Positions 1 to 64,000 of a DNA stretch of 64,000 bases are shown here, piece by piece. The translations under genes and the position numbers were made by a program. Origin of the DNA: a virus; the IMG/VR virus record IMGVR_UViG_3300015202_000003, positions 21,413 through 85,412 of that record; one strand, 5' to 3'. The stretch's first letter is position 1. Every line of letters starts with the position of its first letter. The notes beneath the pieces are model-generated. The model had not been told where the DNA came from. It was given only the letters and a program-made list of their open reading frames with translations, and did not search any database.

Positions 1-7
1 TAAAAAA

Positions 8-724
8 ATGCAAACCGAAAATTCAACAGAGATCAATTTAGAATTGGTTTTAAAACACATAGAAGAAATTAAAAAAAAGAAAGGGGGTTTAAATAAAACT
101 AAGGAAGGTTCAGATAAAGGCTTAGGATTTGGTTTTGAGCATGGAGAAGAAGGTCAGTCCAATGTCTGGCTTACCCCTCCTAATTTAATAGAATCTTTGG
201 GGGATTTTTCTTTAGACCCTGCATCTCCTATTTTTAGGCCTTGGGACACTGCTAAGAGGCATTTAACCGTTATAGAAGACGGTTTGAAAACTGATTGGGG
301 TTTGGGTTCAGAGCGTGTATATCTTAATGCACCTTACGGCAAATTATCCGGCCCTTTCTTGAATAGATTAGTAGAACATGGTAACGGTGTAGCTCTTACA
401 TTTGCAAGAACCGAGACTTTGTGGCTTCAACAATGTGCCCCGTATGCCTCTGGTTTTTTATTTTTAAAAGGGAGACTTAAATTTTGGCAAATAGTAGAAG
501 AAGAGTTAAATGAACAATTGGAACTTTTCAAAGAAGAGAAAAACAAAATTTTAATTCATAACATAAGCCCAACAAAAAGATTGGTTGCAAAAGAAAGACA
601 GTGTGCAACTGCTCCCAGTGTTTTAATTTCTTTTGACAATGAGTTTTCTAACGGTCAAAACAGAAACTCTCTTTTAAACTCTAATTTAAAGGGTTTGTTT
701 TTTGAAACTTGTTTGAAAATTTAA
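8..724 (+). CDS. Phage N6-adenine DNA methyltransferase (Dam_phage-like)
   Basis: Motifs LDPASP...W...DGL..DW and VYLNAPY (NPPY-type catalytic motif) followed by FLFLKGRLKF. Confidence 0.75.
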   Translation: MQTENSTEINLELVLKHIEEIKKKKGGLNKTKEGSDKGLGFGFEHGEEGQSNVWLTPPNLIESLGDFSLDPASPIFRPWDTAKRHLTVIEDGLKTDWGLGSERVYLNAPYGKLSGPFLNRLVEHGNGVALTFARTETLWLQQCAPYASGFLFLKGRLKFWQIVEEELNEQLELFKEEKNKILIHNISPTKRLVAKERQCATAPSVLISFDNEFSNGQNRNSLLNSNLKGLFFETCLKI

Positions 725-815
725 AGTGGTATTATTTTGTTTCTTAAAAAGGAAGGAAAAATAATATGAAAGTTTTTGGGGGTGGAGGCTCTTTTTAACT
801 GGAAAAAACCAATCT

Positions 816-1325
816 TTAAGGAGATTGGTTTTTATTTAATTTAAAGCCTAATTCTTCTAATCTTTTTAAGACTGTGGCTGAGATAGGTTTTCTGTTTTCA
901 AATTGAGAAACAGACCCTTTTTTAATTTTTAATAGTAAGGCTATTTCTTCTTGAGTAAGACCTTTAGACTTTCTAAAATCTCTCAGTTCTTTTCCTATAA
1001 AAATATATTTTTCTTTTTCTATGTCGGGAAGATTTTTAATTTCTAAGATTGTCTTTCTTATTTTTTCTGCCTTTTCTTCTCTTATAGGCTTTCCTATATT
1101 GGCATTATAGAAGTCTACTGGGTTAATTTCAGCGCGTTTGCAAAAATCTTCTTGAGTAAGACCTTTTTTAGAAACAAAATAATTTAAGTCAGTTTCGTTT
1201 TTTTCCAACATAAAAGAAATCTTTTTTAAGGTTGATTCTCTTTTTCTTAGCTTCACTCTTTCAGATTTAGGCTTTACATACTGAGTAGAAGCCGAGAAAA
1301 TTAATTGTCTTCTCAAATCGTTCAT
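816..1325 (-). CDS. XRE-family HTH transcriptional regulator with two HTH-like repeats
   Basis: GKELRDFRKSKGLTQEEIALLLKIKKGSVSQFEN is a classic Cro/CI HTH; KKGLTQEDFCKRAEI is a second copy; divergent from 1469. Confidence 0.8.
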   Translation of the reverse strand: MNDLRRQLIFSASTQYVKPKSERVKLRKRESTLKKISFMLEKNETDLNYFVSKKGLTQEDFCKRAEINPVDFYNANIGKPIREEKAEKIRKTILEIKNLPDIEKEKYIFIGKELRDFRKSKGLTQEEIALLLKIKKGSVSQFENRKPISATVLKRLEELGFKLNKNQSP

Positions 1326-1468
1326 GCTTATTAGAACGATTTTGTAAATTTTAATTTACAAACTTTACCACAATACACTTATAAGTTTCTTAGCGGGAAT
1401 CTTTCCCTTCTCTTTCGTTTTACTGTGTGGGATTGAAAGATTCGATCTCAAGAAGGAGGTGTAGAAAA

Positions 1469-1798
1469 ATGGAACAAACACAATGGCTTTTAGCCTTGAA
1501 AGAAGGGGATTTGGTTGTAGTTGCACCTTGGCGAAGCCGTGAATACACGCAGAAGGTGGAAAGAGTGACCAAAACTCAAATCATCCTCGGGGATAGCGCC
1601 AAATTCAACAAACAAGGTTTTGAAGTGCCTTATTCAATGACGGGTTCATGTATAGAAGAGCCGACGCCAGAGAAAATGGCTGTTGTCAAGCATAAAGTCT
1701 CAGTAGAAAAAGTTTTTAGACTGGCGACAAAAGAAAATTTTGCAAAACTGACTATAGATGAACTGTTAGAAATTCAAGCCCTTCTTCAGAAGAATTAG
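1469..1798 (+). CDS. Hypothetical phage protein
   Basis: ORF track 1427-1798; ATG 1469 preferred because AGGAGG lies just upstream. Confidence 0.7.
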   Translation: MEQTQWLLALKEGDLVVVAPWRSREYTQKVERVTKTQIILGDSAKFNKQGFEVPYSMTGSCIEEPTPEKMAVVKHKVSVEKVFRLATKENFAKLTIDELLEIQALLQKN

Positions 1799-2050
1799 GG
1801 CTTGAATTTTGGCATCCTACATAGCGACGACATCTCTGGAAGGTGTCGAAGCAATCGCCAGAAAAATTAAGAGAGATTGGCAAAAGAAACAAAAAAGAGA
1901 GAAGGGCGTGGCTATAAGGCGTCCTATACAAACGACGTGACGGCAAGTATTTACTTCTGGAACGGCAAACGATACACAAACCCTCGTTTGCGCGCCCAAC
2001 TCAAGAAACATTTTGAAGATGCTTACGAGTAGCGGGTTTCTTGAGTTGAG

Positions 2051-2100
2051 AAATTAAAAAATCCTTGTGTCTAAATTAAAAACACAAGGATTTTTAATTT
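2051..2100. terminator. Bidirectional hairpin terminator
   Basis: aaattaaaaaatccttgtgt / acacaaggatttttaattt inverted repeat with A and T tails. Confidence 0.75.
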
Positions 2101-2163
2101 CTTTTATAAGCCAAAAAAGGATATTCACCTCTATTTAATCCGTCTTGGTAGAGGATTAAAAAA

Positions 2164-2433
2164 ATGAAATTAAAACGTGCGACACTGTATATTTTTCATA
2201 CTCCTAAAAACTATAATGGAAAGTTCCTTGGGTTTAAATGTAACAATGGAATGGTAGAACTTGTTCCCGATAAAGGAGACGGTATTTTTCATTCTTCTTC
2301 CTATTTTATCGGCAGTAAGAAGAAGAAAAATGCTTGGGAGAAATTTTATTTTTGTCCTGAAGGGACTGTTTTAAAGGAGTATTTTTTGACTAACAAAGGG
2401 CGTATTTTAAAATCTGTCTGGGTTCACACTTAA
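2164..2433 (+). CDS. Hypothetical protein
   Basis: ORF track; A-rich start context typical of this genome. Confidence 0.65.
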   Translation: MKLKRATLYIFHTPKNYNGKFLGFKCNNGMVELVPDKGDGIFHSSSYFIGSKKKKNAWEKFYFCPEGTVLKEYFLTNKGRILKSVWVHT

Positions 2434-2456
2434 AAAAATAAGAGGGAAGTTATAGA

Positions 2457-2696
2457 ATGATTAAAACAAAATATGTAAATTTAACAGATCAACAAATTTG
2501 TTTATCTAAAAAACAATTCGCATTAAAAGAAGCGAGAGAAAGGATTAACGTTCATAAAAAAACGAGGTTTGGAAAAAACAAGGGTACTGGTTATAGAGTT
2601 TATCAATGTCCTGTTTGTAATTTCTGGCATTTGTCTACTATTGATAAACCAGAAAGAGAAAGAGGTTTAGATAGAAGACCTTTGAAATTTATTTGA
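2457..2696 (+). CDS. Small Zn-finger-like hypothetical protein
   Basis: YQCPVCNFWHLST motif. Confidence 0.65.
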   Translation: MIKTKYVNLTDQQICLSKKQFALKEARERINVHKKTRFGKNKGTGYRVYQCPVCNFWHLSTIDKPERERGLDRRPLKFI

Positions 2697-2716
2697 AAGA
2701 GGTTTAAATTAAAAAA

Positions 2717-3136
2717 ATGACAAAACAAGAGATAGTAGAGAAAACAATGGAAGCAACAAAGTTAGGTTCTACTTTAACGGGGGGTTTTTGGGGGGTTTTT
2801 CACGGCTCTCCTGTAGAATTTACCCTTATAGATAAAAAGAAAAGTCTCTTCGGCCCTCTCGCTTCTTTTTTAGTTTCTCCTAATACAGAGGACAGTTTTT
2901 TTCTAACAACCAATTTTTCAAATTTAAGTCAAGCATTAAATTTAAAACCTTCTTTTGTTTGCGGTTTTCAAAATAGTTTTGACAACATCAACTCTAAAGA
3001 ATTTTCGGACAAAACCGACAAAATAAATTCTCAACTATACTTAGAAGGGGTTGCACAGGGTTTGTGGGTTAGGTATAAGCTAATACAACTTAATCAAATA
3101 GACCCTGATGAATTGTGTGCAAATTATTTCAAGTAG
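2717..3136 (+). CDS. Hypothetical protein
   Basis: ORF track; co-oriented, tightly packed. Confidence 0.65.
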   Translation: MTKQEIVEKTMEATKLGSTLTGGFWGVFHGSPVEFTLIDKKKSLFGPLASFLVSPNTEDSFFLTTNFSNLSQALNLKPSFVCGFQNSFDNINSKEFSDKTDKINSQLYLEGVAQGLWVRYKLIQLNQIDPDELCANYFK

Positions 3137-3224
3137 GAACTTAAAAACAATTTCTCTTATTTAATTAGAGGGGAAAATTCTTTTTTTGTGTTCGTTTATA
3201 TTTTTAGAGGATTAAATTAAAAAA

Positions 3225-3602
3225 ATGTCAATTTATTTTTATGTCGGCCCTTATGTTAAAGCTGTCTCAAATGTAAATTCTGAAAATCACCGAGAGGCTT
3301 TTGAGGTTTTTGAGGATGTAGATTTCAATGAGGATTTGGCTCTTCACAATTTCAATCATCGAAAAGAAAACGCAGATGAATTTTGGTTGCCTAATAAAAC
3401 AAATAAATATACTTCTTCTTATGCTACACAAGTAGAAAATTTAGTTGAGAGTAGAGAAAACGGCGATGTCTGTTTAGATAATTTAGATATGGACAAAGAG
3501 TGCGATGCTTTTGAACTATCTTACGCAGAACCACTTAAGTTTTTAGAATCTTGCGGGAGAAAGATAGAAGTTTGTTATGGGGTTTTAGTTTCTTATGCCT
3601 AA
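3225..3602 (+). CDS. Hypothetical protein
   Basis: ORF track; overlaps next start. Confidence 0.65.
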   Translation: MSIYFYVGPYVKAVSNVNSENHREAFEVFEDVDFNEDLALHNFNHRKENADEFWLPNKTNKYTSSYATQVENLVESRENGDVCLDNLDMDKECDAFELSYAEPLKFLESCGRKIEVCYGVLVSYA

Positions 3603-3963
3603 AAACTTTGAAGTTGTTTTTCATTTAGAAATTATTAAAATAGATGAACACTTAACTAAAGAGCGTATTTGGGCAATGGAATATCCTTATATGAAATCTT
3701 TGGAACCTATCTACGAAAAGGATTCTTTGTTTTTTTTCTCTGTTACAGAGTGTAGAAAAAAGTGGGAGAAAATAGGTTTTATTTTTTGTGAATTAGAAGA
3801 CGAAAATCGTTTTGGAGATTGGTGTGTTTACAAGGACACTATAAAGGGTATTTCAGAGTGGTCTTTTTCATGTTCTCTTTCACAACATGAAAAGTTGGAG
3901 GTTTGGAGTATATTTAAATTATTTTTAAACGAAGAAGAATTTAAAAAAATTTTTTTAAATTAG
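3595..3963 (+). CDS. Hypothetical protein
   Basis: ORF track; coupled to upstream ORF. Confidence 0.65.
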   Translation: MPKNFEVVFHLEIIKIDEHLTKERIWAMEYPYMKSLEPIYEKDSLFFFSVTECRKKWEKIGFIFCELEDENRFGDWCVYKDTIKGISEWSFSCSLSQHEKLEVWSIFKLFLNEEEFKKIFLN

Positions 3964-3986
3964 ATAGAAGTGAAAAACAACTTAAA

Positions 3987-4202
3987 ATGACATTAGAAGC
4001 TTTGTTAGAATTGAAGTCGGAACTGAAACGTTTTGAAAGCCGTTTAGAACATTGCATAGAAGACGAGGTAGAAGAGAAAAGACGAAAGGAAAAAGGTCTT
4101 AAATATCCTCATACTCAAACGTCTTTCAAACACAATAGAATAGCGGCTCTCAAACGTTCTGGTTTGGATTTAAAATTTAAGATAACCGAGACATTAAAAT
4201 AA
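3987..4202 (+). CDS. Hypothetical protein
   Basis: ORF track. Confidence 0.55.
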   Translation: MTLEALLELKSELKRFESRLEHCIEDEVEEKRRKEKGLKYPHTQTSFKHNRIAALKRSGLDLKFKITETLK

Positions 4203-4320
4203 GAGATTAAAAACTTACGATGAAAAAATTTAAAGACATACCACGGGGTAAATTGAAAAGTTTTTCTTTTTTAAATTTTGTTCCTTTTTCAATATTAAAA
4301 GCACGGAGTTCATTTAAAAA

Positions 4321-4770
4321 ATGTTTAAAAAATTAAGTTTGTGTTCTCATCCTCCCGATAAATTGGTAGTTCAAAAAGTCCATAAAGAATCTAATTTAGG
4401 TTTATTGTATTTTGATTTGAAGATTCCTTTTTATGGCTGTGAAGAGGGTGACACTTGTATTACTCTTTTACGATGTTTAAATTGCGGTGAGATTTTAACT
4501 CTTTATAATGCGGATATAAAGGGGTTTAATTCTCATAAAAACATTATAAAATATGATGAGGTAGCTTTTAAAGAAACTTCTTTTCTTAGAACTCAGGTTT
4601 GTTCCAATTCTGAAATTAAACCGGAAGATTCTACTCTCATTGTAAATTATCTTTGGAATGAAAAAAGAATGAAAAGAGAATCTCGTAACGGGGCTTTTAT
4701 AATTTTCTACCGTTTTTTAATTGTCTTTCTTTCTGTGATATTGGTTTATGTAATAGACCATAAATTTTAA
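4321..4770 (+). CDS. Hypothetical protein with C-terminal transmembrane segment
   Basis: C-terminal hydrophobic FIIFYRFLIVFLSVILVYVI; CxxC (CLNC). Confidence 0.6.
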   Translation: MFKKLSLCSHPPDKLVVQKVHKESNLGLLYFDLKIPFYGCEEGDTCITLLRCLNCGEILTLYNADIKGFNSHKNIIKYDEVAFKETSFLRTQVCSNSEIKPEDSTLIVNYLWNEKRMKRESRNGAFIIFYRFLIVFLSVILVYVIDHKF

Positions 4771-4773
4771 ATT

Positions 4774-4831
4774 TCAGTTATAAGTTTTCGTGTGAATCTC
4801 TTTTTTCCCCGTAGGCGTTTAATCTATAACA
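4774..4831 (+). promoter_or_regulatory. Bipartite repeated upstream element (TCAGTTATAA..GAA box plus AGGCGTTTAA)
   Basis: 20/23 identity to the reverse complement of 19670-19692; both are followed 15-16 nt later by AGGCGTTTAA and then an ATG. Confidence 0.6.
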
Positions 4832-5032
4832 ATGAAAAAATACGCTGTCACTTTTAGGGTCTTAGGTCAAAAATCCAGCACGCTTAATTTCTGGGCTTCT
4901 AATCAAAAAGAAGCGACGGATGGTGCCATAAATTTTATGTTTCGTATTGGCGTTTTGACGGAAGAGAATTTGAGAATGATTTCTTTTTCAGAAGCCACTG
5001 AAATTAAAGAGGAGGTTTTTGAGATTGTTTGA
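4832..5032 (+). CDS. Hypothetical protein
   Basis: ORF track; directly after conserved promoter-like element. Confidence 0.6.
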   Translation: MKKYAVTFRVLGQKSSTLNFWASNQKEATDGAINFMFRIGVLTEENLRMISFSEATEIKEEVFEIV

Positions 5033-5591
5033 AAAACAATTTCCTGATTTAAAATCCTCTTATCAACCTCGAAAACAAGATGGTTGGCTTTATAAATTTC
5101 TTCTTAAAGCGACACAGCCGGAATTTGACGCTTTGAAAGAAGAAGGAGAAAAGACAATAGCTCCTTCTCTTCGGAATTGGCTTTTGTCTTTAACTCCTGT
5201 TTCGGACTTAGAGATTTTAAGAAAATATGATTTAACAGAAATCCGACAGGGAATTTCTGTTAGGCTTTACGAGAATGGAACGTCCTATTTTCCGGAATCT
5301 TTTTATCTTTCTTTTGAAGAATCAATAGAAGTTCCTCGCATACACGTTTCATATTATGCGATTGGAGAAAAGGACAAAGGAAGATTTTTTGAAGATATTT
5401 TATCTATTCCACAGAAACACTACTCTTTTTTTGAAAGAGTGTCTATTTTTTCGGCTCTAAGAAAAGAAAGTTTAAAACTAAGTTTTCAATGGTTAGATGA
5501 AAGAATTAAAGACAAGTCTAAACCTAAACTAACTTGGGGAGAGATAGTGGAAAAGTTTCCTATGCTAAAAGTTTTGGTTGTGGAGAATTAA
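5019..5591 (+). CDS. Hypothetical protein
   Basis: ORF track 190 aa. Confidence 0.65.
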   Translation: MRLFEKQFPDLKSSYQPRKQDGWLYKFLLKATQPEFDALKEEGEKTIAPSLRNWLLSLTPVSDLEILRKYDLTEIRQGISVRLYENGTSYFPESFYLSFEESIEVPRIHVSYYAIGEKDKGRFFEDILSIPQKHYSFFERVSIFSALRKESLKLSFQWLDERIKDKSKPKLTWGEIVEKFPMLKVLVVEN

Positions 5592-5802
5592 AAAAATGAA
5601 AAAGACATCTAAAACGACACTGTTAACTCTTCAAGGGTTATATTTTCTCTATTATTTTGCAGTAGCTTTTGCAGCCCAACTTTTCTTTCCGTCCCCTCAT
5701 TCTACCCTAACAAAAGCAGTTTTAATTTCTTTCTTTTCGGCTATTTTAGCAACTTTTGTGGTGTGGGTTTACGGTTTGATTTCACAGAAAAAAAAGGTTT
5801 GA
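5578..5802 (+). CDS. Small two-TM membrane protein
   Basis: Two hydrophobic stretches. Confidence 0.6.
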   Translation: MWRIKKMKKTSKTTLLTLQGLYFLYYFAVAFAAQLFFPSPHSTLTKAVLISFFSAILATFVVWVYGLISQKKKV

Positions 5803-5838
5803 TTTTATCTATTTCTACGAATTTTGGGAGGTTAGAGA

Positions 5839-6156
5839 GTGATTAAAGAGCTTGAAAATGTAAAAGGTTTTCGCTGTGAAACCTCGTATCAAAGAAAAAT
5901 GAATTTGGATTTAAAAAACCCTGTTCGTTATTATTCTTTAGATAACGGTTACAATTTAGTAACCAGTTTATGCGGCACTTATGGGGAATTTGTCTACCAT
6001 GTTGATTGGGGAAAAGAAAGGCTTTGGAGTGCTTGTAAGGGTTTATACGATCTTCCGGATTGCTTTTTTTCTTGGGTAGACGAAGGAAATTTAGTAAGAC
6101 TTAAATTTGAACTTGTAGACGATACACGTTGGTTAGACTACTTTTTAACTTTGTAA
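5839..6156 (+). CDS. Hypothetical protein
   Basis: ORF track. Confidence 0.55.
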   Translation: MIKELENVKGFRCETSYQRKMNLDLKNPVRYYSLDNGYNLVTSLCGTYGEFVYHVDWGKERLWSACKGLYDLPDCFFSWVDEGNLVRLKFELVDDTRWLDYFLTL

Positions 6157-6566
6157 AGAGAAATAAAATGAATATTTTAATTTTAGAACCCAAAGACGGG
6201 ACACGTTATTACTTCTCTTTTGCGGAAGTTGAGAGTGAGTTTATTAAAAAAAATTTAGGGTTTTATCTTACGTCTGTAATCCGTCAAATTTCTTTTGCTC
6301 CTGTCAATTCCCTTTTAATCTCTGTGTTGTTAGAACACAATCAAGAAGAAAACCTTTGCTTATATTTATCTTTTCCTTATTTTGTTGAGAAAATAAAAGG
6401 AAGAAATTTTTCTGTGGAAGATGCCCGCAAAGACTGGGGATTGAAATTGTTTTACGGTTTGTGTTTGTTTTGTTTGCACAGAAGCGGAGATTTATTAATT
6501 CAAGAAGAGCTAAACTCTAAATTAGGGGTTGATTGGCAAAAGAGGTCTTTGGAGAGGCTATTTTAA
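6129..6566 (+). CDS. Hypothetical protein (start probably ATG 6168)
   Basis: ORF track. Confidence 0.6.
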   Translation: MVRLLFNFVKRNKMNILILEPKDGTRYYFSFAEVESEFIKKNLGFYLTSVIRQISFAPVNSLLISVLLEHNQEENLCLYLSFPYFVEKIKGRNFSVEDARKDWGLKLFYGLCLFCLHRSGDLLIQEELNSKLGVDWQKRSLERLF

Positions 6567-6661
6567 ATCTTGTTAAAGCAATTGCTTGGTAAAGTGCTGT
6601 TTTGATTCCTGAAGGGGGTTACAAGAGATAAGTTTCTTTCTCCTGCTCTGTTTTTTGTGCT

Positions 6662-7084
6662 TTGATGGAAAAATTTAAACCTAATTTCTTGATTTTTGAA
6701 GTGGCAATAAAAGCCTTAAAAGAAAACGATTTTGTCGTTAGATTTTCTATTTATAGAAGTTTGGAGGGTTTTAATGAAAAGGGGTTTAGAGAACTGAACT
6801 CTTCTTCAATTAAACTTTACAGTGGTTTTTTACCCGTTGTAAAAAATAATATCAAGCCTTTTCTTGAAAAACTTGGTTTTAAATTTTTACAGCAAACAGA
6901 GGATGTTGAGACTGGTTTTAATACTACGGGCAAATGGTCAAATACTGGGGGTTGGTCAGAAATTGTTTTTCCTTTCCCCGCAAACCAAAAAGAAAAGACA
7001 AGGCTGTGGTATTTTTTAAAAAATTTTATTTCCTCAGAAGAGTTTGATAAAATCCTAACGTTTGAAAACACTCAATTAAAATGA
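6662..7084 (+). CDS. Hypothetical protein
   Basis: ORF track; overlaps next start. Confidence 0.6.
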   Translation: MMEKFKPNFLIFEVAIKALKENDFVVRFSIYRSLEGFNEKGFRELNSSSIKLYSGFLPVVKNNIKPFLEKLGFKFLQQTEDVETGFNTTGKWSNTGGWSEIVFPFPANQKEKTRLWYFLKNFISSEEFDKILTFENTQLK

Positions 7085-7422
7085 AACATTTATTTTTAGA
7101 CGACACAAGAAACCCTGAAGATGTAATTTGGGTTAATTTACCAAAGAACGTAGAGTGGGATATTGTTAGAAATTACCGTCAATTTTGTCTTTACTTAGAA
7201 GAGAACGGAGTTCCTGATTTCATCTCTTTTGATTTTAACTTAGGGGATTCTTTAGACGGCTATCAATGTGCCAATTATTTAGTTGCAAAAGTAACTCAAA
7301 AAAAATTGAAATGGAATCCCAACTTTAAATTTGAGGTTCATTCTTCTGACTCTTTAGCGGTTAAGAAAACCTCTGATTTTTTAAATCAGCACATTAAGTT
7401 GTTTAATAGATTAGAAGATTAG
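7081..7422 (+). CDS. Cyclic-phosphate-processing receiver-like (REC) domain protein
   Basis: LFLDDTRNP...VRNY..F...ISFDFNLG...GYQCA...VHSSD pattern; the usual DHDLG is DFNLG here. Confidence 0.7.
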   Translation: MKHLFLDDTRNPEDVIWVNLPKNVEWDIVRNYRQFCLYLEENGVPDFISFDFNLGDSLDGYQCANYLVAKVTQKKLKWNPNFKFEVHSSDSLAVKKTSDFLNQHIKLFNRLED

Positions 7423-7427
7423 ACAAT

Positions 7428-7462
7428 AAAAAACCTGATTAAATTTTGTAATCAGGTTTTTT
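7428..7462. terminator. Bidirectional terminator between convergent genes
   Basis: aaaaaacctgatta / taatcaggtttttt. Confidence 0.8.
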
Positions 7463-7494
7463 AAGAGGTGTTTAAATATATGTGTTGTTGGCTT

Positions 7495-7842
7495 TTAAGT
7501 GTATTGTATAGCAACTTCCAAGTATTTTTTTATTTTAGCAATAGCTTCTTGGATTGTCTTATAAGAAGTTTTGCGAAAATTCAAAGGGATTTTGTAAGAT
7601 TTTTTGAATTGTTCTATTTTCCCGTTACTGTCTATTGAAAACATACTGTAACGAGAGTTTTCATAAATTTCGTTGTTCCAATTTTCACGGGGATCAAGGG
7701 AGACAATAACCGATAACGAAGCCGTGTCTTTTCCCCCCAAAGTTGAGAGTTTAACTTGAACGACAGGAACGCTACCTTTAAGCCCGTTCAAAACTTCGAT
7801 TCTATCTTCTTCTGTGAGTGGTTTGTCGATGGTTTTTTCCAT
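7495..7842 (-). CDS. Hypothetical protein
   Basis: ORF track; CGTTTAGAAT element 3 nt before ATG. Confidence 0.65.
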   Translation of the reverse strand: MEKTIDKPLTEEDRIEVLNGLKGSVPVVQVKLSTLGGKDTASLSVIVSLDPRENWNNEIYENSRYSMFSIDSNGKIEQFKKSYKIPLNFRKTSYKTIQEAIAKIKKYLEVAIQYT

Positions 7843-8152
7843 GTTATTCTAAACGTCCTATATTATCGAGATTTCCTTTTATTTTTTAACAGAGTAATAA
7901 GCCCTTTCGGGCTAATTGTTTATAGAAAAGAATGTCTTATACAGCTAAACAAACCATGAAAATTTACAGGGAGAAGATAAAAATTTAAATGTTGGAAATT
8001 TGTTCAAAGTTTAGATTTAGGAGAAAAACAAGCTATTCAACAAACTAAAAGTGATTTTTGCTTGTTGAGATTAATTTTTAAAAACTCAACAAGCAAAAAT
8101 TAAAAATTAAAACAGATAAAGAAGAAGATAACGACAGTTAAAAAATTAAAAA

Positions 8153-8494
8153 ATGAAAACTAACATAGATATTTCAGGATTAAAGAAAGCGGACGTATTG
8201 GCGGCTTTATATAACGGAGCCAAACCCGTTGGTAATGGAGAACTTCATTATCACCCCAAGCCCGCAACTTCTGCTGAGTTTCAAGAAGTTTTAAATAGAG
8301 TTGTTCAATCGTCCCTTTTGATTCCCGGTTCAGTTCCTTCTTATTACGTTGATTGGTATGAAGGAAGAGAATTAAAGGTAGATTTAAATTCTGACACAGA
8401 GTTTGATTGTTTCCAATACGACAAAACTAACGGAGAGGGCGCTGCACAAAAAGCGGTAGATTCTCTGTTTTTTTACATCTCTCTTCTTATTTAA
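8153..8494 (+). CDS. Conserved phage-type hypothetical protein
   Basis: IDISGL.KA.VLAALYN...GRELKVDL...YD..NG.GAA pattern recalled from phage hypothetical proteins. Confidence 0.65.
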   Translation: MKTNIDISGLKKADVLAALYNGAKPVGNGELHYHPKPATSAEFQEVLNRVVQSSLLIPGSVPSYYVDWYEGRELKVDLNSDTEFDCFQYDKTNGEGAAQKAVDSLFFYISLLI

Positions 8495-8525
8495 AAGTTT
8501 AAATTCCATTAAAAGTCTTCTCTTA

Positions 8526-8571
8526 AAATAAAACCCCTCTTAAAGTTTAAATTTTAAGAGGGGTTTTATTT
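8526..8571. terminator. Hairpin terminator
   Basis: aaataaaacccctcttaaa / tttaagaggggttttattt. Confidence 0.8.
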
Positions 8572-8826
8572 CATCGTAAAATTACGAGGATAAAATTAAT
8601 GTTGTGGCATAGAACGGTTTTTTAAATAGAAATTTATGAAGTTGAATATGTCTATGTTTTTTTACATCTCTCTTCTTCTTCTTTTGAGTTAAAAGTTAAA
8701 AATATTTTTTAAGTTTGAAAGTGAAAATTTAGAGACTGTTATTAAGCATATAAAGGAGAAAACTTTTCAAAAACCTCTTTTAATTCTTCAATTATAGTCT
8801 TTAAATTAAAATAAAGAATATATACA

Positions 8827-9054
8827 ATGACAAAAAAATTAAAAATAAACCCTGTTAGGGGAGGTTATATTCAATTTGCAATTGTTCGACAGGAGGAAAA
8901 CTGGGAGGGTTTTTTAGAAGAGAAGGTTATTTTTTCACTTGTGTTGGACAACGAACAAGCTCGTTTTTTCATTATAAATTTTGAAGAAGCTGTTGAAGTT
9001 TCCGAAAACTATGAAAAGGATGTTTTACGATTCCGCACTTTGATAGGAGATTAA
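8827..9054 (+). CDS. Hypothetical protein
   Basis: ORF track. Confidence 0.55.
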   Translation: MTKKLKINPVRGGYIQFAIVRQEENWEGFLEEKVIFSLVLDNEQARFFIINFEEAVEVSENYEKDVLRFRTLIGD

Positions 9055-9061
9055 AATTTAT

Positions 9062-9559
9062 ATGAAAATGAAAGTAAAAGTAACAGGACTAAGTTTAGTA
9101 AAAAAAGCTTTATATAATTTCGAGGATTATGTTGATTCTAAGTTTTTTAAAATTAAAAATTTAACAGAGCTAAGTTTTCTCTTCTCTTCTTATTTTAAGA
9201 GTTTAGAAGACGAAATTATTTCAAAAGTTGAACTTTCTGAAGCCGACTATAATTTTGATTATTCATCTCTTCTAAGACCCCGTCCTGATTCCCCAGAATA
9301 CATAGATTTAAGATTGTGGTTTAAAATTCCTCCTCCTTCAAAAACCACAGCTAAAAGTTCGACTTTTTGCATAGCTTTTAGCATTTACGAAGATGCCGTT
9401 ACTGTTAGCGAGTTAGATTTTCCTTTTGGGATGGATTTAGCCAAGAAAGACTTTGAATTTGAATCTGTTTCTTCTTATAGACCTTCTATAAATCAAGTTA
9501 TGATTTATATTGGGGGGCGTTTTAAGTTTATTTGTAGTAAAATTGATTCGTATGAATAA
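9062..9559 (+). CDS. IYED-family tandem paralog 1 (function unknown)
   Basis: PEYIDLRLWF...IAFSIYEDAV...FEFES shared with neighbours. Confidence 0.7.
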   Translation: MKMKVKVTGLSLVKKALYNFEDYVDSKFFKIKNLTELSFLFSSYFKSLEDEIISKVELSEADYNFDYSSLLRPRPDSPEYIDLRLWFKIPPPSKTTAKSSTFCIAFSIYEDAVTVSELDFPFGMDLAKKDFEFESVSSYRPSINQVMIYIGGRFKFICSKIDSYE

Positions 9560-9927
9560 AGAACAAATAAACTACATATCCGAGTTTTTAGGTTTTCCCA
9601 CTATCAGATAAATAAATTATTTTCATATTTTTGACAATTTAATTCGTCTTCGGAGATGTTTGTGGAGTCACTTTGATACGCTTGTCAGAGGGGCAATTCA
9701 CTTGAAGTTAGTTTAGAACCCGACAGAGATAAAATTCACACATTCATTTAGCAATTTACGAAGATTGTATTGTTTTAATGCAGGGTTTTAATTTTCCTTT
9801 TGAGTTAAATTTAAGAGAACAAGACTCTTTTTGAAACTATGAAGGGAAAGATTTAAAAGATGTAATAAGTCATTTATTTCTTATTTTCAAAGAGTTAAGC
9901 GGGGGTCTAAGTAGGTTTTTAAAATAA
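9552..9927 (+). pseudogene. Decayed IYED-family paralog 2
   Basis: Frame from 9745 reads HLAIYEDCIVLMQGFNFPFELNLREQDSF*NYEGKDLKDVISHLFLIFKELSGGLSRFLK; TGA at 9832-9834 and a frameshift near 9745. Confidence 0.65.
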
Positions 9928-9928
9928 A

Positions 9929-10426
9929 ATGCTCTCTTTAATTTCACCACACTATTCTGAATTGCTTGAAATACAAATCATAAAAGATATTTTCGGAAAA
10001 TTTAAAAAAGAAAGTAGAAAATATCACTTAAACGATTTAAAACGTGTCAGAAATTTTTTCTATGGTTTTTTCAACGATGTAGAAATAGAAGAAATTGTTC
10101 GGGAAGTTCCTGTAGATTTTAGAAGTTTTTCTTACAGAGTCGATTTAAAACCTATTCCAGCAAAGCCGGAATATATGGAAATAGAATTAAAGTTCAATGT
10201 TCCCGATCTTTCTGATTCAAATAAAAAATACCCTCTTCATATCAAGTTGGCAATCTACGAAGATGCGATAGCGGTTATGTTGTTTGAAATTCCACGAGCA
10301 GTTCATTTTTTAAAAACTGAGTTTGAATTTGAAGCAGACGAAGCAGAAAATGCGGATGAGCGTTCTTTAGACCAAGTTATAAAAAGTTTAGAAAAATCTT
10401 TTAAAGCTTTTTCTAAAGTTCTTTAA
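9929..10426 (+). CDS. IYED-family tandem paralog 3
   Basis: PEYMEIELKF...IKLAIYEDAI...FEFEA. Confidence 0.7.
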   Translation: MLSLISPHYSELLEIQIIKDIFGKFKKESRKYHLNDLKRVRNFFYGFFNDVEIEEIVREVPVDFRSFSYRVDLKPIPAKPEYMEIELKFNVPDLSDSNKKYPLHIKLAIYEDAIAVMLFEIPRAVHFLKTEFEFEADEAENADERSLDQVIKSLEKSFKAFSKVL

Positions 10427-10574
10427 AAGGCGTTATAAATAATCTGACAATCTTGTGTTAGAAGGGCATATTTTTTTAAAACTATTTTCAACGATGTTTC
10501 TTGTGTGTCTTCTTGGTTTCCTGATAGTTTAGAACTAAAGAATTATTTACAATTTTTAAAAGTCAACTATAAAA

Positions 10575-11069
10575 ATGTCAAACAATTTAATCCCGATTAA
10601 AAAATGTCTGAAGTGTAAAATTGAAAAAGAAAAAAGCGAATTAAATTTTAAATTAAACAAAAAAACAAATTGTTTATCTTCGAGATGTTTGGTTTGTTTA
10701 AAGAAGCAGTCTAAGAAATCTTCTTTAAAAAGGAGAAATAGAATTAGAAATCTTCCTTACGATTGGGATAAAAATAAATGGGAGTTAACTAAAAAAGCTT
10801 TTGATTACAGATGTGTTTACTGTGGTATTACAGAGGAAGAATTAAAAGAGAAAAACCAAGTCCTACATCAAGACCATCTTTATCCGGTTTCTAAAAAAGG
10901 TTGTCCCGGCAGTGTTTTGGGAAACTTTGTAAGTTCCTGTTTATTTTGCAACTTGTCAAAAAAAAGTAAAAGTCCTTTAAAGTGGGTTAGAGACAAAGAG
11001 AAATTAAAATTTATTTTGGAAACATTAGAATCTTTGAAAGAAGACTGTGAACCTAATAAAGAAGATTAA
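10575..11069 (+). CDS. HNH endonuclease with N-terminal Zn ribbon (free-standing, possibly homing)
   Basis: CVYCG...HQDHLYPVSKKG...NFVSSCLFCNLSK; N-terminal CLKC...CLVC. Confidence 0.85.
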   Translation: MSNNLIPIKKCLKCKIEKEKSELNFKLNKKTNCLSSRCLVCLKKQSKKSSLKRRNRIRNLPYDWDKNKWELTKKAFDYRCVYCGITEEELKEKNQVLHQDHLYPVSKKGCPGSVLGNFVSSCLFCNLSKKSKSPLKWVRDKEKLKFILETLESLKEDCEPNKED

Positions 11070-11168
11070 TTGTTTATAGTTTAGTTATAGAAAATAAAGA
11101 GATTAGAGATTATATTTTCGATACAGAAGACAATCTTAAACAAGAAGAAATTTAAAAAAACAAAAGCT

Positions 11169-11678
11169 ATGTCTAATATTGTTTTGTGTGTATATAAACC
11201 TTCTACTACTTTTTTTTATGAAGAAAAACTTCTAAAATCTTTTTTTCTAAAATCTTTTTTTGGAATTAAAGAGGTTTTCTTTTCTTTTTTTATGTCTTTT
11301 CCTAATAGTTTTTCAGGGGTGGGGCTTGAGTTTATAAACATACAAAAACAGTTGATAAAAAAGAAACTTCCTGTTTATTTTAAATTAGAAACAGACTGCG
11401 AAGAAAACCCTACGTATTTTAATTTGCGTTTGGAGTTCGTTACTTTTGAAAGAAGCGTTGCTTTTGAGTTGGATATTTATGAAGATGCCATTGTTTTAAC
11501 TCCTAAAAAAGAATCTTTATTTTATTTTCCTCGGACTCTTATAGAGTTAAGTCCTCATGTAGCTAACAGTTTTGATTACGAATTTAAAAAAGGAGATGGA
11601 TTAGATGAAATTACTCTTCAATTAACCAGAGGTTTTGTTGCTTTGTTCAGTGAAATAAAACCTTATTATATAAAATAA
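11169..11678 (+). CDS. IYED-family tandem paralog 4
   Basis: NPTYFNLRLEF...FELDIYEDAI...FDYEF. Confidence 0.7.
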   Translation: MSNIVLCVYKPSTTFFYEEKLLKSFFLKSFFGIKEVFFSFFMSFPNSFSGVGLEFINIQKQLIKKKLPVYFKLETDCEENPTYFNLRLEFVTFERSVAFELDIYEDAIVLTPKKESLFYFPRTLIELSPHVANSFDYEFKKGDGLDEITLQLTRGFVALFSEIKPYYIK

Positions 11679-11738
11679 ATTATGAAGTTAAAAATAAAAC
11701 CTTATTATATAAAATAAATTATGAAGTTAAAAATAAAA
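11653..11738 (+). repeat. 39-bp tandem duplication (2.2 copies)
   Basis: aaataaaaccttattatataaaataaattatgaagttaa at 11653-11691 and 11692-11730, plus 8 nt. Confidence 0.9.
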
Positions 11739-11739
11739 A

Positions 11740-12244
11740 ATGTTACAAACTAAAATGGTTTCAAGTGAAGCAGTTATAGATAAGTTTAGGGGGGGGTTCG
11801 GGTTTTTCAAAAATAATTCATTTTTTTGAAAATTTTTTTAAACTGGGTTTTTTAAGCACAAAAGAGTCTCCAAATAAGTTTTCAGGGTTAGGTTCAGATT
11901 TATTTGTTTTAGTAAGTTCTTTTCAAGGTAAACAGCTTCCAATTTCGTTGCGACTGGGTTTATACGACAGAGATAAGATAGAGTGTTACGAGTTACAAAC
12001 CTTCTTTTATATGGGGGTAGATAGCTACGCTTTTTCCCTTGAAATTTACGAAGATTCTATTGTTGCCAAAGAGATTTTAGAATCTGAATTTCCCCATACG
12101 GGAGGGACAACAATTCACAATTTAAAATCTCTATCTAAGTTTAATTACGAATCTAAATCTTCAACGTCTAATTTTGAAGATTTAACTACACATATAGAAG
12201 AAGGTTTCAAAAGTTTATTAGCGGAATTAAAACATAAATTTTAA
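11740..12244 (+). pseudogene. IYED-family paralog 5, frameshifted at a G8 tract (ORF track shows only 11948-12244)
   Basis: ATG 11740 frame stops at 11827; the next frame is open 11780-12244; deleting one G from 11789-11796 gives a 167-aa protein aligning with 12753-13259. Confidence 0.7.
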
Positions 12245-12249
12245 AAATT

Positions 12250-12741
12250 ATGGTTACTATAATAGAGGCTGAATCTAAAAATAGAGGTTGTGTGGATTTA
12301 AAAACCTACTCCGAAATCTCTGGTATTTTTAACAAGTTTTTCAAAAGAGAAGCGTATTTTTCTTTAAAGAGAGTGGAAGAAAACAATAATTTTAATTTCT
12401 TCGTATCGGTTTTAATTGGTTTTGTTGCATCTTTTAAGGGTAACAACGTAAACATTCCAATTCGTTTTAAAGTGGAAGTTGATAAAACACTAAAACCTGA
12501 CTACTGTTCATTGTTTTTAGAGTTCTTTTTTAGAGAAGGTTCTTATCAATTAACCTTAGAAATTTATCCTGATTCTATTTTTGCTAAAAGCGAAAGTAAA
12601 AATTGTCCTTTTATTTCTTCTGATTTTTTTAATTTTGAATCTAAAAAAGAAACATTTAGTATTAAAGAAATGATAGATAGTTTAGAATCAGGTTTTCAAA
12701 ATGTTTTGAAAGAATTGAAAGTTTGTTATAAGAGTAACTAA
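12250..12741 (+). CDS. IYED-family tandem paralog 6
   Basis: KPDYCSLFLEF...LTLEIYPDSI...FNFESK. Confidence 0.7.
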   Translation: MVTIIEAESKNRGCVDLKTYSEISGIFNKFFKREAYFSLKRVEENNNFNFFVSVLIGFVASFKGNNVNIPIRFKVEVDKTLKPDYCSLFLEFFFREGSYQLTLEIYPDSIFAKSESKNCPFISSDFFNFESKKETFSIKEMIDSLESGFQNVLKELKVCYKSN

Positions 12742-12752
12742 ACAGTAAAACC

Positions 12753-13259
12753 ATGTTAAAAGATTTAATACTTAAAGTCCAAGCTAATCGAAGTCTTTAT
12801 ACAGGAGAAAAGGCTTTTCACAAAATAAACTCCGTTTTCGTTGTTTTTTTTGATGATGTATTTCCTTCGGCTACCCAAGAAAAAAAGAAATTTTATCTTT
12901 TTGGTTCTTGTTTGTCTGATTTGGGCGTATTAATTTCATCAAATGATCTACCTGTTTCTTTTGTTTTAAGTTGTGATAACGACATAAATCCTGATTGTTA
13001 TCTGTTAGAAATGGAATTTTTCTCTGGTAAAGAGAGTCTTTTTATAGAAATCTCAGTTTATTCTGACTTAATAGAAGTCTCAAAACCTAATAATTTAGTT
13101 AGCTATTCTCCTTCTCGTATTAATTTAAAATCTAATGTTATTGACTCTTTTAAATATGAAAGCAATAAACCAGAACCTGATTATAAAGAATTAGAAAATA
13201 CGTTGAAAAACGGTTTTTCGGATTTGTTAAACCAATTAAAACCTTATTACGTTAAATAA
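12753..13259 (+). CDS. IYED-family tandem paralog 7
   Basis: NPDCYLLEMEF...IEISVYSDLI...FKYESNK; ends LKPYYVK like paralog 4 (IKPYYIK). Confidence 0.7.
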   Translation: MLKDLILKVQANRSLYTGEKAFHKINSVFVVFFDDVFPSATQEKKKFYLFGSCLSDLGVLISSNDLPVSFVLSCDNDINPDCYLLEMEFFSGKESLFIEISVYSDLIEVSKPNNLVSYSPSRINLKSNVIDSFKYESNKPEPDYKELENTLKNGFSDLLNQLKPYYVK

Positions 13260-13265
13260 GCTAAT

Positions 13266-13730
13266 ATGGAAAGACAAGAATTTATCTCTTTGAGAGACGA
13301 TTTTTCGACTATGAAAGGAGACTCTGAGATTTTAAAAGCCGGGGATTTAAAACAGCTAAGAAGTTTTTTACTTTCTTATTTTGGTGAAATTAAATTAAAA
13401 ATGAAAACTTTATACAGCTCTGATTTTGATTTTAGTTTTGATTTAAAACCCACAGCACATAACCCCGAATACTTAGATTTACAATTGGTTTTTAGCGTAG
13501 ATACTGGACATCATTTTTATCAACAACCATTCGTTTTAAATTTAGCAATTTACGATGATAGTATTAGTTTAGGCCCGGAAAATAGTTTTTCTAATCTCAG
13601 TAAGTGGCTCAACTTCGTTTACGGTTTCGAGTGGGATTTTGAAGCTGAGGAAACACCTTCGTTTTCTTCCGTTAAAGAACATTTAATTGACTGTTTCAAA
13701 GAACTAAGCAAAATTTTGTCTTTAAATTAA
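13266..13730 (+). CDS. IYED-family tandem paralog 8
   Basis: NPEYLDLQLVF...LNLAIYDDSI...WDFEA. Confidence 0.7.
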   Translation: MERQEFISLRDDFSTMKGDSEILKAGDLKQLRSFLLSYFGEIKLKMKTLYSSDFDFSFDLKPTAHNPEYLDLQLVFSVDTGHHFYQQPFVLNLAIYDDSISLGPENSFSNLSKWLNFVYGFEWDFEAEETPSFSSVKEHLIDCFKELSKILSLN

Positions 13731-13767
13731 AAAATGATAGAGAAAGAAAGTTAAAAAATTAAAAATT

Positions 13768-15204
13768 ATGGCTATCAAAACCGCAGATAAGTTTGAGCAG
13801 GAACTATTACAAGAATGTTCTAATGGGGAAATCCCCTCGGATATTAATTTTTACTACAATTTGAAATTAGACAAGTGTTTAATAAATTTTTTACAGTGGC
13901 ACTCTCCAATAGATAAAACCAATGCTAAAAAGTTAGCTTCTCAGTATTTCAAAAGAATTTCGGTAGCAACAAACAGTGCTTTACCGTCTTGGGTAGAAAA
14001 AACCGTGTCGGGAAATTCTTTAGGGGTAAGAAGTAGTTTTCTCCCTAATTACGGTTATACCCCTTATGGTAGAGGCAACGGTTTTAATTGGGGTCAGAGT
14101 TCAGTTTTTGCAAACACAAATCCTTCTAATGGGGGCACAGGAGGCTCTAATTCGGGAGGAAATAGTTCTTCTTCGGGAAGTTCGTCTTCTGCCGCCAATA
14201 GCTTAGAAATGGCGGATATGGGTGTTTCTACGGGTGTAGGAAGTGGTAGTGATGCTGCGGGGGGAGTTTACGAATCTGTTAAAAAACCTAAAAAATTTAA
14301 AAATAGTTTTGAGAAGGAATTGTTCTCTTGTTATGAAAATAAAACAATTCCAACGGATGTTGTTTTTTATTACAATTTTGATTTAGACAAGTGTTTTGTT
14401 AATATGGGAGATTGGCATATCAATGAAGAGTTTGACGCTTGTGAAAAATTAGCTGAAAATTACTTCTCTGATGTAGACATTGAGAGTGAAGCGGGAACAC
14501 CTTCTTGGGCAACGGAAAAAGACAAAGTAAGCGGGTATGATTTTGGTTTTCCAACTCAGAATTTATCTAACGAAGAGAGAGAAGAATATCAGAAAAACAA
14601 AGCTTCTAAAATTTTAAAAGAAAACGGAGGCACGACAAGTAAAATTAAATTTACAGGGCCGGATGGAAAAGTATATGGAGGAAAACTACTTCTTATAGAA
14701 AATAAAGGAACAAAATCCAATCCTAATTTTTACATTGAGTGGGAATCAAACAGCAACAAAAAGTATTCTGTTCAAGAAAAAGAACATAAAATTAAAAACA
14801 TTGAAATTTTAAGGGAAGGAAACGGAGCGGAAGGGGATGAAATCATAGACGGCTACACTCAAAAACAAGCAATTGAAGATGGTTTATTAATTGAAGTTTC
14901 AAAAAACTATCCGGAAGAAGCTAAATTTTATAAATACCCTGTTTTATTTTTAAAATCTTTGTGGGATGTTGTTGTGAAAGTAGCGGGTTCAAAAACAAAC
15001 ATGTCGGATATGAATGGGATTTTGCGGGACATTTTATATCTCACTTCCAAACATCCTGTTCAAAAACCAAATGCTGTTACCCATATTACGATAGTTAAAA
15101 TAGGGAAGAAAAATTATAAGATTAAAGCTGTTGTTACGGGTGATGATATGGGAGAACCAGTTGTCTTAGTCGGGGAATTAAACGATTCAATGTTCGACCA
15201 GTAA
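13768..15204 (+). CDS. Multidomain protein: duplicated ~75-aa domain, Gly/Ser linker, C-terminal DUF6573-like domain
   Basis: FEQEL...IP.D..FYYN..LDKC..N...WH occurs twice; C-terminal YTQKQAIEDGLLIEVS...YKYPV....LWD. Confidence 0.6.
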   Translation: MAIKTADKFEQELLQECSNGEIPSDINFYYNLKLDKCLINFLQWHSPIDKTNAKKLASQYFKRISVATNSALPSWVEKTVSGNSLGVRSSFLPNYGYTPYGRGNGFNWGQSSVFANTNPSNGGTGGSNSGGNSSSSGSSSSAANSLEMADMGVSTGVGSGSDAAGGVYESVKKPKKFKNSFEKELFSCYENKTIPTDVVFYYNFDLDKCFVNMGDWHINEEFDACEKLAENYFSDVDIESEAGTPSWATEKDKVSGYDFGFPTQNLSNEEREEYQKNKASKILKENGGTTSKIKFTGPDGKVYGGKLLLIENKGTKSNPNFYIEWESNSNKKYSVQEKEHKIKNIEILREGNGAEGDEIIDGYTQKQAIEDGLLIEVSKNYPEEAKFYKYPVLFLKSLWDVVVKVAGSKTNMSDMNGILRDILYLTSKHPVQKPNAVTHITIVKIGKKNYKIKAVVTGDDMGEPVVLVGELNDSMFDQ

Positions 15205-15287
15205 AAAAATCAAGAGAACATTAGAAATTATTTTTTAGGTTAGCTATTAAAATCTTTTTCTTGGACAATAAAATAAAATTTAAAATT

Positions 15288-15322
15288 AGCCTTTGTCTTT
15301 TTTCGGACAAAGGCTTTTTTTT
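15288..15322 (+). terminator. Rho-independent terminator
   Basis: agcctttgtc / gacaaaggct followed by T run. Confidence 0.8.
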
Positions 15323-15449
15323 ATCTAATAAACAATTTTTTAAATTTTTCTGACTTCAATTTACAAATAATTTATTAGATAGATGAGTTAAACCCCCATT
15401 AAAATTTGTTTGTAAATCTATTAAACTCTTTTTTAATCATTGTATTCTC

Positions 15450-16169
15450 ATGTTAAATTTACAAGAAAAACTTTCGGAAAACGAACTTCTCAAAATTTTC
15501 TATTTAAAATACCCTTTGCTTAAACCAACGTATAACATAACAAAAGAATTATACGAACAGACTGTAATAAAATTTCAACAGTCTAATTTCGATTTTAATT
15601 TGCCAACACTGTTTATTTCCCCTCACGATTTATCCAAATTGTGTTTTACCTTAGCATTAAGTAAAATGGGGTATGCTTATTCTTTAGAATTTCTTTCTTT
15701 AGGGGATGTTTTATCTATTTGGCTCTCTCAACACGAACAATATAAGTCTTATCGGGAAGTGAGAAAAGACATTGTTTCCATTTCTTTTGGGTGTGCTGAT
15801 TTGCCAAACAAAGAGTCAGGAACAATTTTAGAAAATTCTTTGGACGTAACTCTTCAGAAAGGTAGGTTAGAGAAAACAAAAGAGTATGGGATAGATAAAA
15901 TAACGGGTCAAAACATTTGGTTTTATTTTCGAGGCACGGCGCCAGAACTTTCTTTAAAATATCCTCGTTTAGTCCAAACTTTAAAGGAGAATAAAATTCA
16001 AGTTTTGTCTATCGGAGGTTTTGCTCATCAAATAGAAACCTCAATAGAAAACAATAGAAAGATTACAAGAGAAGAAAAACAAGAAGTGCCTGATTCTGAA
16101 GATTCTATTCAAACCAACGATTCCAGTCCCAAATTAAAAAGTAGAGAAGTTCCTTTTCCTATTTTTTAA
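15450..16169 (+). CDS. Hypothetical protein, possibly a degenerate DnaC/IstB-like helicase loader
   Basis: Directly upstream of the helicase; spacing loosely resembles the DnaC C-terminal half but there is no Walker A. Confidence 0.3.
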   Translation: MLNLQEKLSENELLKIFYLKYPLLKPTYNITKELYEQTVIKFQQSNFDFNLPTLFISPHDLSKLCFTLALSKMGYAYSLEFLSLGDVLSIWLSQHEQYKSYREVRKDIVSISFGCADLPNKESGTILENSLDVTLQKGRLEKTKEYGIDKITGQNIWFYFRGTAPELSLKYPRLVQTLKENKIQVLSIGGFAHQIETSIENNRKITREEKQEVPDSEDSIQTNDSSPKLKSREVPFPIF

Positions 16170-16252
16170 TTTGACTTACAATCTTTTTTCATAAAGTTGA
16201 AAAAATTAAGTTGTCTATTTTAACTTTAAAATTACCGTTCAAAATATAACTA

Positions 16253-17689
16253 ATGTTCATAGTATTAAAATCATTATTCGACAAGCCTTTAAGCGAAGTA
16301 GAAACTGTTTGGTCTGTTTTAGGAAATGTTTACAATCAAGTTTTGTTAGAGGATTCCGAACTAAGACATGTTAAGTTTTTCAAACAGTGTATTGAATTAA
16401 CGGGCTATTCTCCAACTGAAGTTTCTTTTTTAGAAGAGTTTGGAGAAGATGAAAAAATTTATTTAAACGCTGTAGAAGCCGTTTCTATCTCGGATGCTCG
16501 TTTAAGAGTTTCAAGAATTTTTCAAGAAAGAAGAAATCTGTTACAGGTTCAAAATTTACAGGGTTTACTACCTCAAATTTTAGAAGAGGGTTTTTCTCCT
16601 GAAGTAGAAAGAGAGTTTTTAAAAATTAAATCTCAGGGTATTACAAGCAACAAAGTAAAAGAAGTTTCTTTAGATTACCAAGAACAGTTTGAAAAAGTTT
16701 ATGCTGAAAGAAAAGCCAATCCAGATGGTATTTTAACTTTCATTCCAGAAGTAGACGACTATGCGGGCGGTATTACGGATGGAAGTTTGACAACTATTGG
16801 GGGCTATAGTTCGCATGGAAAAAGCGTCTGGGCAGTGAACATGGCTTATTGCAACTGTTTTTACGCCCATAAAAAAGTATGTTTTTTATCTTTTGAATTA
16901 ACTAAAAATGAGATGTTGTTTAATTTGTTGTGTAGACATTCTGCTGATAGTAAATTTACCAAATACGAATACATTTCTCACGACAAACAAAGAAAGGGAA
17001 GATTGACGGCAGAAGAAGAAGATTATTTATATAATGTTGTCGCTTCGGACTTTATGGAATTTGGAGGTAACGGGGGATGTTTTATTTTATTGGACGGCTC
17101 TGACTTTGTAGATATGTCTTTTTCCTCTTTACAAGCTAAAATGGAAGAAGTAGATGAAAAATATGGCCCTGTAGATGTTTGGTTTTGGGATTACATTCAA
17201 ATTTTTGGAGAAGTGACTTTACCAGAATTTAGAGGTTTAGACATAAGGTCTAAAGTAGATGCCTACGCTTTTAAAATCTTGAGTTGGGCATTAAATTTCA
17301 GAGGGAGAAAAACCTGTCAAATTCTTTTGGCACAAACGAACCGTGAAGGGGTAGAAAAAGCGGCGAAAAATGGAGGTAAGTATGAACCAAGTGCTTCTTG
17401 TTTATATTTTTGTAACGGGCCTTATACATGGGCCACAAGATTTATGACGGTTTTCTCTTCTCCCGGATCGAGAGAGACAAAAGGGGCCGTTATTTGTGTA
17501 TTAAAATCCCGCAACGGAAGGTCAACAATTGATCCTTTAGATGTTTATTTTGATCCTGCTTCTTACGTTTTTGGACTAACTCCTGAAAATTTAAAAGCTA
17601 CTCCTTCTTTTAGCTCTATGGTAGGAGCTTTAGCTCCTGTGGTAACTGGTTCTAAAGTGGAATTAGATGAAAGTTTCTTGGGTTTGTAG
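16253..17689 (+). CDS. dnaB: DnaB-like replicative helicase
   Basis: TTIGGYSSHGKS Walker A, SFELTK, WDYIQ, LLAQTNRE, KSRNG arginine finger. Confidence 0.85.
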   Translation: MFIVLKSLFDKPLSEVETVWSVLGNVYNQVLLEDSELRHVKFFKQCIELTGYSPTEVSFLEEFGEDEKIYLNAVEAVSISDARLRVSRIFQERRNLLQVQNLQGLLPQILEEGFSPEVEREFLKIKSQGITSNKVKEVSLDYQEQFEKVYAERKANPDGILTFIPEVDDYAGGITDGSLTTIGGYSSHGKSVWAVNMAYCNCFYAHKKVCFLSFELTKNEMLFNLLCRHSADSKFTKYEYISHDKQRKGRLTAEEEDYLYNVVASDFMEFGGNGGCFILLDGSDFVDMSFSSLQAKMEEVDEKYGPVDVWFWDYIQIFGEVTLPEFRGLDIRSKVDAYAFKILSWALNFRGRKTCQILLAQTNREGVEKAAKNGGKYEPSASCLYFCNGPYTWATRFMTVFSSPGSRETKGAVICVLKSRNGRSTIDPLDVYFDPASYVFGLTPENLKATPSFSSMVGALAPVVTGSKVELDESFLGL

Positions 17690-17694
17690 GATTT

Positions 17695-17752
17695 AATAAC
17701 TTAAATTAAAAAAGAGAGGAATCTTCGTTCTTCTCTTTTTGTCTTTTAAACG
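17695..17752 (+). repeat. 58-bp exact dispersed repeat (copy 1) with GAATCTTCGTTC hairpin
   Basis: Identical to 42823-42880. Confidence 0.9.
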
Positions 17753-17772
17753 AGAAGTATTTCAATTGAAAA

Positions 17773-18045
17773 ATGGAAAAAACAAATAAAGATTTAGACG
17801 CTCTTAGAGATGCTTTTCAAATTTTATCAATTGAAAAAGTTTTAGGTTTTTCTTTTGACTTGGAGATTCTTCTTTGTGAAGATATAAATGTAAGAACAAA
17901 GGAAATTTTAATTGCTCTCTCTTATTTTTTAAAGGTTGGAGACTTTTCTTTGTTAAAAGATCAAATAGAACATACGTTGTCTTTACATTTGGAGCAAGAA
18001 GAGATTCGTAAAGAAGAAAAAATAGAAGATTATTTGAGGTTGTAA
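17773..18045 (+). CDS. Hypothetical protein, paralog of 18050-18412
   Basis: YFLKVGDFSLLKDQIE vs YFHKGDYKKLVEAVE; similar C-termini. Confidence 0.6.
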   Translation: MEKTNKDLDALRDAFQILSIEKVLGFSFDLEILLCEDINVRTKEILIALSYFLKVGDFSLLKDQIEHTLSLHLEQEEIRKEEKIEDYLRL

Positions 18046-18049
18046 TAAA

Positions 18050-18412
18050 ATGTTGGAAGCTAAGAAATATCAATTTTCTGTAGATTTAACAGAGCATCAA
18101 AAAACTTTGTTAGAAATAGTTTTAGAAGATTTTAAAGAAGAAAACAAAGAGCAACAAACCAATTTAAATTTTATTTCAGCTTTTGACCCTTTTGAGTCTT
18201 TTCTTATTCCCAAAAGTTTTTCTTTACGGTTTTCTCACTGTAAAAACAAATCGAATTTAAATAAATGTGTAAGAGCTATTTTAGAAGAAATGCGTTTATA
18301 TTTTCACAAAGGAGACTATAAAAAATTAGTTGAAGCAGTTGAAAAAAATTTAAATTCTTACGAAGGGACAGATGTTTTAGAGTCTCAAATTGAAAAGTTT
18401 TTAGAGGTTTGA
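18050..18412 (+). CDS. Hypothetical protein, paralog of 17773-18045
   Basis: See 17773-18045. Confidence 0.6.
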   Translation: MLEAKKYQFSVDLTEHQKTLLEIVLEDFKEENKEQQTNLNFISAFDPFESFLIPKSFSLRFSHCKNKSNLNKCVRAILEEMRLYFHKGDYKKLVEAVEKNLNSYEGTDVLESQIEKFLEV

Positions 18413-18603
18413 ATTAAGAGAAAACCCTTATTTTTAAAAATGGGAGACCTTTATATGGTGAGAGATAGAATTGGGATGTTACGTTTAAATTTTTTGGAAG
18501 AGATACTGAAAAGAAAACTAACAGTTGAATTTTTATGGAAATTTATTTAAGTAAGGGTCAGTCCTAAAAATTAAAAAATAGATTGAGCAAATAAAAAACT
18601 AAC

Positions 18604-19029
18604 GTGAAAATTAAATTTAAAAAATTAGACCTTAAAGCTACATTACCTCAAAGACAAACAGAGGGGAGTGCGGGCTATGATTTAGCAACGATTGAGTCTG
18701 GCATTGTGGCACCTAACCAATCTATAACTTTAAAAACAGGGTTAGCTATACAAATCCCTGAAGGTTATGCGGGATTTATTCTCTCTCGTTCAGGGCATGG
18801 TTTTAAACACGGTTTAAGACTATGTAATTCTGTTGGTTGCACAGATAGCGATTATATTGGGGAAGTTAAAATTAAGATTCATAACGACTCTCAAATAGCT
18901 TACGAAATAAAAGAGGGAGAAAGAATCGCTCAGTTAGTTGTTGTGCCTTATTTATCTTTCGATTGTGAATGGGTAAAAGAATTAGATAAAACAGAAAGAG
19001 GAGAGAATGGTTTTGGAAGCACAAACTAA
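18604..19029 (+). CDS. dut: Trimeric dUTPase
   Basis: GSAGYDL, SRSGHG, VGCTDSDYIGE, RIAQLV, RGENGFGST motifs. Confidence 0.95.
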   Translation: MKIKFKKLDLKATLPQRQTEGSAGYDLATIESGIVAPNQSITLKTGLAIQIPEGYAGFILSRSGHGFKHGLRLCNSVGCTDSDYIGEVKIKIHNDSQIAYEIKEGERIAQLVVVPYLSFDCEWVKELDKTERGENGFGSTN

Positions 19030-19032
19030 AAA

Positions 19033-19248
19033 ATGTTTTTTAAACCTCCTTGGCCTCAAAGAAAAGGAGGTTTAAAAAAAGTTCGTCTCAATCAAACCAG
19101 AGAATTAGATTGTAAAACAATGTCTGTTGTTGAAATTTTCAATTTAATGGAAAACGAAACTGAAGAACAATTAAAACAAAGAATAGATTTAATCAAAGAA
19201 AAGTTTTTATTGTTTTTTAATTTATTTTCGGGTTGGGATTCAATTTAA
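19033..19248 (+). CDS. Hypothetical protein
   Basis: ORF track. Confidence 0.5.
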   Translation: MFFKPPWPQRKGGLKKVRLNQTRELDCKTMSVVEIFNLMENETEEQLKQRIDLIKEKFLLFFNLFSGWDSI

Positions 19249-19322
19249 CTTAGAATCTTCGTTCTTTGTTTCTTTTAATTTTTAGATTGTAAATCTAAGA
19301 TTTGGAAAGTAAAACTTAATGT

Positions 19323-19361
19323 AAAAAAAGAGCCTTTAATTAAGTTTAAAGGCTCTTTTTT
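19323..19361. terminator. Bidirectional terminator
   Basis: aaaaaagagccttta / taaaggctctttttt between convergent genes. Confidence 0.8.
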
Positions 19362-19383
19362 ATGGGTTTTTTTAAGTCTTATC

Positions 19384-19638
19384 TTATTGTCTTGTGGCTT
19401 CTTCCATTTTCATTTCTAATTCGGCAACGTTTTGCAGACTTGTAAGGTAATAAGACGCCGCCCATGTCATTTTAATGAGAGTTTCTTTAGATGGTTTTAC
19501 ATCGAAATGAGAGCGTGTTTTTTCCACTTCCTTTTTATTGGGGAGAAGTTGGTTTTTGGCGAAACTAAGTTTTTCTTCTAAAGAAGCAAAGGGTTTTTTG
19601 TCGGTTTCCCTGTTGTTTTTGTTGGTGTAGTTTTCCAT
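19384..19638 (-). CDS. Hypothetical protein
   Basis: ORF track; conserved bipartite element upstream. Confidence 0.6.
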   Translation of the reverse strand: MENYTNKNNRETDKKPFASLEEKLSFAKNQLLPNKKEVEKTRSHFDVKPSKETLIKMTWAASYYLTSLQNVAELEMKMEEATRQ

Positions 19639-19731
19639 GCTAATTTAAACGCCTCTTCGGGCTTGAAGTTTCCCACAAAAATTTATAACTGATATAAGCC
19701 CTCAAGGGCCACTCTCCGTTATAATTTTCGT

Positions 19732-20031
19732 TTGTATAAGAAAAGGGTAAAAATAGATAGAATGTCAAATCAAACACAGGAAAGAACAAAGAAACTTTAT
19801 GTTCCCCGCCACGATATTTTAGAGCCTAATTTGTTGTGGGAAAACCGTTTTCAAATCAAGTCTACTTCTTCCGATAGACTTTATATAATAGCCCAAAACA
19901 AGGCTAAAAGGCATTGCGCCTGTAGCTGCCCAAGTTACAGAACGAGAAGATATTGCCGTCACTTAAAAGAACTGGGTCTTGGAGAAAAGGAAGAGTCTTT
20001 AAATTTTAAGTTACAAATTATTCCGGTTTGA
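19732..20031 (+). CDS. SWIM Zn-finger protein (start probably ATG 19762)
   Basis: CSCPSY...YCRHL (CxC...CxH). Confidence 0.7.
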   Translation: MYKKRVKIDRMSNQTQERTKKLYVPRHDILEPNLLWENRFQIKSTSSDRLYIIAQNKAKRHCACSCPSYRTRRYCRHLKELGLGEKEESLNFKLQIIPV

Positions 20032-20153
20032 TAAACATTAAGGCTTTTATTTTATATTTGTCTTATTAATTTTATTTGCGAATTTTTCATTTTCCGAACG
20101 TTTTGGTAATAGAAAATAAAAACACTCTTCTTTAATAGGAGTTTAAATTTAAG

Positions 20154-20666
20154 ATGACCACAAAAACACCTAAACCCAAAAAACCTTTCATGGATTATCC
20201 CGTTTATGAAAGCACAGAAAACGTCCCTTATTCTTCGGGTATAGATTTATCTGGCTATTTAACCCCTCCAAAGGTTTTTTCAGATGAAACAAAAAGAAAA
20301 GACGAAAAAAATAACAACTCTTCGGTTTTCATATCTGAACCAGTTACTTCAAATTCTTTTCCTGTAATTCTTCAAGCTTCTTTTTTGAATATCTTGAATT
20401 TGATTGCTTTAGAAAAGACAAAAGAGCAACCTTACGAAGTTTTACATTTAAAAGAAGGTGCGACTCTGCCTGAAATCAGGTGTTCTTTTAGAAGGCTTTC
20501 AAGAAAATACGATCCTTCTTGGAATCCCGAACAAAAAAAGGAATGTGAGCAAAATATTCTACAATTGAACACAGCATTAGTGGAGTTAGAATCTAAGTTG
20601 GAAACCACTAAAGAAGAGGGTGTAGAAGATTTAGACCTTAAAAACTCTGACCCCTTTGGGGATTGA
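20154..20666 (+). CDS. J-domain (DnaJ-like) protein with altered HPD motif
   Basis: PYEVLHLKEGATLPEIRCSFRRLSRKYDPSWN...ILQLNTA; DPS in place of HPD. Confidence 0.7.
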   Translation: MTTKTPKPKKPFMDYPVYESTENVPYSSGIDLSGYLTPPKVFSDETKRKDEKNNNSSVFISEPVTSNSFPVILQASFLNILNLIALEKTKEQPYEVLHLKEGATLPEIRCSFRRLSRKYDPSWNPEQKKECEQNILQLNTALVELESKLETTKEEGVEDLDLKNSDPFGD

Positions 20667-20688
20667 TTAAGTCAAAATAAAAACTAAG

Positions 20689-21033
20689 ATGATAAAAACA
20701 ACTGTGTTAGAAGAAAAGGAAATTTCCAAACCAAGTTTGGATTTGGATTATCGTTCTTGTTTACTTCAAAATAGAAAACCAGAAACGGAGTTAGAAAAAG
20801 AGCAAATAAAATTAATTTCTTATTCTTGCTTTAAAGACCCTAAATGGGTTTTAAAAAGTCTTTTGCTTTATTGGGTTTTGTTCGCACACATTTGTTTTGC
20901 TGACATAATAAGTTCAAATCACATTCTTTGGATAGCCAATCTTTGTTGTGCGGCTATTGAATGGGGTTTAATTAGATTAATTTATTTTTCTTTGAAAACC
21001 TTTTGGGGTTTCATTTCAAATCTTAAAAAATAA
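20689..21033 (+). CDS. Membrane protein
   Basis: Two hydrophobic segments in the C-terminal half. Confidence 0.55.
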   Translation: MIKTTVLEEKEISKPSLDLDYRSCLLQNRKPETELEKEQIKLISYSCFKDPKWVLKSLLLYWVLFAHICFADIISSNHILWIANLCCAAIEWGLIRLIYFSLKTFWGFISNLKK

Positions 21034-21443
21034 CGTGGAAAACACTTACGATTATTCTAACGGAGGAGATTTTTGTTTAAAACACCTTAATGATTTAAAA
21101 GAAGCGTTTTTAGCTTCCAATGTTTTAAATTCTGAAAGTTGCAAAAAAGTTTTAAAGTTTTTGGAAATTGAAAACCCAGAAGAGTGGGAAAGTTAGAAGA
21201 ATTTTAAATGAAGAACCTCCTGTTAAATTAATAACAGGAGGTTCTTCTCTTTCTTCGTGAACAACTTTTTTATTTTCTAATCTCACCAAATTCTATAAAC
21301 ATTAGACAAAGAGATGTTTCCAACTTTTCTTTCGGGATGTAGATTAAATTCGTCCGCTTTTTATTTTTTCTGTTTCATATTTTGTAATAGAAGTTTGATT
21401 TTCTATAAAAAAACATCTATAATTTAACAGGTGTTTTTTTATT

Positions 21444-21755
21444 TTGATTTCTAACTCTCGTAATTATGTTCTTTATGTTTTAAGAACTCCGTCCAATAAA
21501 TTTAAAGTTGGAATTTCTTCAAATTTTAAAAGTAGGTTGAGGAGTTTCCACACAAACTGTTCAGAATCTTTTGAAATTTATCTTTGTATTGAGGTGGGAG
21601 ATTCTAAGTCTGAGGTTTTAAAATTAGAAAGAAGAATCCATAACAATTTACGTCATAAAAAAACACATGGTGAATGGTTTCAAAATTTGAACGAATCAGA
21701 ATTAAATTATTTAAAAGATTTAGAGCAGTTATATTTTTTCTCTTTTGATTTTTAG
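21444..21755 (+). CDS. GIY-YIG superfamily (T5orf172-like) nuclease domain protein
   Basis: LYVLR...FKVGISSNFKSRL...LERRIH...HGEWF. Confidence 0.8.
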   Translation: MISNSRNYVLYVLRTPSNKFKVGISSNFKSRLRSFHTNCSESFEIYLCIEVGDSKSEVLKLERRIHNNLRHKKTHGEWFQNLNESELNYLKDLEQLYFFSFDF

Positions 21756-21921
21756 AGTTTTATTTATAAGTCTTATCTAAATAAGGATAAGACTTTTTCT
21801 TTTTTCAACTTATAAATTTTTCTAATTTAACTCTTTCAAATTAAGGGCTTGTTTCTTTTTCTTCCATACGTTAAATTCTAATCGTGCTTGAAGAGAAGTA
21901 AACAGAGGAAAAAATTCCACT

Positions 21922-22482
21922 ATGACAGAAACAAAAAAGAAACCGTTCGAGAAAATTGATTGGGAGCCGCTGCTTCCAAAAATGAACTGGGAAAAGTCAA
22001 ATCGTCAGTTGGCTACAGAAACGGGGTTTTCCCCCAGTGCGGTAGCAAGTGCCAGAACAAAGTTCGGCACAGAAAACCCTTTCGCGTCTAAAACTTTTAC
22101 CCCTCAGCAAAGAATATCTTATCTTTATAAGAGAGGAAATTTAAACAAATACACTTCTATTGCCGACTGCGCCAAGGGTGTTAAGGCCTCTGTTTATGAA
22201 GTTCAAAATTTCATAAAAGAGAGAGATTTGGTATTTAGAAGTTCCAACGTCATAAAAATGAAAGAAATGAATTTTGATTTATCTAATCGTGACCTTTCTG
22301 AAATTTGGGATGTAAAGGAAACTATTTTAGGTTCTCACAGAGCTAAATACGGTTTGTATGTAAGATGGGCCGGGGGCTATGATTGGACGCCTAAGCCAGA
22401 GTATAGGAAAGCGATTGAGGAAGAGGGGATGAAAGCGGCTAATTTTAAGCCTTGTTATTTAGTTCCTATTGGGAATAGTTAA
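21922..22482 (+). CDS. HTH-containing DNA-binding protein, paralog of 23369-23971
   Basis: SNRQLATETGFSPSAVASARTKF HTH; C-terminal NRDLSEIW...PEYRKAIEEE...NFK. Confidence 0.55.
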   Translation: MTETKKKPFEKIDWEPLLPKMNWEKSNRQLATETGFSPSAVASARTKFGTENPFASKTFTPQQRISYLYKRGNLNKYTSIADCAKGVKASVYEVQNFIKERDLVFRSSNVIKMKEMNFDLSNRDLSEIWDVKETILGSHRAKYGLYVRWAGGYDWTPKPEYRKAIEEEGMKAANFKPCYLVPIGNS

Positions 22483-22493
22483 CACTAAACAAT

Positions 22494-22535
22494 AAAAAAA
22501 GAGACAGAGCCTTAAAAAAGTTCTGTCTCTTTTTT
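22494..22535. terminator. Bidirectional terminator
   Basis: aaaaaagagacaga / tctgtctctttttt. Confidence 0.8.
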
Positions 22536-22546
22536 GTTTTAAATTT

Positions 22547-22765
22547 TTAGAACGGCCCGATAACACCATTATCCAAGGTAACTTTAGCGTTAGTAAGGGT
22601 TTCCTCGTCGCTCAAGCCTCTTTTACAGATGATTACGACGTATTCAACCCCTCCTTGTTTAAAGGCGGCTGCGGCTTCTAATTTCTTGTGTAGAATATTT
22701 GTAATGGCGCTAAACAAAGAAGAAAATTTCAAAAGTAAAGCGAGTTGTTGAAAAGTTTTGTTCAT
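22547..22765 (-). CDS. Hypothetical protein
   Basis: ORF track; ends at the shared terminator. Confidence 0.55.
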   Translation of the reverse strand: MNKTFQQLALLLKFSSLFSAITNILHKKLEAAAAFKQGGVEYVVIICKRGLSDEETLTNAKVTLDNGVIGPF

Positions 22766-22846
22766 GGTTATTTCTCGTTCTCTTTATTTAATCTCTGTTA
22801 TTTTTTTCAGGTGTTAATTTTCTAATTTCCAAGTGTCCATAAATTT

Positions 22847-23023
22847 ATGGAAAACGAACTTATTTTAGAGCCTGAAGAATCGGAGTGGTTTATTGGTATG
22901 CTTGAAAACGGGGTGTGGCAAACTTTTCAAAGTGCGGATATTTGGAATAGTGGTTTTTACAACGTTCAAGGCCCATTTGAGGCTCAAGAAGAGGCTCAAA
23001 ACTGTTTGTCGTTATATCTTTAA
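22847..23023 (+). CDS. 58-aa protein missed by the ORF track; paralog of the C-terminal half of 23030-23362
   Basis: MENELILEPEESEWFIG...VQGPFEAQEEA vs KWFIG...VFGPYDSEAEA. Confidence 0.6.
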   Translation: MENELILEPEESEWFIGMLENGVWQTFQSADIWNSGFYNVQGPFEAQEEAQNCLSLYL

Positions 23024-23029
23024 CATAGA

Positions 23030-23362
23030 ATGAAAAAATTAAACCTAATCTCACCTCAGATATTAAAATTAAACCTGTTAGAAGAGATAAAGTCTCTGTT
23101 GATGGAAAGAGAAGCAGAGGGTTTAGAAAGATTTTCGGCTCAGTTACAAAAAGAGAGTTTGGATAAAATTAAAAAAGAGATGGAACAAAACTTTAAATGG
23201 TTTATTGGGATAGGTTTTGACGCTAAATTTCAAATATTTTCTTCTCTTTTAACCCGTCTTGAAATATTAGAAGAGTTTGACACTTTTAAACTTTCCTGTG
23301 TTTTTGGGCCTTATGACAGCGAAGCAGAGGCCCTTTCAGAAACAAGCCCTAAAAACTGGTAG
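23030..23362 (+). CDS. Hypothetical protein
   Basis: ORF track; ends in TAG in frame with the next ORF. Confidence 0.6.
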   Translation: MKKLNLISPQILKLNLLEEIKSLLMEREAEGLERFSAQLQKESLDKIKKEMEQNFKWFIGIGFDAKFQIFSSLLTRLEILEEFDTFKLSCVFGPYDSEAEALSETSPKNW

Positions 23363-23368
23363 GAAAAC

Positions 23369-23971
23369 ATTATTTCAAAACAATTTAACATCCATTGGGA
23401 AGAAGAAATTAAAAAAATTGATTGGACACAGTCTCTTCAAGACATTGGAGACTTTTACGGGGTTTCGAGAGAAAGAATCAGGCAAATTAGAAATTTCTAC
23501 AAGATTCCTGCGAGAACAAAAGAAAACAAGATAGGACATAATTCTCAAACATTCCATTTGAAAATTTTAGAAGAGAAGTTTGAACGGGGAGAATTTCTTC
23601 TTTTTTCTTCGATTGCGGAGTGTGGGAGAGAACTTAAAATTCCTTTCAGATTCATTTCTCTTTTTTTAAAAAAGAAAAAGGGGTTGGAATATGTAGCTAT
23701 CAAGGTTCAAAAATTAGAGCAGGTAAATTGGTTATTGCCTAATGCTGATTTAAATGAAGTTTGGGGTGTGGACTATCAAAGAATAGCTTCTTATCGTTAT
23801 TTAAATCAAAAACCTTCTAAATGGAACCGGGAATACGGGCATCTTCCAAAAGACCCTGAATATTTTAAAGCCTTAGAACAGGAAAAAAGAAAACATTCTA
23901 ATTTCAAAAACATTTGCTTGGTTAAAATTAAAAGAGGCAAGATTAGGAGTAATTTAATTAAAAAACCGTAA
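23369..23971 (+). CDS. HTH DNA-binding protein, probably longer than ORF-track 23558-23971 (ATT start or readthrough)
   Basis: Frame open from 23363; upstream part encodes IDWTQSLQDIGDFYGVSRERIRQI (HTH), matching the N-terminus of paralog 21922. Confidence 0.55.
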   Translation: MISKQFNIHWEEEIKKIDWTQSLQDIGDFYGVSRERIRQIRNFYKIPARTKENKIGHNSQTFHLKILEEKFERGEFLLFSSIAECGRELKIPFRFISLFLKKKKGLEYVAIKVQKLEQVNWLLPNADLNEVWGVDYQRIASYRYLNQKPSKWNREYGHLPKDPEYFKALEQEKRKHSNFKNICLVKIKRGKIRSNLIKKP

Positions 23972-24002
23972 TTTTTTAAGTTCTAAAGTCATAAATTAAA
24001 AT

Positions 24003-24215
24003 ATGACACAAGAAGAGAAATTAAAGGAATACAAATTAAAATTTCAAGAATCCAAAAGAATTTTAAATGAAAAGAGAACGATGTTTGATGCTAACCCAAC
24101 GAATTTAAATTTAAAAACAATGAAATTATCTTCTTTCTTTTTTCAAAAATGTTTTTTTGAGTTGGGAGATTTGACAAAAAATATAAAAGACAATGGAAAC
24201 CCTAAAGCAGAGTAA
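24003..24215 (+). CDS. Hypothetical protein
   Basis: ORF track. Confidence 0.5.
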   Translation: MTQEEKLKEYKLKFQESKRILNEKRTMFDANPTNLNLKTMKLSSFFFQKCFFELGDLTKNIKDNGNPKAE

Positions 24216-24403
24216 AATTAAAGAGCCTTCAAAGTGTCTCAGGTTTTCGGGAGAATTTAAATTGAAAGAGTGTGGGATAATTTTCTATGTTTTTAACAAC
24301 TATTACTCAACAATTGCGGAACAACAGTTTCAATCAATTCTATTTACGATTTAGGAAAACCATCTTCCTATGCATCTCATTTTTCAACTAAACCCTAATT
24401 CAA

Positions 24404-24619
24404 ATGCCTTATAAATTTGACCGGATTGAATGGTGCATTGAGGTTTCTCAATCTTTGGAGTTAAAAAAAGAATTAATTGATTTTAAAAAGTATCAAGCCT
24501 CTTATTCCTGCAAGGAATTTATTAGTGGGTTGGATTATGTTTTAGATTTATGTGGTTTTGAAGACACGTTGATTGCATGGGAAATCGAACATCAAATAAG
24601 TTTAATTGAGAATATATAA
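24404..24619 (+). CDS. Hypothetical protein
   Basis: ORF track; TAATG coupling to next ORF. Confidence 0.55.
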   Translation: MPYKFDRIEWCIEVSQSLELKKELIDFKKYQASYSCKEFISGLDYVLDLCGFEDTLIAWEIEHQISLIENI

Positions 24620-24879
24620 TGGGAAAAGAATATATGGATTGGCTATCTAACCTTAAAAAAGGGGATGAGTTTGTTTTTGAGCGGGGGATCAAACCCAGTC
24701 AAATTTTATCAGTTGAAAAAGTTTTAGGTTCTTCTAAGAAGAAAATTAGAACTTCAGCAGGAGAGTTTCAAAAAGGAGGGGGTAGATTTTTAGGGGAGGA
24801 GTTTGGGGGGATGTTGCCTATTACGGTAAATTTAAAAAAGAGGTTGGAAGAAGCGGATAAATTAAAAGAAGAAGATTGA
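24619..24879 (+). CDS. Hypothetical protein
   Basis: ORF track; coupled start. Confidence 0.55.
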   Translation: MGKEYMDWLSNLKKGDEFVFERGIKPSQILSVEKVLGSSKKKIRTSAGEFQKGGGRFLGEEFGGMLPITVNLKKRLEEADKLKEED

Positions 24880-24939
24880 AATTAAAAAACACTTAGAATC
24901 TTCGTTCCTTGTTTTAAGTTTTATTTCAATCAAATTTTT

Positions 24940-25002
24940 AATTTCTCTTATTAAATTTTAAAAGGCTATATCTCCTGTCTCAAGCGTTTAAATAAGGGAC
25001 AA
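24940..25002 (+). promoter_or_regulatory. Duplicated promoter-like element
   Basis: 24940-24995 matches the reverse complement of 37316-37371 at 54/56 nt; 24985-25002 equals 37404-37421. Confidence 0.7.
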
Positions 25003-25039
25003 GGAAAAAATCAACGGAAAAGGAGGTGTTAAATACATT

Positions 25040-25381
25040 ATGAAAGCTATTTCTCCATTCGACGCATTAGGAGATAAAGTAAAAGTTATTTTAGAAAAAG
25101 TAGATGAATTAGAGTCTAATATTTCAGAATACATGACAAAAAATTGGTGGGGGGAATTTGGGAATAACAATTGTATGGTTTATGTTCTACCTAAAGTAGA
25201 CAGCCCTTACAGTAGAAAGATTTTGAATAGTTGTTTAGAGCGTTTTGAAAATAAAGGTTGGGAGATTCAAATAGAAGATTCGGGAAGGGACAATAAGATT
25301 ACTTTCTCTGAAAAATTAAAGCCTAAAAAAACCTCTTTGAAAACAAAACAAGAGTGGCAAGAAGAAAATAACCCTAATTGA
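25040..25381 (+). CDS. Hypothetical protein
   Basis: ORF track; AGGAGG upstream. Confidence 0.65.
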   Translation: MKAISPFDALGDKVKVILEKVDELESNISEYMTKNWWGEFGNNNCMVYVLPKVDSPYSRKILNSCLERFENKGWEIQIEDSGRDNKITFSEKLKPKKTSLKTKQEWQEENNPN

Positions 25382-25409
25382 GAAAGAGATTTAAGGAATT
25401 AAACTCGGA

Positions 25410-25457
25410 TTAAAAAAGGCTTCTTGGATTTCAAATTTCTAAGAAGCCTTTTTTAAT
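25410..25457. terminator. Hairpin terminator
   Basis: attaaaaaaggcttctt / aagaagccttttttaat. Confidence 0.8.
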
Positions 25458-25477
25458 TTTACAATCTAAAAAACCTA

Positions 25478-25882
25478 ATGTTTATTTCAAACAAAGAAAA
25501 ATTAAATTTTTTTATGGAAGAATACTTTTCTCAAACCTACGCTATCGACAAAGTTTGGAGAGTGTGGGATAAAAAAAACGACATAATTTTTGAAGTTTCT
25601 GCTTTCGATGGAAAGATTAGATTAGGTTTCATCGGCAACATAGGAGAGGAGAGAAAAGGAAACGCCTCTTTAGCTTTAGATTGGCTATGTTCTTTAGCTG
25701 ACAAACATAAAGTTTCAATTTCTTTAGGTGTTGATCCCATCAAGTCTTTTGTTTTCAAAACAGGTTCAAAAAATTCAGGTCTAACTAAAACCCAATTAAA
25801 ACAATGGTATGAGAAAAGAAGGTTTAAATCTGTTTCAAATAAACAAAATGAAATGATTAGAGATTTTCAAATCTTAATTTAG
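25478..25882 (+). CDS. GNAT-like acetyltransferase
   Basis: ERKGNASLALDWLCSLADKH (motif A-like) and LKQWYEKRRF (motif B-like). Confidence 0.6.
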   Translation: MFISNKEKLNFFMEEYFSQTYAIDKVWRVWDKKNDIIFEVSAFDGKIRLGFIGNIGEERKGNASLALDWLCSLADKHKVSISLGVDPIKSFVFKTGSKNSGLTKTQLKQWYEKRRFKSVSNKQNEMIRDFQILI

Positions 25883-25927
25883 CAAAGAATCTTCGTAAGA
25901 TTCAATTCTAAGAACAAATTAAAAACT

Positions 25928-26317
25928 ATGAACGACTCCATGAAATTCTTTTTCGGTCAAAAAGACAGAGGAAATTTAGTTTTAAGTTTCTCTTTGTCTT
26001 TTCAAGATATAGCGGCTTGTATTTTAGATTCTCTTCCCAATCTAACTAATCTCCAAAAACAACTTAAAACTAAATTTCCTTCTTCTGAAGAATTGGAATC
26101 TTTTTTACGCCGACAAATTTCTTTAAAGGGAGATTTAAAAAACCAAGATTTTTGTTTTAAAAATTTAACTCAAGAGCAGTTAGATGCCAACCCTAATTGT
26201 ATTAAAAAAATTCTAACATATGTTGAAAAACTATATGTAGGTAGGATTTCTTGGAAAACAGCAGAAGAAACGAAAAAGAAATTAGAAAATGAAAAAATTA
26301 ATTTAAGTTCAATTTAA
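25928..26317 (+). CDS. Hypothetical protein
   Basis: ORF track. Confidence 0.6.
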   Translation: MNDSMKFFFGQKDRGNLVLSFSLSFQDIAACILDSLPNLTNLQKQLKTKFPSSEELESFLRRQISLKGDLKNQDFCFKNLTQEQLDANPNCIKKILTYVEKLYVGRISWKTAEETKKKLENEKINLSSI

Positions 26318-26436
26318 GTTCTAATTTCATCTATTAAATTAATTAGGAATCTTCGTTCTTCATGTTAAGTCTTTAATTTATCGCTCTTTCAAAAACAAGT
26401 TGTTTTTGAAAGAGTTGGGAGAGTTTCAATTAAAAA

Positions 26437-27402
26437 ATGGAAAAAACAAATAATAAAACCGTTACTGCAACTAAAATTGAGAAAAACAGAGGTTCTGCAA
26501 CTATAAATCCTAAAGTTAAAAGAACAGTGAGAGGGGAAGTTAAGGATTGGTGGGGTAGGCACAGAGAAGGCTCTTTGATTGGTTCAAACAATTTTAAATT
26601 TAACGAAATATCTTTAAGTGAATTAAACAGCTTCTTTGCCGGAGTTTTAAACAAGAGAGATGTTCTTTTAGACCTTAAAACTTCTGGTAACGGATATGAC
26701 CGTGTTGTTTGGGCTGGCCCGGTTTCAAGACCTCTCTACAAATGGTTTACGGAAGATTTAAATTTATTTCACTTGTTAGAACAACGTCTAACAAATGAAG
26801 AGAAGAAGCAATACGAGAAATTTCTTCAAGAAAAAACAGGTTTAAATGAAAATCTTCTTTATTCTTCTTTAAATGATAGAATCCAACCTATGTTTGAAGT
26901 TTTAAAGAAAGAGTTACCTAAAGAAGTCAATTCTACCTTTCCAATTCATTTATTAGACAAAGATAGAAACAACGAAGACAATTTAATTTCTCCTTCTAAT
27001 CCCGTTAAAGAAAATACAATTCCCGTAAAAGAGTCTATTCAACCTTTTAAAATAAATCTTGTTGAAATTAAAAAAGAAGAGTTGGAAGAAAAGGATGTAA
27101 AAAATATTCCGGTTCAGGATTCTAAATTTAAGACGGGGAGTAAAGTTAAATGGTCTTCTCAAGCCAGTGGATTTGTTAAAACAAAACAAGGTGTGATTCT
27201 TAAAGTGGTTCAACCTCACACTCCTGTTTTCGATTTTTCATGTATTGTAAACGGCTCTAAAATCAGAGTAAAAGATACAGGTAGCCCGCGCAACCATATT
27301 TCTTACATTGTTTTAGTTTCTTTTTCAGACGGTTCTAAATCTAAATTATATTGGCCCTTAGCGTCTAAGTTAGAATTAGATTCAGTTGATTTAGTGTGTT
27401 AA
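26437..27402 (+). CDS. Multidomain hypothetical protein with a phage-type C-terminal beta domain
   Basis: C-terminal KVKWSSQASG..KTKQG.....RNHISYIV....LYWP pattern recalled from phage hypothetical proteins. Confidence 0.55.
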   Translation: MEKTNNKTVTATKIEKNRGSATINPKVKRTVRGEVKDWWGRHREGSLIGSNNFKFNEISLSELNSFFAGVLNKRDVLLDLKTSGNGYDRVVWAGPVSRPLYKWFTEDLNLFHLLEQRLTNEEKKQYEKFLQEKTGLNENLLYSSLNDRIQPMFEVLKKELPKEVNSTFPIHLLDKDRNNEDNLISPSNPVKENTIPVKESIQPFKINLVEIKKEELEEKDVKNIPVQDSKFKTGSKVKWSSQASGFVKTKQGVILKVVQPHTPVFDFSCIVNGSKIRVKDTGSPRNHISYIVLVSFSDGSKSKLYWPLASKLELDSVDLVC

Positions 27403-27406
27403 AATT

Positions 27407-27442
27407 AAAAAGCCCTTTGCCTTTAGTGGGCAGGGGGCTTTT
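27407..27442 (+). terminator. Rho-independent terminator
   Basis: aaaagccct-tgcc / ggca-gggctttt. Confidence 0.7.
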
Positions 27443-27447
27443 CAGTT

Positions 27448-28029
27448 TTGTTTTTCAATATAAATATGTTAGAAAATCGTTTTGAGTCGAACAATTTCTT
27501 TAAAAAACAAGAGCTTAAAAAACGAGTTGTTTCTCCTCCTGAAAATTTAAATTTGGAAAATCAAACATATTTTCGTTATTTTGTTTTAAATCAAGTCCTA
27601 AGTATTTCCAAATTAATGAAAAGTATAGGAATACAAATCTCTCTTCAAGGAGGTTGTCTGTGTTGTTTCCACTTGGACGAAAACCATCAATCGGGAAAGA
27701 TTTATCTTAAAACGGAAACTAAAGAAGAACATTTATATTGTTTCTCAGAACACAGAAGTTTTAGAGCAACAGATTTTCTCAAAGATATTTTAGGTAAAAA
27801 TCCTTACGAAGAATTTGATTTAGTGTGGCCCAAAATTCCAGAACCTGTAAGAATTAAATTAAAACAACAATTCTCTTTAAAAAGAGTGGAAGATAGTTTC
27901 TCTTTGTGTGATAATTTTCATTCCTTGAAAGAATTGAATCCTCAACAAAATTATTTAAATCTCTTAAAACACATGGAAAGAGAAATTAAATTTAAAGAAG
28001 AAAAAGATAACCAAAAAGCAGTAGATTAA
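27448..28029 (+). CDS. Stand-alone CHC2-like Zn-finger protein (DnaG primase N-terminal-like)
   Basis: CCFHLDENHQSGKIY...LYCFS...ATDFL; no TOPRIM domain follows. Confidence 0.5.
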   Translation: MFFNINMLENRFESNNFFKKQELKKRVVSPPENLNLENQTYFRYFVLNQVLSISKLMKSIGIQISLQGGCLCCFHLDENHQSGKIYLKTETKEEHLYCFSEHRSFRATDFLKDILGKNPYEEFDLVWPKIPEPVRIKLKQQFSLKRVEDSFSLCDNFHSLKELNPQQNYLNLLKHMEREIKFKEEKDNQKAVD

Positions 28030-28198
28030 ACTTTCTGTTTTTAGTAGAATTAAAAGGGATTGGGGTTTAAAAGGGTTTTTTCTCTTCTTCAGTTTCTTTT
28101 TCCGCAAAGTTTTTTTGAATTGAGACTATAAAAAAAACAAAGAGAGTAAAAATAGAAAAACAAAGATTCAAATTTTAATTGAATAAAAATCAAAAACC

Positions 28199-29206
28199 AT
28201 GAAAAAAATAGATTCAAAAAAACCTCAACTTAATATTTTTGAAGAAGAAAGTCCTAACATTGTTAAAAAAGAGGATTGGGAGTATGTGGGAGAAGCAGAA
28301 ACAACCTTAGCCGATTACGAACACTATATTCCTAAAGTTCTTCCTGACCACGATTTTTTAGATAGACACCCTTTAGTTTGTGTAGACACCCAAGAACATT
28401 TAATTAAAATTTTAAAAGAGCATGAGAATCAAACCCTATGTGCTTTTGACTTGGAAACAAATTCTTTAGACCCGGAGAAAGAGACTTCTTTTATAATTGG
28501 AGTTGCTTTGTGTATGGACGGCATAACGGGCTATTATGTGCCCATACAACACGAATGGGGAGGTTTAGGGAAAGAAGGTTTAGATTCGATTTATGCCTAT
28601 CTTATAGACGAAAAGAGAGAGAAAATTTTAACTTTCAACCAACGTTTTGATTTTAGATGGATGGAATTTAAGGGTTATGATATGAGCGTCATATCATTAA
28701 ACAAAAAATCTTACGACATCCAAACAGGGATTTTCCTTTCGGACACAAATATTTCTTGGCCTTCTTTAAAAAAATCAGAGAAACATTTCTTAGGTGTTTA
28801 TCGTTCCAATTACGAAGAGACTTTGGGGGATAATTTGATACTTTATTCAGTTGATGCCGCTACGGTTACACGTTATGCAGCTTGTTTATCAGGGGACACT
28901 TTAATTAAAACTAATTTTGGCGATTTAACTATTTTAGAAATTAGAAATTACATTGAATCTGGTAAAAATATAAAAGTCAACACCTCTTTAGGAGAAAACA
29001 ATGTATTGTCAGTGTTAAATCAAGGTTTTAAAGATACAATTGAAATCGAACTTGAAACTGGAAAAATAATAATTTGCACAGAAGATCACAAGTTACTGGT
29101 TAGAAACAAAGATTTTTTTTATTGGAAGGAAGCTGGAAAAATTTCAGAAAACGACGAATTAGCTACAATAGAAGAGATTAAGTCTTTAGACCTAAATCTC
29201 TTATGA
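28199..29206 (+). CDS. polA: Family A DNA polymerase fragment 1: 3'-5' exonuclease domain plus split intein 1 N-half
   Basis: AFDLETNSL (Exo I), FNQRFD (Exo II), RYAA then CLSGDT intein block A at 28883. Confidence 0.85.
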   Translation: MKKIDSKKPQLNIFEEESPNIVKKEDWEYVGEAETTLADYEHYIPKVLPDHDFLDRHPLVCVDTQEHLIKILKEHENQTLCAFDLETNSLDPEKETSFIIGVALCMDGITGYYVPIQHEWGGLGKEGLDSIYAYLIDEKREKILTFNQRFDFRWMEFKGYDMSVISLNKKSYDIQTGIFLSDTNISWPSLKKSEKHFLGVYRSNYEETLGDNLILYSVDAATVTRYAACLSGDTLIKTNFGDLTILEIRNYIESGKNIKVNTSLGENNVLSVLNQGFKDTIEIELETGKIIICTEDHKLLVRNKDFFYWKEAGKISENDELATIEEIKSLDLNLL

Positions 29207-38223: not shown

Positions 38224-38261
38224 GTTAGTTGGGAAATTTTAAACGATAAAGAGACAACACC

Positions 38262-38495
38262 GTGAAAAAATCTAAACAGGGAAAAATTCCAACTTTTCAA
38301 GAATTAGTGGTTAAAAGCAAAATCGTAACGCATAAACCAACTCAAACCCACGAAAACAAAAAACTAAAAATAGAACAAAAAACCCTCTTGCAACAAATAA
38401 AGCAAGAGGGTTTTTTTTATGGATTTAAATTAAATTTTTATTCTCGCTCTCTAAAACATATTTTTATTAAAAGAGAAGGTTTGTTTTTCCTTTAA
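38262..38495 (+). CDS. Hypothetical protein
   Basis: ORF track. Confidence 0.45.
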   Translation: MKKSKQGKIPTFQELVVKSKIVTHKPTQTHENKKLKIEQKTLLQQIKQEGFFYGFKLNFYSRSLKHIFIKREGLFFL

Positions 38496-38670
38496 GGGAG
38501 AGGTAGTTGTCGATCCCTTTCTGATGTTCTTTTAAATAAGAAATTGCGCCTCTCGAATTTGAAATCTATAAAGCATCTTTAGCTACAAACCAAGGTTCAT
38601 CAACAGTTACGTAAACAGGTATCGGCATAGATTCAAACTTTAAAATGCTTAAAGGGTTGTTTTTTAACAT
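38467..38670 (-). pseudogene. BRO-N (antirepressor-like) pseudogene
   Basis: MLKNNPLSILKFESMPIPVYVTVDEPWFVAKDAL*ISNSRGAISYLKEHQKGIDNYLSLKGKTNLLF*; TAG at 38566-38568. Confidence 0.75.
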
Positions 38671-39097
38671 AGAATCTTAGTTTAACAGTCTTGTAAAACC
38701 TGCTTTTCAATCTCTTTTCTATTTAAAAAAGTCTCTTCGGACAACTTTTCATAGAAAACCATCTAAACCCATTTGAACGTAACATTGTTAATAGAACTTT
38801 AGGAGTTTGAGTTTAACAATTGTTTTATTTTAAAGAGATAAAAACGAAATAAAGCCCTCTAAAACAGTCTTTTTAAAAGATAAAAACATATAAAACCGTT
38901 CAAAAACACTTTTTCCAACCTTAAAATCCTTAATTTTATTAAAAACAGACTATTTTAACCCTCTTTTCTTTTTTAAAAACACCCTTATAGTTATGTCAAT
39001 TTAAAACCTCTCTCTTTTCTATTTTATTTAACCCTCAATAGTTATCTAAATTTTAAAATATCGATTTACGATATGAATTAACAACAAAAATAGTTAT

Positions 39098-39445
39098 AGC
39101 CCGCATCTCTAAATTGGGAGAAGGGGCTTCTTTTTTCATCAAAGAGTAGAGGGAAAAGAGGTCGTTAATCTCTTTTACATATCTCTCCAAGCAGATATTC
39201 ACCTGAAGGTATCGGGATAGAACCCTTGAGCCTTTTTAAAATCGTTTTTAAGAAAAGATTAAATAGAACACTTAGCTTGCTGTTCGTTCTCTCTTCTGTT
39301 AAAACTAAGACCCGCTTTTGATTTGCAAGTCCCTTTTGGGATTACCAGTCCTATAAAGGGAGCAAACCAACGTCAAAAGCATGACGTTAATTTTCAGTAA
39401 AGCCGATGGGGATAGAAAAGATTGACGTCTAATCTACCCCCACTC
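39098..39445. ncRNA. Candidate structured non-coding element (hairpin cluster); function and strand unknown
   Basis: At least five hairpins in a GC-elevated, ORF-free stretch. Confidence 0.3.
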
Positions 39446-40666
39446 AAAACTAACTAAAAACTAACATTAAAAATCTTACCACAAGAAGGTGAAAAATGCA
39501 AGTTTTACGAAACAACAGTCCTTGAAAATAAAATAAAAACGAGAAGAGACAGAAAATGAGCGTGAAAAACTCGTTGTCAGAGCTAACCAATGGGCCGAAA
39601 GAGATGGTTTTTAGAAATAAAAACCCTACAACGGAGGAGAGAGAATAGTTGTTTTCTCTCGGCTTTTACGGGCTTATTGAAAAGCACATCAAACCGATTA
39701 AAGAAACTTAAATGGGAACCCTGCTTAAAAACCAAAAAAATAATCTCGATCTCACTATAATAAAAACCAATTCCGTTTCGTTCTTTGTGTGTAAAGAACC
39801 CCGTTCTTGGCTTTGTTTAAAAAGACAGACAACGCACCCTCCAGAGAGGAGAGGGAGTGAAACTTAGAGATTCGTTCAAAGAGTTTCCAAACTACAATAA
39901 AATAATCTTCCATGATTCGCGGGACTTAAAACATCCTCCTTAGAGAAGAATATGTTGGAAGTTACTAAAAAACCCTTTTAGTTCTTAAAAAAACAAAAGG
40001 GTTTTTTAGGTTTTTCTTTTAAAAAATTAACATGAAAAATCTCAAACAAGAAATGAAAAGACAGCAAGAAAAAACGGAACTGAGGATTTTCACTCTAAAT
40101 AACCGGGACTTAAACCCAAATTCAATCAGAAGATATAATAGGAATTTAAGAATAAAAGAGAAATAGGAGAAATACGGGGAAAAATCCAAAAAGCTAATTT
40201 TTACCCATAATAAAAACTAATTCTGTTAGTTTTATAGATAGATATATATTCTGTTTATATATCTGATTTAATAAGAAATAGAAAATTAAAGAAAAATAAT
40301 TAAAATAAAAACCTAATAGGAATTGGGAATAAAACCTAATATCTTTTAAATTCCGTTTATTTCTCTGGTTTGGGTTTTTTGGATTCTTGTTATAATTTCT
40401 TGTGTTGAGATTTAAAAAACTTTTTTACGATTTACGGGAATTGGAATTTAGTTTTTAAGTCCGCTATTTTCCACTCTTTTTTTTAAGTTGGAATTTTAAG
40501 AAAAAGATTCTGAGATTTCTTTTGATTGTGTTTCTCCCGTTCACGTTAATTCTTTGGTGAGAGAAAAGTCCGAAGAGACTTTTTCAAAATTAAATTAAAC
40601 AAGGAAAAAATTTGAAATTCTATCTCCCCCCAATTCCGCCTGTCCCCCTCTTTTCTTTTTTGGTTT

Positions 40667-40786
40667 GAAATAGAGATTTAAAATTTAAAGATTGGAAATA
40701 GAGATTTAAAATTTAAAGATTGGAAATAGAGATTTAAAATTTAAAGATTGGAAATAGAGATTTAAAATTTAAAGATTGGAAATAGA
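40667..40786 (+). repeat. 28-bp perfect tandem repeat x4.3 (iteron-like)
   Basis: gaaatagagatttaaaatttaaagattg at 40667, 40695, 40723, 40751, plus 8 nt. Confidence 0.95.
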
Positions 40787-41105
40787 TCGTTTTAAACAGC
40801 CGAAAAACCTAGTAGACGTATCCAACTTCATTTTCGGGCTAAGAACGTCAGGAATCGGCTTTAGAACGAAAAAGAGCGTTATTTTTAAAGATAATCTAAG
40901 ACCGTGTTTAGATTTTAGAGGTTTAGGTTTTGAAACAAGGGTTATTTTTTAAAACCCGTTAAGAAATTTAAAAAAATCAAGAATTTCTACTTTAAATTTT
41001 GAGACTTGGTTTTTCCGTTGAAAATTAATTTTCTCAAACCCCTTGTAATTTTAGTTTCTATCTGTTAGAATTTTTCTTGTTCCTTTTCCCAATCAAAAAA
41101 AAATC

Positions 41106-41303
41106 ATGTCCGCAGAAATAACCATTGAAATTCCTCAAGTAGATTCACCCAATATTCAAAAGGGTTTAGATTCTCTTACTCCTGAACAAATTACACATTC
41201 GTTAGAAGTTGTTCCTCAGACTGGGCAAATTGGAAATTCTTCTCCGTCTTACGAAGAACCTGTAACTTTGATTAAAACCGTTGCAACAGAGATTTCGGAG
41301 TAG
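41106..41303 (+). CDS. Hypothetical protein
   Basis: ORF track. Confidence 0.5.
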   Translation: MSAEITIEIPQVDSPNIQKGLDSLTPEQITHSLEVVPQTGQIGNSSPSYEEPVTLIKTVATEISE

Positions 41304-41356
41304 GTTTTTAAATTGCGATGGTTAGAGAAAAATTAGTTGGATCATTTAATTAAATT

Positions 41357-41503
41357 ATGTTAGAAACAATTGCAATCGTTCTTTTTATTCTTTGGATTTT
41401 AGGTTTAATCACTCATGTTGGTGGCGCTTTAATTCATATTCTTTTGGTTTTGGTTCTCCTTTCTTTTGTTGTTAAAATAGTTCGGGGCCGTTCAATTCTT
41501 TAA
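41357..41503 (+). CDS. lmo0937/DUF5670-like small membrane protein (48 aa, not in ORF track)
   Basis: MLETIAIVLFILWILGLITHVGGALIHILLVLVLLSFVVKIVRGRSIL. Confidence 0.75.
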   Translation: MLETIAIVLFILWILGLITHVGGALIHILLVLVLLSFVVKIVRGRSIL

Positions 41504-41569
41504 ATTAACAGAAGAATTTTCGTTCTTTTTAAGAGCCGTAAAAGACAGTTCAAATTTCGCTTTCCTATC

Positions 41570-41884
41570 GTGTCTAATTCCATTCAAAATTTAAATGTAG
41601 AAGAAAGTTTTCAAGAGGTTGTTAATGACACGGAAAATCTTTCTCTTGAAGAATTATTAAAATTTCATTCTAAATCTGAAGAGGTAGGAAGAAGATTTAA
41701 TAATTTTAAGGCGTGGTGGGGAGAGGATAGAAAGAAGAAAAAAGAAGAGGACGCTAAGTATAAAGAAATAGATTTGAGCGGTAGTAGATACGACACTTAC
41801 GGATATAGGGAAAGAGAGGAGCGCCAAATGGAAAGGGATTTTAATGGTGAGATAGAACCTCTTTTTCCAGAAGACGGTAGTTAG
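41570..41884 (+). CDS. Hypothetical charged protein
   Basis: ORF track. Confidence 0.55.
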   Translation: MSNSIQNLNVEESFQEVVNDTENLSLEELLKFHSKSEEVGRRFNNFKAWWGEDRKKKKEEDAKYKEIDLSGSRYDTYGYREREERQMERDFNGEIEPLFPEDGS

Positions 41885-41900
41885 GTTAAAAATAAATAAA

Positions 41901-41940
41901 CAAAAAACCTTTTGATTTAAGAACATCAAAAGGTTTTTTG
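41901..41940. terminator. Bidirectional terminator
   Basis: caaaaaaccttttgat / atcaaaaggttttttg. Confidence 0.8.
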
Positions 41941-41944
41941 TATT

Positions 41945-42430
41945 TTAAGAATTTAAAAAATTAATTAGATACAGATTAGCTTTGATTAGGTTTTCTGGAT
42001 TATCTTTAAATAGACCTAAAGCCAAGTTACATTTTGAACAAAGAACGCCTCGAAATTTTAGAGTTGAATGACAATGATCAATGGACAGCTTACGATTATT
42101 GATTTCTCGTTCTCCACAAATATCACATTGACCGTTATGTTCTAAAATAATTTTTTCAATTTCTTCTAAATTCAAACCATACCTTTTCCAATTTATTTTT
42201 CTTTTACGTTCATTTTCGCACTCTTTACATTTTGAACGTCTTTTGATTTTTCTATCTTCTTTTTTGTTTTCTTCATTATCTCTCAAACTAAAATTTTCAA
42301 TTGATTGTTTTAATTTACACCCATAACAAACTTTTTCTTCTGGTTCTTTTTTTCTACAGCTAAGACAATTTTTAGATCTGTATTCTTTCGGGCCAGAACA
42401 CAGAGGACAAATTTTATTTGAAATTTCCAT
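41945..42430 (-). CDS. Endonuclease VII-type HNH endonuclease with N-terminal Zn ribbons
   Basis: QCDICG...LSIDHCHST..FRGVLCSKCNLALGLFKDN. Confidence 0.9.
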   Translation of the reverse strand: MEISNKICPLCSGPKEYRSKNCLSCRKKEPEEKVCYGCKLKQSIENFSLRDNEENKKEDRKIKRRSKCKECENERKRKINWKRYGLNLEEIEKIILEHNGQCDICGEREINNRKLSIDHCHSTLKFRGVLCSKCNLALGLFKDNPENLIKANLYLINFLNS

Positions 42431-42636
42431 TAAAAATTAAAAGAGTAAAAAAATAAAAACATAACAAATTAACGCAACTATTTTTATTTTAAAAACTCAG
42501 TTTAAGTTTATTTCTATAATAAGTCAAACCGAGTCAAATTTTTTTTCTCATGCTTCTGTATAGGTGTTAGATTGAAAGAGGGCGACGAAAAAAGGAGAGA
42601 AATTAAATTAGATAGATTAAGGAATTGAATTTAAAA

Positions 42637-42801
42637 ATGAAAAACAAAGAATCAAAGGGAATTTCTCTTTTAATGGCAGTAGGAGCTTCTTTAGCTGTTC
42701 AACTTTCTTGGGAAGCTGTTCATTCGGTTCCTTGGGCTATTTTGCACGGTCTATTGAATTGGGTTTACGTTCTTTACCGTTGGCTTGTTGTTGGAGTTTG
42801 A
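42637..42801 (+). CDS. Small membrane protein (54 aa, not in ORF track)
   Basis: MKNKESKGISLLMAVGASLAVQLSWEAVHSVPWAILHGLLNWVYVLYRWLVVGV. Confidence 0.65.
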   Translation: MKNKESKGISLLMAVGASLAVQLSWEAVHSVPWAILHGLLNWVYVLYRWLVVGV

Positions 42802-42822
42802 GGGAGTAAAAAACCTAATAAG

Positions 42823-42880
42823 AATAACTTAAATTAAAAAAGAGAGGAATCTTCGTTCTTCTCTTTTTGTCTTTTAAACG
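42823..42880 (+). repeat. 58-bp exact dispersed repeat (copy 2)
   Basis: Identical to 17695-17752. Confidence 0.9.
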
Positions 42881-43051
42881 GTAGAAGTTTTAATTGGGAA
42901 AAACTCAATCTCAATTAGACATTAGTCGAAATTGTTGTTGTTTTTAATAAAACGGCAAAATTCACATTTACGTTAAACCTTGGTTTAACAGGGGAAAGAG
43001 AGGAAACGGTAGAATTTTTAGACTGATAATTAAAAGATTTACAAAAGAAGA

Positions 43052-44128
43052 TTGTATTCAAGAAAAGATGGTAGGAAAAATAAAATGTTAGAGATTCCAA
43101 TTTTACCTGTAGACCAATTAATGAATCCCACTTTGTTTTGGGATGTTTTTCAAAAAGAAATAGAGAAGGATTACTTAACTTCTTTAAACAGCTTGCCTCT
43201 GTTTCAGTCTTTAATTTCCAAGGGAAAATATTCGGCTCAGATTCAAAAATCAACTCGTTATCTTTTTCATATCAATTCAAACAAAGTTTCTCTTTACCCT
43301 GCTACAGAAACAGGTTCTGGTTTTCCTAAACACTTTGGAATAGAAAAAGATGCAAGTTGGGGTATTTCTGTTTGTTTTGAATCTTTAAAACAAAATGAAA
43401 ATTTACATGGCTTTTACGAGTGCGAGTTAATTAAAGAGAAAAATAAAAGTGGCAATGGGTTTTTCAACAGAAACATTTTTAAATTTGAAATCAAAGATGT
43501 TTTAGAATATAAAAATGAAACGACTCAATATTGGCCTTGGCGGGATAGATTAGATTTAATTTTAAGTCTTAAAAATCAAGACAAGTTATTTTCAGTTCCT
43601 GAAGAGAGTGTAGATTTTTTAAATTTCAATTCTCCTATTGAATCTCTCAAAGAATTTTCCATTGAAAATTTAAAAAGCAATAGGAATGTTATTTTAAAAG
43701 AGAACTCTGGAATATACGAAACTTTAAAAACCAGAGGGGCTAAATTTAGGTGTTTAGCTCTCCGTTCTTTTTTTGAAGTAGACGTTGTTTTCAATTCAAA
43801 ATTTTATAATCGATTAGTTTCAAATCAAATAGAAACTCCTTCTTATCTTCAAGAAGGGGAAATTTTAGATGTGATTTACGATAAAAAGACAGCTAAAAAT
43901 ACGGGTCTTTGCAACGGTTTAAAAATTAAAATGAAAGATACTCAAAAAGAGAAGGAAATTTGTTCTCTTCCAAAAACTTTCAGAAGGGAGGTTCTTTCAA
44001 AAACTGATTCTAAATCTCATTTTTATTTGAACCCCTTGTTTAAAAACAGAAAAGTTTGGATAGAAGAAGTTTTACAAACCCGAAATTTAAGGGAGAGATT
44101 AGTTGGGATAGAAAATTATTTAATTTAG
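43052..44128 (+). CDS. Degenerate ATP-dependent DNA ligase-like protein (start probably ATG 43085)
   Basis: Order of AQIQKSTRY.FH, YECEL, FEIKDVL, WRDRLDL, VILKENSGIY, EVDVV parallels ligase motifs I-V; KxDG and EG are altered. Confidence 0.4.
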   Translation: MYSRKDGRKNKMLEIPILPVDQLMNPTLFWDVFQKEIEKDYLTSLNSLPLFQSLISKGKYSAQIQKSTRYLFHINSNKVSLYPATETGSGFPKHFGIEKDASWGISVCFESLKQNENLHGFYECELIKEKNKSGNGFFNRNIFKFEIKDVLEYKNETTQYWPWRDRLDLILSLKNQDKLFSVPEESVDFLNFNSPIESLKEFSIENLKSNRNVILKENSGIYETLKTRGAKFRCLALRSFFEVDVVFNSKFYNRLVSNQIETPSYLQEGEILDVIYDKKTAKNTGLCNGLKIKMKDTQKEKEICSLPKTFRREVLSKTDSKSHFYLNPLFKNRKVWIEEVLQTRNLRERLVGIENYLI

Positions 44129-44188
44129 TTTATTTCTTAAATTATAAATAGAAGAGTTTCTATCTTTTTTTATTCGTTTTTAAATCTA

Positions 44189-44830
44189 ATGCACAAATTT
44201 CATTTTTCAGAAAATTTAAAGCCTATGGGTTCAGGGTATGGTTTAACCCAAGGAAAAGAGAATTTCGTAGAAGTCGTTTCTAAATTGGGTTCAAAGAATT
44301 GGAACACGATTACAAGAAAAAATCAACAAAGAATCGTCAAAAAAACTTTGAAGGTTCCAATTGAAGCGGAGGTTTTCGGAGATGATAAATCTTTGTTTTC
44401 TTTTTCTTCTCTTTCTACTTACGATTACATATTAGATTCCAAGTCCGAATATAAACACCCGTTTGATTTCGATTCAAATTTTAAAATTTTTTTGACTTCT
44501 TCCAAAGAGCCGCGAGTAGAAAAAACTCTAATAGAAAAACAGGGTTTTTGGTTTGGGGTTCAAACAAAGTTTAAAGATTCTAAGATTAATTTTTTATTGG
44601 GAGAAACCGTTTCTAAATTTGTTTTAGGAGAAGAGTTTGAAATGAAAGTGAATTGGGGGGACATCTATTTTGTCAAAGATAAGTTGTTTGTTTCTTTACC
44701 GTCCAAATTTAATTTAGAGAACTCTCCCTCTCTTCAAGCAGAAATTTTAGATTACGGTTTATTTTTTCAAAGCATAGTAAAAAATTTAGGTTTGGTTTCT
44801 CATCAATGGAATCCTTTTGTTTTAAAATGA
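44189..44830 (+). CDS. Hypothetical protein
   Basis: ORF track 213 aa. Confidence 0.65.
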   Translation: MHKFHFSENLKPMGSGYGLTQGKENFVEVVSKLGSKNWNTITRKNQQRIVKKTLKVPIEAEVFGDDKSLFSFSSLSTYDYILDSKSEYKHPFDFDSNFKIFLTSSKEPRVEKTLIEKQGFWFGVQTKFKDSKINFLLGETVSKFVLGEEFEMKVNWGDIYFVKDKLFVSLPSKFNLENSPSLQAEILDYGLFFQSIVKNLGLVSHQWNPFVLK

Positions 44831-44961
44831 GTCGGAAGAAGAAATAACAAAAAAAGACTGTAGTAAAAAACACATCGAATTAATTTTCTTTGTGTTTTTT
44901 TTAATTTCTGTTATAATGATTTTAGCGACTTCTTTTGTGTTTTTAAAACGTTTAAATAAAT

Positions 44962-46173
44962 ATGAGTTTTTATTCAGATAACCAATACAATCCACAACCC
45001 GTTTATTACGAAGATTTAAACAAAAAAGAAAAGGAGAAGAAGTTCTCTTGGAAAAGAGTTTTAGGTTTTTTCTTTAAATTAAATCTCACTCTGTTCTCAT
45101 TTTTTATTTTGTGGTTTTGGTGGGGCACAGTTCCTCATCCCAAAATTTTACTTCGTAAAAAAACAAACTCTAATCAGATTTTAAATTTGAATTTAAAATC
45201 CTCTTTCATAAAGAAAAGCGGAAAGAAGAAAACCAGATTCAAATTCAAATTTATGGCTAACAACATCATCGTCTCCGGCGCCGGAACTGCCTCCGCCAAC
45301 GGCACATATACGCCCAATACTGCTAACTTGGCATCTCCTGCCAGAAATATTCCGCTCTTTGCAATGGCGGGCGGTGCCAACTTCTACCTATACGATTACT
45401 CGGCAGGCACAAGTGGAGCTGGAGCTTGTGCGTGGGCAGTGGGGCCAGATTCTACAAACGCAAACAGATGGTATGGGACTTCCACTTATTACTCGTCTTT
45501 TGCGGCTGCGCTTACAGCAGGGCCACAGGCGTCTACTTACACAGTCGTCGCTGGCACCGCTCCCGTTCCTACCGTCATATCGCAAGCCGCAGGACCAACT
45601 GGAAATGAATCTGGGCCTTCAAATGTTTCTAATGCAACTCCTCAAGTTCCGCTTCCCGGTGCCCCAACTTCGCTTACGGCAGCTTTTGCTTTAGCAATGG
45701 TTACTGGAAACCCAATTGCTCCAACTGCTAACTTAGCATGGGTAGCTCCTTCTGGGGGTCAAGCCGCAACTTCATACAATGTTCATAGAGGGACAACTGT
45801 AGGAGGCGAAAATACAACGCCTTTAGCAACTGGAATTACGGGTTTAACTTATACAGATACAACTCCCTTAAACGCAACAACATATTTTTATGTAGTGGAC
45901 GCGGTAGACGCTGCGGGAGAGGGTATTGCTTCTAACGAAGTGGGTATTAAAACGGCAACTCTACCTCCAACAACCTTAGCTGTTACTGGTTCAAACGGCT
46001 CTGCTTCTCTTTTGTGGACGGGAGCAACTGGAGCTATTAACTATAATGTAAAACGTTCTTTAAGCGCGGGCGGAACATTTACAACAATAGCTACGGTTGC
46101 TACAACAACCTATACTGATACATCTGTAACAAACGGCACAACCTATTACTACGAAGTCACGGCTTTGGATTAA
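44962..46173 (+). CDS. Membrane-anchored FN3-repeat surface protein A; last FN3 lacks its final strand
   Basis: N-terminal TM; internal MANNIIVSGAG domain; W...Y.V.R...YTD...YFY.V.AV FN3 patterns; ends YYYEVTALD. Confidence 0.75.
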   Translation: MSFYSDNQYNPQPVYYEDLNKKEKEKKFSWKRVLGFFFKLNLTLFSFFILWFWWGTVPHPKILLRKKTNSNQILNLNLKSSFIKKSGKKKTRFKFKFMANNIIVSGAGTASANGTYTPNTANLASPARNIPLFAMAGGANFYLYDYSAGTSGAGACAWAVGPDSTNANRWYGTSTYYSSFAAALTAGPQASTYTVVAGTAPVPTVISQAAGPTGNESGPSNVSNATPQVPLPGAPTSLTAAFALAMVTGNPIAPTANLAWVAPSGGQAATSYNVHRGTTVGGENTTPLATGITGLTYTDTTPLNATTYFYVVDAVDAAGEGIASNEVGIKTATLPPTTLAVTGSNGSASLLWTGATGAINYNVKRSLSAGGTFTTIATVATTTYTDTSVTNGTTYYYEVTALD

Positions 46174-46199
46174 GGTTTATTAGTTTGATGAGAGAAATT

Positions 46200-46235
46200 A
46201 AAAAGAGAGGTTTTCAAAAAAACCTCTCTTTTTTT
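46200..46235 (+). terminator. Terminator between the two FN3 genes
   Basis: aaaaagagaggttt / aaacctctcttttt followed by Ts. Confidence 0.8.
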
Positions 46236-46255
46236 ACAGTTTTTTTATTAGTTTA

Positions 46256-47386
46256 ATGAGAGAAAGTAAAAAGAGTAGAAATTTAATTAAAGTCGGAGTA
46301 GGTTTATTTTTAGGGTTGGGGTTTTTAAAAGATATTTTTTATTTTCCTTCATCTCGTTCTTTACCTTCTTCCATATCAAAACCTTTACCTACTTCTTCTC
46401 CGGAAAAGTTAAAAAACTATAAAGAAATAGATAAGTGGTTAAAGGAAACCAGTAAGAAGAGAGGACGTAAAAAATTTAAGGAAAGAAGAAAACCAGATTC
46501 AAATTTAAAATTTATGGCTAACAACATCATCGTAAGCGGCGCAGGAACTGCCTCCGCCAACGGAACATACACGCCCAATACTGCTAACTTGGCGTCTCCT
46601 ACTCCCTTCACCCCGATGTATGCAATGGCGAGCGGTGCGTGCTTATATGTGTTTAGTCCCAGCGCTGGATATTTTTTCTGGGCGTTTGGCACCTCCACCG
46701 CAGCCATCTCCGGCAACACCGCCGGGTTGTATACCTCAGGCTTTTCTTGGACCACTCTCGCCGCCGCTATCGCAGCAGGGCCACAAGGATTAACATACGT
46801 AGTATCTTCTGGCACCGCTCCCGTCCCTACCGTCACCCAAGCCGCTGCCGCAACGGTTCCCAACTCTCCTACAAATTTAACAATAGTTTCAACATTTGGT
46901 TTAGTTACTGGAAATTCAAATGCTCCTATTATAAATTTAACATGGGTAGCTCCTGCTTCGGGGTCTACGGTTGTTTCATATTCAATTTTTAGAGGGACAA
47001 CTACGGGAGGAGAATCAGCAACACCTTTAGCAACGGGTGTAACGGGTTTAACATATTCTGACACTACAGTAAATAATAACACGACATATTTTTACACGGC
47101 TCAAGCGGTTAATTCGGGCGGGAACTCGGTTTCTTCTAATGAAGCCACAATTAAATCTGTCACAATTCCGCCTTCTGTTTTAGTAGCTGTAAAAGGAAAT
47201 ACAATTATAAATTTAACATGGACGGGTTCAACGGGAGCTTCTTCTTATAACATAAAAAGGTCAACAACATCTTCAACGGGGCCATTTACGTTTATAACAA
47301 GTGTTCCCAACACTCAAACAATATATTCGGATACGGGTTTAACTAACGGTCAAATTTATTATTATCAAGTAACGGCTTCGGATTAG
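46256..47386 (+). CDS. Membrane-anchored FN3-repeat surface protein B; last FN3 lacks its final strand
   Basis: N-terminal hydrophobic anchor; same MANNIIVSGAGTASANGTYTPNTANLASP block; ends YYYQVTASD. Confidence 0.75.
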   Translation: MRESKKSRNLIKVGVGLFLGLGFLKDIFYFPSSRSLPSSISKPLPTSSPEKLKNYKEIDKWLKETSKKRGRKKFKERRKPDSNLKFMANNIIVSGAGTASANGTYTPNTANLASPTPFTPMYAMASGACLYVFSPSAGYFFWAFGTSTAAISGNTAGLYTSGFSWTTLAAAIAAGPQGLTYVVSSGTAPVPTVTQAAAATVPNSPTNLTIVSTFGLVTGNSNAPIINLTWVAPASGSTVVSYSIFRGTTTGGESATPLATGVTGLTYSDTTVNNNTTYFYTAQAVNSGGNSVSSNEATIKSVTIPPSVLVAVKGNTIINLTWTGSTGASSYNIKRSTTSSTGPFTFITSVPNTQTIYSDTGLTNGQIYYYQVTASD

Positions 47387-47423
47387 ATTTAAGAATTAAA
47401 AAATAAATCATTAGTTATCTATT

Positions 47424-47720
47424 ATGGATTTTATACCTGTTGAATCTTCTCCTTCTAATGTTGTCTCTGTTACTCCTTTTGACAACCCTGTAATTCTTCC
47501 TCCTGTCATTCTTTCTAATGATACGATTTATAATTTTACGAAGTTGAATGTAGAATTTAAAACTCCGATTGAATTTAACCTTATAAATTTTAATTTTAAT
47601 ATGTCGGGTGAGATTAGGTTTAATATAACGAATCCACAAAACGGAATTAGCATAGATGCCCCTGTAATTTCTAACGTTTCTTTTTCCCCTACAATTACAA
47701 CACCTGTTTCTAATTTATAG
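47424..47720 (+). CDS. Small beta-rich protein starting with an FN3 G-strand-like segment
   Basis: MDFIPVESSPSNVVSVTP; continues the truncated FN3 of 46256-47386. Confidence 0.65.
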   Translation: MDFIPVESSPSNVVSVTPFDNPVILPPVILSNDTIYNFTKLNVEFKTPIEFNLINFNFNMSGEIRFNITNPQNGISIDAPVISNVSFSPTITTPVSNL

Positions 47721-47769
47721 GAAGTGGGGATAAAAAAGACGGGGGTCAAAATTAGTTTTAAAAAAGAGT

Positions 47770-47806
47770 AAAAAACCTTTTAGATTAAATTTCTAAAAGG
47801 TTTTTT
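47770..47806 (+). terminator. Terminator
   Basis: aaaaaaccttttaga / tctaaaaggtttttt. Confidence 0.8.
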
Positions 47807-47816
47807 CGTTATAAGT

Positions 47817-47845
47817 TTGACTTTTAATGTCTAATATCTTAAAAT
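47817..47845 (+). promoter_or_regulatory. Sigma70-like promoter
   Basis: TTGACT-N17-TAAAAT, 9 nt before ATG 47855. Confidence 0.55.
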
Positions 47846-47854
47846 TAAATTACT

Positions 47855-48766
47855 ATGAGATTAAAAGATTTTATGAGTCAGCCTTCTGAAACGGTTGAAC
47901 TTTTGTCCTGTGCTTTAGTTGGAACGGAAATAAAAATAAAAAGGGATGGTGATCCTTATTTATCTCTTTATTTAAAAGATTTTTCGGGTAGTTTAGAAGT
48001 TCCTGTTTGGGATGAGCTTGATTACAAAAACTATTTAAATTTTTCTTTTCCTCTAAGTGTGGAAGTAAGCGTAAGAAGTTCGAGTGCCAAAGGTTCGACA
48101 GATCGCAAGAATTACAGATTAACACAGCCGTTAAGGGTTACAGATGTTTCTTTTGAAAATTATATAAAAACGGTAGATTATAAATTTTATTGGAGTAAGA
48201 TAAAAGAAACGATAGACACTTTATCTTCTGATTATAGGGAATTAGTTTTAGCTATTTTACGAGTAGAAGAAGTTAGGAAAGACTTTTTAACTCATCCTGC
48301 GGCTCTCAAACACCATCAAAATTATGAATCTGGTTTAGTTTTTCATACTTCTAATGTTGTTGGTTGGGTAGAAAAATTTTATGATTTCTATACAGAACAG
48401 CAAATAAATTTAAACAGAGACTTGCTTCTTTCTGCCGCAATTTTACATGATGTTTCAAAAACGGTAGAGTATGAAAGGGATGGTTTAGGTTGGACAAGCA
48501 ATGTTTTTTCTATTGAACATCCATTATCTACAATTGCTTGGATTAGAAATTTAAACACAACTTTAAATGATGTTCAATTGAAAGCCTTACAAGATTTAAT
48601 TCTACAACATCACGGCACTTACGGAAATTATGAAATAAATAGTATAGAATCAAACATTTTACATTTTGCGGATAATTTGGATGCAAAGGCGCATTGTCCA
48701 AAAACACCTTCTTTCGGTTTAGATTATGGCTTAGAAAAGAAGAGAATTAGAAAGGAAGAGAATTAG
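47855..48766 (+). CDS. yhaM: YhaM/Cbf1-like 3'-5' exonuclease (OB fold plus HD domain)
   Basis: PYL.L.LKDFSG...W; PAALKHHQ...GL..HT; LLSAAILHDVSK; HHG; LHFADNLDAK. Confidence 0.85.
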   Translation: MRLKDFMSQPSETVELLSCALVGTEIKIKRDGDPYLSLYLKDFSGSLEVPVWDELDYKNYLNFSFPLSVEVSVRSSSAKGSTDRKNYRLTQPLRVTDVSFENYIKTVDYKFYWSKIKETIDTLSSDYRELVLAILRVEEVRKDFLTHPAALKHHQNYESGLVFHTSNVVGWVEKFYDFYTEQQINLNRDLLLSAAILHDVSKTVEYERDGLGWTSNVFSIEHPLSTIAWIRNLNTTLNDVQLKALQDLILQHHGTYGNYEINSIESNILHFADNLDAKAHCPKTPSFGLDYGLEKKRIRKEEN

Positions 48767-48780
48767 AAAAGAAGAGAATT
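48731..48780 (+). repeat. 16-bp tandem repeat x3 across the yhaM stop
   Basis: ttagaaa(a/g)gaagagaa. Confidence 0.8.
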
Positions 48781-48873
48781 ATAATTTTATTTTTAGATTT
48801 CATCTTAAAATTAATAACTCTTTATAGAAAAAAGCTGTTTATTATTTAGTTAGAAACCGTTTATAATATAGCT

Positions 48874-49251
48874 ATGCCATTAAAAGATCAGAAAATTTCA
48901 CAGACAGTATTAGAGAACATAGACAAGGGAGATTGGTTAGAATTTCAAACTCCCAATGGTTTAAAACGTGGACAATGTGTTTCAATAGAAGAGGAAACCC
49001 CAATTTTTAGTTTTTATGTTCGTGAGAATTTAAATTATTATTTTCCGAAATCGGATTTTAGTTTTTGGGTTTTAGTTCCTACAAAAGAGCCTACTTTGTA
49101 TAGGGTTTCTTTGGATTTTATTAAGTTTAAAATTTATAATCCTACTCTTGTTATTCCCGGTTTAAATTTAGCTTCTCGTTTTGAGTTAGACTATTTCCCT
49201 GATATTTTAAAAAGAAAGGTAGTTTCTTTAAGGCGGTCTTTTTCCAATTAG
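48874..49251 (+). CDS. Hypothetical protein
   Basis: ORF track; CGTTTATAAT 6 nt before ATG. Confidence 0.6.
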   Translation: MPLKDQKISQTVLENIDKGDWLEFQTPNGLKRGQCVSIEEETPIFSFYVRENLNYYFPKSDFSFWVLVPTKEPTLYRVSLDFIKFKIYNPTLVIPGLNLASRFELDYFPDILKRKVVSLRRSFSN

Positions 49252-49333
49252 CATTTCAACTTATGTTTTAACAGGGGAAGAACAGGAACTAAAAGATTTT
49301 CTTTCGGCTGTATTTGAACACGGACAAAATTTA

Positions 49334-49708
49334 ATGTTTGAGCAGAAAAGTTTAATTGAAGAGTTAACTTCTTTAAAATTTGAAGAATTAACGTGGGAAG
49401 AGGCGTCCAATCAAAAAACATTGTATTCGGCTCAAACGGAAATAGGAATGGTTTTAGATAGAATTTCTACGTCTCAGACTCGTTTTAATTTTTTAAAGGG
49501 AGAGTATAAACGTTCCAAATTTGAATATCCTACAACTCATTTTCCCAACAAAATGACATACCAAAGTCAGATAGAAAAAGTATTGGATATTTTAGGAGAC
49601 TTAAACAAGTCTTTAACTTCTTTACTAAGTATTTGGGATCGAAAATATAGTCGTTTAAAAAATGTGACTTTCCAACAAAACTTAGACAGATCAAACAAAA
49701 TGTTTTAA
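49334..49708 (+). CDS. Hypothetical helical protein
   Basis: ORF track. Confidence 0.6.
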   Translation: MFEQKSLIEELTSLKFEELTWEEASNQKTLYSAQTEIGMVLDRISTSQTRFNFLKGEYKRSKFEYPTTHFPNKMTYQSQIEKVLDILGDLNKSLTSLLSIWDRKYSRLKNVTFQQNLDRSNKMF

Positions 49709-49716
49709 GTAAAAAA

Positions 49717-49977
49717 ATGATTTACGTTATCTTGTCTATTTTTTTATGGGTTTCTTTAAGCCTGTTAAATTCTTTCATTTGTTATAAGAAGAACAGATAT
49801 AAAAAATTATTTTTTTTAGAGGTTTTTATTTTTGGTTTGTTGTGTCCTCTTTTAGCACTTCCATTTTTAATACATGGTCTTACGGGTTTTGCGTTATATT
49901 TTTGGATTTTTTCTTATAGTTTTTCTTCTATTGTGGTTTTGTTTTCGATTAAAAAAGAATTAAAAGGTAAAAGTTAA
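49717..49977 (+). CDS. Three-TM membrane protein
   Basis: Strongly hydrophobic sequence. Confidence 0.6.
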   Translation: MIYVILSIFLWVSLSLLNSFICYKKNRYKKLFFLEVFIFGLLCPLLALPFLIHGLTGFALYFWIFSYSFSSIVVLFSIKKELKGKS

Positions 49978-49978
49978 A

Positions 49979-50629
49979 ATGAATTTTTCACAGGCGTTAG
50001 AAATCAGTAAGAGTTATCAACTGAATTTTAAAGGTTCGGAATTAACCGAAACCCAACAAAGAATTTTAAAAGAGTTTAAATTTGATGCGAAGCCTTTTGT
50101 TCGTAAATTTTATTTGTTACAAAACGAAACTTTTGAGAATTTTCTTCTTCAATTAGACACTTTGGAAAACTCTTTGTTAAAATATTGGTTTTATTTAATT
50201 AAGCCCAGATTTTATTCTTTAAGTGTTGGCGACATGAGCAGGGTTTACGATTATTTTGTTGACCCTGTTAATTTTTTTACCCCTAAAACAAACGATATTT
50301 TTTCTTCTAAATCTTTTTTAAATGATACTTCTTTAGAAAAGTGTATTAAGACTTGTGTTGCTTGGGATTACGAGTGTAAGACACTAAGAAAATTTGTTTT
50401 TTCTCATCCAGAAATAAAAGAATCTAAGTATTGGGATTTTGATATTTTTCCTAAAACTGTTAAGTCCAATATTTCTTTTGATGATTTAGCAGAGATAATT
50501 TTTAGATGTAATGAACGTAACGTTTACAAATATAGTGTTTACCCTGAATTTTTAGAGCTTCAAAAACAGGGTTATGAAATTTCGGATATGAGATCAATTA
50601 CTCGCCAAAGATACGGTTTTGAAGATTAA
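49979..50629 (+). CDS. Hypothetical protein
   Basis: ORF track 216 aa. Confidence 0.65.
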   Translation: MNFSQALEISKSYQLNFKGSELTETQQRILKEFKFDAKPFVRKFYLLQNETFENFLLQLDTLENSLLKYWFYLIKPRFYSLSVGDMSRVYDYFVDPVNFFTPKTNDIFSSKSFLNDTSLEKCIKTCVAWDYECKTLRKFVFSHPEIKESKYWDFDIFPKTVKSNISFDDLAEIIFRCNERNVYKYSVYPEFLELQKQGYEISDMRSITRQRYGFED

Positions 50630-50655
50630 CGGCGTGCGTCGTCTAAAAAGCAATA

Positions 50656-50913
50656 ATGGAACCATTAGAGTCTCAAAATCAATCTCTCACGAATCAAGTT
50701 TCAAGTTTAGAATTTGATTTAGATAAAGCCAACAAAGAAATTAAGAAATGGAAAAGGATCGCACAAGCATTTTATAAAGTCCACAAAGAAAAAGAGAGTT
50801 TTATTAAAAACGATTCTAATTATTTATTACAAATTTCTCGCAGATTAAATGATCTTTCTAAAAGTGCGGATGAGATAGTTAAAACACATTCTTTAGATGA
50901 AGAGAATAAATAA
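50656..50913 (+). CDS. Hypothetical coiled-coil protein
   Basis: ORF track. Confidence 0.55.
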   Translation: MEPLESQNQSLTNQVSSLEFDLDKANKEIKKWKRIAQAFYKVHKEKESFIKNDSNYLLQISRRLNDLSKSADEIVKTHSLDEENK

Positions 50914-50980
50914 ATTTAAATTACACAGATAAAACAAAGAACGAAGATTCTAAGTCAAATTTTAATTAAATTAAAATACC

Positions 50981-51379
50981 ATGAAACACGAAAAAGCCAT
51001 TAAAAAATTAGAGCCTTATGTTTTAGAAATAGCTAAAACAATGAATTTAACAAATTGGGATATTTCTCTTTCTGATGAAATATGTGATTACGAATCTTCT
51101 GCAACTTGCACTTGTTTGAATGGGAGAAAAGATGCTTTAATTAGATTAAGCGAAGATTTTTGGGGAGGTTCTTTAGAGGTTCAAAGAGATACAATTGTTC
51201 ACGAACTTCTTCATATTGTTTTGGCTCCCATGCACAATCCTTTAGCAAAAGTTTTATATGATCCCGCTTTAAGCTTTTATATTTCTTCTTTAGAATACGG
51301 CGTAGACGATTTAACAAACATTTTAGCTCCTTTTCTTCCGTTACCTCCTAAAATTAAAAAAGAAAAACATGAGAAATAA
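50981..51379 (+). CDS. Zincin-like metallopeptidase (HExxH)
   Basis: RDTIVHELLHIVL followed by LEYGVD. Confidence 0.6.
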   Translation: MKHEKAIKKLEPYVLEIAKTMNLTNWDISLSDEICDYESSATCTCLNGRKDALIRLSEDFWGGSLEVQRDTIVHELLHIVLAPMHNPLAKVLYDPALSFYISSLEYGVDDLTNILAPFLPLPPKIKKEKHEK

Positions 51380-51516
51380 AATTACGATCTCAGTTGACAA
51401 TTTATTGTTGAATAAAAAACATAGTGGTTTCTTTCAACAAGAAAAGAATGTTTTTCCGAGATAGAAACTATAGTAGATACGATAAACCAAGAATTTAAAT
51501 TAGTTTTTAAAATACC

Positions 51517-51858
51517 ATGTTATTAGATACAAAATTTTTTAAAAGGTCTTCAAATGTGTTTGAGATTTTAATTAGAGAGTTAGAAATTAAAACTCATTAT
51601 TCCCATAAACAATTAAAAGAATTTTTGTTTAAATATATCAAAATTCATCAGGGTTCGGGTTTTACACCTGCACAAATCAAAGATAAATTTGAAGAGTTAG
51701 TTTTAGCTTTAGGGGAAGCGGATAGTTTGAATGTGGAATCTAAACAAGGGGAAGACCCTTTTAGATTTTTCAACTACGCTCTTTTGGATATTTCTCTTTC
51801 TGATAATGTTTTAGAAAATTTAATTTCTCAAATCCCCGTTAAAAAGAAAGTTAAATAA
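51517..51858 (+). CDS. Hypothetical protein
   Basis: ORF track. Confidence 0.6.
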   Translation: MLLDTKFFKRSSNVFEILIRELEIKTHYSHKQLKEFLFKYIKIHQGSGFTPAQIKDKFEELVLALGEADSLNVESKQGEDPFRFFNYALLDISLSDNVLENLISQIPVKKKVK

Positions 51859-51931
51859 ATAAAACTTTGAATCTTCGTTCTTAGTTTTATTTATTTTTTG
51901 TTACACTGTTACAGGTTAAAAAATAATTGCA

Positions 51932-52375
51932 ATGTTAGAAGAAAACAAATATCAACGGTTTGTATCTGTCCTATTATTTGATGGACACGGAGAAGAAGTG
52001 GCTTTACTGAGAAAACAAAGGCCCGATTTTTTAAAAGGTAAGCTAATGCCCATAGGAGGGAAGATAGAGGAGAACGAAACTCCAACTCAAGCTATTTTAA
52101 GAGAGTTGAGAGAAGAGGCTAATTTAAATTTAGAAGAGAAAGATTTAGTTAACTTTGCTTTTTTACGAGGGGATAGTTTCGATATTTCTTTTTATTATAA
52201 CTTCTCAGATTCTATTTTTAGAATAGAATCTTTAACAGATGAGAAAATAGATAGATTTTATGTTACATTTTTAGAAACTTTAGATGTAGGGCCGGATGTT
52301 AGTTGGTTAATCCCAATGGCTCTTTCAATTAAAAATAAAAAAGAGAGCGTAGATTTTTATATTGTTCAGAAGTAA
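51932..52375 (+). CDS. NUDIX hydrolase
   Basis: GGKIEENETPTQAILRELREEANL Nudix box. Confidence 0.9.
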   Translation: MLEENKYQRFVSVLLFDGHGEEVALLRKQRPDFLKGKLMPIGGKIEENETPTQAILRELREEANLNLEEKDLVNFAFLRGDSFDISFYYNFSDSIFRIESLTDEKIDRFYVTFLETLDVGPDVSWLIPMALSIKNKKESVDFYIVQK

Positions 52376-52399
52376 GTTTTAAATTTAAATAAAATTATT

Positions 52400-52600
52400 A
52401 TGCCTCGTTACATTAAAAAACCTTATGTTCCGGCTACACCTGAAGAAAACTTAGCTTTTCGTGCCGAATACAAAGTTCACATGGAATCTCTTTGGACGGC
52501 TTTAGATTCTCAAAAGAAAACATCTCCCTTCTTTTATGATGGGGGTAAAGCCTATCGTTGTGGACAAAGAGTTCATAATAGTTGTGGTTGTCGTTGGTAG
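52400..52600 (+). CDS. Hypothetical protein
   Basis: ORF track. Confidence 0.5.
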   Translation: MPRYIKKPYVPATPEENLAFRAEYKVHMESLWTALDSQKKTSPFFYDGGKAYRCGQRVHNSCGCRW

Positions 52601-52791
52601 GAAATAAAATTAAATTTTATAGCGTAAAACAAGAACGGGCAACGCCCGACTCTCTTTTTAATAAATTAAACGAAGAATTAAATTTTGAGTGGGATTTAGC
52701 GGTTGATGAAAACAATAAGAAATGTTTTTCTTAAAACTATTGTTGAATTAAATTTTACTTTTTATTACAAGTCTGTTAAACTTTTTTTAAC

Positions 52792-53499
52792 ATGACTTAT
52801 TTAGGAGGCAAAGCAAAAATAGCGAAGCAGTTAGTTTCTTTTATGGTAGAAGACATTAAAGGCAAAGAACACAATAATAAGTTTTACGAACCTTTTTTTG
52901 GTTCAGGAGCAATTTCTTTTGAACTAATAAAACAAGGTTATGATTTTGGATTTAATGCCAGTGATTTACAACCGGATTTAATTTGTTTTTTTAAAGCGAT
53001 TCAGAGTGGTTGGGTTCCAAATTTTATAGATGAGAGTGAATATAAAAGATTACGACAAGAAAAAGAACCTTCTCCTGAAAGGGCTTTAGCTGCTTTTTGT
53101 TTGTCTTTTGGAGGTAAATATTTTGGAGGTTATTCGAGAAACTCTGAAAGATATAATTATTTTCAATCGGCATTAAATTCCATTGAGAAGATGAGAGAGC
53201 CGTCTAAAAAAATAAATTTTAATTGTTGCAGTTATTTAGATTTAGAGATAGAAGATAACAGTTTGGTTTATTGCGACATTCCGTATGCTGACACAACGAA
53301 ATATTTTCAGGGAAAATTTGATTCAGAACAATTTTTTGATTGGGCTTATGTTTTAGGTCAGAGATGTAATGTTTATATTTCTGAGTATCAAGCCCCTGAA
53401 AATTTCGAGTGTGTTTTTTCCATTGAAAGAAAATTAAATCTCCGTTCTAAAAACGGTTGTGAGATTAGAGTAGAGAAATTATTTAAACCTATTTATTAA
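52792..53499 (+). CDS. D12-class (Dam-like) N6-adenine DNA methyltransferase
   Basis: YLGGK, EPFFGSGA (SAM binding), SDL..DLI, VYCDIPY (DPPY-type). Confidence 0.9.
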   Translation: MTYLGGKAKIAKQLVSFMVEDIKGKEHNNKFYEPFFGSGAISFELIKQGYDFGFNASDLQPDLICFFKAIQSGWVPNFIDESEYKRLRQEKEPSPERALAAFCLSFGGKYFGGYSRNSERYNYFQSALNSIEKMREPSKKINFNCCSYLDLEIEDNSLVYCDIPYADTTKYFQGKFDSEQFFDWAYVLGQRCNVYISEYQAPENFECVFSIERKLNLRSKNGCEIRVEKLFKPIY

Positions 53500-53697
53500 A
53501 AAATATAAACTAATAACTGTTCTCATAATTTAACCTCTATACACCTACCTCAATCTACGGTATAATTTAATGTGTTGTTTAGAGAGTTGCGGAAATTTAA
53601 TTTTAAACAATTTTTAAAACAATTTTTAAAACAACAAAAAACCTATTTAGGCCCAATTCTCCGGTATGGGGACGGGAACCAAAACAAAAAACACATC

Positions 53698-54441
53698 ATG
53701 TTAGAACACGAAAACACAGAAGCTTCTTACGAAGTTTCAACTGAACTGAAACCCAAGGGCATCATCAATGTTCCCGGTGTTTCTTTTATCAAAACAGGAG
53801 AGAAGGCATCTTCTTTGCTTTTTGAGAAGTTGAAGTTTACCAAAACAAAAGCAAATTTAATTTGTTTAATTGCTCCTGACCCGATGATTGTCAAACTTCA
53901 TTATTTAGAAGATTTGAAAGCGGGTTATGTATTGACTTCTAAAGAGATTGTTGAAGATTACGGCCCTCCAACAATTAAATATGTATATCCTTGTTTTGTT
54001 TATGACACAAACGAAAAAGGTAAAGTAGTTAGCCAAGATTTGAAGTTAAAACTTTTGTCAGTTGGAATTTCAGGATATGAGCCTTTGTGTTCTATTTTCA
54101 ATATGGTAGAAGATAGCGGTAAAGATTTAACTTCTATGGACTTGTTAGTTAATTGCATGGATGAGCAATATCAAAAATTAACTTTCACACAGTCTCAGGG
54201 TCGCGCTTACGAGAAGTTTGAAGATAAGACACAGATTAACGAACTACGGCAGTTTTGGGCAGAGAACGCTCACGAATCTTACAAAACTTTAGCTCGTTCA
54301 CTAAGCCCTGAAGAATATCAGAGGTTGAAAGACGGTTCTTTTTCTTCTTCTAATGATACAAGTTATTCTTCTTCTAATTCCAATAAAAACAATGTATTGG
54401 GTTCAAAAGAAAAAGATTACGAGAAGTTCTTAAATCTTTAA
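53698..54441 (+). CDS. Possible ssDNA-binding protein (gp32-like); ORF track start 53572
   Basis: Y..P..VYDT pattern, DLLVNC..EQYQKLTF, low-complexity tail ending DYEKFL; replication-gene context. Confidence 0.4.
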   Translation: MLEHENTEASYEVSTELKPKGIINVPGVSFIKTGEKASSLLFEKLKFTKTKANLICLIAPDPMIVKLHYLEDLKAGYVLTSKEIVEDYGPPTIKYVYPCFVYDTNEKGKVVSQDLKLKLLSVGISGYEPLCSIFNMVEDSGKDLTSMDLLVNCMDEQYQKLTFTQSQGRAYEKFEDKTQINELRQFWAENAHESYKTLARSLSPEEYQRLKDGSFSSSNDTSYSSSNSNKNNVLGSKEKDYEKFLNL

Positions 54442-54461
54442 ATTAGGTTTAGAGAAAACAC

Positions 54462-54510
54462 AAATAAAAATCCTGATTGAAAATAAAAAAATCAATCAGG
54501 ATTTTTATTT
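54462..54510. terminator. Bidirectional terminator
   Basis: aaataaaaatcctgattga / tcaatcaggatttttattt. Confidence 0.85.
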
Positions 54511-54550
54511 ATGGAAAATGGGCGTAGAAACTCCATGCTTTTCAGGGGCG

Positions 54551-54880
54551 CTACTTTTCCCAACTATCCTTTAACCTTTGTTTTTCAACTTTGTCTTTAT
54601 ATCGTTTTGGAACAGTTATGAACGAATTGCTATAAGTTCATTCCCAACACTCTATTTCTTTGCTAACTTCATCATCCCAGTTAATAGGTGTTTTATGTTC
54701 TAAAATAAAGTGTCTAATCTCATGCAACGCACCCAAGTAACTATCTAAATTTGTAACAGGGGCGATTTCTATTTTTTTAGTTTCGCTGTCATAGTTATTA
54801 AGATCGCAGTTCTTTATCACAATGATAGTAATGTTATAGTTTTAAATTAAAAGACGAATGAGTTCTTTTGCGTCTGTCAT
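54551..54880 (-). pseudogene. Decayed HExxH metallopeptidase-like gene
   Basis: One frame: MTDAKELIRLLI*NYNITIIVIK...GALHEIRH...EIECWE*TYSN...WEK*; internal stops at 54842-54844 and 54638-54640. Confidence 0.6.
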
Positions 54881-55151
54881 GCTAAATAGCACAGCTTAAT
54901 TTGAAAAAAAAAATCAAGAGGAAATGTGCAAAGTTTTGCGAATTTAAAATTCAATCTATTTTTTTACATTTTTATTATCTTTTAGTCAAGAAAAAAATAA
55001 TCTGTCCAAACCTCTTAAAAACTGCGATTTCCCCTTTCTTTTTGGTTGAGGATTAAATAGAATTTACTACCCGTTCAGAACGAGTTTCTAATTTCAAGGG
55101 TTTAGACGACAATCGAAAAATTAATTGTCGGTAGTTTTTAAGTTTTATATT

Positions 55152-57317
55152 ATGTCTGACACAGCATACGGATTTTCTTCGCTTTACGAGTCTTATTTTT
55201 CTTTTCTTCCCTCTCAGCTTTTGCCCTCTTTAACTGATAAAGTTCTTTTAGAGCAAGACTCAGATTGGAGTATTTCTCCTGAGTTATACCGTGTTTTAAC
55301 TAAAACAAAAATTGAATGGGGAGAAATAGGTTATCTGGTGTATCGCCGAACTTATTCAAGAACGTTACCAACAACTTTTTTTGATGGGGAAATAAAAGAA
55401 GAGTTTCCCGGAACGGTTTTAAGAGTAATTTTAGCTTGTAGGAATCAGTTGAAAGTTGGTTTTACGGAAGAAGAGGAAGTTAGGCTTGCCAAACATCTTC
55501 TTCAATTTAAAGGCATGGTAGCCGGAAGATTTTTGTGGCAGTTAGGAACAGAAACTGTTCAAAAGTTAGGTTTATTATCTTTACAAAACTGTGCTTTTGC
55601 GCCTATTGACCGCACTAACTCTTTTATCTGGGGTTTTGAGGCACTTTTACTGGGCAGTGGAGTTGGCTTCTCCGTTGAGAAAAAGTTTATTTCTCAACTC
55701 CCTCAATCTTTTACGAATGTAGAAATTAACAGAGTTTTTAAAGATAGTGAAATAGATTTAAGTTTAGAGCGTGAAAATTCGGATTTAAGGTTAGAAACTT
55801 CAGATGGTTGTAGAGAATTAATAGAAAATAAGTTAGATTGTAAATTAGATGTTGATTACGTTGTAGCAGATTCGAGAGAAGGTTGGGTGGGTTTGTTAGA
55901 AGAAGTTTTTAAAGCTTTTTTTGTAACGGGAAAGACCTTTACTTATACGGTTCAAGCGGTAAGACCTAAAAATGTTCCTATTAAGGGTTTTGGAGGTGTT
56001 TCTTCTGGCCCGGAGCCTTTATGTGAAGGGATTGAGCAAATAGTTTCAATTTTAAAGGCGGGAGATGGTAGTTTAAATCAATCTAAAAAACTTTCTTCGG
56101 TTGATTGTTTGGATATTATGGCTACTTTAGCTTCAATTGTAGTTTCAGGCAATGTTCGCAGAAGCGCACTTTTAGCCTTGGGCGACCCTGATGATGAAAA
56201 TTATTTAAAGACTAAGAGATGGGATTTGGGGCCAATTCCTAATTGTCGTTGTATGTGCAATAATTCTGTTAATGTTTCGGATGTGGAACAATTAATACCC
56301 GCTTTTTGGGAAACGTATTTACAAGGGGAGCCGTTTGGAATTGTTAATATAGAGGGTGCAAAAAAACAAGGGAGAACCGGAGATACAAGATATTTAGATT
56401 TAGATTCTTGTGGTGTTAATCCTTGTTCGGAGCAATCTTTAAATGCTTTTGAAACTTGTGCCTTAGGGGAAACTTTTATTTCTCGTTGTGAATCAGAAGA
56501 AGAGTTCAAAGATGTTTGCTCTTTGTTATACAGAACTATTAAACATTCTCTTCGTTTACCTTGTCATTTAAAACAAACGGAAGAAATTGTTCATAAAAAT
56601 ATGCGAATGGGAATCGGGATTACGGGAATCCTTCAATGCACGGAAGAGCAACTTTCTTGGTTATCGCCAACTTATGAGTTTTTACGAGAGTTTGATGTTA
56701 ACTATTCTAAAAACAAAGACTGGCCTGTATCAATTAAATTAACTACAACCAAGCCGTCAGGCTCTTTGTCATTACTTCCCGGTGTGTGCCCCGGAGCGCA
56801 TCCGTCGCCGAGCGGCCCATATTATATTAGACGTGTTAGAGTCGCTTCTAATTCTCCTTTAATTGGTTTATGTGAAGAAAACGGTTATTCTATTGAATAT
56901 GTTATAGGTTTTGATGGGACAGAGGATAAAACAACTAAAATTGTTTCTTTTCCTTGCTGTGTTCCAGAAAACACTCCTGTAGCTTCTAATTTCTCTGCGG
57001 AACAACAATTAGAGACTGTTAAACGTATTCAAAAAGATTGGTCTGACAATGCTGTATCTGTAACGGTGTATTATACGAAAGAAGAAATTCCTTGGATTAA
57101 AGGTTGGCTGAAAGAAAATTTAAAAAACGACATAAAAGCAGTTTCTTTTCTTTTAAAATCGGAACACGGCTTCTTGCAAGCTCCTTACGAAGATATTACA
57201 AAAGAGCAGTATTGGGAAATGAAAAATAAAACTACTCCAATCACACAAGGTATTTTTGAAGATTCCGATATGGATGTGGTTTCGGAGTGTAGTGGAGGTT
57301 CTTGCGGCGTTCGTTAA
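55152..57317 (+). CDS. nrdJ: Class II (B12-dependent) ribonucleotide reductase, monomeric RTPR type; ORF track start 55125
   Basis: VYRRTYSR, NCAF, GSGVGFS, GNVRRSA, NPCSEQ, ETCALGE, TKPSGSLS, C-terminal ECSGGSCGVR. Confidence 0.9.
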   Translation: MSDTAYGFSSLYESYFSFLPSQLLPSLTDKVLLEQDSDWSISPELYRVLTKTKIEWGEIGYLVYRRTYSRTLPTTFFDGEIKEEFPGTVLRVILACRNQLKVGFTEEEEVRLAKHLLQFKGMVAGRFLWQLGTETVQKLGLLSLQNCAFAPIDRTNSFIWGFEALLLGSGVGFSVEKKFISQLPQSFTNVEINRVFKDSEIDLSLERENSDLRLETSDGCRELIENKLDCKLDVDYVVADSREGWVGLLEEVFKAFFVTGKTFTYTVQAVRPKNVPIKGFGGVSSGPEPLCEGIEQIVSILKAGDGSLNQSKKLSSVDCLDIMATLASIVVSGNVRRSALLALGDPDDENYLKTKRWDLGPIPNCRCMCNNSVNVSDVEQLIPAFWETYLQGEPFGIVNIEGAKKQGRTGDTRYLDLDSCGVNPCSEQSLNAFETCALGETFISRCESEEEFKDVCSLLYRTIKHSLRLPCHLKQTEEIVHKNMRMGIGITGILQCTEEQLSWLSPTYEFLREFDVNYSKNKDWPVSIKLTTTKPSGSLSLLPGVCPGAHPSPSGPYYIRRVRVASNSPLIGLCEENGYSIEYVIGFDGTEDKTTKIVSFPCCVPENTPVASNFSAEQQLETVKRIQKDWSDNAVSVTVYYTKEEIPWIKGWLKENLKNDIKAVSFLLKSEHGFLQAPYEDITKEQYWEMKNKTTPITQGIFEDSDMDVVSECSGGSCGVR

Positions 57318-57331
57318 TTTTATAAATAAAC

Positions 57332-57469
57332 ATGGAACAAAAAGAAATTCGTTTCACTCTCCGTATATCGGAGGAGTTGCAAAAGATTCTAAAGCAAAAA
57401 GCAAAAAAAGAGAAGCGTAGTTTAAATAGTCAGATTGTTTTTTTATTGGAAAACACAGTTAAAAATTAA
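57332..57469 (+). CDS. Arc-like ribbon-helix-helix DNA-binding protein (45 aa, not in ORF track)
   Basis: RFTLRISEELQKILKQKAKKEKRSLNSQIVFLLE. Confidence 0.8.
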   Translation: MEQKEIRFTLRISEELQKILKQKAKKEKRSLNSQIVFLLENTVKN

Positions 57470-57516
57470 ATCAAAATTATTTAAAACACTGCTTCGACAC
57501 CATATATACATTATGT

Positions 57517-58626
57517 ATGTTTAATGCAGAAGAATTGGCAGGTCAGTTTTTTGGTCTTTTAGAGGTTCTATTCTACGAAGATTCTATTAAAGGCGGTTCC
57601 GGGGGTAGGATGTTTTTGTGCCGTTGTAAGTGTGGCGTTGAAAAACTTTTTTCTGGAAATCGTCTTAAGTCGGGAAGACATAAATCTTGTGGATGCAAGG
57701 GCTTTGGTAATTATGGAGATTCTTCTTTTGTTACTCCGCATTCAAGATTAAAACGACAGAAAGAGATTGCTACTATCGGGGAAGTGTGGGGTAAATTAAC
57801 TATTTTAGATTTATATATTTCTGAAACTGTAACGGGTAAAGGTTCTTTAAGGTTGTGTAAATGTGAGTGTGGTGTTGAGAAGATACTTGGTTATTCCAAA
57901 TTAAAAAACGGAGATGTTAAATCTTGTGGCTGTTTAAAGTATAAAAGGGGGTTAAAGTATCCCTATAAACCTAATACATCTCACGATTATGTTTCTGTTG
58001 TTTTAAAAACGAGAGAGGTGAAGAGGTCGAAAAATCTTAAGAGAATAGGTTTAGTTTTTAACAGGCTTACAATAACAGACGTTGTTTTTCCTGAAAAAGG
58101 TAAATCCATTTATGTTTGTCGATGTTCTTGTGATAAAATTTATAAATTAAATCGTTTTTGTAGGTTAGTTAGGGGAGATGTTAAATCTTGTGGATGTTTG
58201 GCGAAAGAAGTTTCCAGTAAAACGGCTTCTAAACTTTCTACCTACAACAATAAAATAGGTAGAATTCATATTTACACAAAGAACGGAGTTAGCTTCAAAA
58301 TGCGTTCGTCTTATGAGTTTGCTTTTGCTAACTATTTAACCTCTGAAGGAATAGAATGGGAATATGAACCTAAACTTTTTGTTTTAAAAGAAGGTTGTCG
58401 TTACAAACCTGATTTTTATGTTCCTGCTACAAATGAATGGTATGAAGTTAAAGGTTACATAGATGAAAAATCGAAAGAAAAAATAGACTTGTTTCGGGAA
58501 CAAGGGCATATAATTATTGTTGTAGATCAGGAATATATAAAAAGAGTTACGGGTTTAAAATATGGAGTGATTAATGGAGTGTCTGGTTTTTATCCAAGAA
58601 AGAGGAAAATTAAACATGAAACCTAA
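57517..58626 (+). CDS. Putative free-standing homing endonuclease: three CxCxCG..SCGC repeats plus PD-(D/E)xK domain
   Basis: CRCKCG..KSCGC x3; SSYE...WEYEP...YKPDFY...WYEVKG. Confidence 0.7.
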   Translation: MFNAEELAGQFFGLLEVLFYEDSIKGGSGGRMFLCRCKCGVEKLFSGNRLKSGRHKSCGCKGFGNYGDSSFVTPHSRLKRQKEIATIGEVWGKLTILDLYISETVTGKGSLRLCKCECGVEKILGYSKLKNGDVKSCGCLKYKRGLKYPYKPNTSHDYVSVVLKTREVKRSKNLKRIGLVFNRLTITDVVFPEKGKSIYVCRCSCDKIYKLNRFCRLVRGDVKSCGCLAKEVSSKTASKLSTYNNKIGRIHIYTKNGVSFKMRSSYEFAFANYLTSEGIEWEYEPKLFVLKEGCRYKPDFYVPATNEWYEVKGYIDEKSKEKIDLFREQGHIIIVVDQEYIKRVTGLKYGVINGVSGFYPRKRKIKHET

Positions 58627-58759
58627 AAACCCAAATAAGAACGAAGACTTTAATTTAATTTTAAAACAAACTCCACAAAAAACAAAAAATAACTCTTATT
58701 CTAAAAACAGTTTCTTTCTTCTCTTCCCAAATCAGGGTTTTCATAGTAAAATTAACTCT

Positions 58760-59167
58760 ATGAGCAAAAAGAAGACTCGTTATGTTTTTAAGGGAGTGGG
58801 GGAGAAGAAGGAATCGGAGTTAAATTTTTCTTTAAGAAGAAAAGAATATTTAAAAGAAAATAATACTTGTCAATTTGAAGATGAGAAAGGTTGTATTTGC
58901 GGTAAAACAGAAAGGATTACGGTTCACCACAAGGGGGGTAGAACAGGAAATTTAATTTTCAAAAATCTAATTATTTTATGTGAAGAGCATCATGTTTGGA
59001 TTCATAAGTCTGAAAACGAGGATTATGCTCGTAGAAGAGGATATTTACTTTCCGAATTTATTTCCCCCTATTATCCCAAGAGAGTATATTTAAATCCAGA
59101 AGATGTTTTGGATGAGGAATTAATTTCTTTCTTTTTAAAAGAAGAAAGGGAGATGTTAGAGAACTGA
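58760..59167 (+). CDS. HNH endonuclease domain protein; ORF track start 58574
   Basis: CQF...C...TVHHKGGR.G...NLIILCEEHHVWIH. Confidence 0.7.
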   Translation: MSKKKTRYVFKGVGEKKESELNFSLRRKEYLKENNTCQFEDEKGCICGKTERITVHHKGGRTGNLIFKNLIILCEEHHVWIHKSENEDYARRRGYLLSEFISPYYPKRVYLNPEDVLDEELISFFLKEEREMLEN

Positions 59168-59191
59168 TTAATTTAAAGATAATCTATAAAA

Positions 59192-59431
59192 ATGAAAATT
59201 CCTAAATTTATTTTAACAGGTTTAGTTCTTCAAATTGAAGAATCCGTTATAGCTGTAGAAAAAGAAGAAATCTACGTTAAAAGATTAGAAACTCAGTTGA
59301 AAGAAGCTAAACTAAAATTAGAAAATTTAAAGCTTCAAAGTCAAGAGTTAAATTCTTTTATAGAGGGTCTGGATTCCCAAGAAGAGATTTCTTTAAATTT
59401 AAATAAAAAAGAAGGGAGTAACATTTTTTAA
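59192..59431 (+). CDS. Hypothetical coiled-coil protein
   Basis: ORF track. Confidence 0.55.
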   Translation: MKIPKFILTGLVLQIEESVIAVEKEEIYVKRLETQLKEAKLKLENLKLQSQELNSFIEGLDSQEEISLNLNKKEGSNIF

Positions 59432-59434
59432 AGA

Positions 59435-60079
59435 ATGGAAAAATCTTCTTTTTCTAAAGTTCTCTGTTTGAATTTAGATTTTCCAAATTTGGGTTGGTGT
59501 TTTTCTAATTCTAATTTAGAATTTCATTCTGCAATTGAGATGGGGTTGAAACTTTTGTGTTTTTCAAACCGTGGTGGACAAAACACAAATCTACGTTATA
59601 GGGATGTGTGTTTGTGGTTAGAGAAACAATTAAGTTTTCACGAGCCGGATTTAGTTTTGTATGTAAAAAATTACATGTCCGATTTAGTTTTATGTGAAAA
59701 ATCTTATGGGTCTGAAAGTAAATATGATCCTTATATACCTCTTGGATTTTACACTCGGATTTTAGAGCAATGTGCGTTTAAAAAAATAGAAGTTAAGTCA
59801 ATAACACCTGAATCTCTAAAATCTCTCTTTACGGGGAACCTAAATGCAGATAGGTCGGATGTAAAGGAAAAAGCTCTAACGGAGTTTGATTATTATTTAG
59901 ATTACGATTTTGAAGATAAGAGAGGGGTGATAGCTTCTTCTTTAGGTCTATTGAAAGTTTTTAAAAATCACCCCGGAGAATTTGAACTCAAACCTGAAAA
60001 GAAGAAACCTATTAAAAAAACAGAAGTTAAAATTAAATTTGATGAACACTGTGTTTTAGAAAGTTTTATGGAGATTTAA
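59435..60079 (+). CDS. RuvC-like protein, catalytic acidic residues apparently lost
   Basis: VLCLNL..PNLGW, EPDLVLYVK, ITPESLKSLFTGN.NADRSDVK. Confidence 0.55.
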   Translation: MEKSSFSKVLCLNLDFPNLGWCFSNSNLEFHSAIEMGLKLLCFSNRGGQNTNLRYRDVCLWLEKQLSFHEPDLVLYVKNYMSDLVLCEKSYGSESKYDPYIPLGFYTRILEQCAFKKIEVKSITPESLKSLFTGNLNADRSDVKEKALTEFDYYLDYDFEDKRGVIASSLGLLKVFKNHPGEFELKPEKKKPIKKTEVKIKFDEHCVLESFMEI

Positions 60080-60135
60080 TTTAAATCATGGAAAAGATTT
60101 GACAGGTGAGATTTTCGGTTTGTGTTTTAATTTTT

Positions 60136-60777
60136 ATGGATAAAATCTGTGTTTTTAATCCTCAGCGTATACTTACGTTAGATTTTTCAATTTCAAGGTC
60201 TGGTTGGTCTTTTTATGACAAAGAGAAAGATATTTTAAGAATGGGGGCTAAGACTTTTCCTCAAAAAGTTATTGTAAAAAAAACAAAAACTTCCTCTGCT
60301 ATTTTATCGCATCCGGCTTTAAGGTTTAGAGATATTTCTTTGTGGTTAGAAGATATGTTGGAAGAGTTTAATCCTGAGTTATTTATCTACGAAGAAACAT
60401 ATTATTCAGCCAATAAAAGTGCTGCTTACATTTCTGTTTTTTTTTATTGTTCTGTAGATATGCTTTGCGCTGAAAGAAAAATAACAACTAAAGCTATATC
60501 TCCTACAAGTCTAAAGTTGGGTTGGGGCGGCGATGGGAGATGTGATAAGAAACACCTTCAGGAAAAAGTTCTTCAAAGATTTCCTTCTTATGCAGAATTT
60601 TTAGAAGAAGATTCCCACAAAGACCCTACTAAAATGCGAGATATTTCTGATGCGCTTTCTCAGTTAGGATTGTGGTTAGATAATCCTTCTGTTTACGAGC
60701 CTAAAATTAAAATAAAAAAGAAACCTTTGCCTAAAAGAGAGAAATCTCCTCTTCTTGTCAGAGGGGCATCTGACTAA
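60136..60777 (+). CDS. ruvC: RuvC-like Holliday junction resolvase; ORF track start 60106
   Basis: ILTLDFS...GW, PELFIYEE, ISPTSLK...GDGRCDK, DISDAL. Confidence 0.75.
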   Translation: MDKICVFNPQRILTLDFSISRSGWSFYDKEKDILRMGAKTFPQKVIVKKTKTSSAILSHPALRFRDISLWLEDMLEEFNPELFIYEETYYSANKSAAYISVFFYCSVDMLCAERKITTKAISPTSLKLGWGGDGRCDKKHLQEKVLQRFPSYAEFLEEDSHKDPTKMRDISDALSQLGLWLDNPSVYEPKIKIKKKPLPKREKSPLLVRGASD

Positions 60778-60801
60778 GTTCGTAAAATAAATTAAAAAAC
60801 C

Positions 60802-61104
60802 ATGTCTACAATCGCAGCGCCTTTTACTCTTGAACAAATTGAAAAATTAAATCTTCAACAAGAAAACGAAAATTTCCATCCGTTTTCTTGTCCTAATGAC
60901 GGAGATGAAAAACATAAACAATATGAATTTTCAAAAACCGAGGAGTCTAAAACTCAAACCTTAGAGTCTTTTTTGGGGGATAGAGTAGAAGAGGGTGTTT
61001 CTTTTCCCGAATTTTATTTTACGGAAACAAAATTAGTTGCTGAAGAGAAGGGTTGGCAATGTCCTGTTTGTTCTTACATCCAAACTTATGCTTGGGAATT
61101 TTAG
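60802..61104 (+). CDS. Conserved phage-type Zn-binding hypothetical protein
   Basis: FHPFSC...LVAEEKGWQCPVCSYIQTYAW. Confidence 0.6.
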   Translation: MSTIAAPFTLEQIEKLNLQQENENFHPFSCPNDGDEKHKQYEFSKTEESKTQTLESFLGDRVEEGVSFPEFYFTETKLVAEEKGWQCPVCSYIQTYAWEF

Positions 61105-61184
61105 TTTATATTTTTTTAATTATCTGCGTGGTTAAATTCACAAACTCCTTCTTAGGTTTTGTGAATCAGGTTATACTATATTTC

Positions 61185-62354
61185 ATGTTAGAAACGCAAA
61201 ACAAAACAAAAACAGTAGACGCTTGCATTTCAACCGCCAACACGATTTACATTGAAACTTCTTTCTTAAAAGAAATAGGTGCAATTTCTGTAGATTGCGC
61301 AGACGAGTTTTTCGATTACACAAAGCCCATTCATTTATTTTTAAAAGTAGTTAAAGATAAGAATGTAAAAACTTTAATCGAAGAGCGCCCTCTTTACGAG
61401 TTAAATTTTATTTTTTCCGATCAATTTCCTGATTTTCTTAGACATGAATTTGAGCAGTGGTGTCATTTAAAAGCATATCCTTCTTCTTACGATACTTCTA
61501 AGAGAAATTTTCCTAAAACTTACCGTTTTTCTTTTTCTTCTTTTGAATATTCTTCTTATTCGAGAGTGGAATTTGAGTTAGCTGTGCGAGATTTAAACTT
61601 TTTACAAAATTTAAAAGGTTTTGCGCCATCGAAAGGGCATTGTTTTTCTTTTGTTGAAACTGAAAAATCTTTGAGAGGAATTATGACTAAGGGTCGAAAA
61701 TCGAAAGACAATTTGGAATTACCGTTTAACTTAGAAGACTCTTTAGATGTAAACGAAGTGAAAATTAATATTGTTACGGAGAAAGAAAACAAATCTGAAT
61801 TTGAACCTTCTTCTGCTTTAGATGCAGTTCTTTCCACGGTTTCTCATTTAACGGGTTTAGAAGAAGTTGAGTTAATCCTTCCTTCGGATTTTCGTTACAT
61901 GCAAGAACCTCTTTACGGGAACTCTAAACATTCTCCACAAGCTCTAAAAGAAAAAAATGAAATCTCTTTAGTGGAAAAGATTGAAAGTAGAGTAGGAGAT
62001 TATTTAGCTTTAATAGTAGAACAAGAGGCGGGGAACTTTGGTTTTACGGTGGAAGAAGGTGTTGATATTTTGGATTCTACTAAAGAGAAGTGGGCATTAG
62101 AAGAATTTGAGGAGCTTTTTAATAAAACAGGTGAAGAAACAAAACAAGAAAGCCCTGTGTTTTTAAATTTCTTGTTGAATTATAAAAACCTTACTACAAA
62201 TTCTAAATTTCAAATTTCTTTGAATACTTCTCTTCATAAAAACGGAGTGTTAAATGAAGAGGGTTTATTAGATGCAGCTTTAAGACTAAAAAATGAAGTC
62301 GCAGATTATACTAAGTGGACATTGGTTTCTTCTCTTTTAAAAGAAGAGTTTTAA
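61185..62354 (+). CDS. Hypothetical protein; ORF track start 61053
   Basis: Long open frame; ATG 61185 avoids overlap with the upstream ORF. Confidence 0.65.
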   Translation: MLETQNKTKTVDACISTANTIYIETSFLKEIGAISVDCADEFFDYTKPIHLFLKVVKDKNVKTLIEERPLYELNFIFSDQFPDFLRHEFEQWCHLKAYPSSYDTSKRNFPKTYRFSFSSFEYSSYSRVEFELAVRDLNFLQNLKGFAPSKGHCFSFVETEKSLRGIMTKGRKSKDNLELPFNLEDSLDVNEVKINIVTEKENKSEFEPSSALDAVLSTVSHLTGLEEVELILPSDFRYMQEPLYGNSKHSPQALKEKNEISLVEKIESRVGDYLALIVEQEAGNFGFTVEEGVDILDSTKEKWALEEFEELFNKTGEETKQESPVFLNFLLNYKNLTTNSKFQISLNTSLHKNGVLNEEGLLDAALRLKNEVADYTKWTLVSSLLKEEF

Positions 62355-62381
62355 ATTTGTTTTCTGATTAGAGTTATTTTT

Positions 62382-62410
62382 AAACAGGGGTTAACTTTAA
62401 CCCCTGTTTT
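62382..62410 (+). terminator. Terminator hairpin
   Basis: aaacaggggtta / taacccctgttt. Confidence 0.75.
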
Positions 62411-62464
62411 CTTTTTAAGATGTTAAACTTAGGAAGTAGTTAGAAGACAAAAGAGATAAAAATT

Positions 62465-63679
62465 ATGGCATTTGACAAAGTAGAAAAAAAAGAGAAGCCA
62501 AAATTAAATTTAGCTTCGCTCCAAGAAAAAATGAGTTATAGTTCTTCAATATCTTTTTATAAGACAGGTTCAATTGTATTGGATGCTATCATGGGTGGAG
62601 GTATGCCAGAGGGGGGGTTCATTGAATTATGTTCTCCGTCTGGTGTTGGTAAATCCACAACGATGTTACACATTTGTAGAACGATGTGTGATGAAAATAG
62701 AAAAGTTCTTTATATGGATGTTGAAGGAGGTGTTAACCCCAATTCCTTAACTTCTTTTGGGTTAGACCCTCATATTTACGATTCTAAATTAAACCCTAAC
62801 GGAAATTTTATTTTATTAAATCCTTCTACTTATTCAGACGCACAGGAATTAATGGATTTTGCATTGGATGAAAAGAGCGGGGTTAAGATGATTGTTATAG
62901 ATTCTATTACTTTTCTTCTTCCAACAAAAAGATTAGATTCTGATGTAGAAGGTGTTCAGATAGCAATTGATGCTGTTACAACAACTAATTTTTTAAAAAA
63001 ATACAACGCAGAGTGTATGAGAAAAAAAGTGAGTGTTTGGTTAGTCAATCAGATGCGAACAACAATTGATTCTCGCACAGGTGGTAATGTTAAATCGGCG
63101 GGTGGTTTGGCTTTAGAGCATACTTGTCAGGTAAGAATTAAATTACGCAAGAAACAAGCATTAACAAAAACGGTGACAACTAACATTTCAAAAGAAGTTG
63201 TTCCTTATGGTTCCGTTGTAGTAGCTGAGGCTTTCAAAAACAGATTTGCGCCACCGAATAGAAAGATGGATATGGCAGTTTATTTTGGACGGGGGATTTC
63301 CAACATCCATACATATAAAGAAATGCTTCAATCCAAGGGTTTAATTAAACAAGGCGGCGCGGGCTATTTTAAAGTTAATCTTTATGAGGGGATGGAACCC
63401 GTTAGTTTACGTTCAGCCGCCGCAGTAGACGGTTATTTATCAGAAAACATTGCACAAGTCCAATCTCTTATAGATTCTTTCGGTGGAATCTCTATTCTTT
63501 CTGATGAGGAGCAAACTTCTCGAATTTCAAAAGAGATGCCCAAAGGTAATTCTGTTGTTTTATCTTCTCAAAGAGAAGTCTTTATTGGAGAAGACGAAGA
63601 AGTTGAAATTCTTCCCGGAGAGGGTTCTGATGAATCATTAGAACCTCTCTCTTCAATTACGACAGAGGAAGAAGATTAG
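62465..63679 (+). CDS. recA: RecA/UvsX-like recombinase
   Basis: GGGMPEG..IEL.SPSGVGKST, DVEGG, VIDSI, VNQMR, GGLALEH..QVRIKL, KNRFAPP. Confidence 0.9.
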   Translation: MAFDKVEKKEKPKLNLASLQEKMSYSSSISFYKTGSIVLDAIMGGGMPEGGFIELCSPSGVGKSTTMLHICRTMCDENRKVLYMDVEGGVNPNSLTSFGLDPHIYDSKLNPNGNFILLNPSTYSDAQELMDFALDEKSGVKMIVIDSITFLLPTKRLDSDVEGVQIAIDAVTTTNFLKKYNAECMRKKVSVWLVNQMRTTIDSRTGGNVKSAGGLALEHTCQVRIKLRKKQALTKTVTTNISKEVVPYGSVVVAEAFKNRFAPPNRKMDMAVYFGRGISNIHTYKEMLQSKGLIKQGGAGYFKVNLYEGMEPVSLRSAAAVDGYLSENIAQVQSLIDSFGGISILSDEEQTSRISKEMPKGNSVVLSSQREVFIGEDEEVEILPGEGSDESLEPLSSITTEEED

Positions 63680-63698
63680 ATTGGATTAAAACAGGAGT

Positions 63699-63743
63699 AA
63701 AAAAGATAGGACTTGGAACGGAAATTCTTTGTCCTATCTTTTT
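63699..63743 (+). terminator. Terminator after recA
   Basis: aaaaagataggac / gtcctatcttttt. Confidence 0.8.
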
Positions 63744-64000
63744 AAACTCGGAAAACTATGCTTAAAAATAAACTTAAAACCAAAGAAGAAATTCAATTAG
63801 AAATTGACAAAAAAGAACTTTTGTAAGAAAACGGTTTTTACAATTTTCTTTTTAATTGAGAGAATTAGCAACTTCTAAATTAGAGGGTTGAATTTTATAA
63901 TTAAAGACTTAAAATAGCAATTGGATAAATTACGTGCTGTTTTAAATTTTATAGAAATGGAGCGAGAATAAAAAATCTAATTGAAAATGAAAAACGAGAT

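Follow-up and report, generated by a model that had tools for sequence, protein, structure and literature searches.

The window analysed here is a 64-kb stretch of the 198,095-bp genome of an uncultured phage that carries myovirus-type genes (with a PHROG tail-sheath match) and a UvsX-like recombinase. As the nearest cultured relatives of this recombinase are at most 31% identical, membership of the T4-type group is loose. No Shine-Dalgarno signal was found genome-wide, and this absence points to a Bacteroidota-type host. Between the genes of the window lies a family of small hairpins that have the 12-mer tip GAATCTTCGTTC in common. The ten exact copies have the coordinates and strands given in the original prediction (eight on the plus strand, those at 32674 and 50939 on the minus strand), and every copy in the window falls between ORF calls, as had also been claimed for the exact ones. 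The expectation of about 0.01 copies per 64 kb agreed with shuffled sequences (mean 0.01), none out of 100 of which reached ten copies. The following features were located in the window:

17696..17744, plus strand: strong copy of subfamily A with a 14-bp stem, tip GAATCTTCGTTC at 17719-17730 and a T-rich tail (-16.5 kcal/mol, z -5.3); begins 29 nt past the stop codon of a DnaB-like helicase gene, with 42 nt from its end to the next ATG
17696-17706, plus strand: box ATAACTTAAAT of the preceding copy, upstream of its stem
19243..19274, plus strand: weak-stem copy of subfamily C, ACTTA-tip-TTTGT with a 2x2 U-U internal loop (z -1.1); stop codon 4 nt ahead of the tip, ordinary terminator downstream (19324-19361)
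24886..24917, plus strand: weak-stem copy 16 nt past a stop codon (exact 12-mer starting at 24896; z -0.5)
26337..26368, plus strand: weak-stem copy 29 nt past a stop codon (exact 12-mer starting at 26347); an unrelated second hairpin of 15 bp lies downstream, at about 26383-26415
32660..32699, minus strand: strong copy (12-mer at 32674; -13.1 kcal/mol, z -3.7) in the convergent gap that separates the last DNA-polymerase piece (plus strand) from two minus-strand genes, hence co-oriented with the latter and 3' of them
33622..33670, plus strand: subfamily B copy (12-mer at 33645) with box ATAACTAAAAT at 33622-33632, 23 nt before the tip; divergent gap with no upstream co-oriented gene, next ATG 22 nt on
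34121..34184, both strands: inverted pair of an exact tip (34131-34142, plus) and the one-mismatch GAATCTCCGTTC (34173-34184, minus)
35942..35973, plus strand: variant GGGTCTTCGCTC, in which a compensatory G-C takes the place of A-U in the tip helix
41504..41535, plus strand: variant GAATTTTCGTTC, a C-to-T change in the loop
42824..42872, plus strand: strong copy (12-mer at 42847, box at 42824-42834), over 58 bp 100% identical to 17695-17752
50929..50960, minus strand: weak-stem copy (12-mer at 50939), antisense to the plus-strand genes on either side of it; no ORF on the minus strand lies nearby
51855..51894, plus strand: strong copy with the unique stem AAATAAATAAAAC / GTTTTATTTATTT (12-mer at 51869; -14.3 kcal/mol, z -6.4); its 5' arm contains the stop codon of the upstream gene
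58629..58660, minus strand: variant AAGTCTTCGTTC, a diverged member

Extent and uniformity of the family

The original prediction placed the hairpins between 17695 and 51890. Copies are indeed present there, but the family extends over the whole genome, where GAATCTTCGTTC occurs 26 times without mismatch. A covariance-model search, proposed at the time as a check, together with the variants brought the family to about 38-40 members in the 198-kb genome, nearly all intergenic: intergenic DNA makes up 14% of the genome and holds about 39 of 40 copies. Among intergenic k-mers, no others come near the enrichment of the tip words, and TCTTCGTTC was found in an intergenic position at 23 of its 24 occurrences. 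Among the near copies listed earlier, those at 35952, 41514 and 58639 (minus strand) are diverged members, while the one at 25887 is a different small hairpin (GAATCTT-CGT-AAGATTC). No Rfam family matched the 64-kb window at gathering score, and around four of the copies only sub-threshold, terminator-like matches were obtained.

The constancy of the tip is in part a matter of ascertainment, since membership in the family was defined via the tip. Most copies have only these 12-20 nt in common. Subfamilies were recognised that are 90-100% identical over 36-58 bp, with members separated by as much as 25 kb or more, and copies identical over 40-58 bp sit far from each other in the genome; the 58-bp identity noticed before is exact (17695-17752 and 42823-42880). 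Part of the uniformity therefore reflects recent copying or gene conversion rather than selection alone.

Structure of the tip and stem

The tip consists of a CUUC or UCUUCG loop closed by a 3-4-bp GAA(U)/(G)UUC helix. Covariation sets the register, with U4 paired to G9, which gives a CUUC loop closed by a U-G pair on top of the GAA/UUC helix (a UCUUCG hexaloop is an equivalent description). Below the nearly constant 12-base tip, the sequence of the lower stem varies among copies and its pairing is kept. In the alignment of 38 copies, 82% of the cells were paired, compared to 68.2% after shuffling (reached in none of 500 trials) and 45-56% when the partners were slid. Pair 21-40 is CG in 18 copies, AU in 15 and UA in four, with one copy unpaired, and pair 20-41 is AU in 25, GC in eight and CG in two. 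The rare variants of the tip helix are likewise compensatory or wobble changes (GAG..CTC in three copies, GGT..ACC in one, GAG..TTC in two). Such compensatory change bears out the earlier description of outer stems that differ and still pair, but the advantage in folding over shuffled sequences is significant for just four of the ten window copies (z -3.7 to -6.4) and not for the other six (z -0.5 to -1.6). These data support a hairpin that is selected for pairing and also for the sequence of its tip. By itself the 12-mer GAAUCUUCGUUC is unstable according to nearest-neighbour prediction (+0.8 kcal/mol); as the tip is thus not thermodynamically special, its recognition by some factor would be the most economical account of its constancy.

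Placement and strand

The copies follow the borders of genes: in 22 of 32 cases they start 4-48 nt past a stop codon, and in 17 of 28 they end 18-51 nt ahead of an ATG. Nine to about ten of them carry the linear box ATA(A/G)CTNAAAT at a fixed distance of -23 from the tip, with differing stems in between; in two copies the box is inverted at the same offset, and the remaining copies are without it. Inverted boxes suit recognition at the DNA level better than at the RNA level.

About 32 of 40 copies are co-oriented with neighbouring genes, including two minus-strand copies beside minus-strand genes. A G-U pair occupies 24-37 in 11 copies, and 37 of 38 have the U-G pair of the tip; on the opposite strand, either would be an A-C mismatch. 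Folding energies favour the motif strand in 32 of 38 copies (mean -10.0 vs -7.5 kcal/mol). Together, the G-U pairs, folding energies and orientation make an RNA element the likelier one. Of the "RNA or ssDNA hairpin" proposed in the original prediction, it is the RNA of the motif strand that gains, and ssDNA of the opposite strand is disfavoured by the same G-U/A-C asymmetry and energies. According to the GC skew, transcription and replication run in the same direction, and RNA can therefore not be told apart from plus-strand ssDNA by the strand bias. In six copies the motif is antisense to the genes on either side, an arrangement that would not be predicted for a strictly sense-RNA signal.

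Resemblance to known elements and possible roles

Intercistronic CUUCGG hairpins of T4 were reportedly described by Tuerk et al. in 1988. According to a later summary, they are numerous, mostly intergenic and tied to mRNA stability and effects on RNA ends (PMC8948821). The present family is similar in its many small intergenic hairpins with one preferred loop, and its tip also contains CUUCG; here, however, the conserved unit is 12 nt instead of 6, no G follows CUUCG and the tip is predicted to lack the hyperstability of the T4 loop. The cUUCGg tetraloop was ruled out, as U-G is the closing pair around CUUC and the base following CUUCG is U in 30 of 38 copies, C in four, A in one and never G, the remaining three having an altered loop.

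A lambdoid genome has two nut sites behind its early promoters, each with a linear boxA and a boxB hairpin read by N. The boxed copies (about ten) recall this arrangement, with a linear box at a fixed distance upstream, a conserved loop and a stem that just pairs, but some 40 sites are spread here over the whole genome, most without the box and two with the box inverted. No N-like protein was identified, and a Pfam scan of twenty window proteins was mostly blank. Polycistronic mRNAs are also punctuated by the intercistronic RNase III sites of T7 and by the REP stabilisers of enterobacteria, which leave protective 3' hairpins. Like these, our hairpins are intercistronic and recur about every 4-5 kb. 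Some two helical turns are required by RNase III, irrespective of the loop, whereas many copies here are too short, and an RNase III gene was not found in the phage. In REPs it is the stem that is conserved, accompanied by a RAYT. In REP/REPIN elements the arms, which include a GTAG-type word at the 5' side, are conserved, the loop varies and copies are mostly arranged as inverted doublets; in this phage the loop and top helix are conserved, the arms vary and only three or four inverted pairs occur among about 40 copies. A REP/REPIN with RAYT was rejected: the 198-kb record gave no match to a Y1/RAYT transposase (PF01797) and control genomes did, an absence that is not absolute as the record is an estimated 88% complete. 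The REP-like mobile unit put forward originally is thus weakened, as the lower stems have changed in a compensatory way and not by copying and decay.

In a PeSL, the stem-loop directly precedes a sigma-70-like promoter (-35/N17/-10), after which come a Shine-Dalgarno sequence and the start codon (PMC2839356, PMC4122927). Phage-specific conserved intergenic stem-loops, frequent among small variable ORFs and with near-identical copies that could support recombination, are common to PeSLs and our family. A PeSL cassette was rejected because no sigma-70-like promoter and then Shine-Dalgarno sequence follow the tip hairpin, in line with the short gap to the ATG given above. Promoter-like sites showed no excess (53 vs 58.6 in shuffles), and a TAnnTTTG box within 90 nt downstream was found for only two of 40 copies.

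On the sequence evidence, we tentatively favour, with a probability of about 0.45, a cis-acting RNA mark at cistron boundaries that is read by a factor and controls mRNA processing or stability. The motif strand would form a stem-loop, most likely in polycistronic phage mRNAs; the variable lower stem would need pairing only, and the near-invariant tip would be the sequence-specific site for one trans-acting factor, a phage or host RNA-binding protein or nuclease. The complex of factor and hairpin would punctuate transcripts, defining or protecting RNA ends once read-through, cleavage or partial termination has taken place, and would thereby set the stability and relative expression of adjacent cistrons; strong-stem copies would double as leaky intrinsic terminators. 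A more specific version appears doubtful: that a loop-specific RNA-binding protein or nuclease, of phage or host, reads about 40 identical tips (about ten of them box-plus-hairpin) as a genome-wide post-transcriptional punctuation in a phage whose host would initiate translation without Shine-Dalgarno sites, marking phage cistron boundaries for processing, protection or mRNA self-recognition, with signal and reader unlike described families.

It is unlikely that the copies are simply factor-independent intrinsic terminators of graded strength (A-tract, stem, U-tract), the tip being a frozen accident spread by copying. Their layout does resemble that of ordinary terminators (stop codon, AAATTAAAAA, stem, T-run), they begin directly past stop codons, 20 of 38 have a T-rich tail (5 T or more within 8 nt), stems reach -8 kcal/mol or better in 9-14 copies and a simple terminator scan called one copy terminator-like. 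About half, however, have only a 5-bp top helix over a weak lower stem, and the G+C is concentrated at the tip, not at the base or beside the U-tract. The genome also has a separate class of GC-clamped terminators (class I), found at four convergent junctions compared to one for the tip hairpins, and several gaps contain both (genome 40665/40736, 121310/121410/121465, 190333/190381). These differences uphold the earlier separation of the element from ordinary terminators, and unique compensating stems below a constant, thermodynamically unremarkable tip would not be expected from copying alone. Rather improbable is a DNA-level recombination cassette (PeSL- or MITE-like) that offers micro-homology for shuffling single-gene cassettes, with the hairpin incidental, the role PeSLs play in T4-type phages (PMC2839356, PMC4122927). 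The near-identical subfamilies would suit it, as would direct copies, which often flank single small ORFs (genome 96403/96925, 189756/190381, 55057/55543, 163856/170275), and inverted pairs (window 34131/34173; genome 175732/175801 and 9045/9278). Against it stand the maintained pairing, the restriction of most similarity to the tip, the missing Y1 transposase and the lack of a sigma-70-type or Bacteroidota-type promoter with the hairpin, the ATG often being just 18-50 nt off. Were it correct, the PeSL idea would extend far beyond the classical T4 group.

Cluster A mycobacteriophages have dozens of stoperators, asymmetric words of 12-14 bp in short intergenic gaps with a biased orientation (PMC9283540). 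The same numbers, intergenic position and bias relative to transcription in our near-invariant 12-mer could indicate a double-stranded operator, with a phage regulator binding GAATCTTCGTTC as a GAA-N6-TTC dyad. Retention of the sequence in weak-stem copies, the box in both orientations and the presence of a sigma-like protein (genome 113430-113600) besides many unannotated small proteins agree with such an operator. We consider it improbable, as stoperators are duplex protein sites without hairpin potential, and the covarying flanks, the G-U vs A-C asymmetry and the compensatory changes within the 12-mer would be unexplained by a duplex site. Very improbable is an ssDNA hairpin for replication, priming or nicking, possibly on the opposite strand, where the loop complement CGAAG matches the stable C(GAA)G mini-hairpin motif. 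The strand bias does parallel the GC skew, but for 32 of 38 copies folding is poorer on the opposite strand, where G-U pairs turn into A-C mismatches, no HUH/Y1 enzyme was found and placement follows stop and start codons.

In large lytic phages, hundreds of co-oriented genes have to be expressed in balance. How this is achieved after transcription is, to our knowledge, established just for a few proteobacterial model phages, and the mRNA biology of Bacteroidota-type hosts is poorly understood. One short RNA word at about 40 gene boundaries would provide a direct experimental handle (as pull-down bait or reporter insert), which could lead to a novel nuclease or RNA-binding regulator and reveal how such phages partition their polycistronic transcripts. 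For the candidate readers named in the original prediction, no link to the tip hairpin was found; the only one that turned up is an HD-domain protein, perhaps the "YhaM" of that list, encoded at window 47855-48766.

Size and distribution of the hairpin family

The record is that of a single linear virus (198,095 bp, 33% G+C, CheckV completeness estimate of 88%), of which the window covers bases 21413-85412. Simple ORF calling over the whole genome yielded approximately 283 ORFs, and 256 of these lie on the plus strand. These cover 86% of the DNA, leaving only 14% as intergenic. The ten exact copies of the 12-mer GAATCTTCGTTC listed for the window were all confirmed (shuffle mean 0.01), and 26 exact copies were counted in the whole genome. 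A covariance-model search of the genome, built on these 26 copies, retrieved additional members carrying one to three changes, and the combination of model, relaxed pattern and inspection brought the total to approximately 38-40. The words of the tip are the top enriched intergenic k-mers genome-wide, with TCTTCGTTC being intergenic in 23 of its 24 occurrences. Intergenic placement, which the original prediction had asserted for every exact copy in the window, holds for all window copies; in the genome-wide family a single copy overlaps the final 15 nt of a called ORF, and the others are intergenic. The near copy proposed at window 25887-25903 had to be removed: its opening ten bases match those of the 12-mer, but it forms a small hairpin (GAATCTT-CGT-AAGATTC) of another register and loop. 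Taken together, the hairpins form a genuine and strongly non-random family that extends over the whole genome; its approximately 40 intergenic members combine a near-fixed 12-nt tip with covarying stems.

Similarity between copies never exceeds 58 bp, and the tip alone is common to many of them. Three subfamilies were recognised (36-58 bp at 90-100% identity), whose members lie far apart in the genome, and the reported 58-bp identity between two window copies is exact. Copying contributes to the uniformity of the family. Inverted pairs of copies, 42-233 bp apart, are present at three sites:

Genome 9045 (minus) and 9278 (plus), inverted pair bracketing a repeat-spacer-repeat unit
Genome 175732 (plus) and 175801 (minus), inverted pair
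Window 34131 (plus) and 34173 (minus), inverted pair

Pairing, tip and upstream box

Copies centred on the tip align without gaps. In the 38-copy alignment a symmetric structure places standard pairs in 82% of cells, compared to 68.2% after shuffling of the 3' letters (0 of 500 shuffles reached the observed value) and 45-56% when the partner is slid by one to three columns; the 26-copy set behaved alike. This agrees with the earlier proposal that the outer stems vary yet stay paired. At alignment pair 21-40, for instance, 18 copies have CG, 15 have AU and four have UA, one being unpaired; pair 20-41 is AU in 25, GC in eight and CG in two. Unique stems include AAAACCTTT/GAGGGTTTT, ATTCCTTG/TGGGGAAT, TTAACAAA/TTTGTTAA and GTTTCTCTAA/TGGGAGAGAC. 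The hairpin is under selection for pairing. Since the rare variants of the 12-mer also retain pairing (GAG..CTC in three cases, GGT..ACC in one and GAG..TTC, with a G-U pair, in two), GAA/TTC is a helix and TCTTCG its loop, as had been suggested; inside this loop a U-G pair possibly closes CUUC. In many copies two pyrimidine-pyrimidine mismatches lie just under the top helix, followed by an almost always paired C-G.

The constancy of the tip beneath drifting, compensating stems is not due to stability, because on its own the 12-mer has a predicted folding energy of +0.8 kcal/mol and is not a special stable tetraloop. In no copy is CUUCG followed by G, and the cUUCGg tetraloop was ruled out for its wrong closing base. 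This leaves sequence recognition, copying, or both as the origin of the fixed tip. The T4 CUUCGG hairpins, as outlined in PMC8948821 (citing Tuerk 1988), are closest in spirit, but differ in loop register and predicted stability. Rfam returned no match to the family. A partner RNA complementary to the loop was discarded, as CGAAGAT is carried only by inverted copies and coding repeats, and so was a GANTC methylation site in the tip, as GANTC is not avoided.

In nine copies with differing intervening stems, an 11-nt box, ATA(A/G)CTNAAAT, begins precisely 23 nt ahead of the tip; it begins at -24 in one further copy and is inverted at equal offset in two. Sites at which the variant ATA(A/G)CTGAAAT stands apart from any fixed-tip hairpin, sometimes directly ahead of another hairpin, are the following:

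Window 4771-4781, minus strand, box without fixed-tip hairpin
Genome 9549, minus strand, box without fixed-tip hairpin
Genome 100163, box without fixed-tip hairpin
Genome 102529, box without fixed-tip hairpin
Genome 190317, box without fixed-tip hairpin

The layout of box and hairpin is similar to boxA/boxB, although the inverted boxes fit recognition at the DNA level better than a reading of that type. The box could be a phage-specific promoter element (a candidate site for the sigma-like protein described below), a processing or cleavage signal, or half of an outer stem. Two other repeat families were observed: a hairpin CTCTG-CTTGT-CAGAG followed by GGGTAATTCAC (genome 15350, 21331, 31083, the latter being window 9671, 107755, 109039 and 189642), and TCCTGCTGC-TTTA-GCAGTGGGA (genome 71, 4961 and 21387). 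Both may represent termini of IS605/TnpB-type elements.

Gene boundaries, terminators and alternative readings

In 22 of 32 co-oriented cases the tip begins 4-48 nt past the nearest long-ORF stop, the stop codon often lying within the 5' arm of the hairpin, and the distance from the tip to the next ATG is 18-51 nt in 17 of 28 cases (minimum 18 nt). Copies are found in early-looking regions of small ORFs, within the replication module and next to structural genes, and a gene of 2099 aa has one on both sides. Because purely 5' contexts (window 33645, in a divergent gap) and purely 3' contexts (window 32674, in a convergent gap) both occur, the element is a boundary mark, neither strictly leader nor trailer.

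Hairpins of a second, separate type (class I), numbering about 25 genome-wide, are built from an A-tract, a basal C2-4/G2-4 clamp, an AT-rich upper stem, a variable loop and a T-tract. A TTAGA-loop-TCTAA top is common to several of them, and they look like bidirectional intrinsic terminators. The following lie in the window:

Window 19324-19361, class I hairpin
Window 21210-21247, class I hairpin
Window 27408-27442, class I hairpin
Window 33097-33135, class I hairpin
Window 34599-34633, class I hairpin
Window 35509-35545, class I hairpin

Four convergent junctions hold a class I hairpin (genome 28839, 56921, 58157 and 63312), and one holds a member of the fixed-tip family (genome 54086, the window 32674 copy). 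Some gaps hold both classes, in either order.

Our preferred reading, to which we give a probability of roughly 0.45, is that of a putative RNA punctuation signal at cistron boundaries that would be read by a factor, the strong copies acting also as leaky terminators. That the family consists of plain terminators of graded strength seems rather unlikely. Its G+C is located at the tip, in contrast to the basal clamp of class I, and about half of its members have a 5-bp top helix only, with a weak lower stem; of the ten window copies, four fold far better than shuffles, with z between -3.7 and -6.4, and the remaining six, with z between -0.5 and -1.6, do not. The predicted separateness from ordinary terminators is supported. 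Roughly 9-14 copies could nonetheless terminate. A recombination unit of the PeSL type (PMC2839356, PMC4122927), likewise a dispersed conserved stem-loop possibly involved in recombination, would account for distant subfamilies of near-identical sequence; we consider it unlikely, as the defining promoter is absent and the gap from hairpin to ATG is too short. The REP-like mobile unit of the original prediction was not borne out, since no transposase was found and, compared to REP/RAYT, another part is conserved.

The strand data bear on the nature of the molecule that would be recognised. Plus-strand copies (30 of about 38-40) share the strand of most genes; two minus-strand copies adjoin minus-strand genes, and six copies are antisense to both neighbours, without a minus-strand ORF close by. 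This bias favours RNA, although plus-strand ssDNA is also compatible, because GC skew parallels the direction of transcription. An ssDNA signal is considered highly improbable. G-U pairs are frequent on the motif strand (pair 24-37 has 11 of them, and 37 of 38 copies carry the tip U-G) and would become A-C mismatches on the opposite one; of 38 copies, 32 are predicted to be more stable on the motif strand, the averages being -10.0 and -7.5 kcal/mol. A duplex operator resembling stoperators (PMC9283540) would explain the fixed, oriented word, but leaves the covariation unaccounted for, and appears improbable.

Several promoter and terminator candidates were rejected. The T4-type late promoter TATAAATA has merely 10 plus-strand copies genome-wide, the Bacteroidota -7 box showed no association with the hairpins, and a MotA-like layout (tip as -30 box plus -10) places the ATG too near in several copies; mismatch k-mers, tried as a way to detect promoters de novo, gave too much noise in this AT-rich DNA. 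A terminator for a phage RNA polymerase was set aside, as the two multisubunit RNA-polymerase domains searched for were not found in the genome and the T7-like family gave no match, a null that says little because the search rang in no control genome.

Genome setting and relatives

PHROG matches include a DnaB-like helicase, a DNA polymerase in pieces, ribonucleotide reductase and a UvsX-like recombinase, together with portal, prohead protease, major head protein and tail sheath. A 207-aa ORF (L185, genome 113430-113600) weakly matches sigma-70 region 2 (E 1.7e-5, under the Pfam cut-off), and the phage probably redirects the host polymerase with this sigma-like factor of its own. No RNase III gene is present in the phage. 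Pfam left most of 20 window proteins blank; an HD-domain protein, a D12 adenine methyltransferase, endonuclease VII, a DnaJ domain and DUF6573 were identified, none linkable to the hairpin. No Shine-Dalgarno signal was detected in window-wide leaders or upstream of the 283 ORFs (a GGAG-like word in only 38), and the sequence ahead of start codons is rich in A and poor in G. These leaders suggest a host without Shine-Dalgarno pairing, such as Bacteroidota. About 20 genes have the common word AAATTAAAA(A)(A)ATG right at the start codon.

A blastn search with 7.2 kb of sequence gave no match among 50,697 phage records, and tblastn with the UvsX-like protein reached at most 31% identity. A 15-mer scan of IMG/VR returned 98 stretches, each a single match; two stretches on one 170-kb contig were dismissed as a coding repeat rather than hairpins. 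When 18 bases of the pattern were specified, metagenomes yielded 50 single matches and species genomes 25, at coding or chance sites without shared proteins, and the covariance model found only two isolated look-alike hairpins, in L155 and L156. Helicase and capsid proteins had no close relatives in IMG/VR or a word-indexed protein set. Among 1.8 billion representatives, the closest homologue of the major head protein (genome 149217-150644) is P0001, 70% identical and located on a 4.1-kb ENA contig, followed by homologues of about 40% identity, for which reason we regard the lineage as very sparsely sampled.

Several short palindromes are strongly avoided genome-wide, including the window: TTCGAA is absent where base composition predicts about 66, and GTAC (1 vs 214), CTAG (4 vs 397) and GATC (133 vs 420) are depleted, which looks like restriction-site avoidance. 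The D12-class adenine methyltransferase is encoded at window 52792-53499.

Follow-up and report, generated by a model that had tools for sequence, protein, structure and literature searches.

Why do two neighboring genes of a phage encode proteins whose last FN3 domain breaks off before its final strand, and does the short ORF that follows one of them carry the piece that is missing? The proteins, here called A and B, and the ORF, here called C, lie in a window of 64,000 nt, the whole stretch of DNA that was analysed, and the features discussed below are collected in Table 1. The phage itself is large and comes from glacier ice, with a genome of 198 kb (G000).

Table 1. Features of the A-B-C locus in window coordinates and of two further genes in genome (G000) coordinates.
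Feature	Position	Strand	Description
Gene A	44962-46173	+	403 aa as long ORF; conserved core from ATG 45253, MANNIIVSG...
Spare G-strand-like peptide ESGPSNVSNATP	45607-45642	+	between N-domain and FN3-1 of A
A FN3-1	45685-45960	+	complete, own G strand EGIASNEVGIK; profile 7-95/96, 91.6 bits
A FN3-2	45973-46170	+	ends after strand F (...YYYEVTALD), no strand G; profile 8-77/96
Hairpin after A	46200-46233		strong, flanked by A and T runs; intrinsic terminator; -29.8 kcal/mol, z -5.07
Gene B	46256-47386	+	376 aa as long ORF; conserved core from ATG 46514
B FN3-2	47183-47383	+	ends after strand F (...YYYQVTASD), TAG next; profile 10-77/96
B-C spacer	47387-47423	+	37 nt; B-frame TAA 47390-47392; C-frame TAA 47397-47399 and TAG 47412-47414
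ORF C	47424-47720	+	98 aa; donor strand = residues 7-18, then Pro/Val/Ile-rich linker and orphan body
Donor peptide ESSPSNVVSVTP	47442-47477	+	missing FG-loop end plus G strand, in ORF C
Terminator-like hairpin after C	47770-47806		
D	G000 178539-179021		neighbor of E; holds the exact 12-residue C peptide internally
E	G000 180931-181809		probable P2-gpI-like baseplate wedge protein; N-terminus MTESPSSNVAHTTP; strand = residues 3-14

Gene A encodes, in order, an N-domain of unknown fold, a spare G-like strand, a complete FN3 domain and an FN3 domain without strand G; gene B has the same order without the spare strand. As long forms, both carry in-frame AT-rich extensions of about 90 codons, each with a hydrophobic segment resembling a membrane anchor. 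Downstream of A there is no donor ORF, only the terminator, and a repeat scar lies 3' of its stop codon. Since a terminator-like hairpin stands 3' of C, B and C seem to be transcribed together as a unit of two genes; a scan for sigma-70 promoters gave matches no better than those in shuffled sequence. The B-C junction is covered, without any difference, by a Logan assembly made independently from the source ice metagenome.

The two proteins end almost identically, A in ...TTYYYEVTALD (stop TAA, 46171-46173) and B in ...QIYYYQVTASD (stop TAG, 47384-47386). Against a family-specific FN3 profile (96 positions, 79 related domains), both proteins reach position 95-96 with their first FN3 domain, at 92-95 bits, and position 77 with their second, at 46-52 bits. 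With Pfam fn3 (PF00041), for which the gathering score is 25 bits, the best-matching part of A runs to position 69/84 of the profile and that of B to 68/84; in score, B just reaches the cut-off with 25.0 bits and A falls short of it with 18.9. A fold search with a model of A returned tandem FN3 structures at E 1e-7, the lambda tail-tip protein gpJ (PDB 8iyk, 8k35) among the top ones. Both proteins do contain FN3 domains, the last of them incomplete, as the first-pass annotation had read them when it noted that both proteins stop at the same point after upstream domains with a normal final strand. The N-domain of A has no detectable relation to FN3 (hhalign probability 0.4%), and an Atlas search with it gave no informative match. 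Besides A and B, the 198-kb genome encodes no FN3 protein, so that orphan strands have no other home there.

That ORF C begins with the missing strand, also proposed in the first-pass annotation, is borne out by its N-terminus, MDFIPVESSPSNVVSVTP (ORF 47424-47720): joined to the truncated domain of B, it ranks first among 282 ORF N-termini by FN3 profile score, and adding ESSPSNVVSVTP carries the alignment from profile position 77 to 94, a gain of 7.5 bits. Across the donors added to truncated domains, the end of the alignment moves from 77 to 93-95, with gains of 4-11 bits. The spare copy that had been annotated in A is likewise present; it is flanked by Pro-rich linkers on both sides, adds 6.7 bits to A's own truncated domain, and is cleanly missing from B, which has an 18-residue gap at this point. 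The proposed roles hold at the level of sequence, with B as acceptor only, A as acceptor with a spare strand and C as donor only. The donor consensus is E-S-x-P-S-N-V-x-x-x-T-P, followed by a Pro-rich linker. Judged by its occurrence, the strand motif is specific: a loose strand pattern run over six frames of the 198-kb genome gave five matches, four of which are the elements treated here. A donor pattern search of contigs returned two chance matches and two viral contigs whose intact FN3-like domains use the ESSPSNVVSVTP peptide as strand G in cis. We found no convincing homolog of C; the sole outside match, to an FctA-repeat protein (E 4.6e-8), was driven by repeats.

The sole outside homolog of A and B, P0002, is encoded on a GC-rich contig (locus L001), shares 48-63% identity with them and starts at a Met equivalent to the core ATG of A, with a stop codon upstream. 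A, B and P0002 all end at the Asp that follows Y-x-Y-x-V-T, and profile coverage ends at 77/96 in all three. The next ORF, C', begins 5 nt after the P0002 stop, and its N-terminus is MTESLPSNVVSATP. The donor peptides of C and C' have 10 of 12 residues in common although 11 of the 12 codons differ, and beyond the peptide the two ORFs are unrelated and unalignable. Because the cut recurs in P0002 with the strand again on the next ORF, the split is old and appears to be under selection; because the peptide is kept while its codons have changed and the rest cannot be aligned, selection seems to act on the peptide itself. With a family of three members, this conservation argument amounts to one independent comparison. 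P0002 has a spare strand (ESAPSNTASATP), 8 of 12 residues of which are common to A and P0002, in addition to its downstream donor. The first-pass annotation had asked whether the truncation point is conserved, and had held that homologs which were always contiguous would imply recent breakage; the one outside homolog shows the opposite arrangement, cut at the same Asp, and a recent break is rejected by this shared cut. Homolog searches with the core of B and the N-domain of A gave nothing useful beyond P0002, the family alignment found no new member in viral, metagenome or genome contigs (two metagenome matches were generic FN3 repeats), tblastn against GenBank phages found no family member, and a degenerate DNA pattern for the truncated end had three matches, all by chance.

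Two more genes of the same genome carry the motif. In E it forms the N-terminus of a protein that is probably a baseplate wedge protein, an assignment drawn from Atlas feature and structure searches: the feature search linked it, at a score of 0.90, to a cluster with Tail_P2_I in 15% of its members, and residues 24-292 matched Tail_P2_I and baseplate-wedge clusters at TM 0.48-0.64. Since these structural alignments begin at about residue 24, the donor strand is an N-terminal extension. Comparison of E with Tail_P2_I (PF09684) and other HMMs gave no match, and no homologs of E were found. Its surroundings form a baseplate module, with PHROG matches to hub/lysozyme, PAAR and wedge proteins; E lies about 5 kb downstream of a gp25-like wedge gene and shares the module with the hub and PAAR genes, and a 502-aa ORF about 3 kb upstream of it is a putative baseplate-J equivalent. 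No FN3 gene stands upstream of E. In D, the DNA of the peptide is identical to that of C at 34 of 36 nt, both differences being synonymous. Weak profile hints suggest that the D motif may be the cis G strand of a diverged Ig-like domain of its own, and the models of D, the AF2 one at pLDDT 36, are too poor to judge it.

For the complex of B FN3-2 with residues 1-45 of C, ESMFold2 returned an ipSAE of 0.34 against 0.01 for the best control, which the tool grades as 'weak support', and at this level (passes at or below 0.60) a pass is wrong more often than right unless the complex is likely beforehand. Of 78 solved complexes used in calibration, 51 reached the mark, as did 2 of 108 mismatches. 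At least 92% of contacts agreed between runs; the partner had a pLDDT of 51, and no interface was reported. The pass may reflect the predictor's memory of intact FN3 domains. In the AF2 monomer of the A core, the truncated FN3 domain folded confidently without a partner (pLDDT 77-91). From an alignment of three sequences, the N-domain and the spare strand came out below pLDDT 50, the spare strand itself at about 26, unpaired and in no domain.

Our best reading of these data, to which we give a probability of about one half, is strand complementation in trans as a docking joint. A and B would be made with a C-terminal FN3 domain that lacks strand G and leaves the strand F edge and part of the core open, and the missing strand would be supplied in trans by a short donor element on other proteins. 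Such donor sites would be the N-terminus of C, apparently co-transcribed with B, and that of E; internal sites in D and in A itself are possible further ones. Insertion of the strand would complete the FN3 sandwich and lock two proteins together, so that the variable N-terminal heads of A and B could be plugged onto the baseplate or other partners and exchanged as cassettes. A lacks a downstream donor, and yet its truncated domain is conserved and intact, as would follow if it relied on donors encoded at other loci. The data show the truncation, the donor peptides with their positions and conservation, and where these lie in the genome; strand binding, the pairing of donors with acceptors and an association of A and B with the virion are inferred. 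In this model A and B would be the acceptors of a two-chain domain. If the long forms of A and B were made and exported, the acceptors would be in a different compartment from the signal-less donors, which would count against the model.

A tolerated relic of domain shuffling is a possible, if doubtful, alternative. An ancestral gene of the form N-domain-FN3-FN3-linker-head would have been cut once in the FG loop and both daughters kept, the truncated FN3 domain becoming a passive spacer; the G-like peptides on C, C', D and E would be ordinary leading or linker strands, or short recombination joints, that do not bind A or B. The Pro-rich 'PPxIL' segment after the donor element does resemble a normal FN3-to-FN3 junction, the spare strand of A sits exactly where a domain junction is expected, the near identity of C and D may be a recent recombination joint, and the use of the peptide as strand G in cis by two further viral contigs, the repeat scar after A and the confident fold of the truncated domain alone all suit this history. 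Against it, lineages that have diverged by about 50% share the cut to the codon, which makes it old, and yet both halves are free of decay; conservation between C and C' is much stronger in the 12-residue peptide than anywhere else. Debris also does not predict a strand at the very N-terminus of E, where an unrelated fold follows it and no FN3 gene lies upstream. In an Ig-like fold such as a pilin, loss of strand G exposes the hydrophobic core, and the same would be expected of an FN3 domain without it.

It is quite improbable that the two halves are joined during translation. In this scenario a bypass resembling the one reportedly used in T4 gene 60 would fuse B to C, with take-off at GAT 47381-47383, landing at GAT 47427-47429 and 46 nt skipped; in L001 the hop would be 5 nt, from GAT-TAG to an overlapping GAT. 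This would yield a contiguous FN3 domain within a B-C fusion, and the short form might be made as well. The GAT-TAG at 47381-47386 and its counterparts in L001 (GAT-TAG 2959-2964, GAT 2964-2966) fit, the landing GAT in each case being in frame with the downstream ORF and shortly ahead of the strand, with a joint chance of roughly 0.5% for both arrangements, and Ig-like domains are said often to be added to phage structural proteins by recoding. As in gene 60, take-off and landing codons match, a stop follows take-off directly, and the gap here is close to the roughly 50 nt there. Yet the junction RNAs fold no more stably than shuffled versions of them (-4.5 kcal/mol, z +0.97 for B-C; -9.3 kcal/mol, z +0.06 for L001), so that the take-off hairpin of gene 60 is missing at both junctions. 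The gaps, 46 versus 5 nt, are unrelated, the two hops would shift the frame in opposite directions, each downstream ORF has an ATG of its own that lies 2-6 codons ahead of the strand, and A ends in GAT-TAA followed by a terminator, with no landing ORF. The strand also occurs on an unlinked gene, E, where trans use would be needed anyway because no FN3 gene lies upstream. A simple +1 or -1 frameshift from B to C meets stops in between; it was rejected, as were stop-codon reassignment, in which TAG read-through adds two residues before a TAA, and an intein or intron at the junctions, where the gaps are only 46 and 5 nt and intein motifs are absent. We also regard it as highly improbable that A and P0002 fill their own truncated domains with the spare strand, within a chain or head to tail, leaving the downstream and baseplate peptides irrelevant for these two proteins. 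The spare strand they share, its flanking linkers and its score on A's own domain would agree with such self-use, but B has the same truncation without a spare strand, P0002 has a downstream donor as well, and the AF2 monomer, a weak test given its alignment, left the strand undocked.

Several known systems are close to the proposed strand complementation in trans. Donor-strand complementation and exchange are reportedly the principle of chaperone-usher pili (Pap/Fim). As in those pili, an Ig-like sandwich here lacks its C-terminal G strand, and the strand is found in a short N-terminal extension of a partner (residues 7-18 of C, 3-14 of C' and 3-14 of E). The roles match too, with B as acceptor only, like a tip adhesin, A as donor and acceptor, and C and E as donors only. 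Unlike the pili, this system has an FN3 fold, belongs to a tailed phage with probably cytoplasmic assembly, and places its donors on unrelated proteins. A search of the 198-kb genome for a PapD-like chaperone (PF00345) at E <= 0.1 was negative, so A, B and C are not members of the chaperone-usher family, though the principle could be the same. The donor-strand principle also occurs in type V pili, TasA fibres and archaeal threads (PMC10903470). Trans-split FN3 domains in phages were not described in any source found by our full-text literature searches.

Ig-like and FN3 domains reportedly occur as cis additions to structural proteins of phages, SPP1 gp17.1* among them, and in some cases a programmed frameshift adds them. 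There as here, FN3 domains are accessory modules on phage tail parts, and the tandem FN3 of A matches the lambda tail tip; in contrast, here one domain is split over two genes, with no slippery site and no supporting RNA structure. Engineered split domains include SpyTag/SpyCatcher, which is a split CnaB2, and the FN3 fragment complementation of the Koide laboratory. In these, as in our model, a terminal beta-strand peptide restores a truncated Ig-like domain and acts as a connector; they differ in being man-made and, for SpyTag, in forming an isopeptide bond, whereas our locus shows no sign of a covalent link.

The first-pass annotation had gone further and proposed a modular strand-swapping fiber or adaptor. 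The adaptor part fits the second donor, at the N-terminus of the probable baseplate protein E, while the spare strand of A was left unplaced in its monomer model and the multimer prediction that had been suggested as a check scored above its control but at the level of weak support. It is unlikely, though conceivable, that the parts build pilus-like host-recognition fibrils in which the E strand captures A, the A strand captures the next A or B, and B caps the chain. Such fibrils would be short, exchangeable and non-covalent, with variable heads that could be swapped as gene cassettes between phages, and C would be a plug-in or a displaced strand 'chaperone' for B; polymerisation into a fiber is speculation.

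If the strand docks, the phage would possess a 'tag and catcher' of natural origin that works without a chaperone, and so compact a connector, formed without covalent bonds, could be of use in protein engineering. A 12-residue N-terminal peptide would then fasten an FN3-tipped module to unrelated proteins, the baseplate included, which would explain how receptor-binding or decoration modules are exchanged as small cassettes without re-engineering of the baseplate. Donor-strand complementation, which until now has characterised the surface filaments of bacteria and archaea, would extend to the assembly of phage virions.

The virus record spans 198,095 bp (estimated completeness 88%), with the window at bases 21413-85412; its G+C content is ~31%, and the + strand holds nearly all genes. 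Searching GenBank phages with the region returned no resembling sequence. A PAAR-like spike-tip protein and a gp5-like hub in the baseplate module (stretch L007, 5450-5704) point to a contractile-tail phage.

The conserved cores of the paralogous proteins A and B start at internal Met codons (45253 and 46514; MANNIIVSGAGTASANGTYTP...), share 50–55% identity and each comprise an N-domain of ~110 residues followed by two FN3 domains. No Pfam family matches the N-domain, AF2 models it with low confidence, and no relation to FN3 could be detected for it; a fold search with the AF2 model matched tandem FN3 structures, for example titin and lambda gpJ. By profile search, A and B are the sole FN3 proteins of the genome. 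Against a 96-position profile made from 79 related FN3 domains, both proteins have a complete first FN3 (position 95–96) and a second one that ends at position 77, directly after the Tyr-corner F strand, the chains closing on ...YYYEVTALD in A and ...YYYQVTASD in B. The Pfam fn3 match agrees, ending at position 68–69 of 84 in the truncated domains. These alignments bear out the first-pass annotation, which had described a common cut in the last FN3 of both proteins and a normal last strand in the FN3 upstream. The N-domains have a G+C content of 55–60% versus ~27% in their flanks. The first ~87 nt of the cores (45253-45340 versus 46514-46601) are ~91% identical with all 8 differences synonymous; in proteins 50–55% identical overall, this pattern speaks for gene conversion or for very strong constraint acting on residues 1–29.

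When the start of C, the ORF after B, is joined to the truncated domain of B, the profile alignment reaches position 94 (+7.5 bits). Of all 282 genomic ORFs that start with ATG and have 60 or more codons, C has the top-ranking N-terminus; the earlier proposal that C opens with the missing final strand thus held. The source metagenome, assembled independently in Logan, has the same B–C junction with zero differences. A six-frame motif scan of the whole genome gave five matches, four of them meaningful: C, the spare copy already noted in A before its first FN3, and two outside the window. In two IMG/VR contigs (L013 1368-1402, L015 4884-4918), an encoded Cys-rich FN3-like domain has ESSPSNVVYFTP, near-identical to the donor peptide, as its cis G strand; this ordinary cis strand in intact FN3-like domains of other viruses confirms the kind of element. 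The body of C (residues 40–87; window 47541-47684) weakly resembles the start of FctA/Spy0128-like isopeptide domains in a 1342-aa Gram-positive-type surface protein (E 4.6e-8 over 9 repeats, amplified by the repetition), a likeness that is probably compositional.

Features of the proposed split FN3 system (window coordinates unless marked G000, the whole genome record)
Feature	Coordinates	Length	Description
Gene A	44962-46173		paralog of B
Spare strand of A	45607-45642		ESGPSNVSNATP
Gene B	46256-47386		paralog of A
ORF C	47424-47720		begins MDFIPV-ESSPSNVVSVTP
Protein D	G000 178539-179021	160 aa	exact ESSPSNVVSVTP at residues 117-128
Protein E	G000 180931-181809	292 aa	begins MTESPSSNVAHTTPQLPL

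The further donor-peptide proteins, D and E, are encoded in a row with genes matching PHROG baseplate hub/lysozyme, PAAR and baseplate wedge families. The peptide DNA of D is identical to that of C at 34 of 36 positions, both differences being synonymous, and the similarity continues for ~25 residues past the peptide. On weak profile hints, D may have a diverged Ig-like domain of its own in which, following an insert of 18 residues, the motif forms the cis G strand; the structure models of D were of poor quality. Upstream of E there is no possible start codon and no FN3 gene. ESM Atlas searches with E, by features and by structure, led to Tail_P2_I/baseplate-wedge clusters, and HMM searches with E found no match. 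Because the structural alignments start at residue ~24, the E strand resembles an extension at the N-terminus of a wedge protein, a reading we take as a lead only. D and the next protein (637 aa) both terminate in ...CVRIG-stop (L007 9004-9021 and 10899-10916; G000 179004 and 180899). The underlying TGTGT-AGAATAGG motif, common to both genes, has no other copy in the genome; this shared ending may serve the baseplate module as a second short tail for docking or assembly.

The family is tiny: P0002, encoded on a GC-rich Logan contig of 3.5 kb (L001), was the one outside member in all protein and contig searches. Its identity is 48% with B and 63% with A. Its start is the corresponding Met, with a stop codon immediately upstream; it also has the spare strand, ESAPSNTASATP, and terminates in ...YFYFVTSLD-TAG at the same column as A and B. 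Five nt after this stop begins C' (137 aa), which starts with MTESLPSNVVSATP, so that in this one homolog both the truncation point, whose conservation had been in question, and the strand on the next ORF recur. The strands of C and C' are identical at 10 of 12 residues and differ in 11 of 12 codons, and BLASTP found no similarity between the two proteins outside residues 7–30 versus 3–23 (the strand and a short 'PPxIL' segment). A same-codon cut in lineages so diverged implies a single old cutting event, and a near-invariant donor peptide in an otherwise replaced protein is the outcome expected from selection acting on the peptide itself. Together they rule out recent breakage.

The most economical reading of these sequences is trans beta-strand complementation at a candidate joint: the donor peptide would pair alongside strand F of the open FN3, complete the sandwich and so join two proteins, probably in the cytoplasm. 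B would be acceptor only, A and P0002 acceptor and donor, and C, C' and E donor only; for A, B and C this is the assignment first proposed, and at the level of sequence it stands, with a spare strand in A and none in B. After A comes a strong terminator hairpin (–29.8 kcal/mol, z –5.07), with no donor ORF behind it, and B and C look like one transcription unit, closed by a second hairpin (47770-47806). The truncated domain of A has stayed intact with no donor next to it, which fits the use of donors encoded elsewhere. A direct repeat of ~33 nt (46181-46212 versus 46237-46270) brackets the A terminator, and with a degenerate copy of the B start (ttattagtttGatgagagaaaT...) after the A stop it looks like the scar of a tandem duplication. 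An ESMFold2 complex of the second FN3 of B with residues 1–45 of C gave an ipSAE of 0.34 versus 0.01 for the best of three controls (tool grade 'weak support'), with contact agreement of at least 92% between runs and a partner pLDDT of 51. In calibration, 51 of 78 solved complexes and 2 of 108 mismatches attained the tool's mark, but a pass of 0.60 or lower is wrong more often than right unless the interaction was already likely. A pass for two halves of a known fold may also reflect memory of intact FN3 domains, and the result adds little. Full-text literature searches returned no account of phage FN3 domains split in trans.

The truncated FN3 could instead be a tolerated relic, since the strand with its 'PPxIL' element resembles a normal FN3–FN3 junction and AF2 folds the truncated domain confidently on its own. 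This explanation is possible but doubtful, leaving both the selective conservation of the peptide and its N-terminal copy in E unexplained. Gene-60-like bypass fusing B to C is very unlikely: GAT-TAG with a downstream-frame GAT occurs at both junctions, but the gaps (46 nt for B–C, 5 nt on L001) are unrelated in length, RNA structure is no better than in shuffles at either, each downstream ORF carries an ATG of its own, A lacks a landing ORF, and E would need trans use regardless. Very unlikely, too, is that the spare strand serves cis or self complementation only, since B lacks it and P0002 has it together with a downstream donor.

The cores of A and B lie in frame behind unrelated AT-rich extensions of 97 (44962-45252) and 86 codons (46256-46513), lengths unlikely to stay open by chance in 27% G+C DNA. 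Each extension carries a membrane-anchor-like hydrophobic segment (A ...VLGFFFKLNLTLFSFFILWFWWG..., B ...LIKVGVGLFLGLGFL...) and a Lys/Arg-rich linker, and ~30 nt of common DNA just ahead of the core ATG has a different reading frame in A than in B. P0002 has no such extension. A and B may be made in a long anchored version, a short soluble one or both; if only exported versions exist, these could not encounter the signal-less donors before lysis. A short Logan contig from the source sample (depth 12) joins 45230 to 46495, skipping 1264 nt with 3 other letters between; the explanation is either a variant in the population that carries one hybrid cassette or a crossing of the assembly graph between the paralogous 5' ends.

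Subunits of chaperone-usher pili are divided into acceptor-only, acceptor-plus-donor and donor-only roles. The roles proposed for A, B, P0002, C, C' and E parallel these, and in A and B, too, the missing piece is the last strand. The phage system differs in that no PapD-like chaperone was found in the phage genome, and it would place an N-terminal donor on the probable baseplate protein E. Given binding at all, A or B would likely dock onto E, and chain formation through the spare strand of A is speculative. By analogy, the split FN3 would be a variant of the donor-strand complementation principle.
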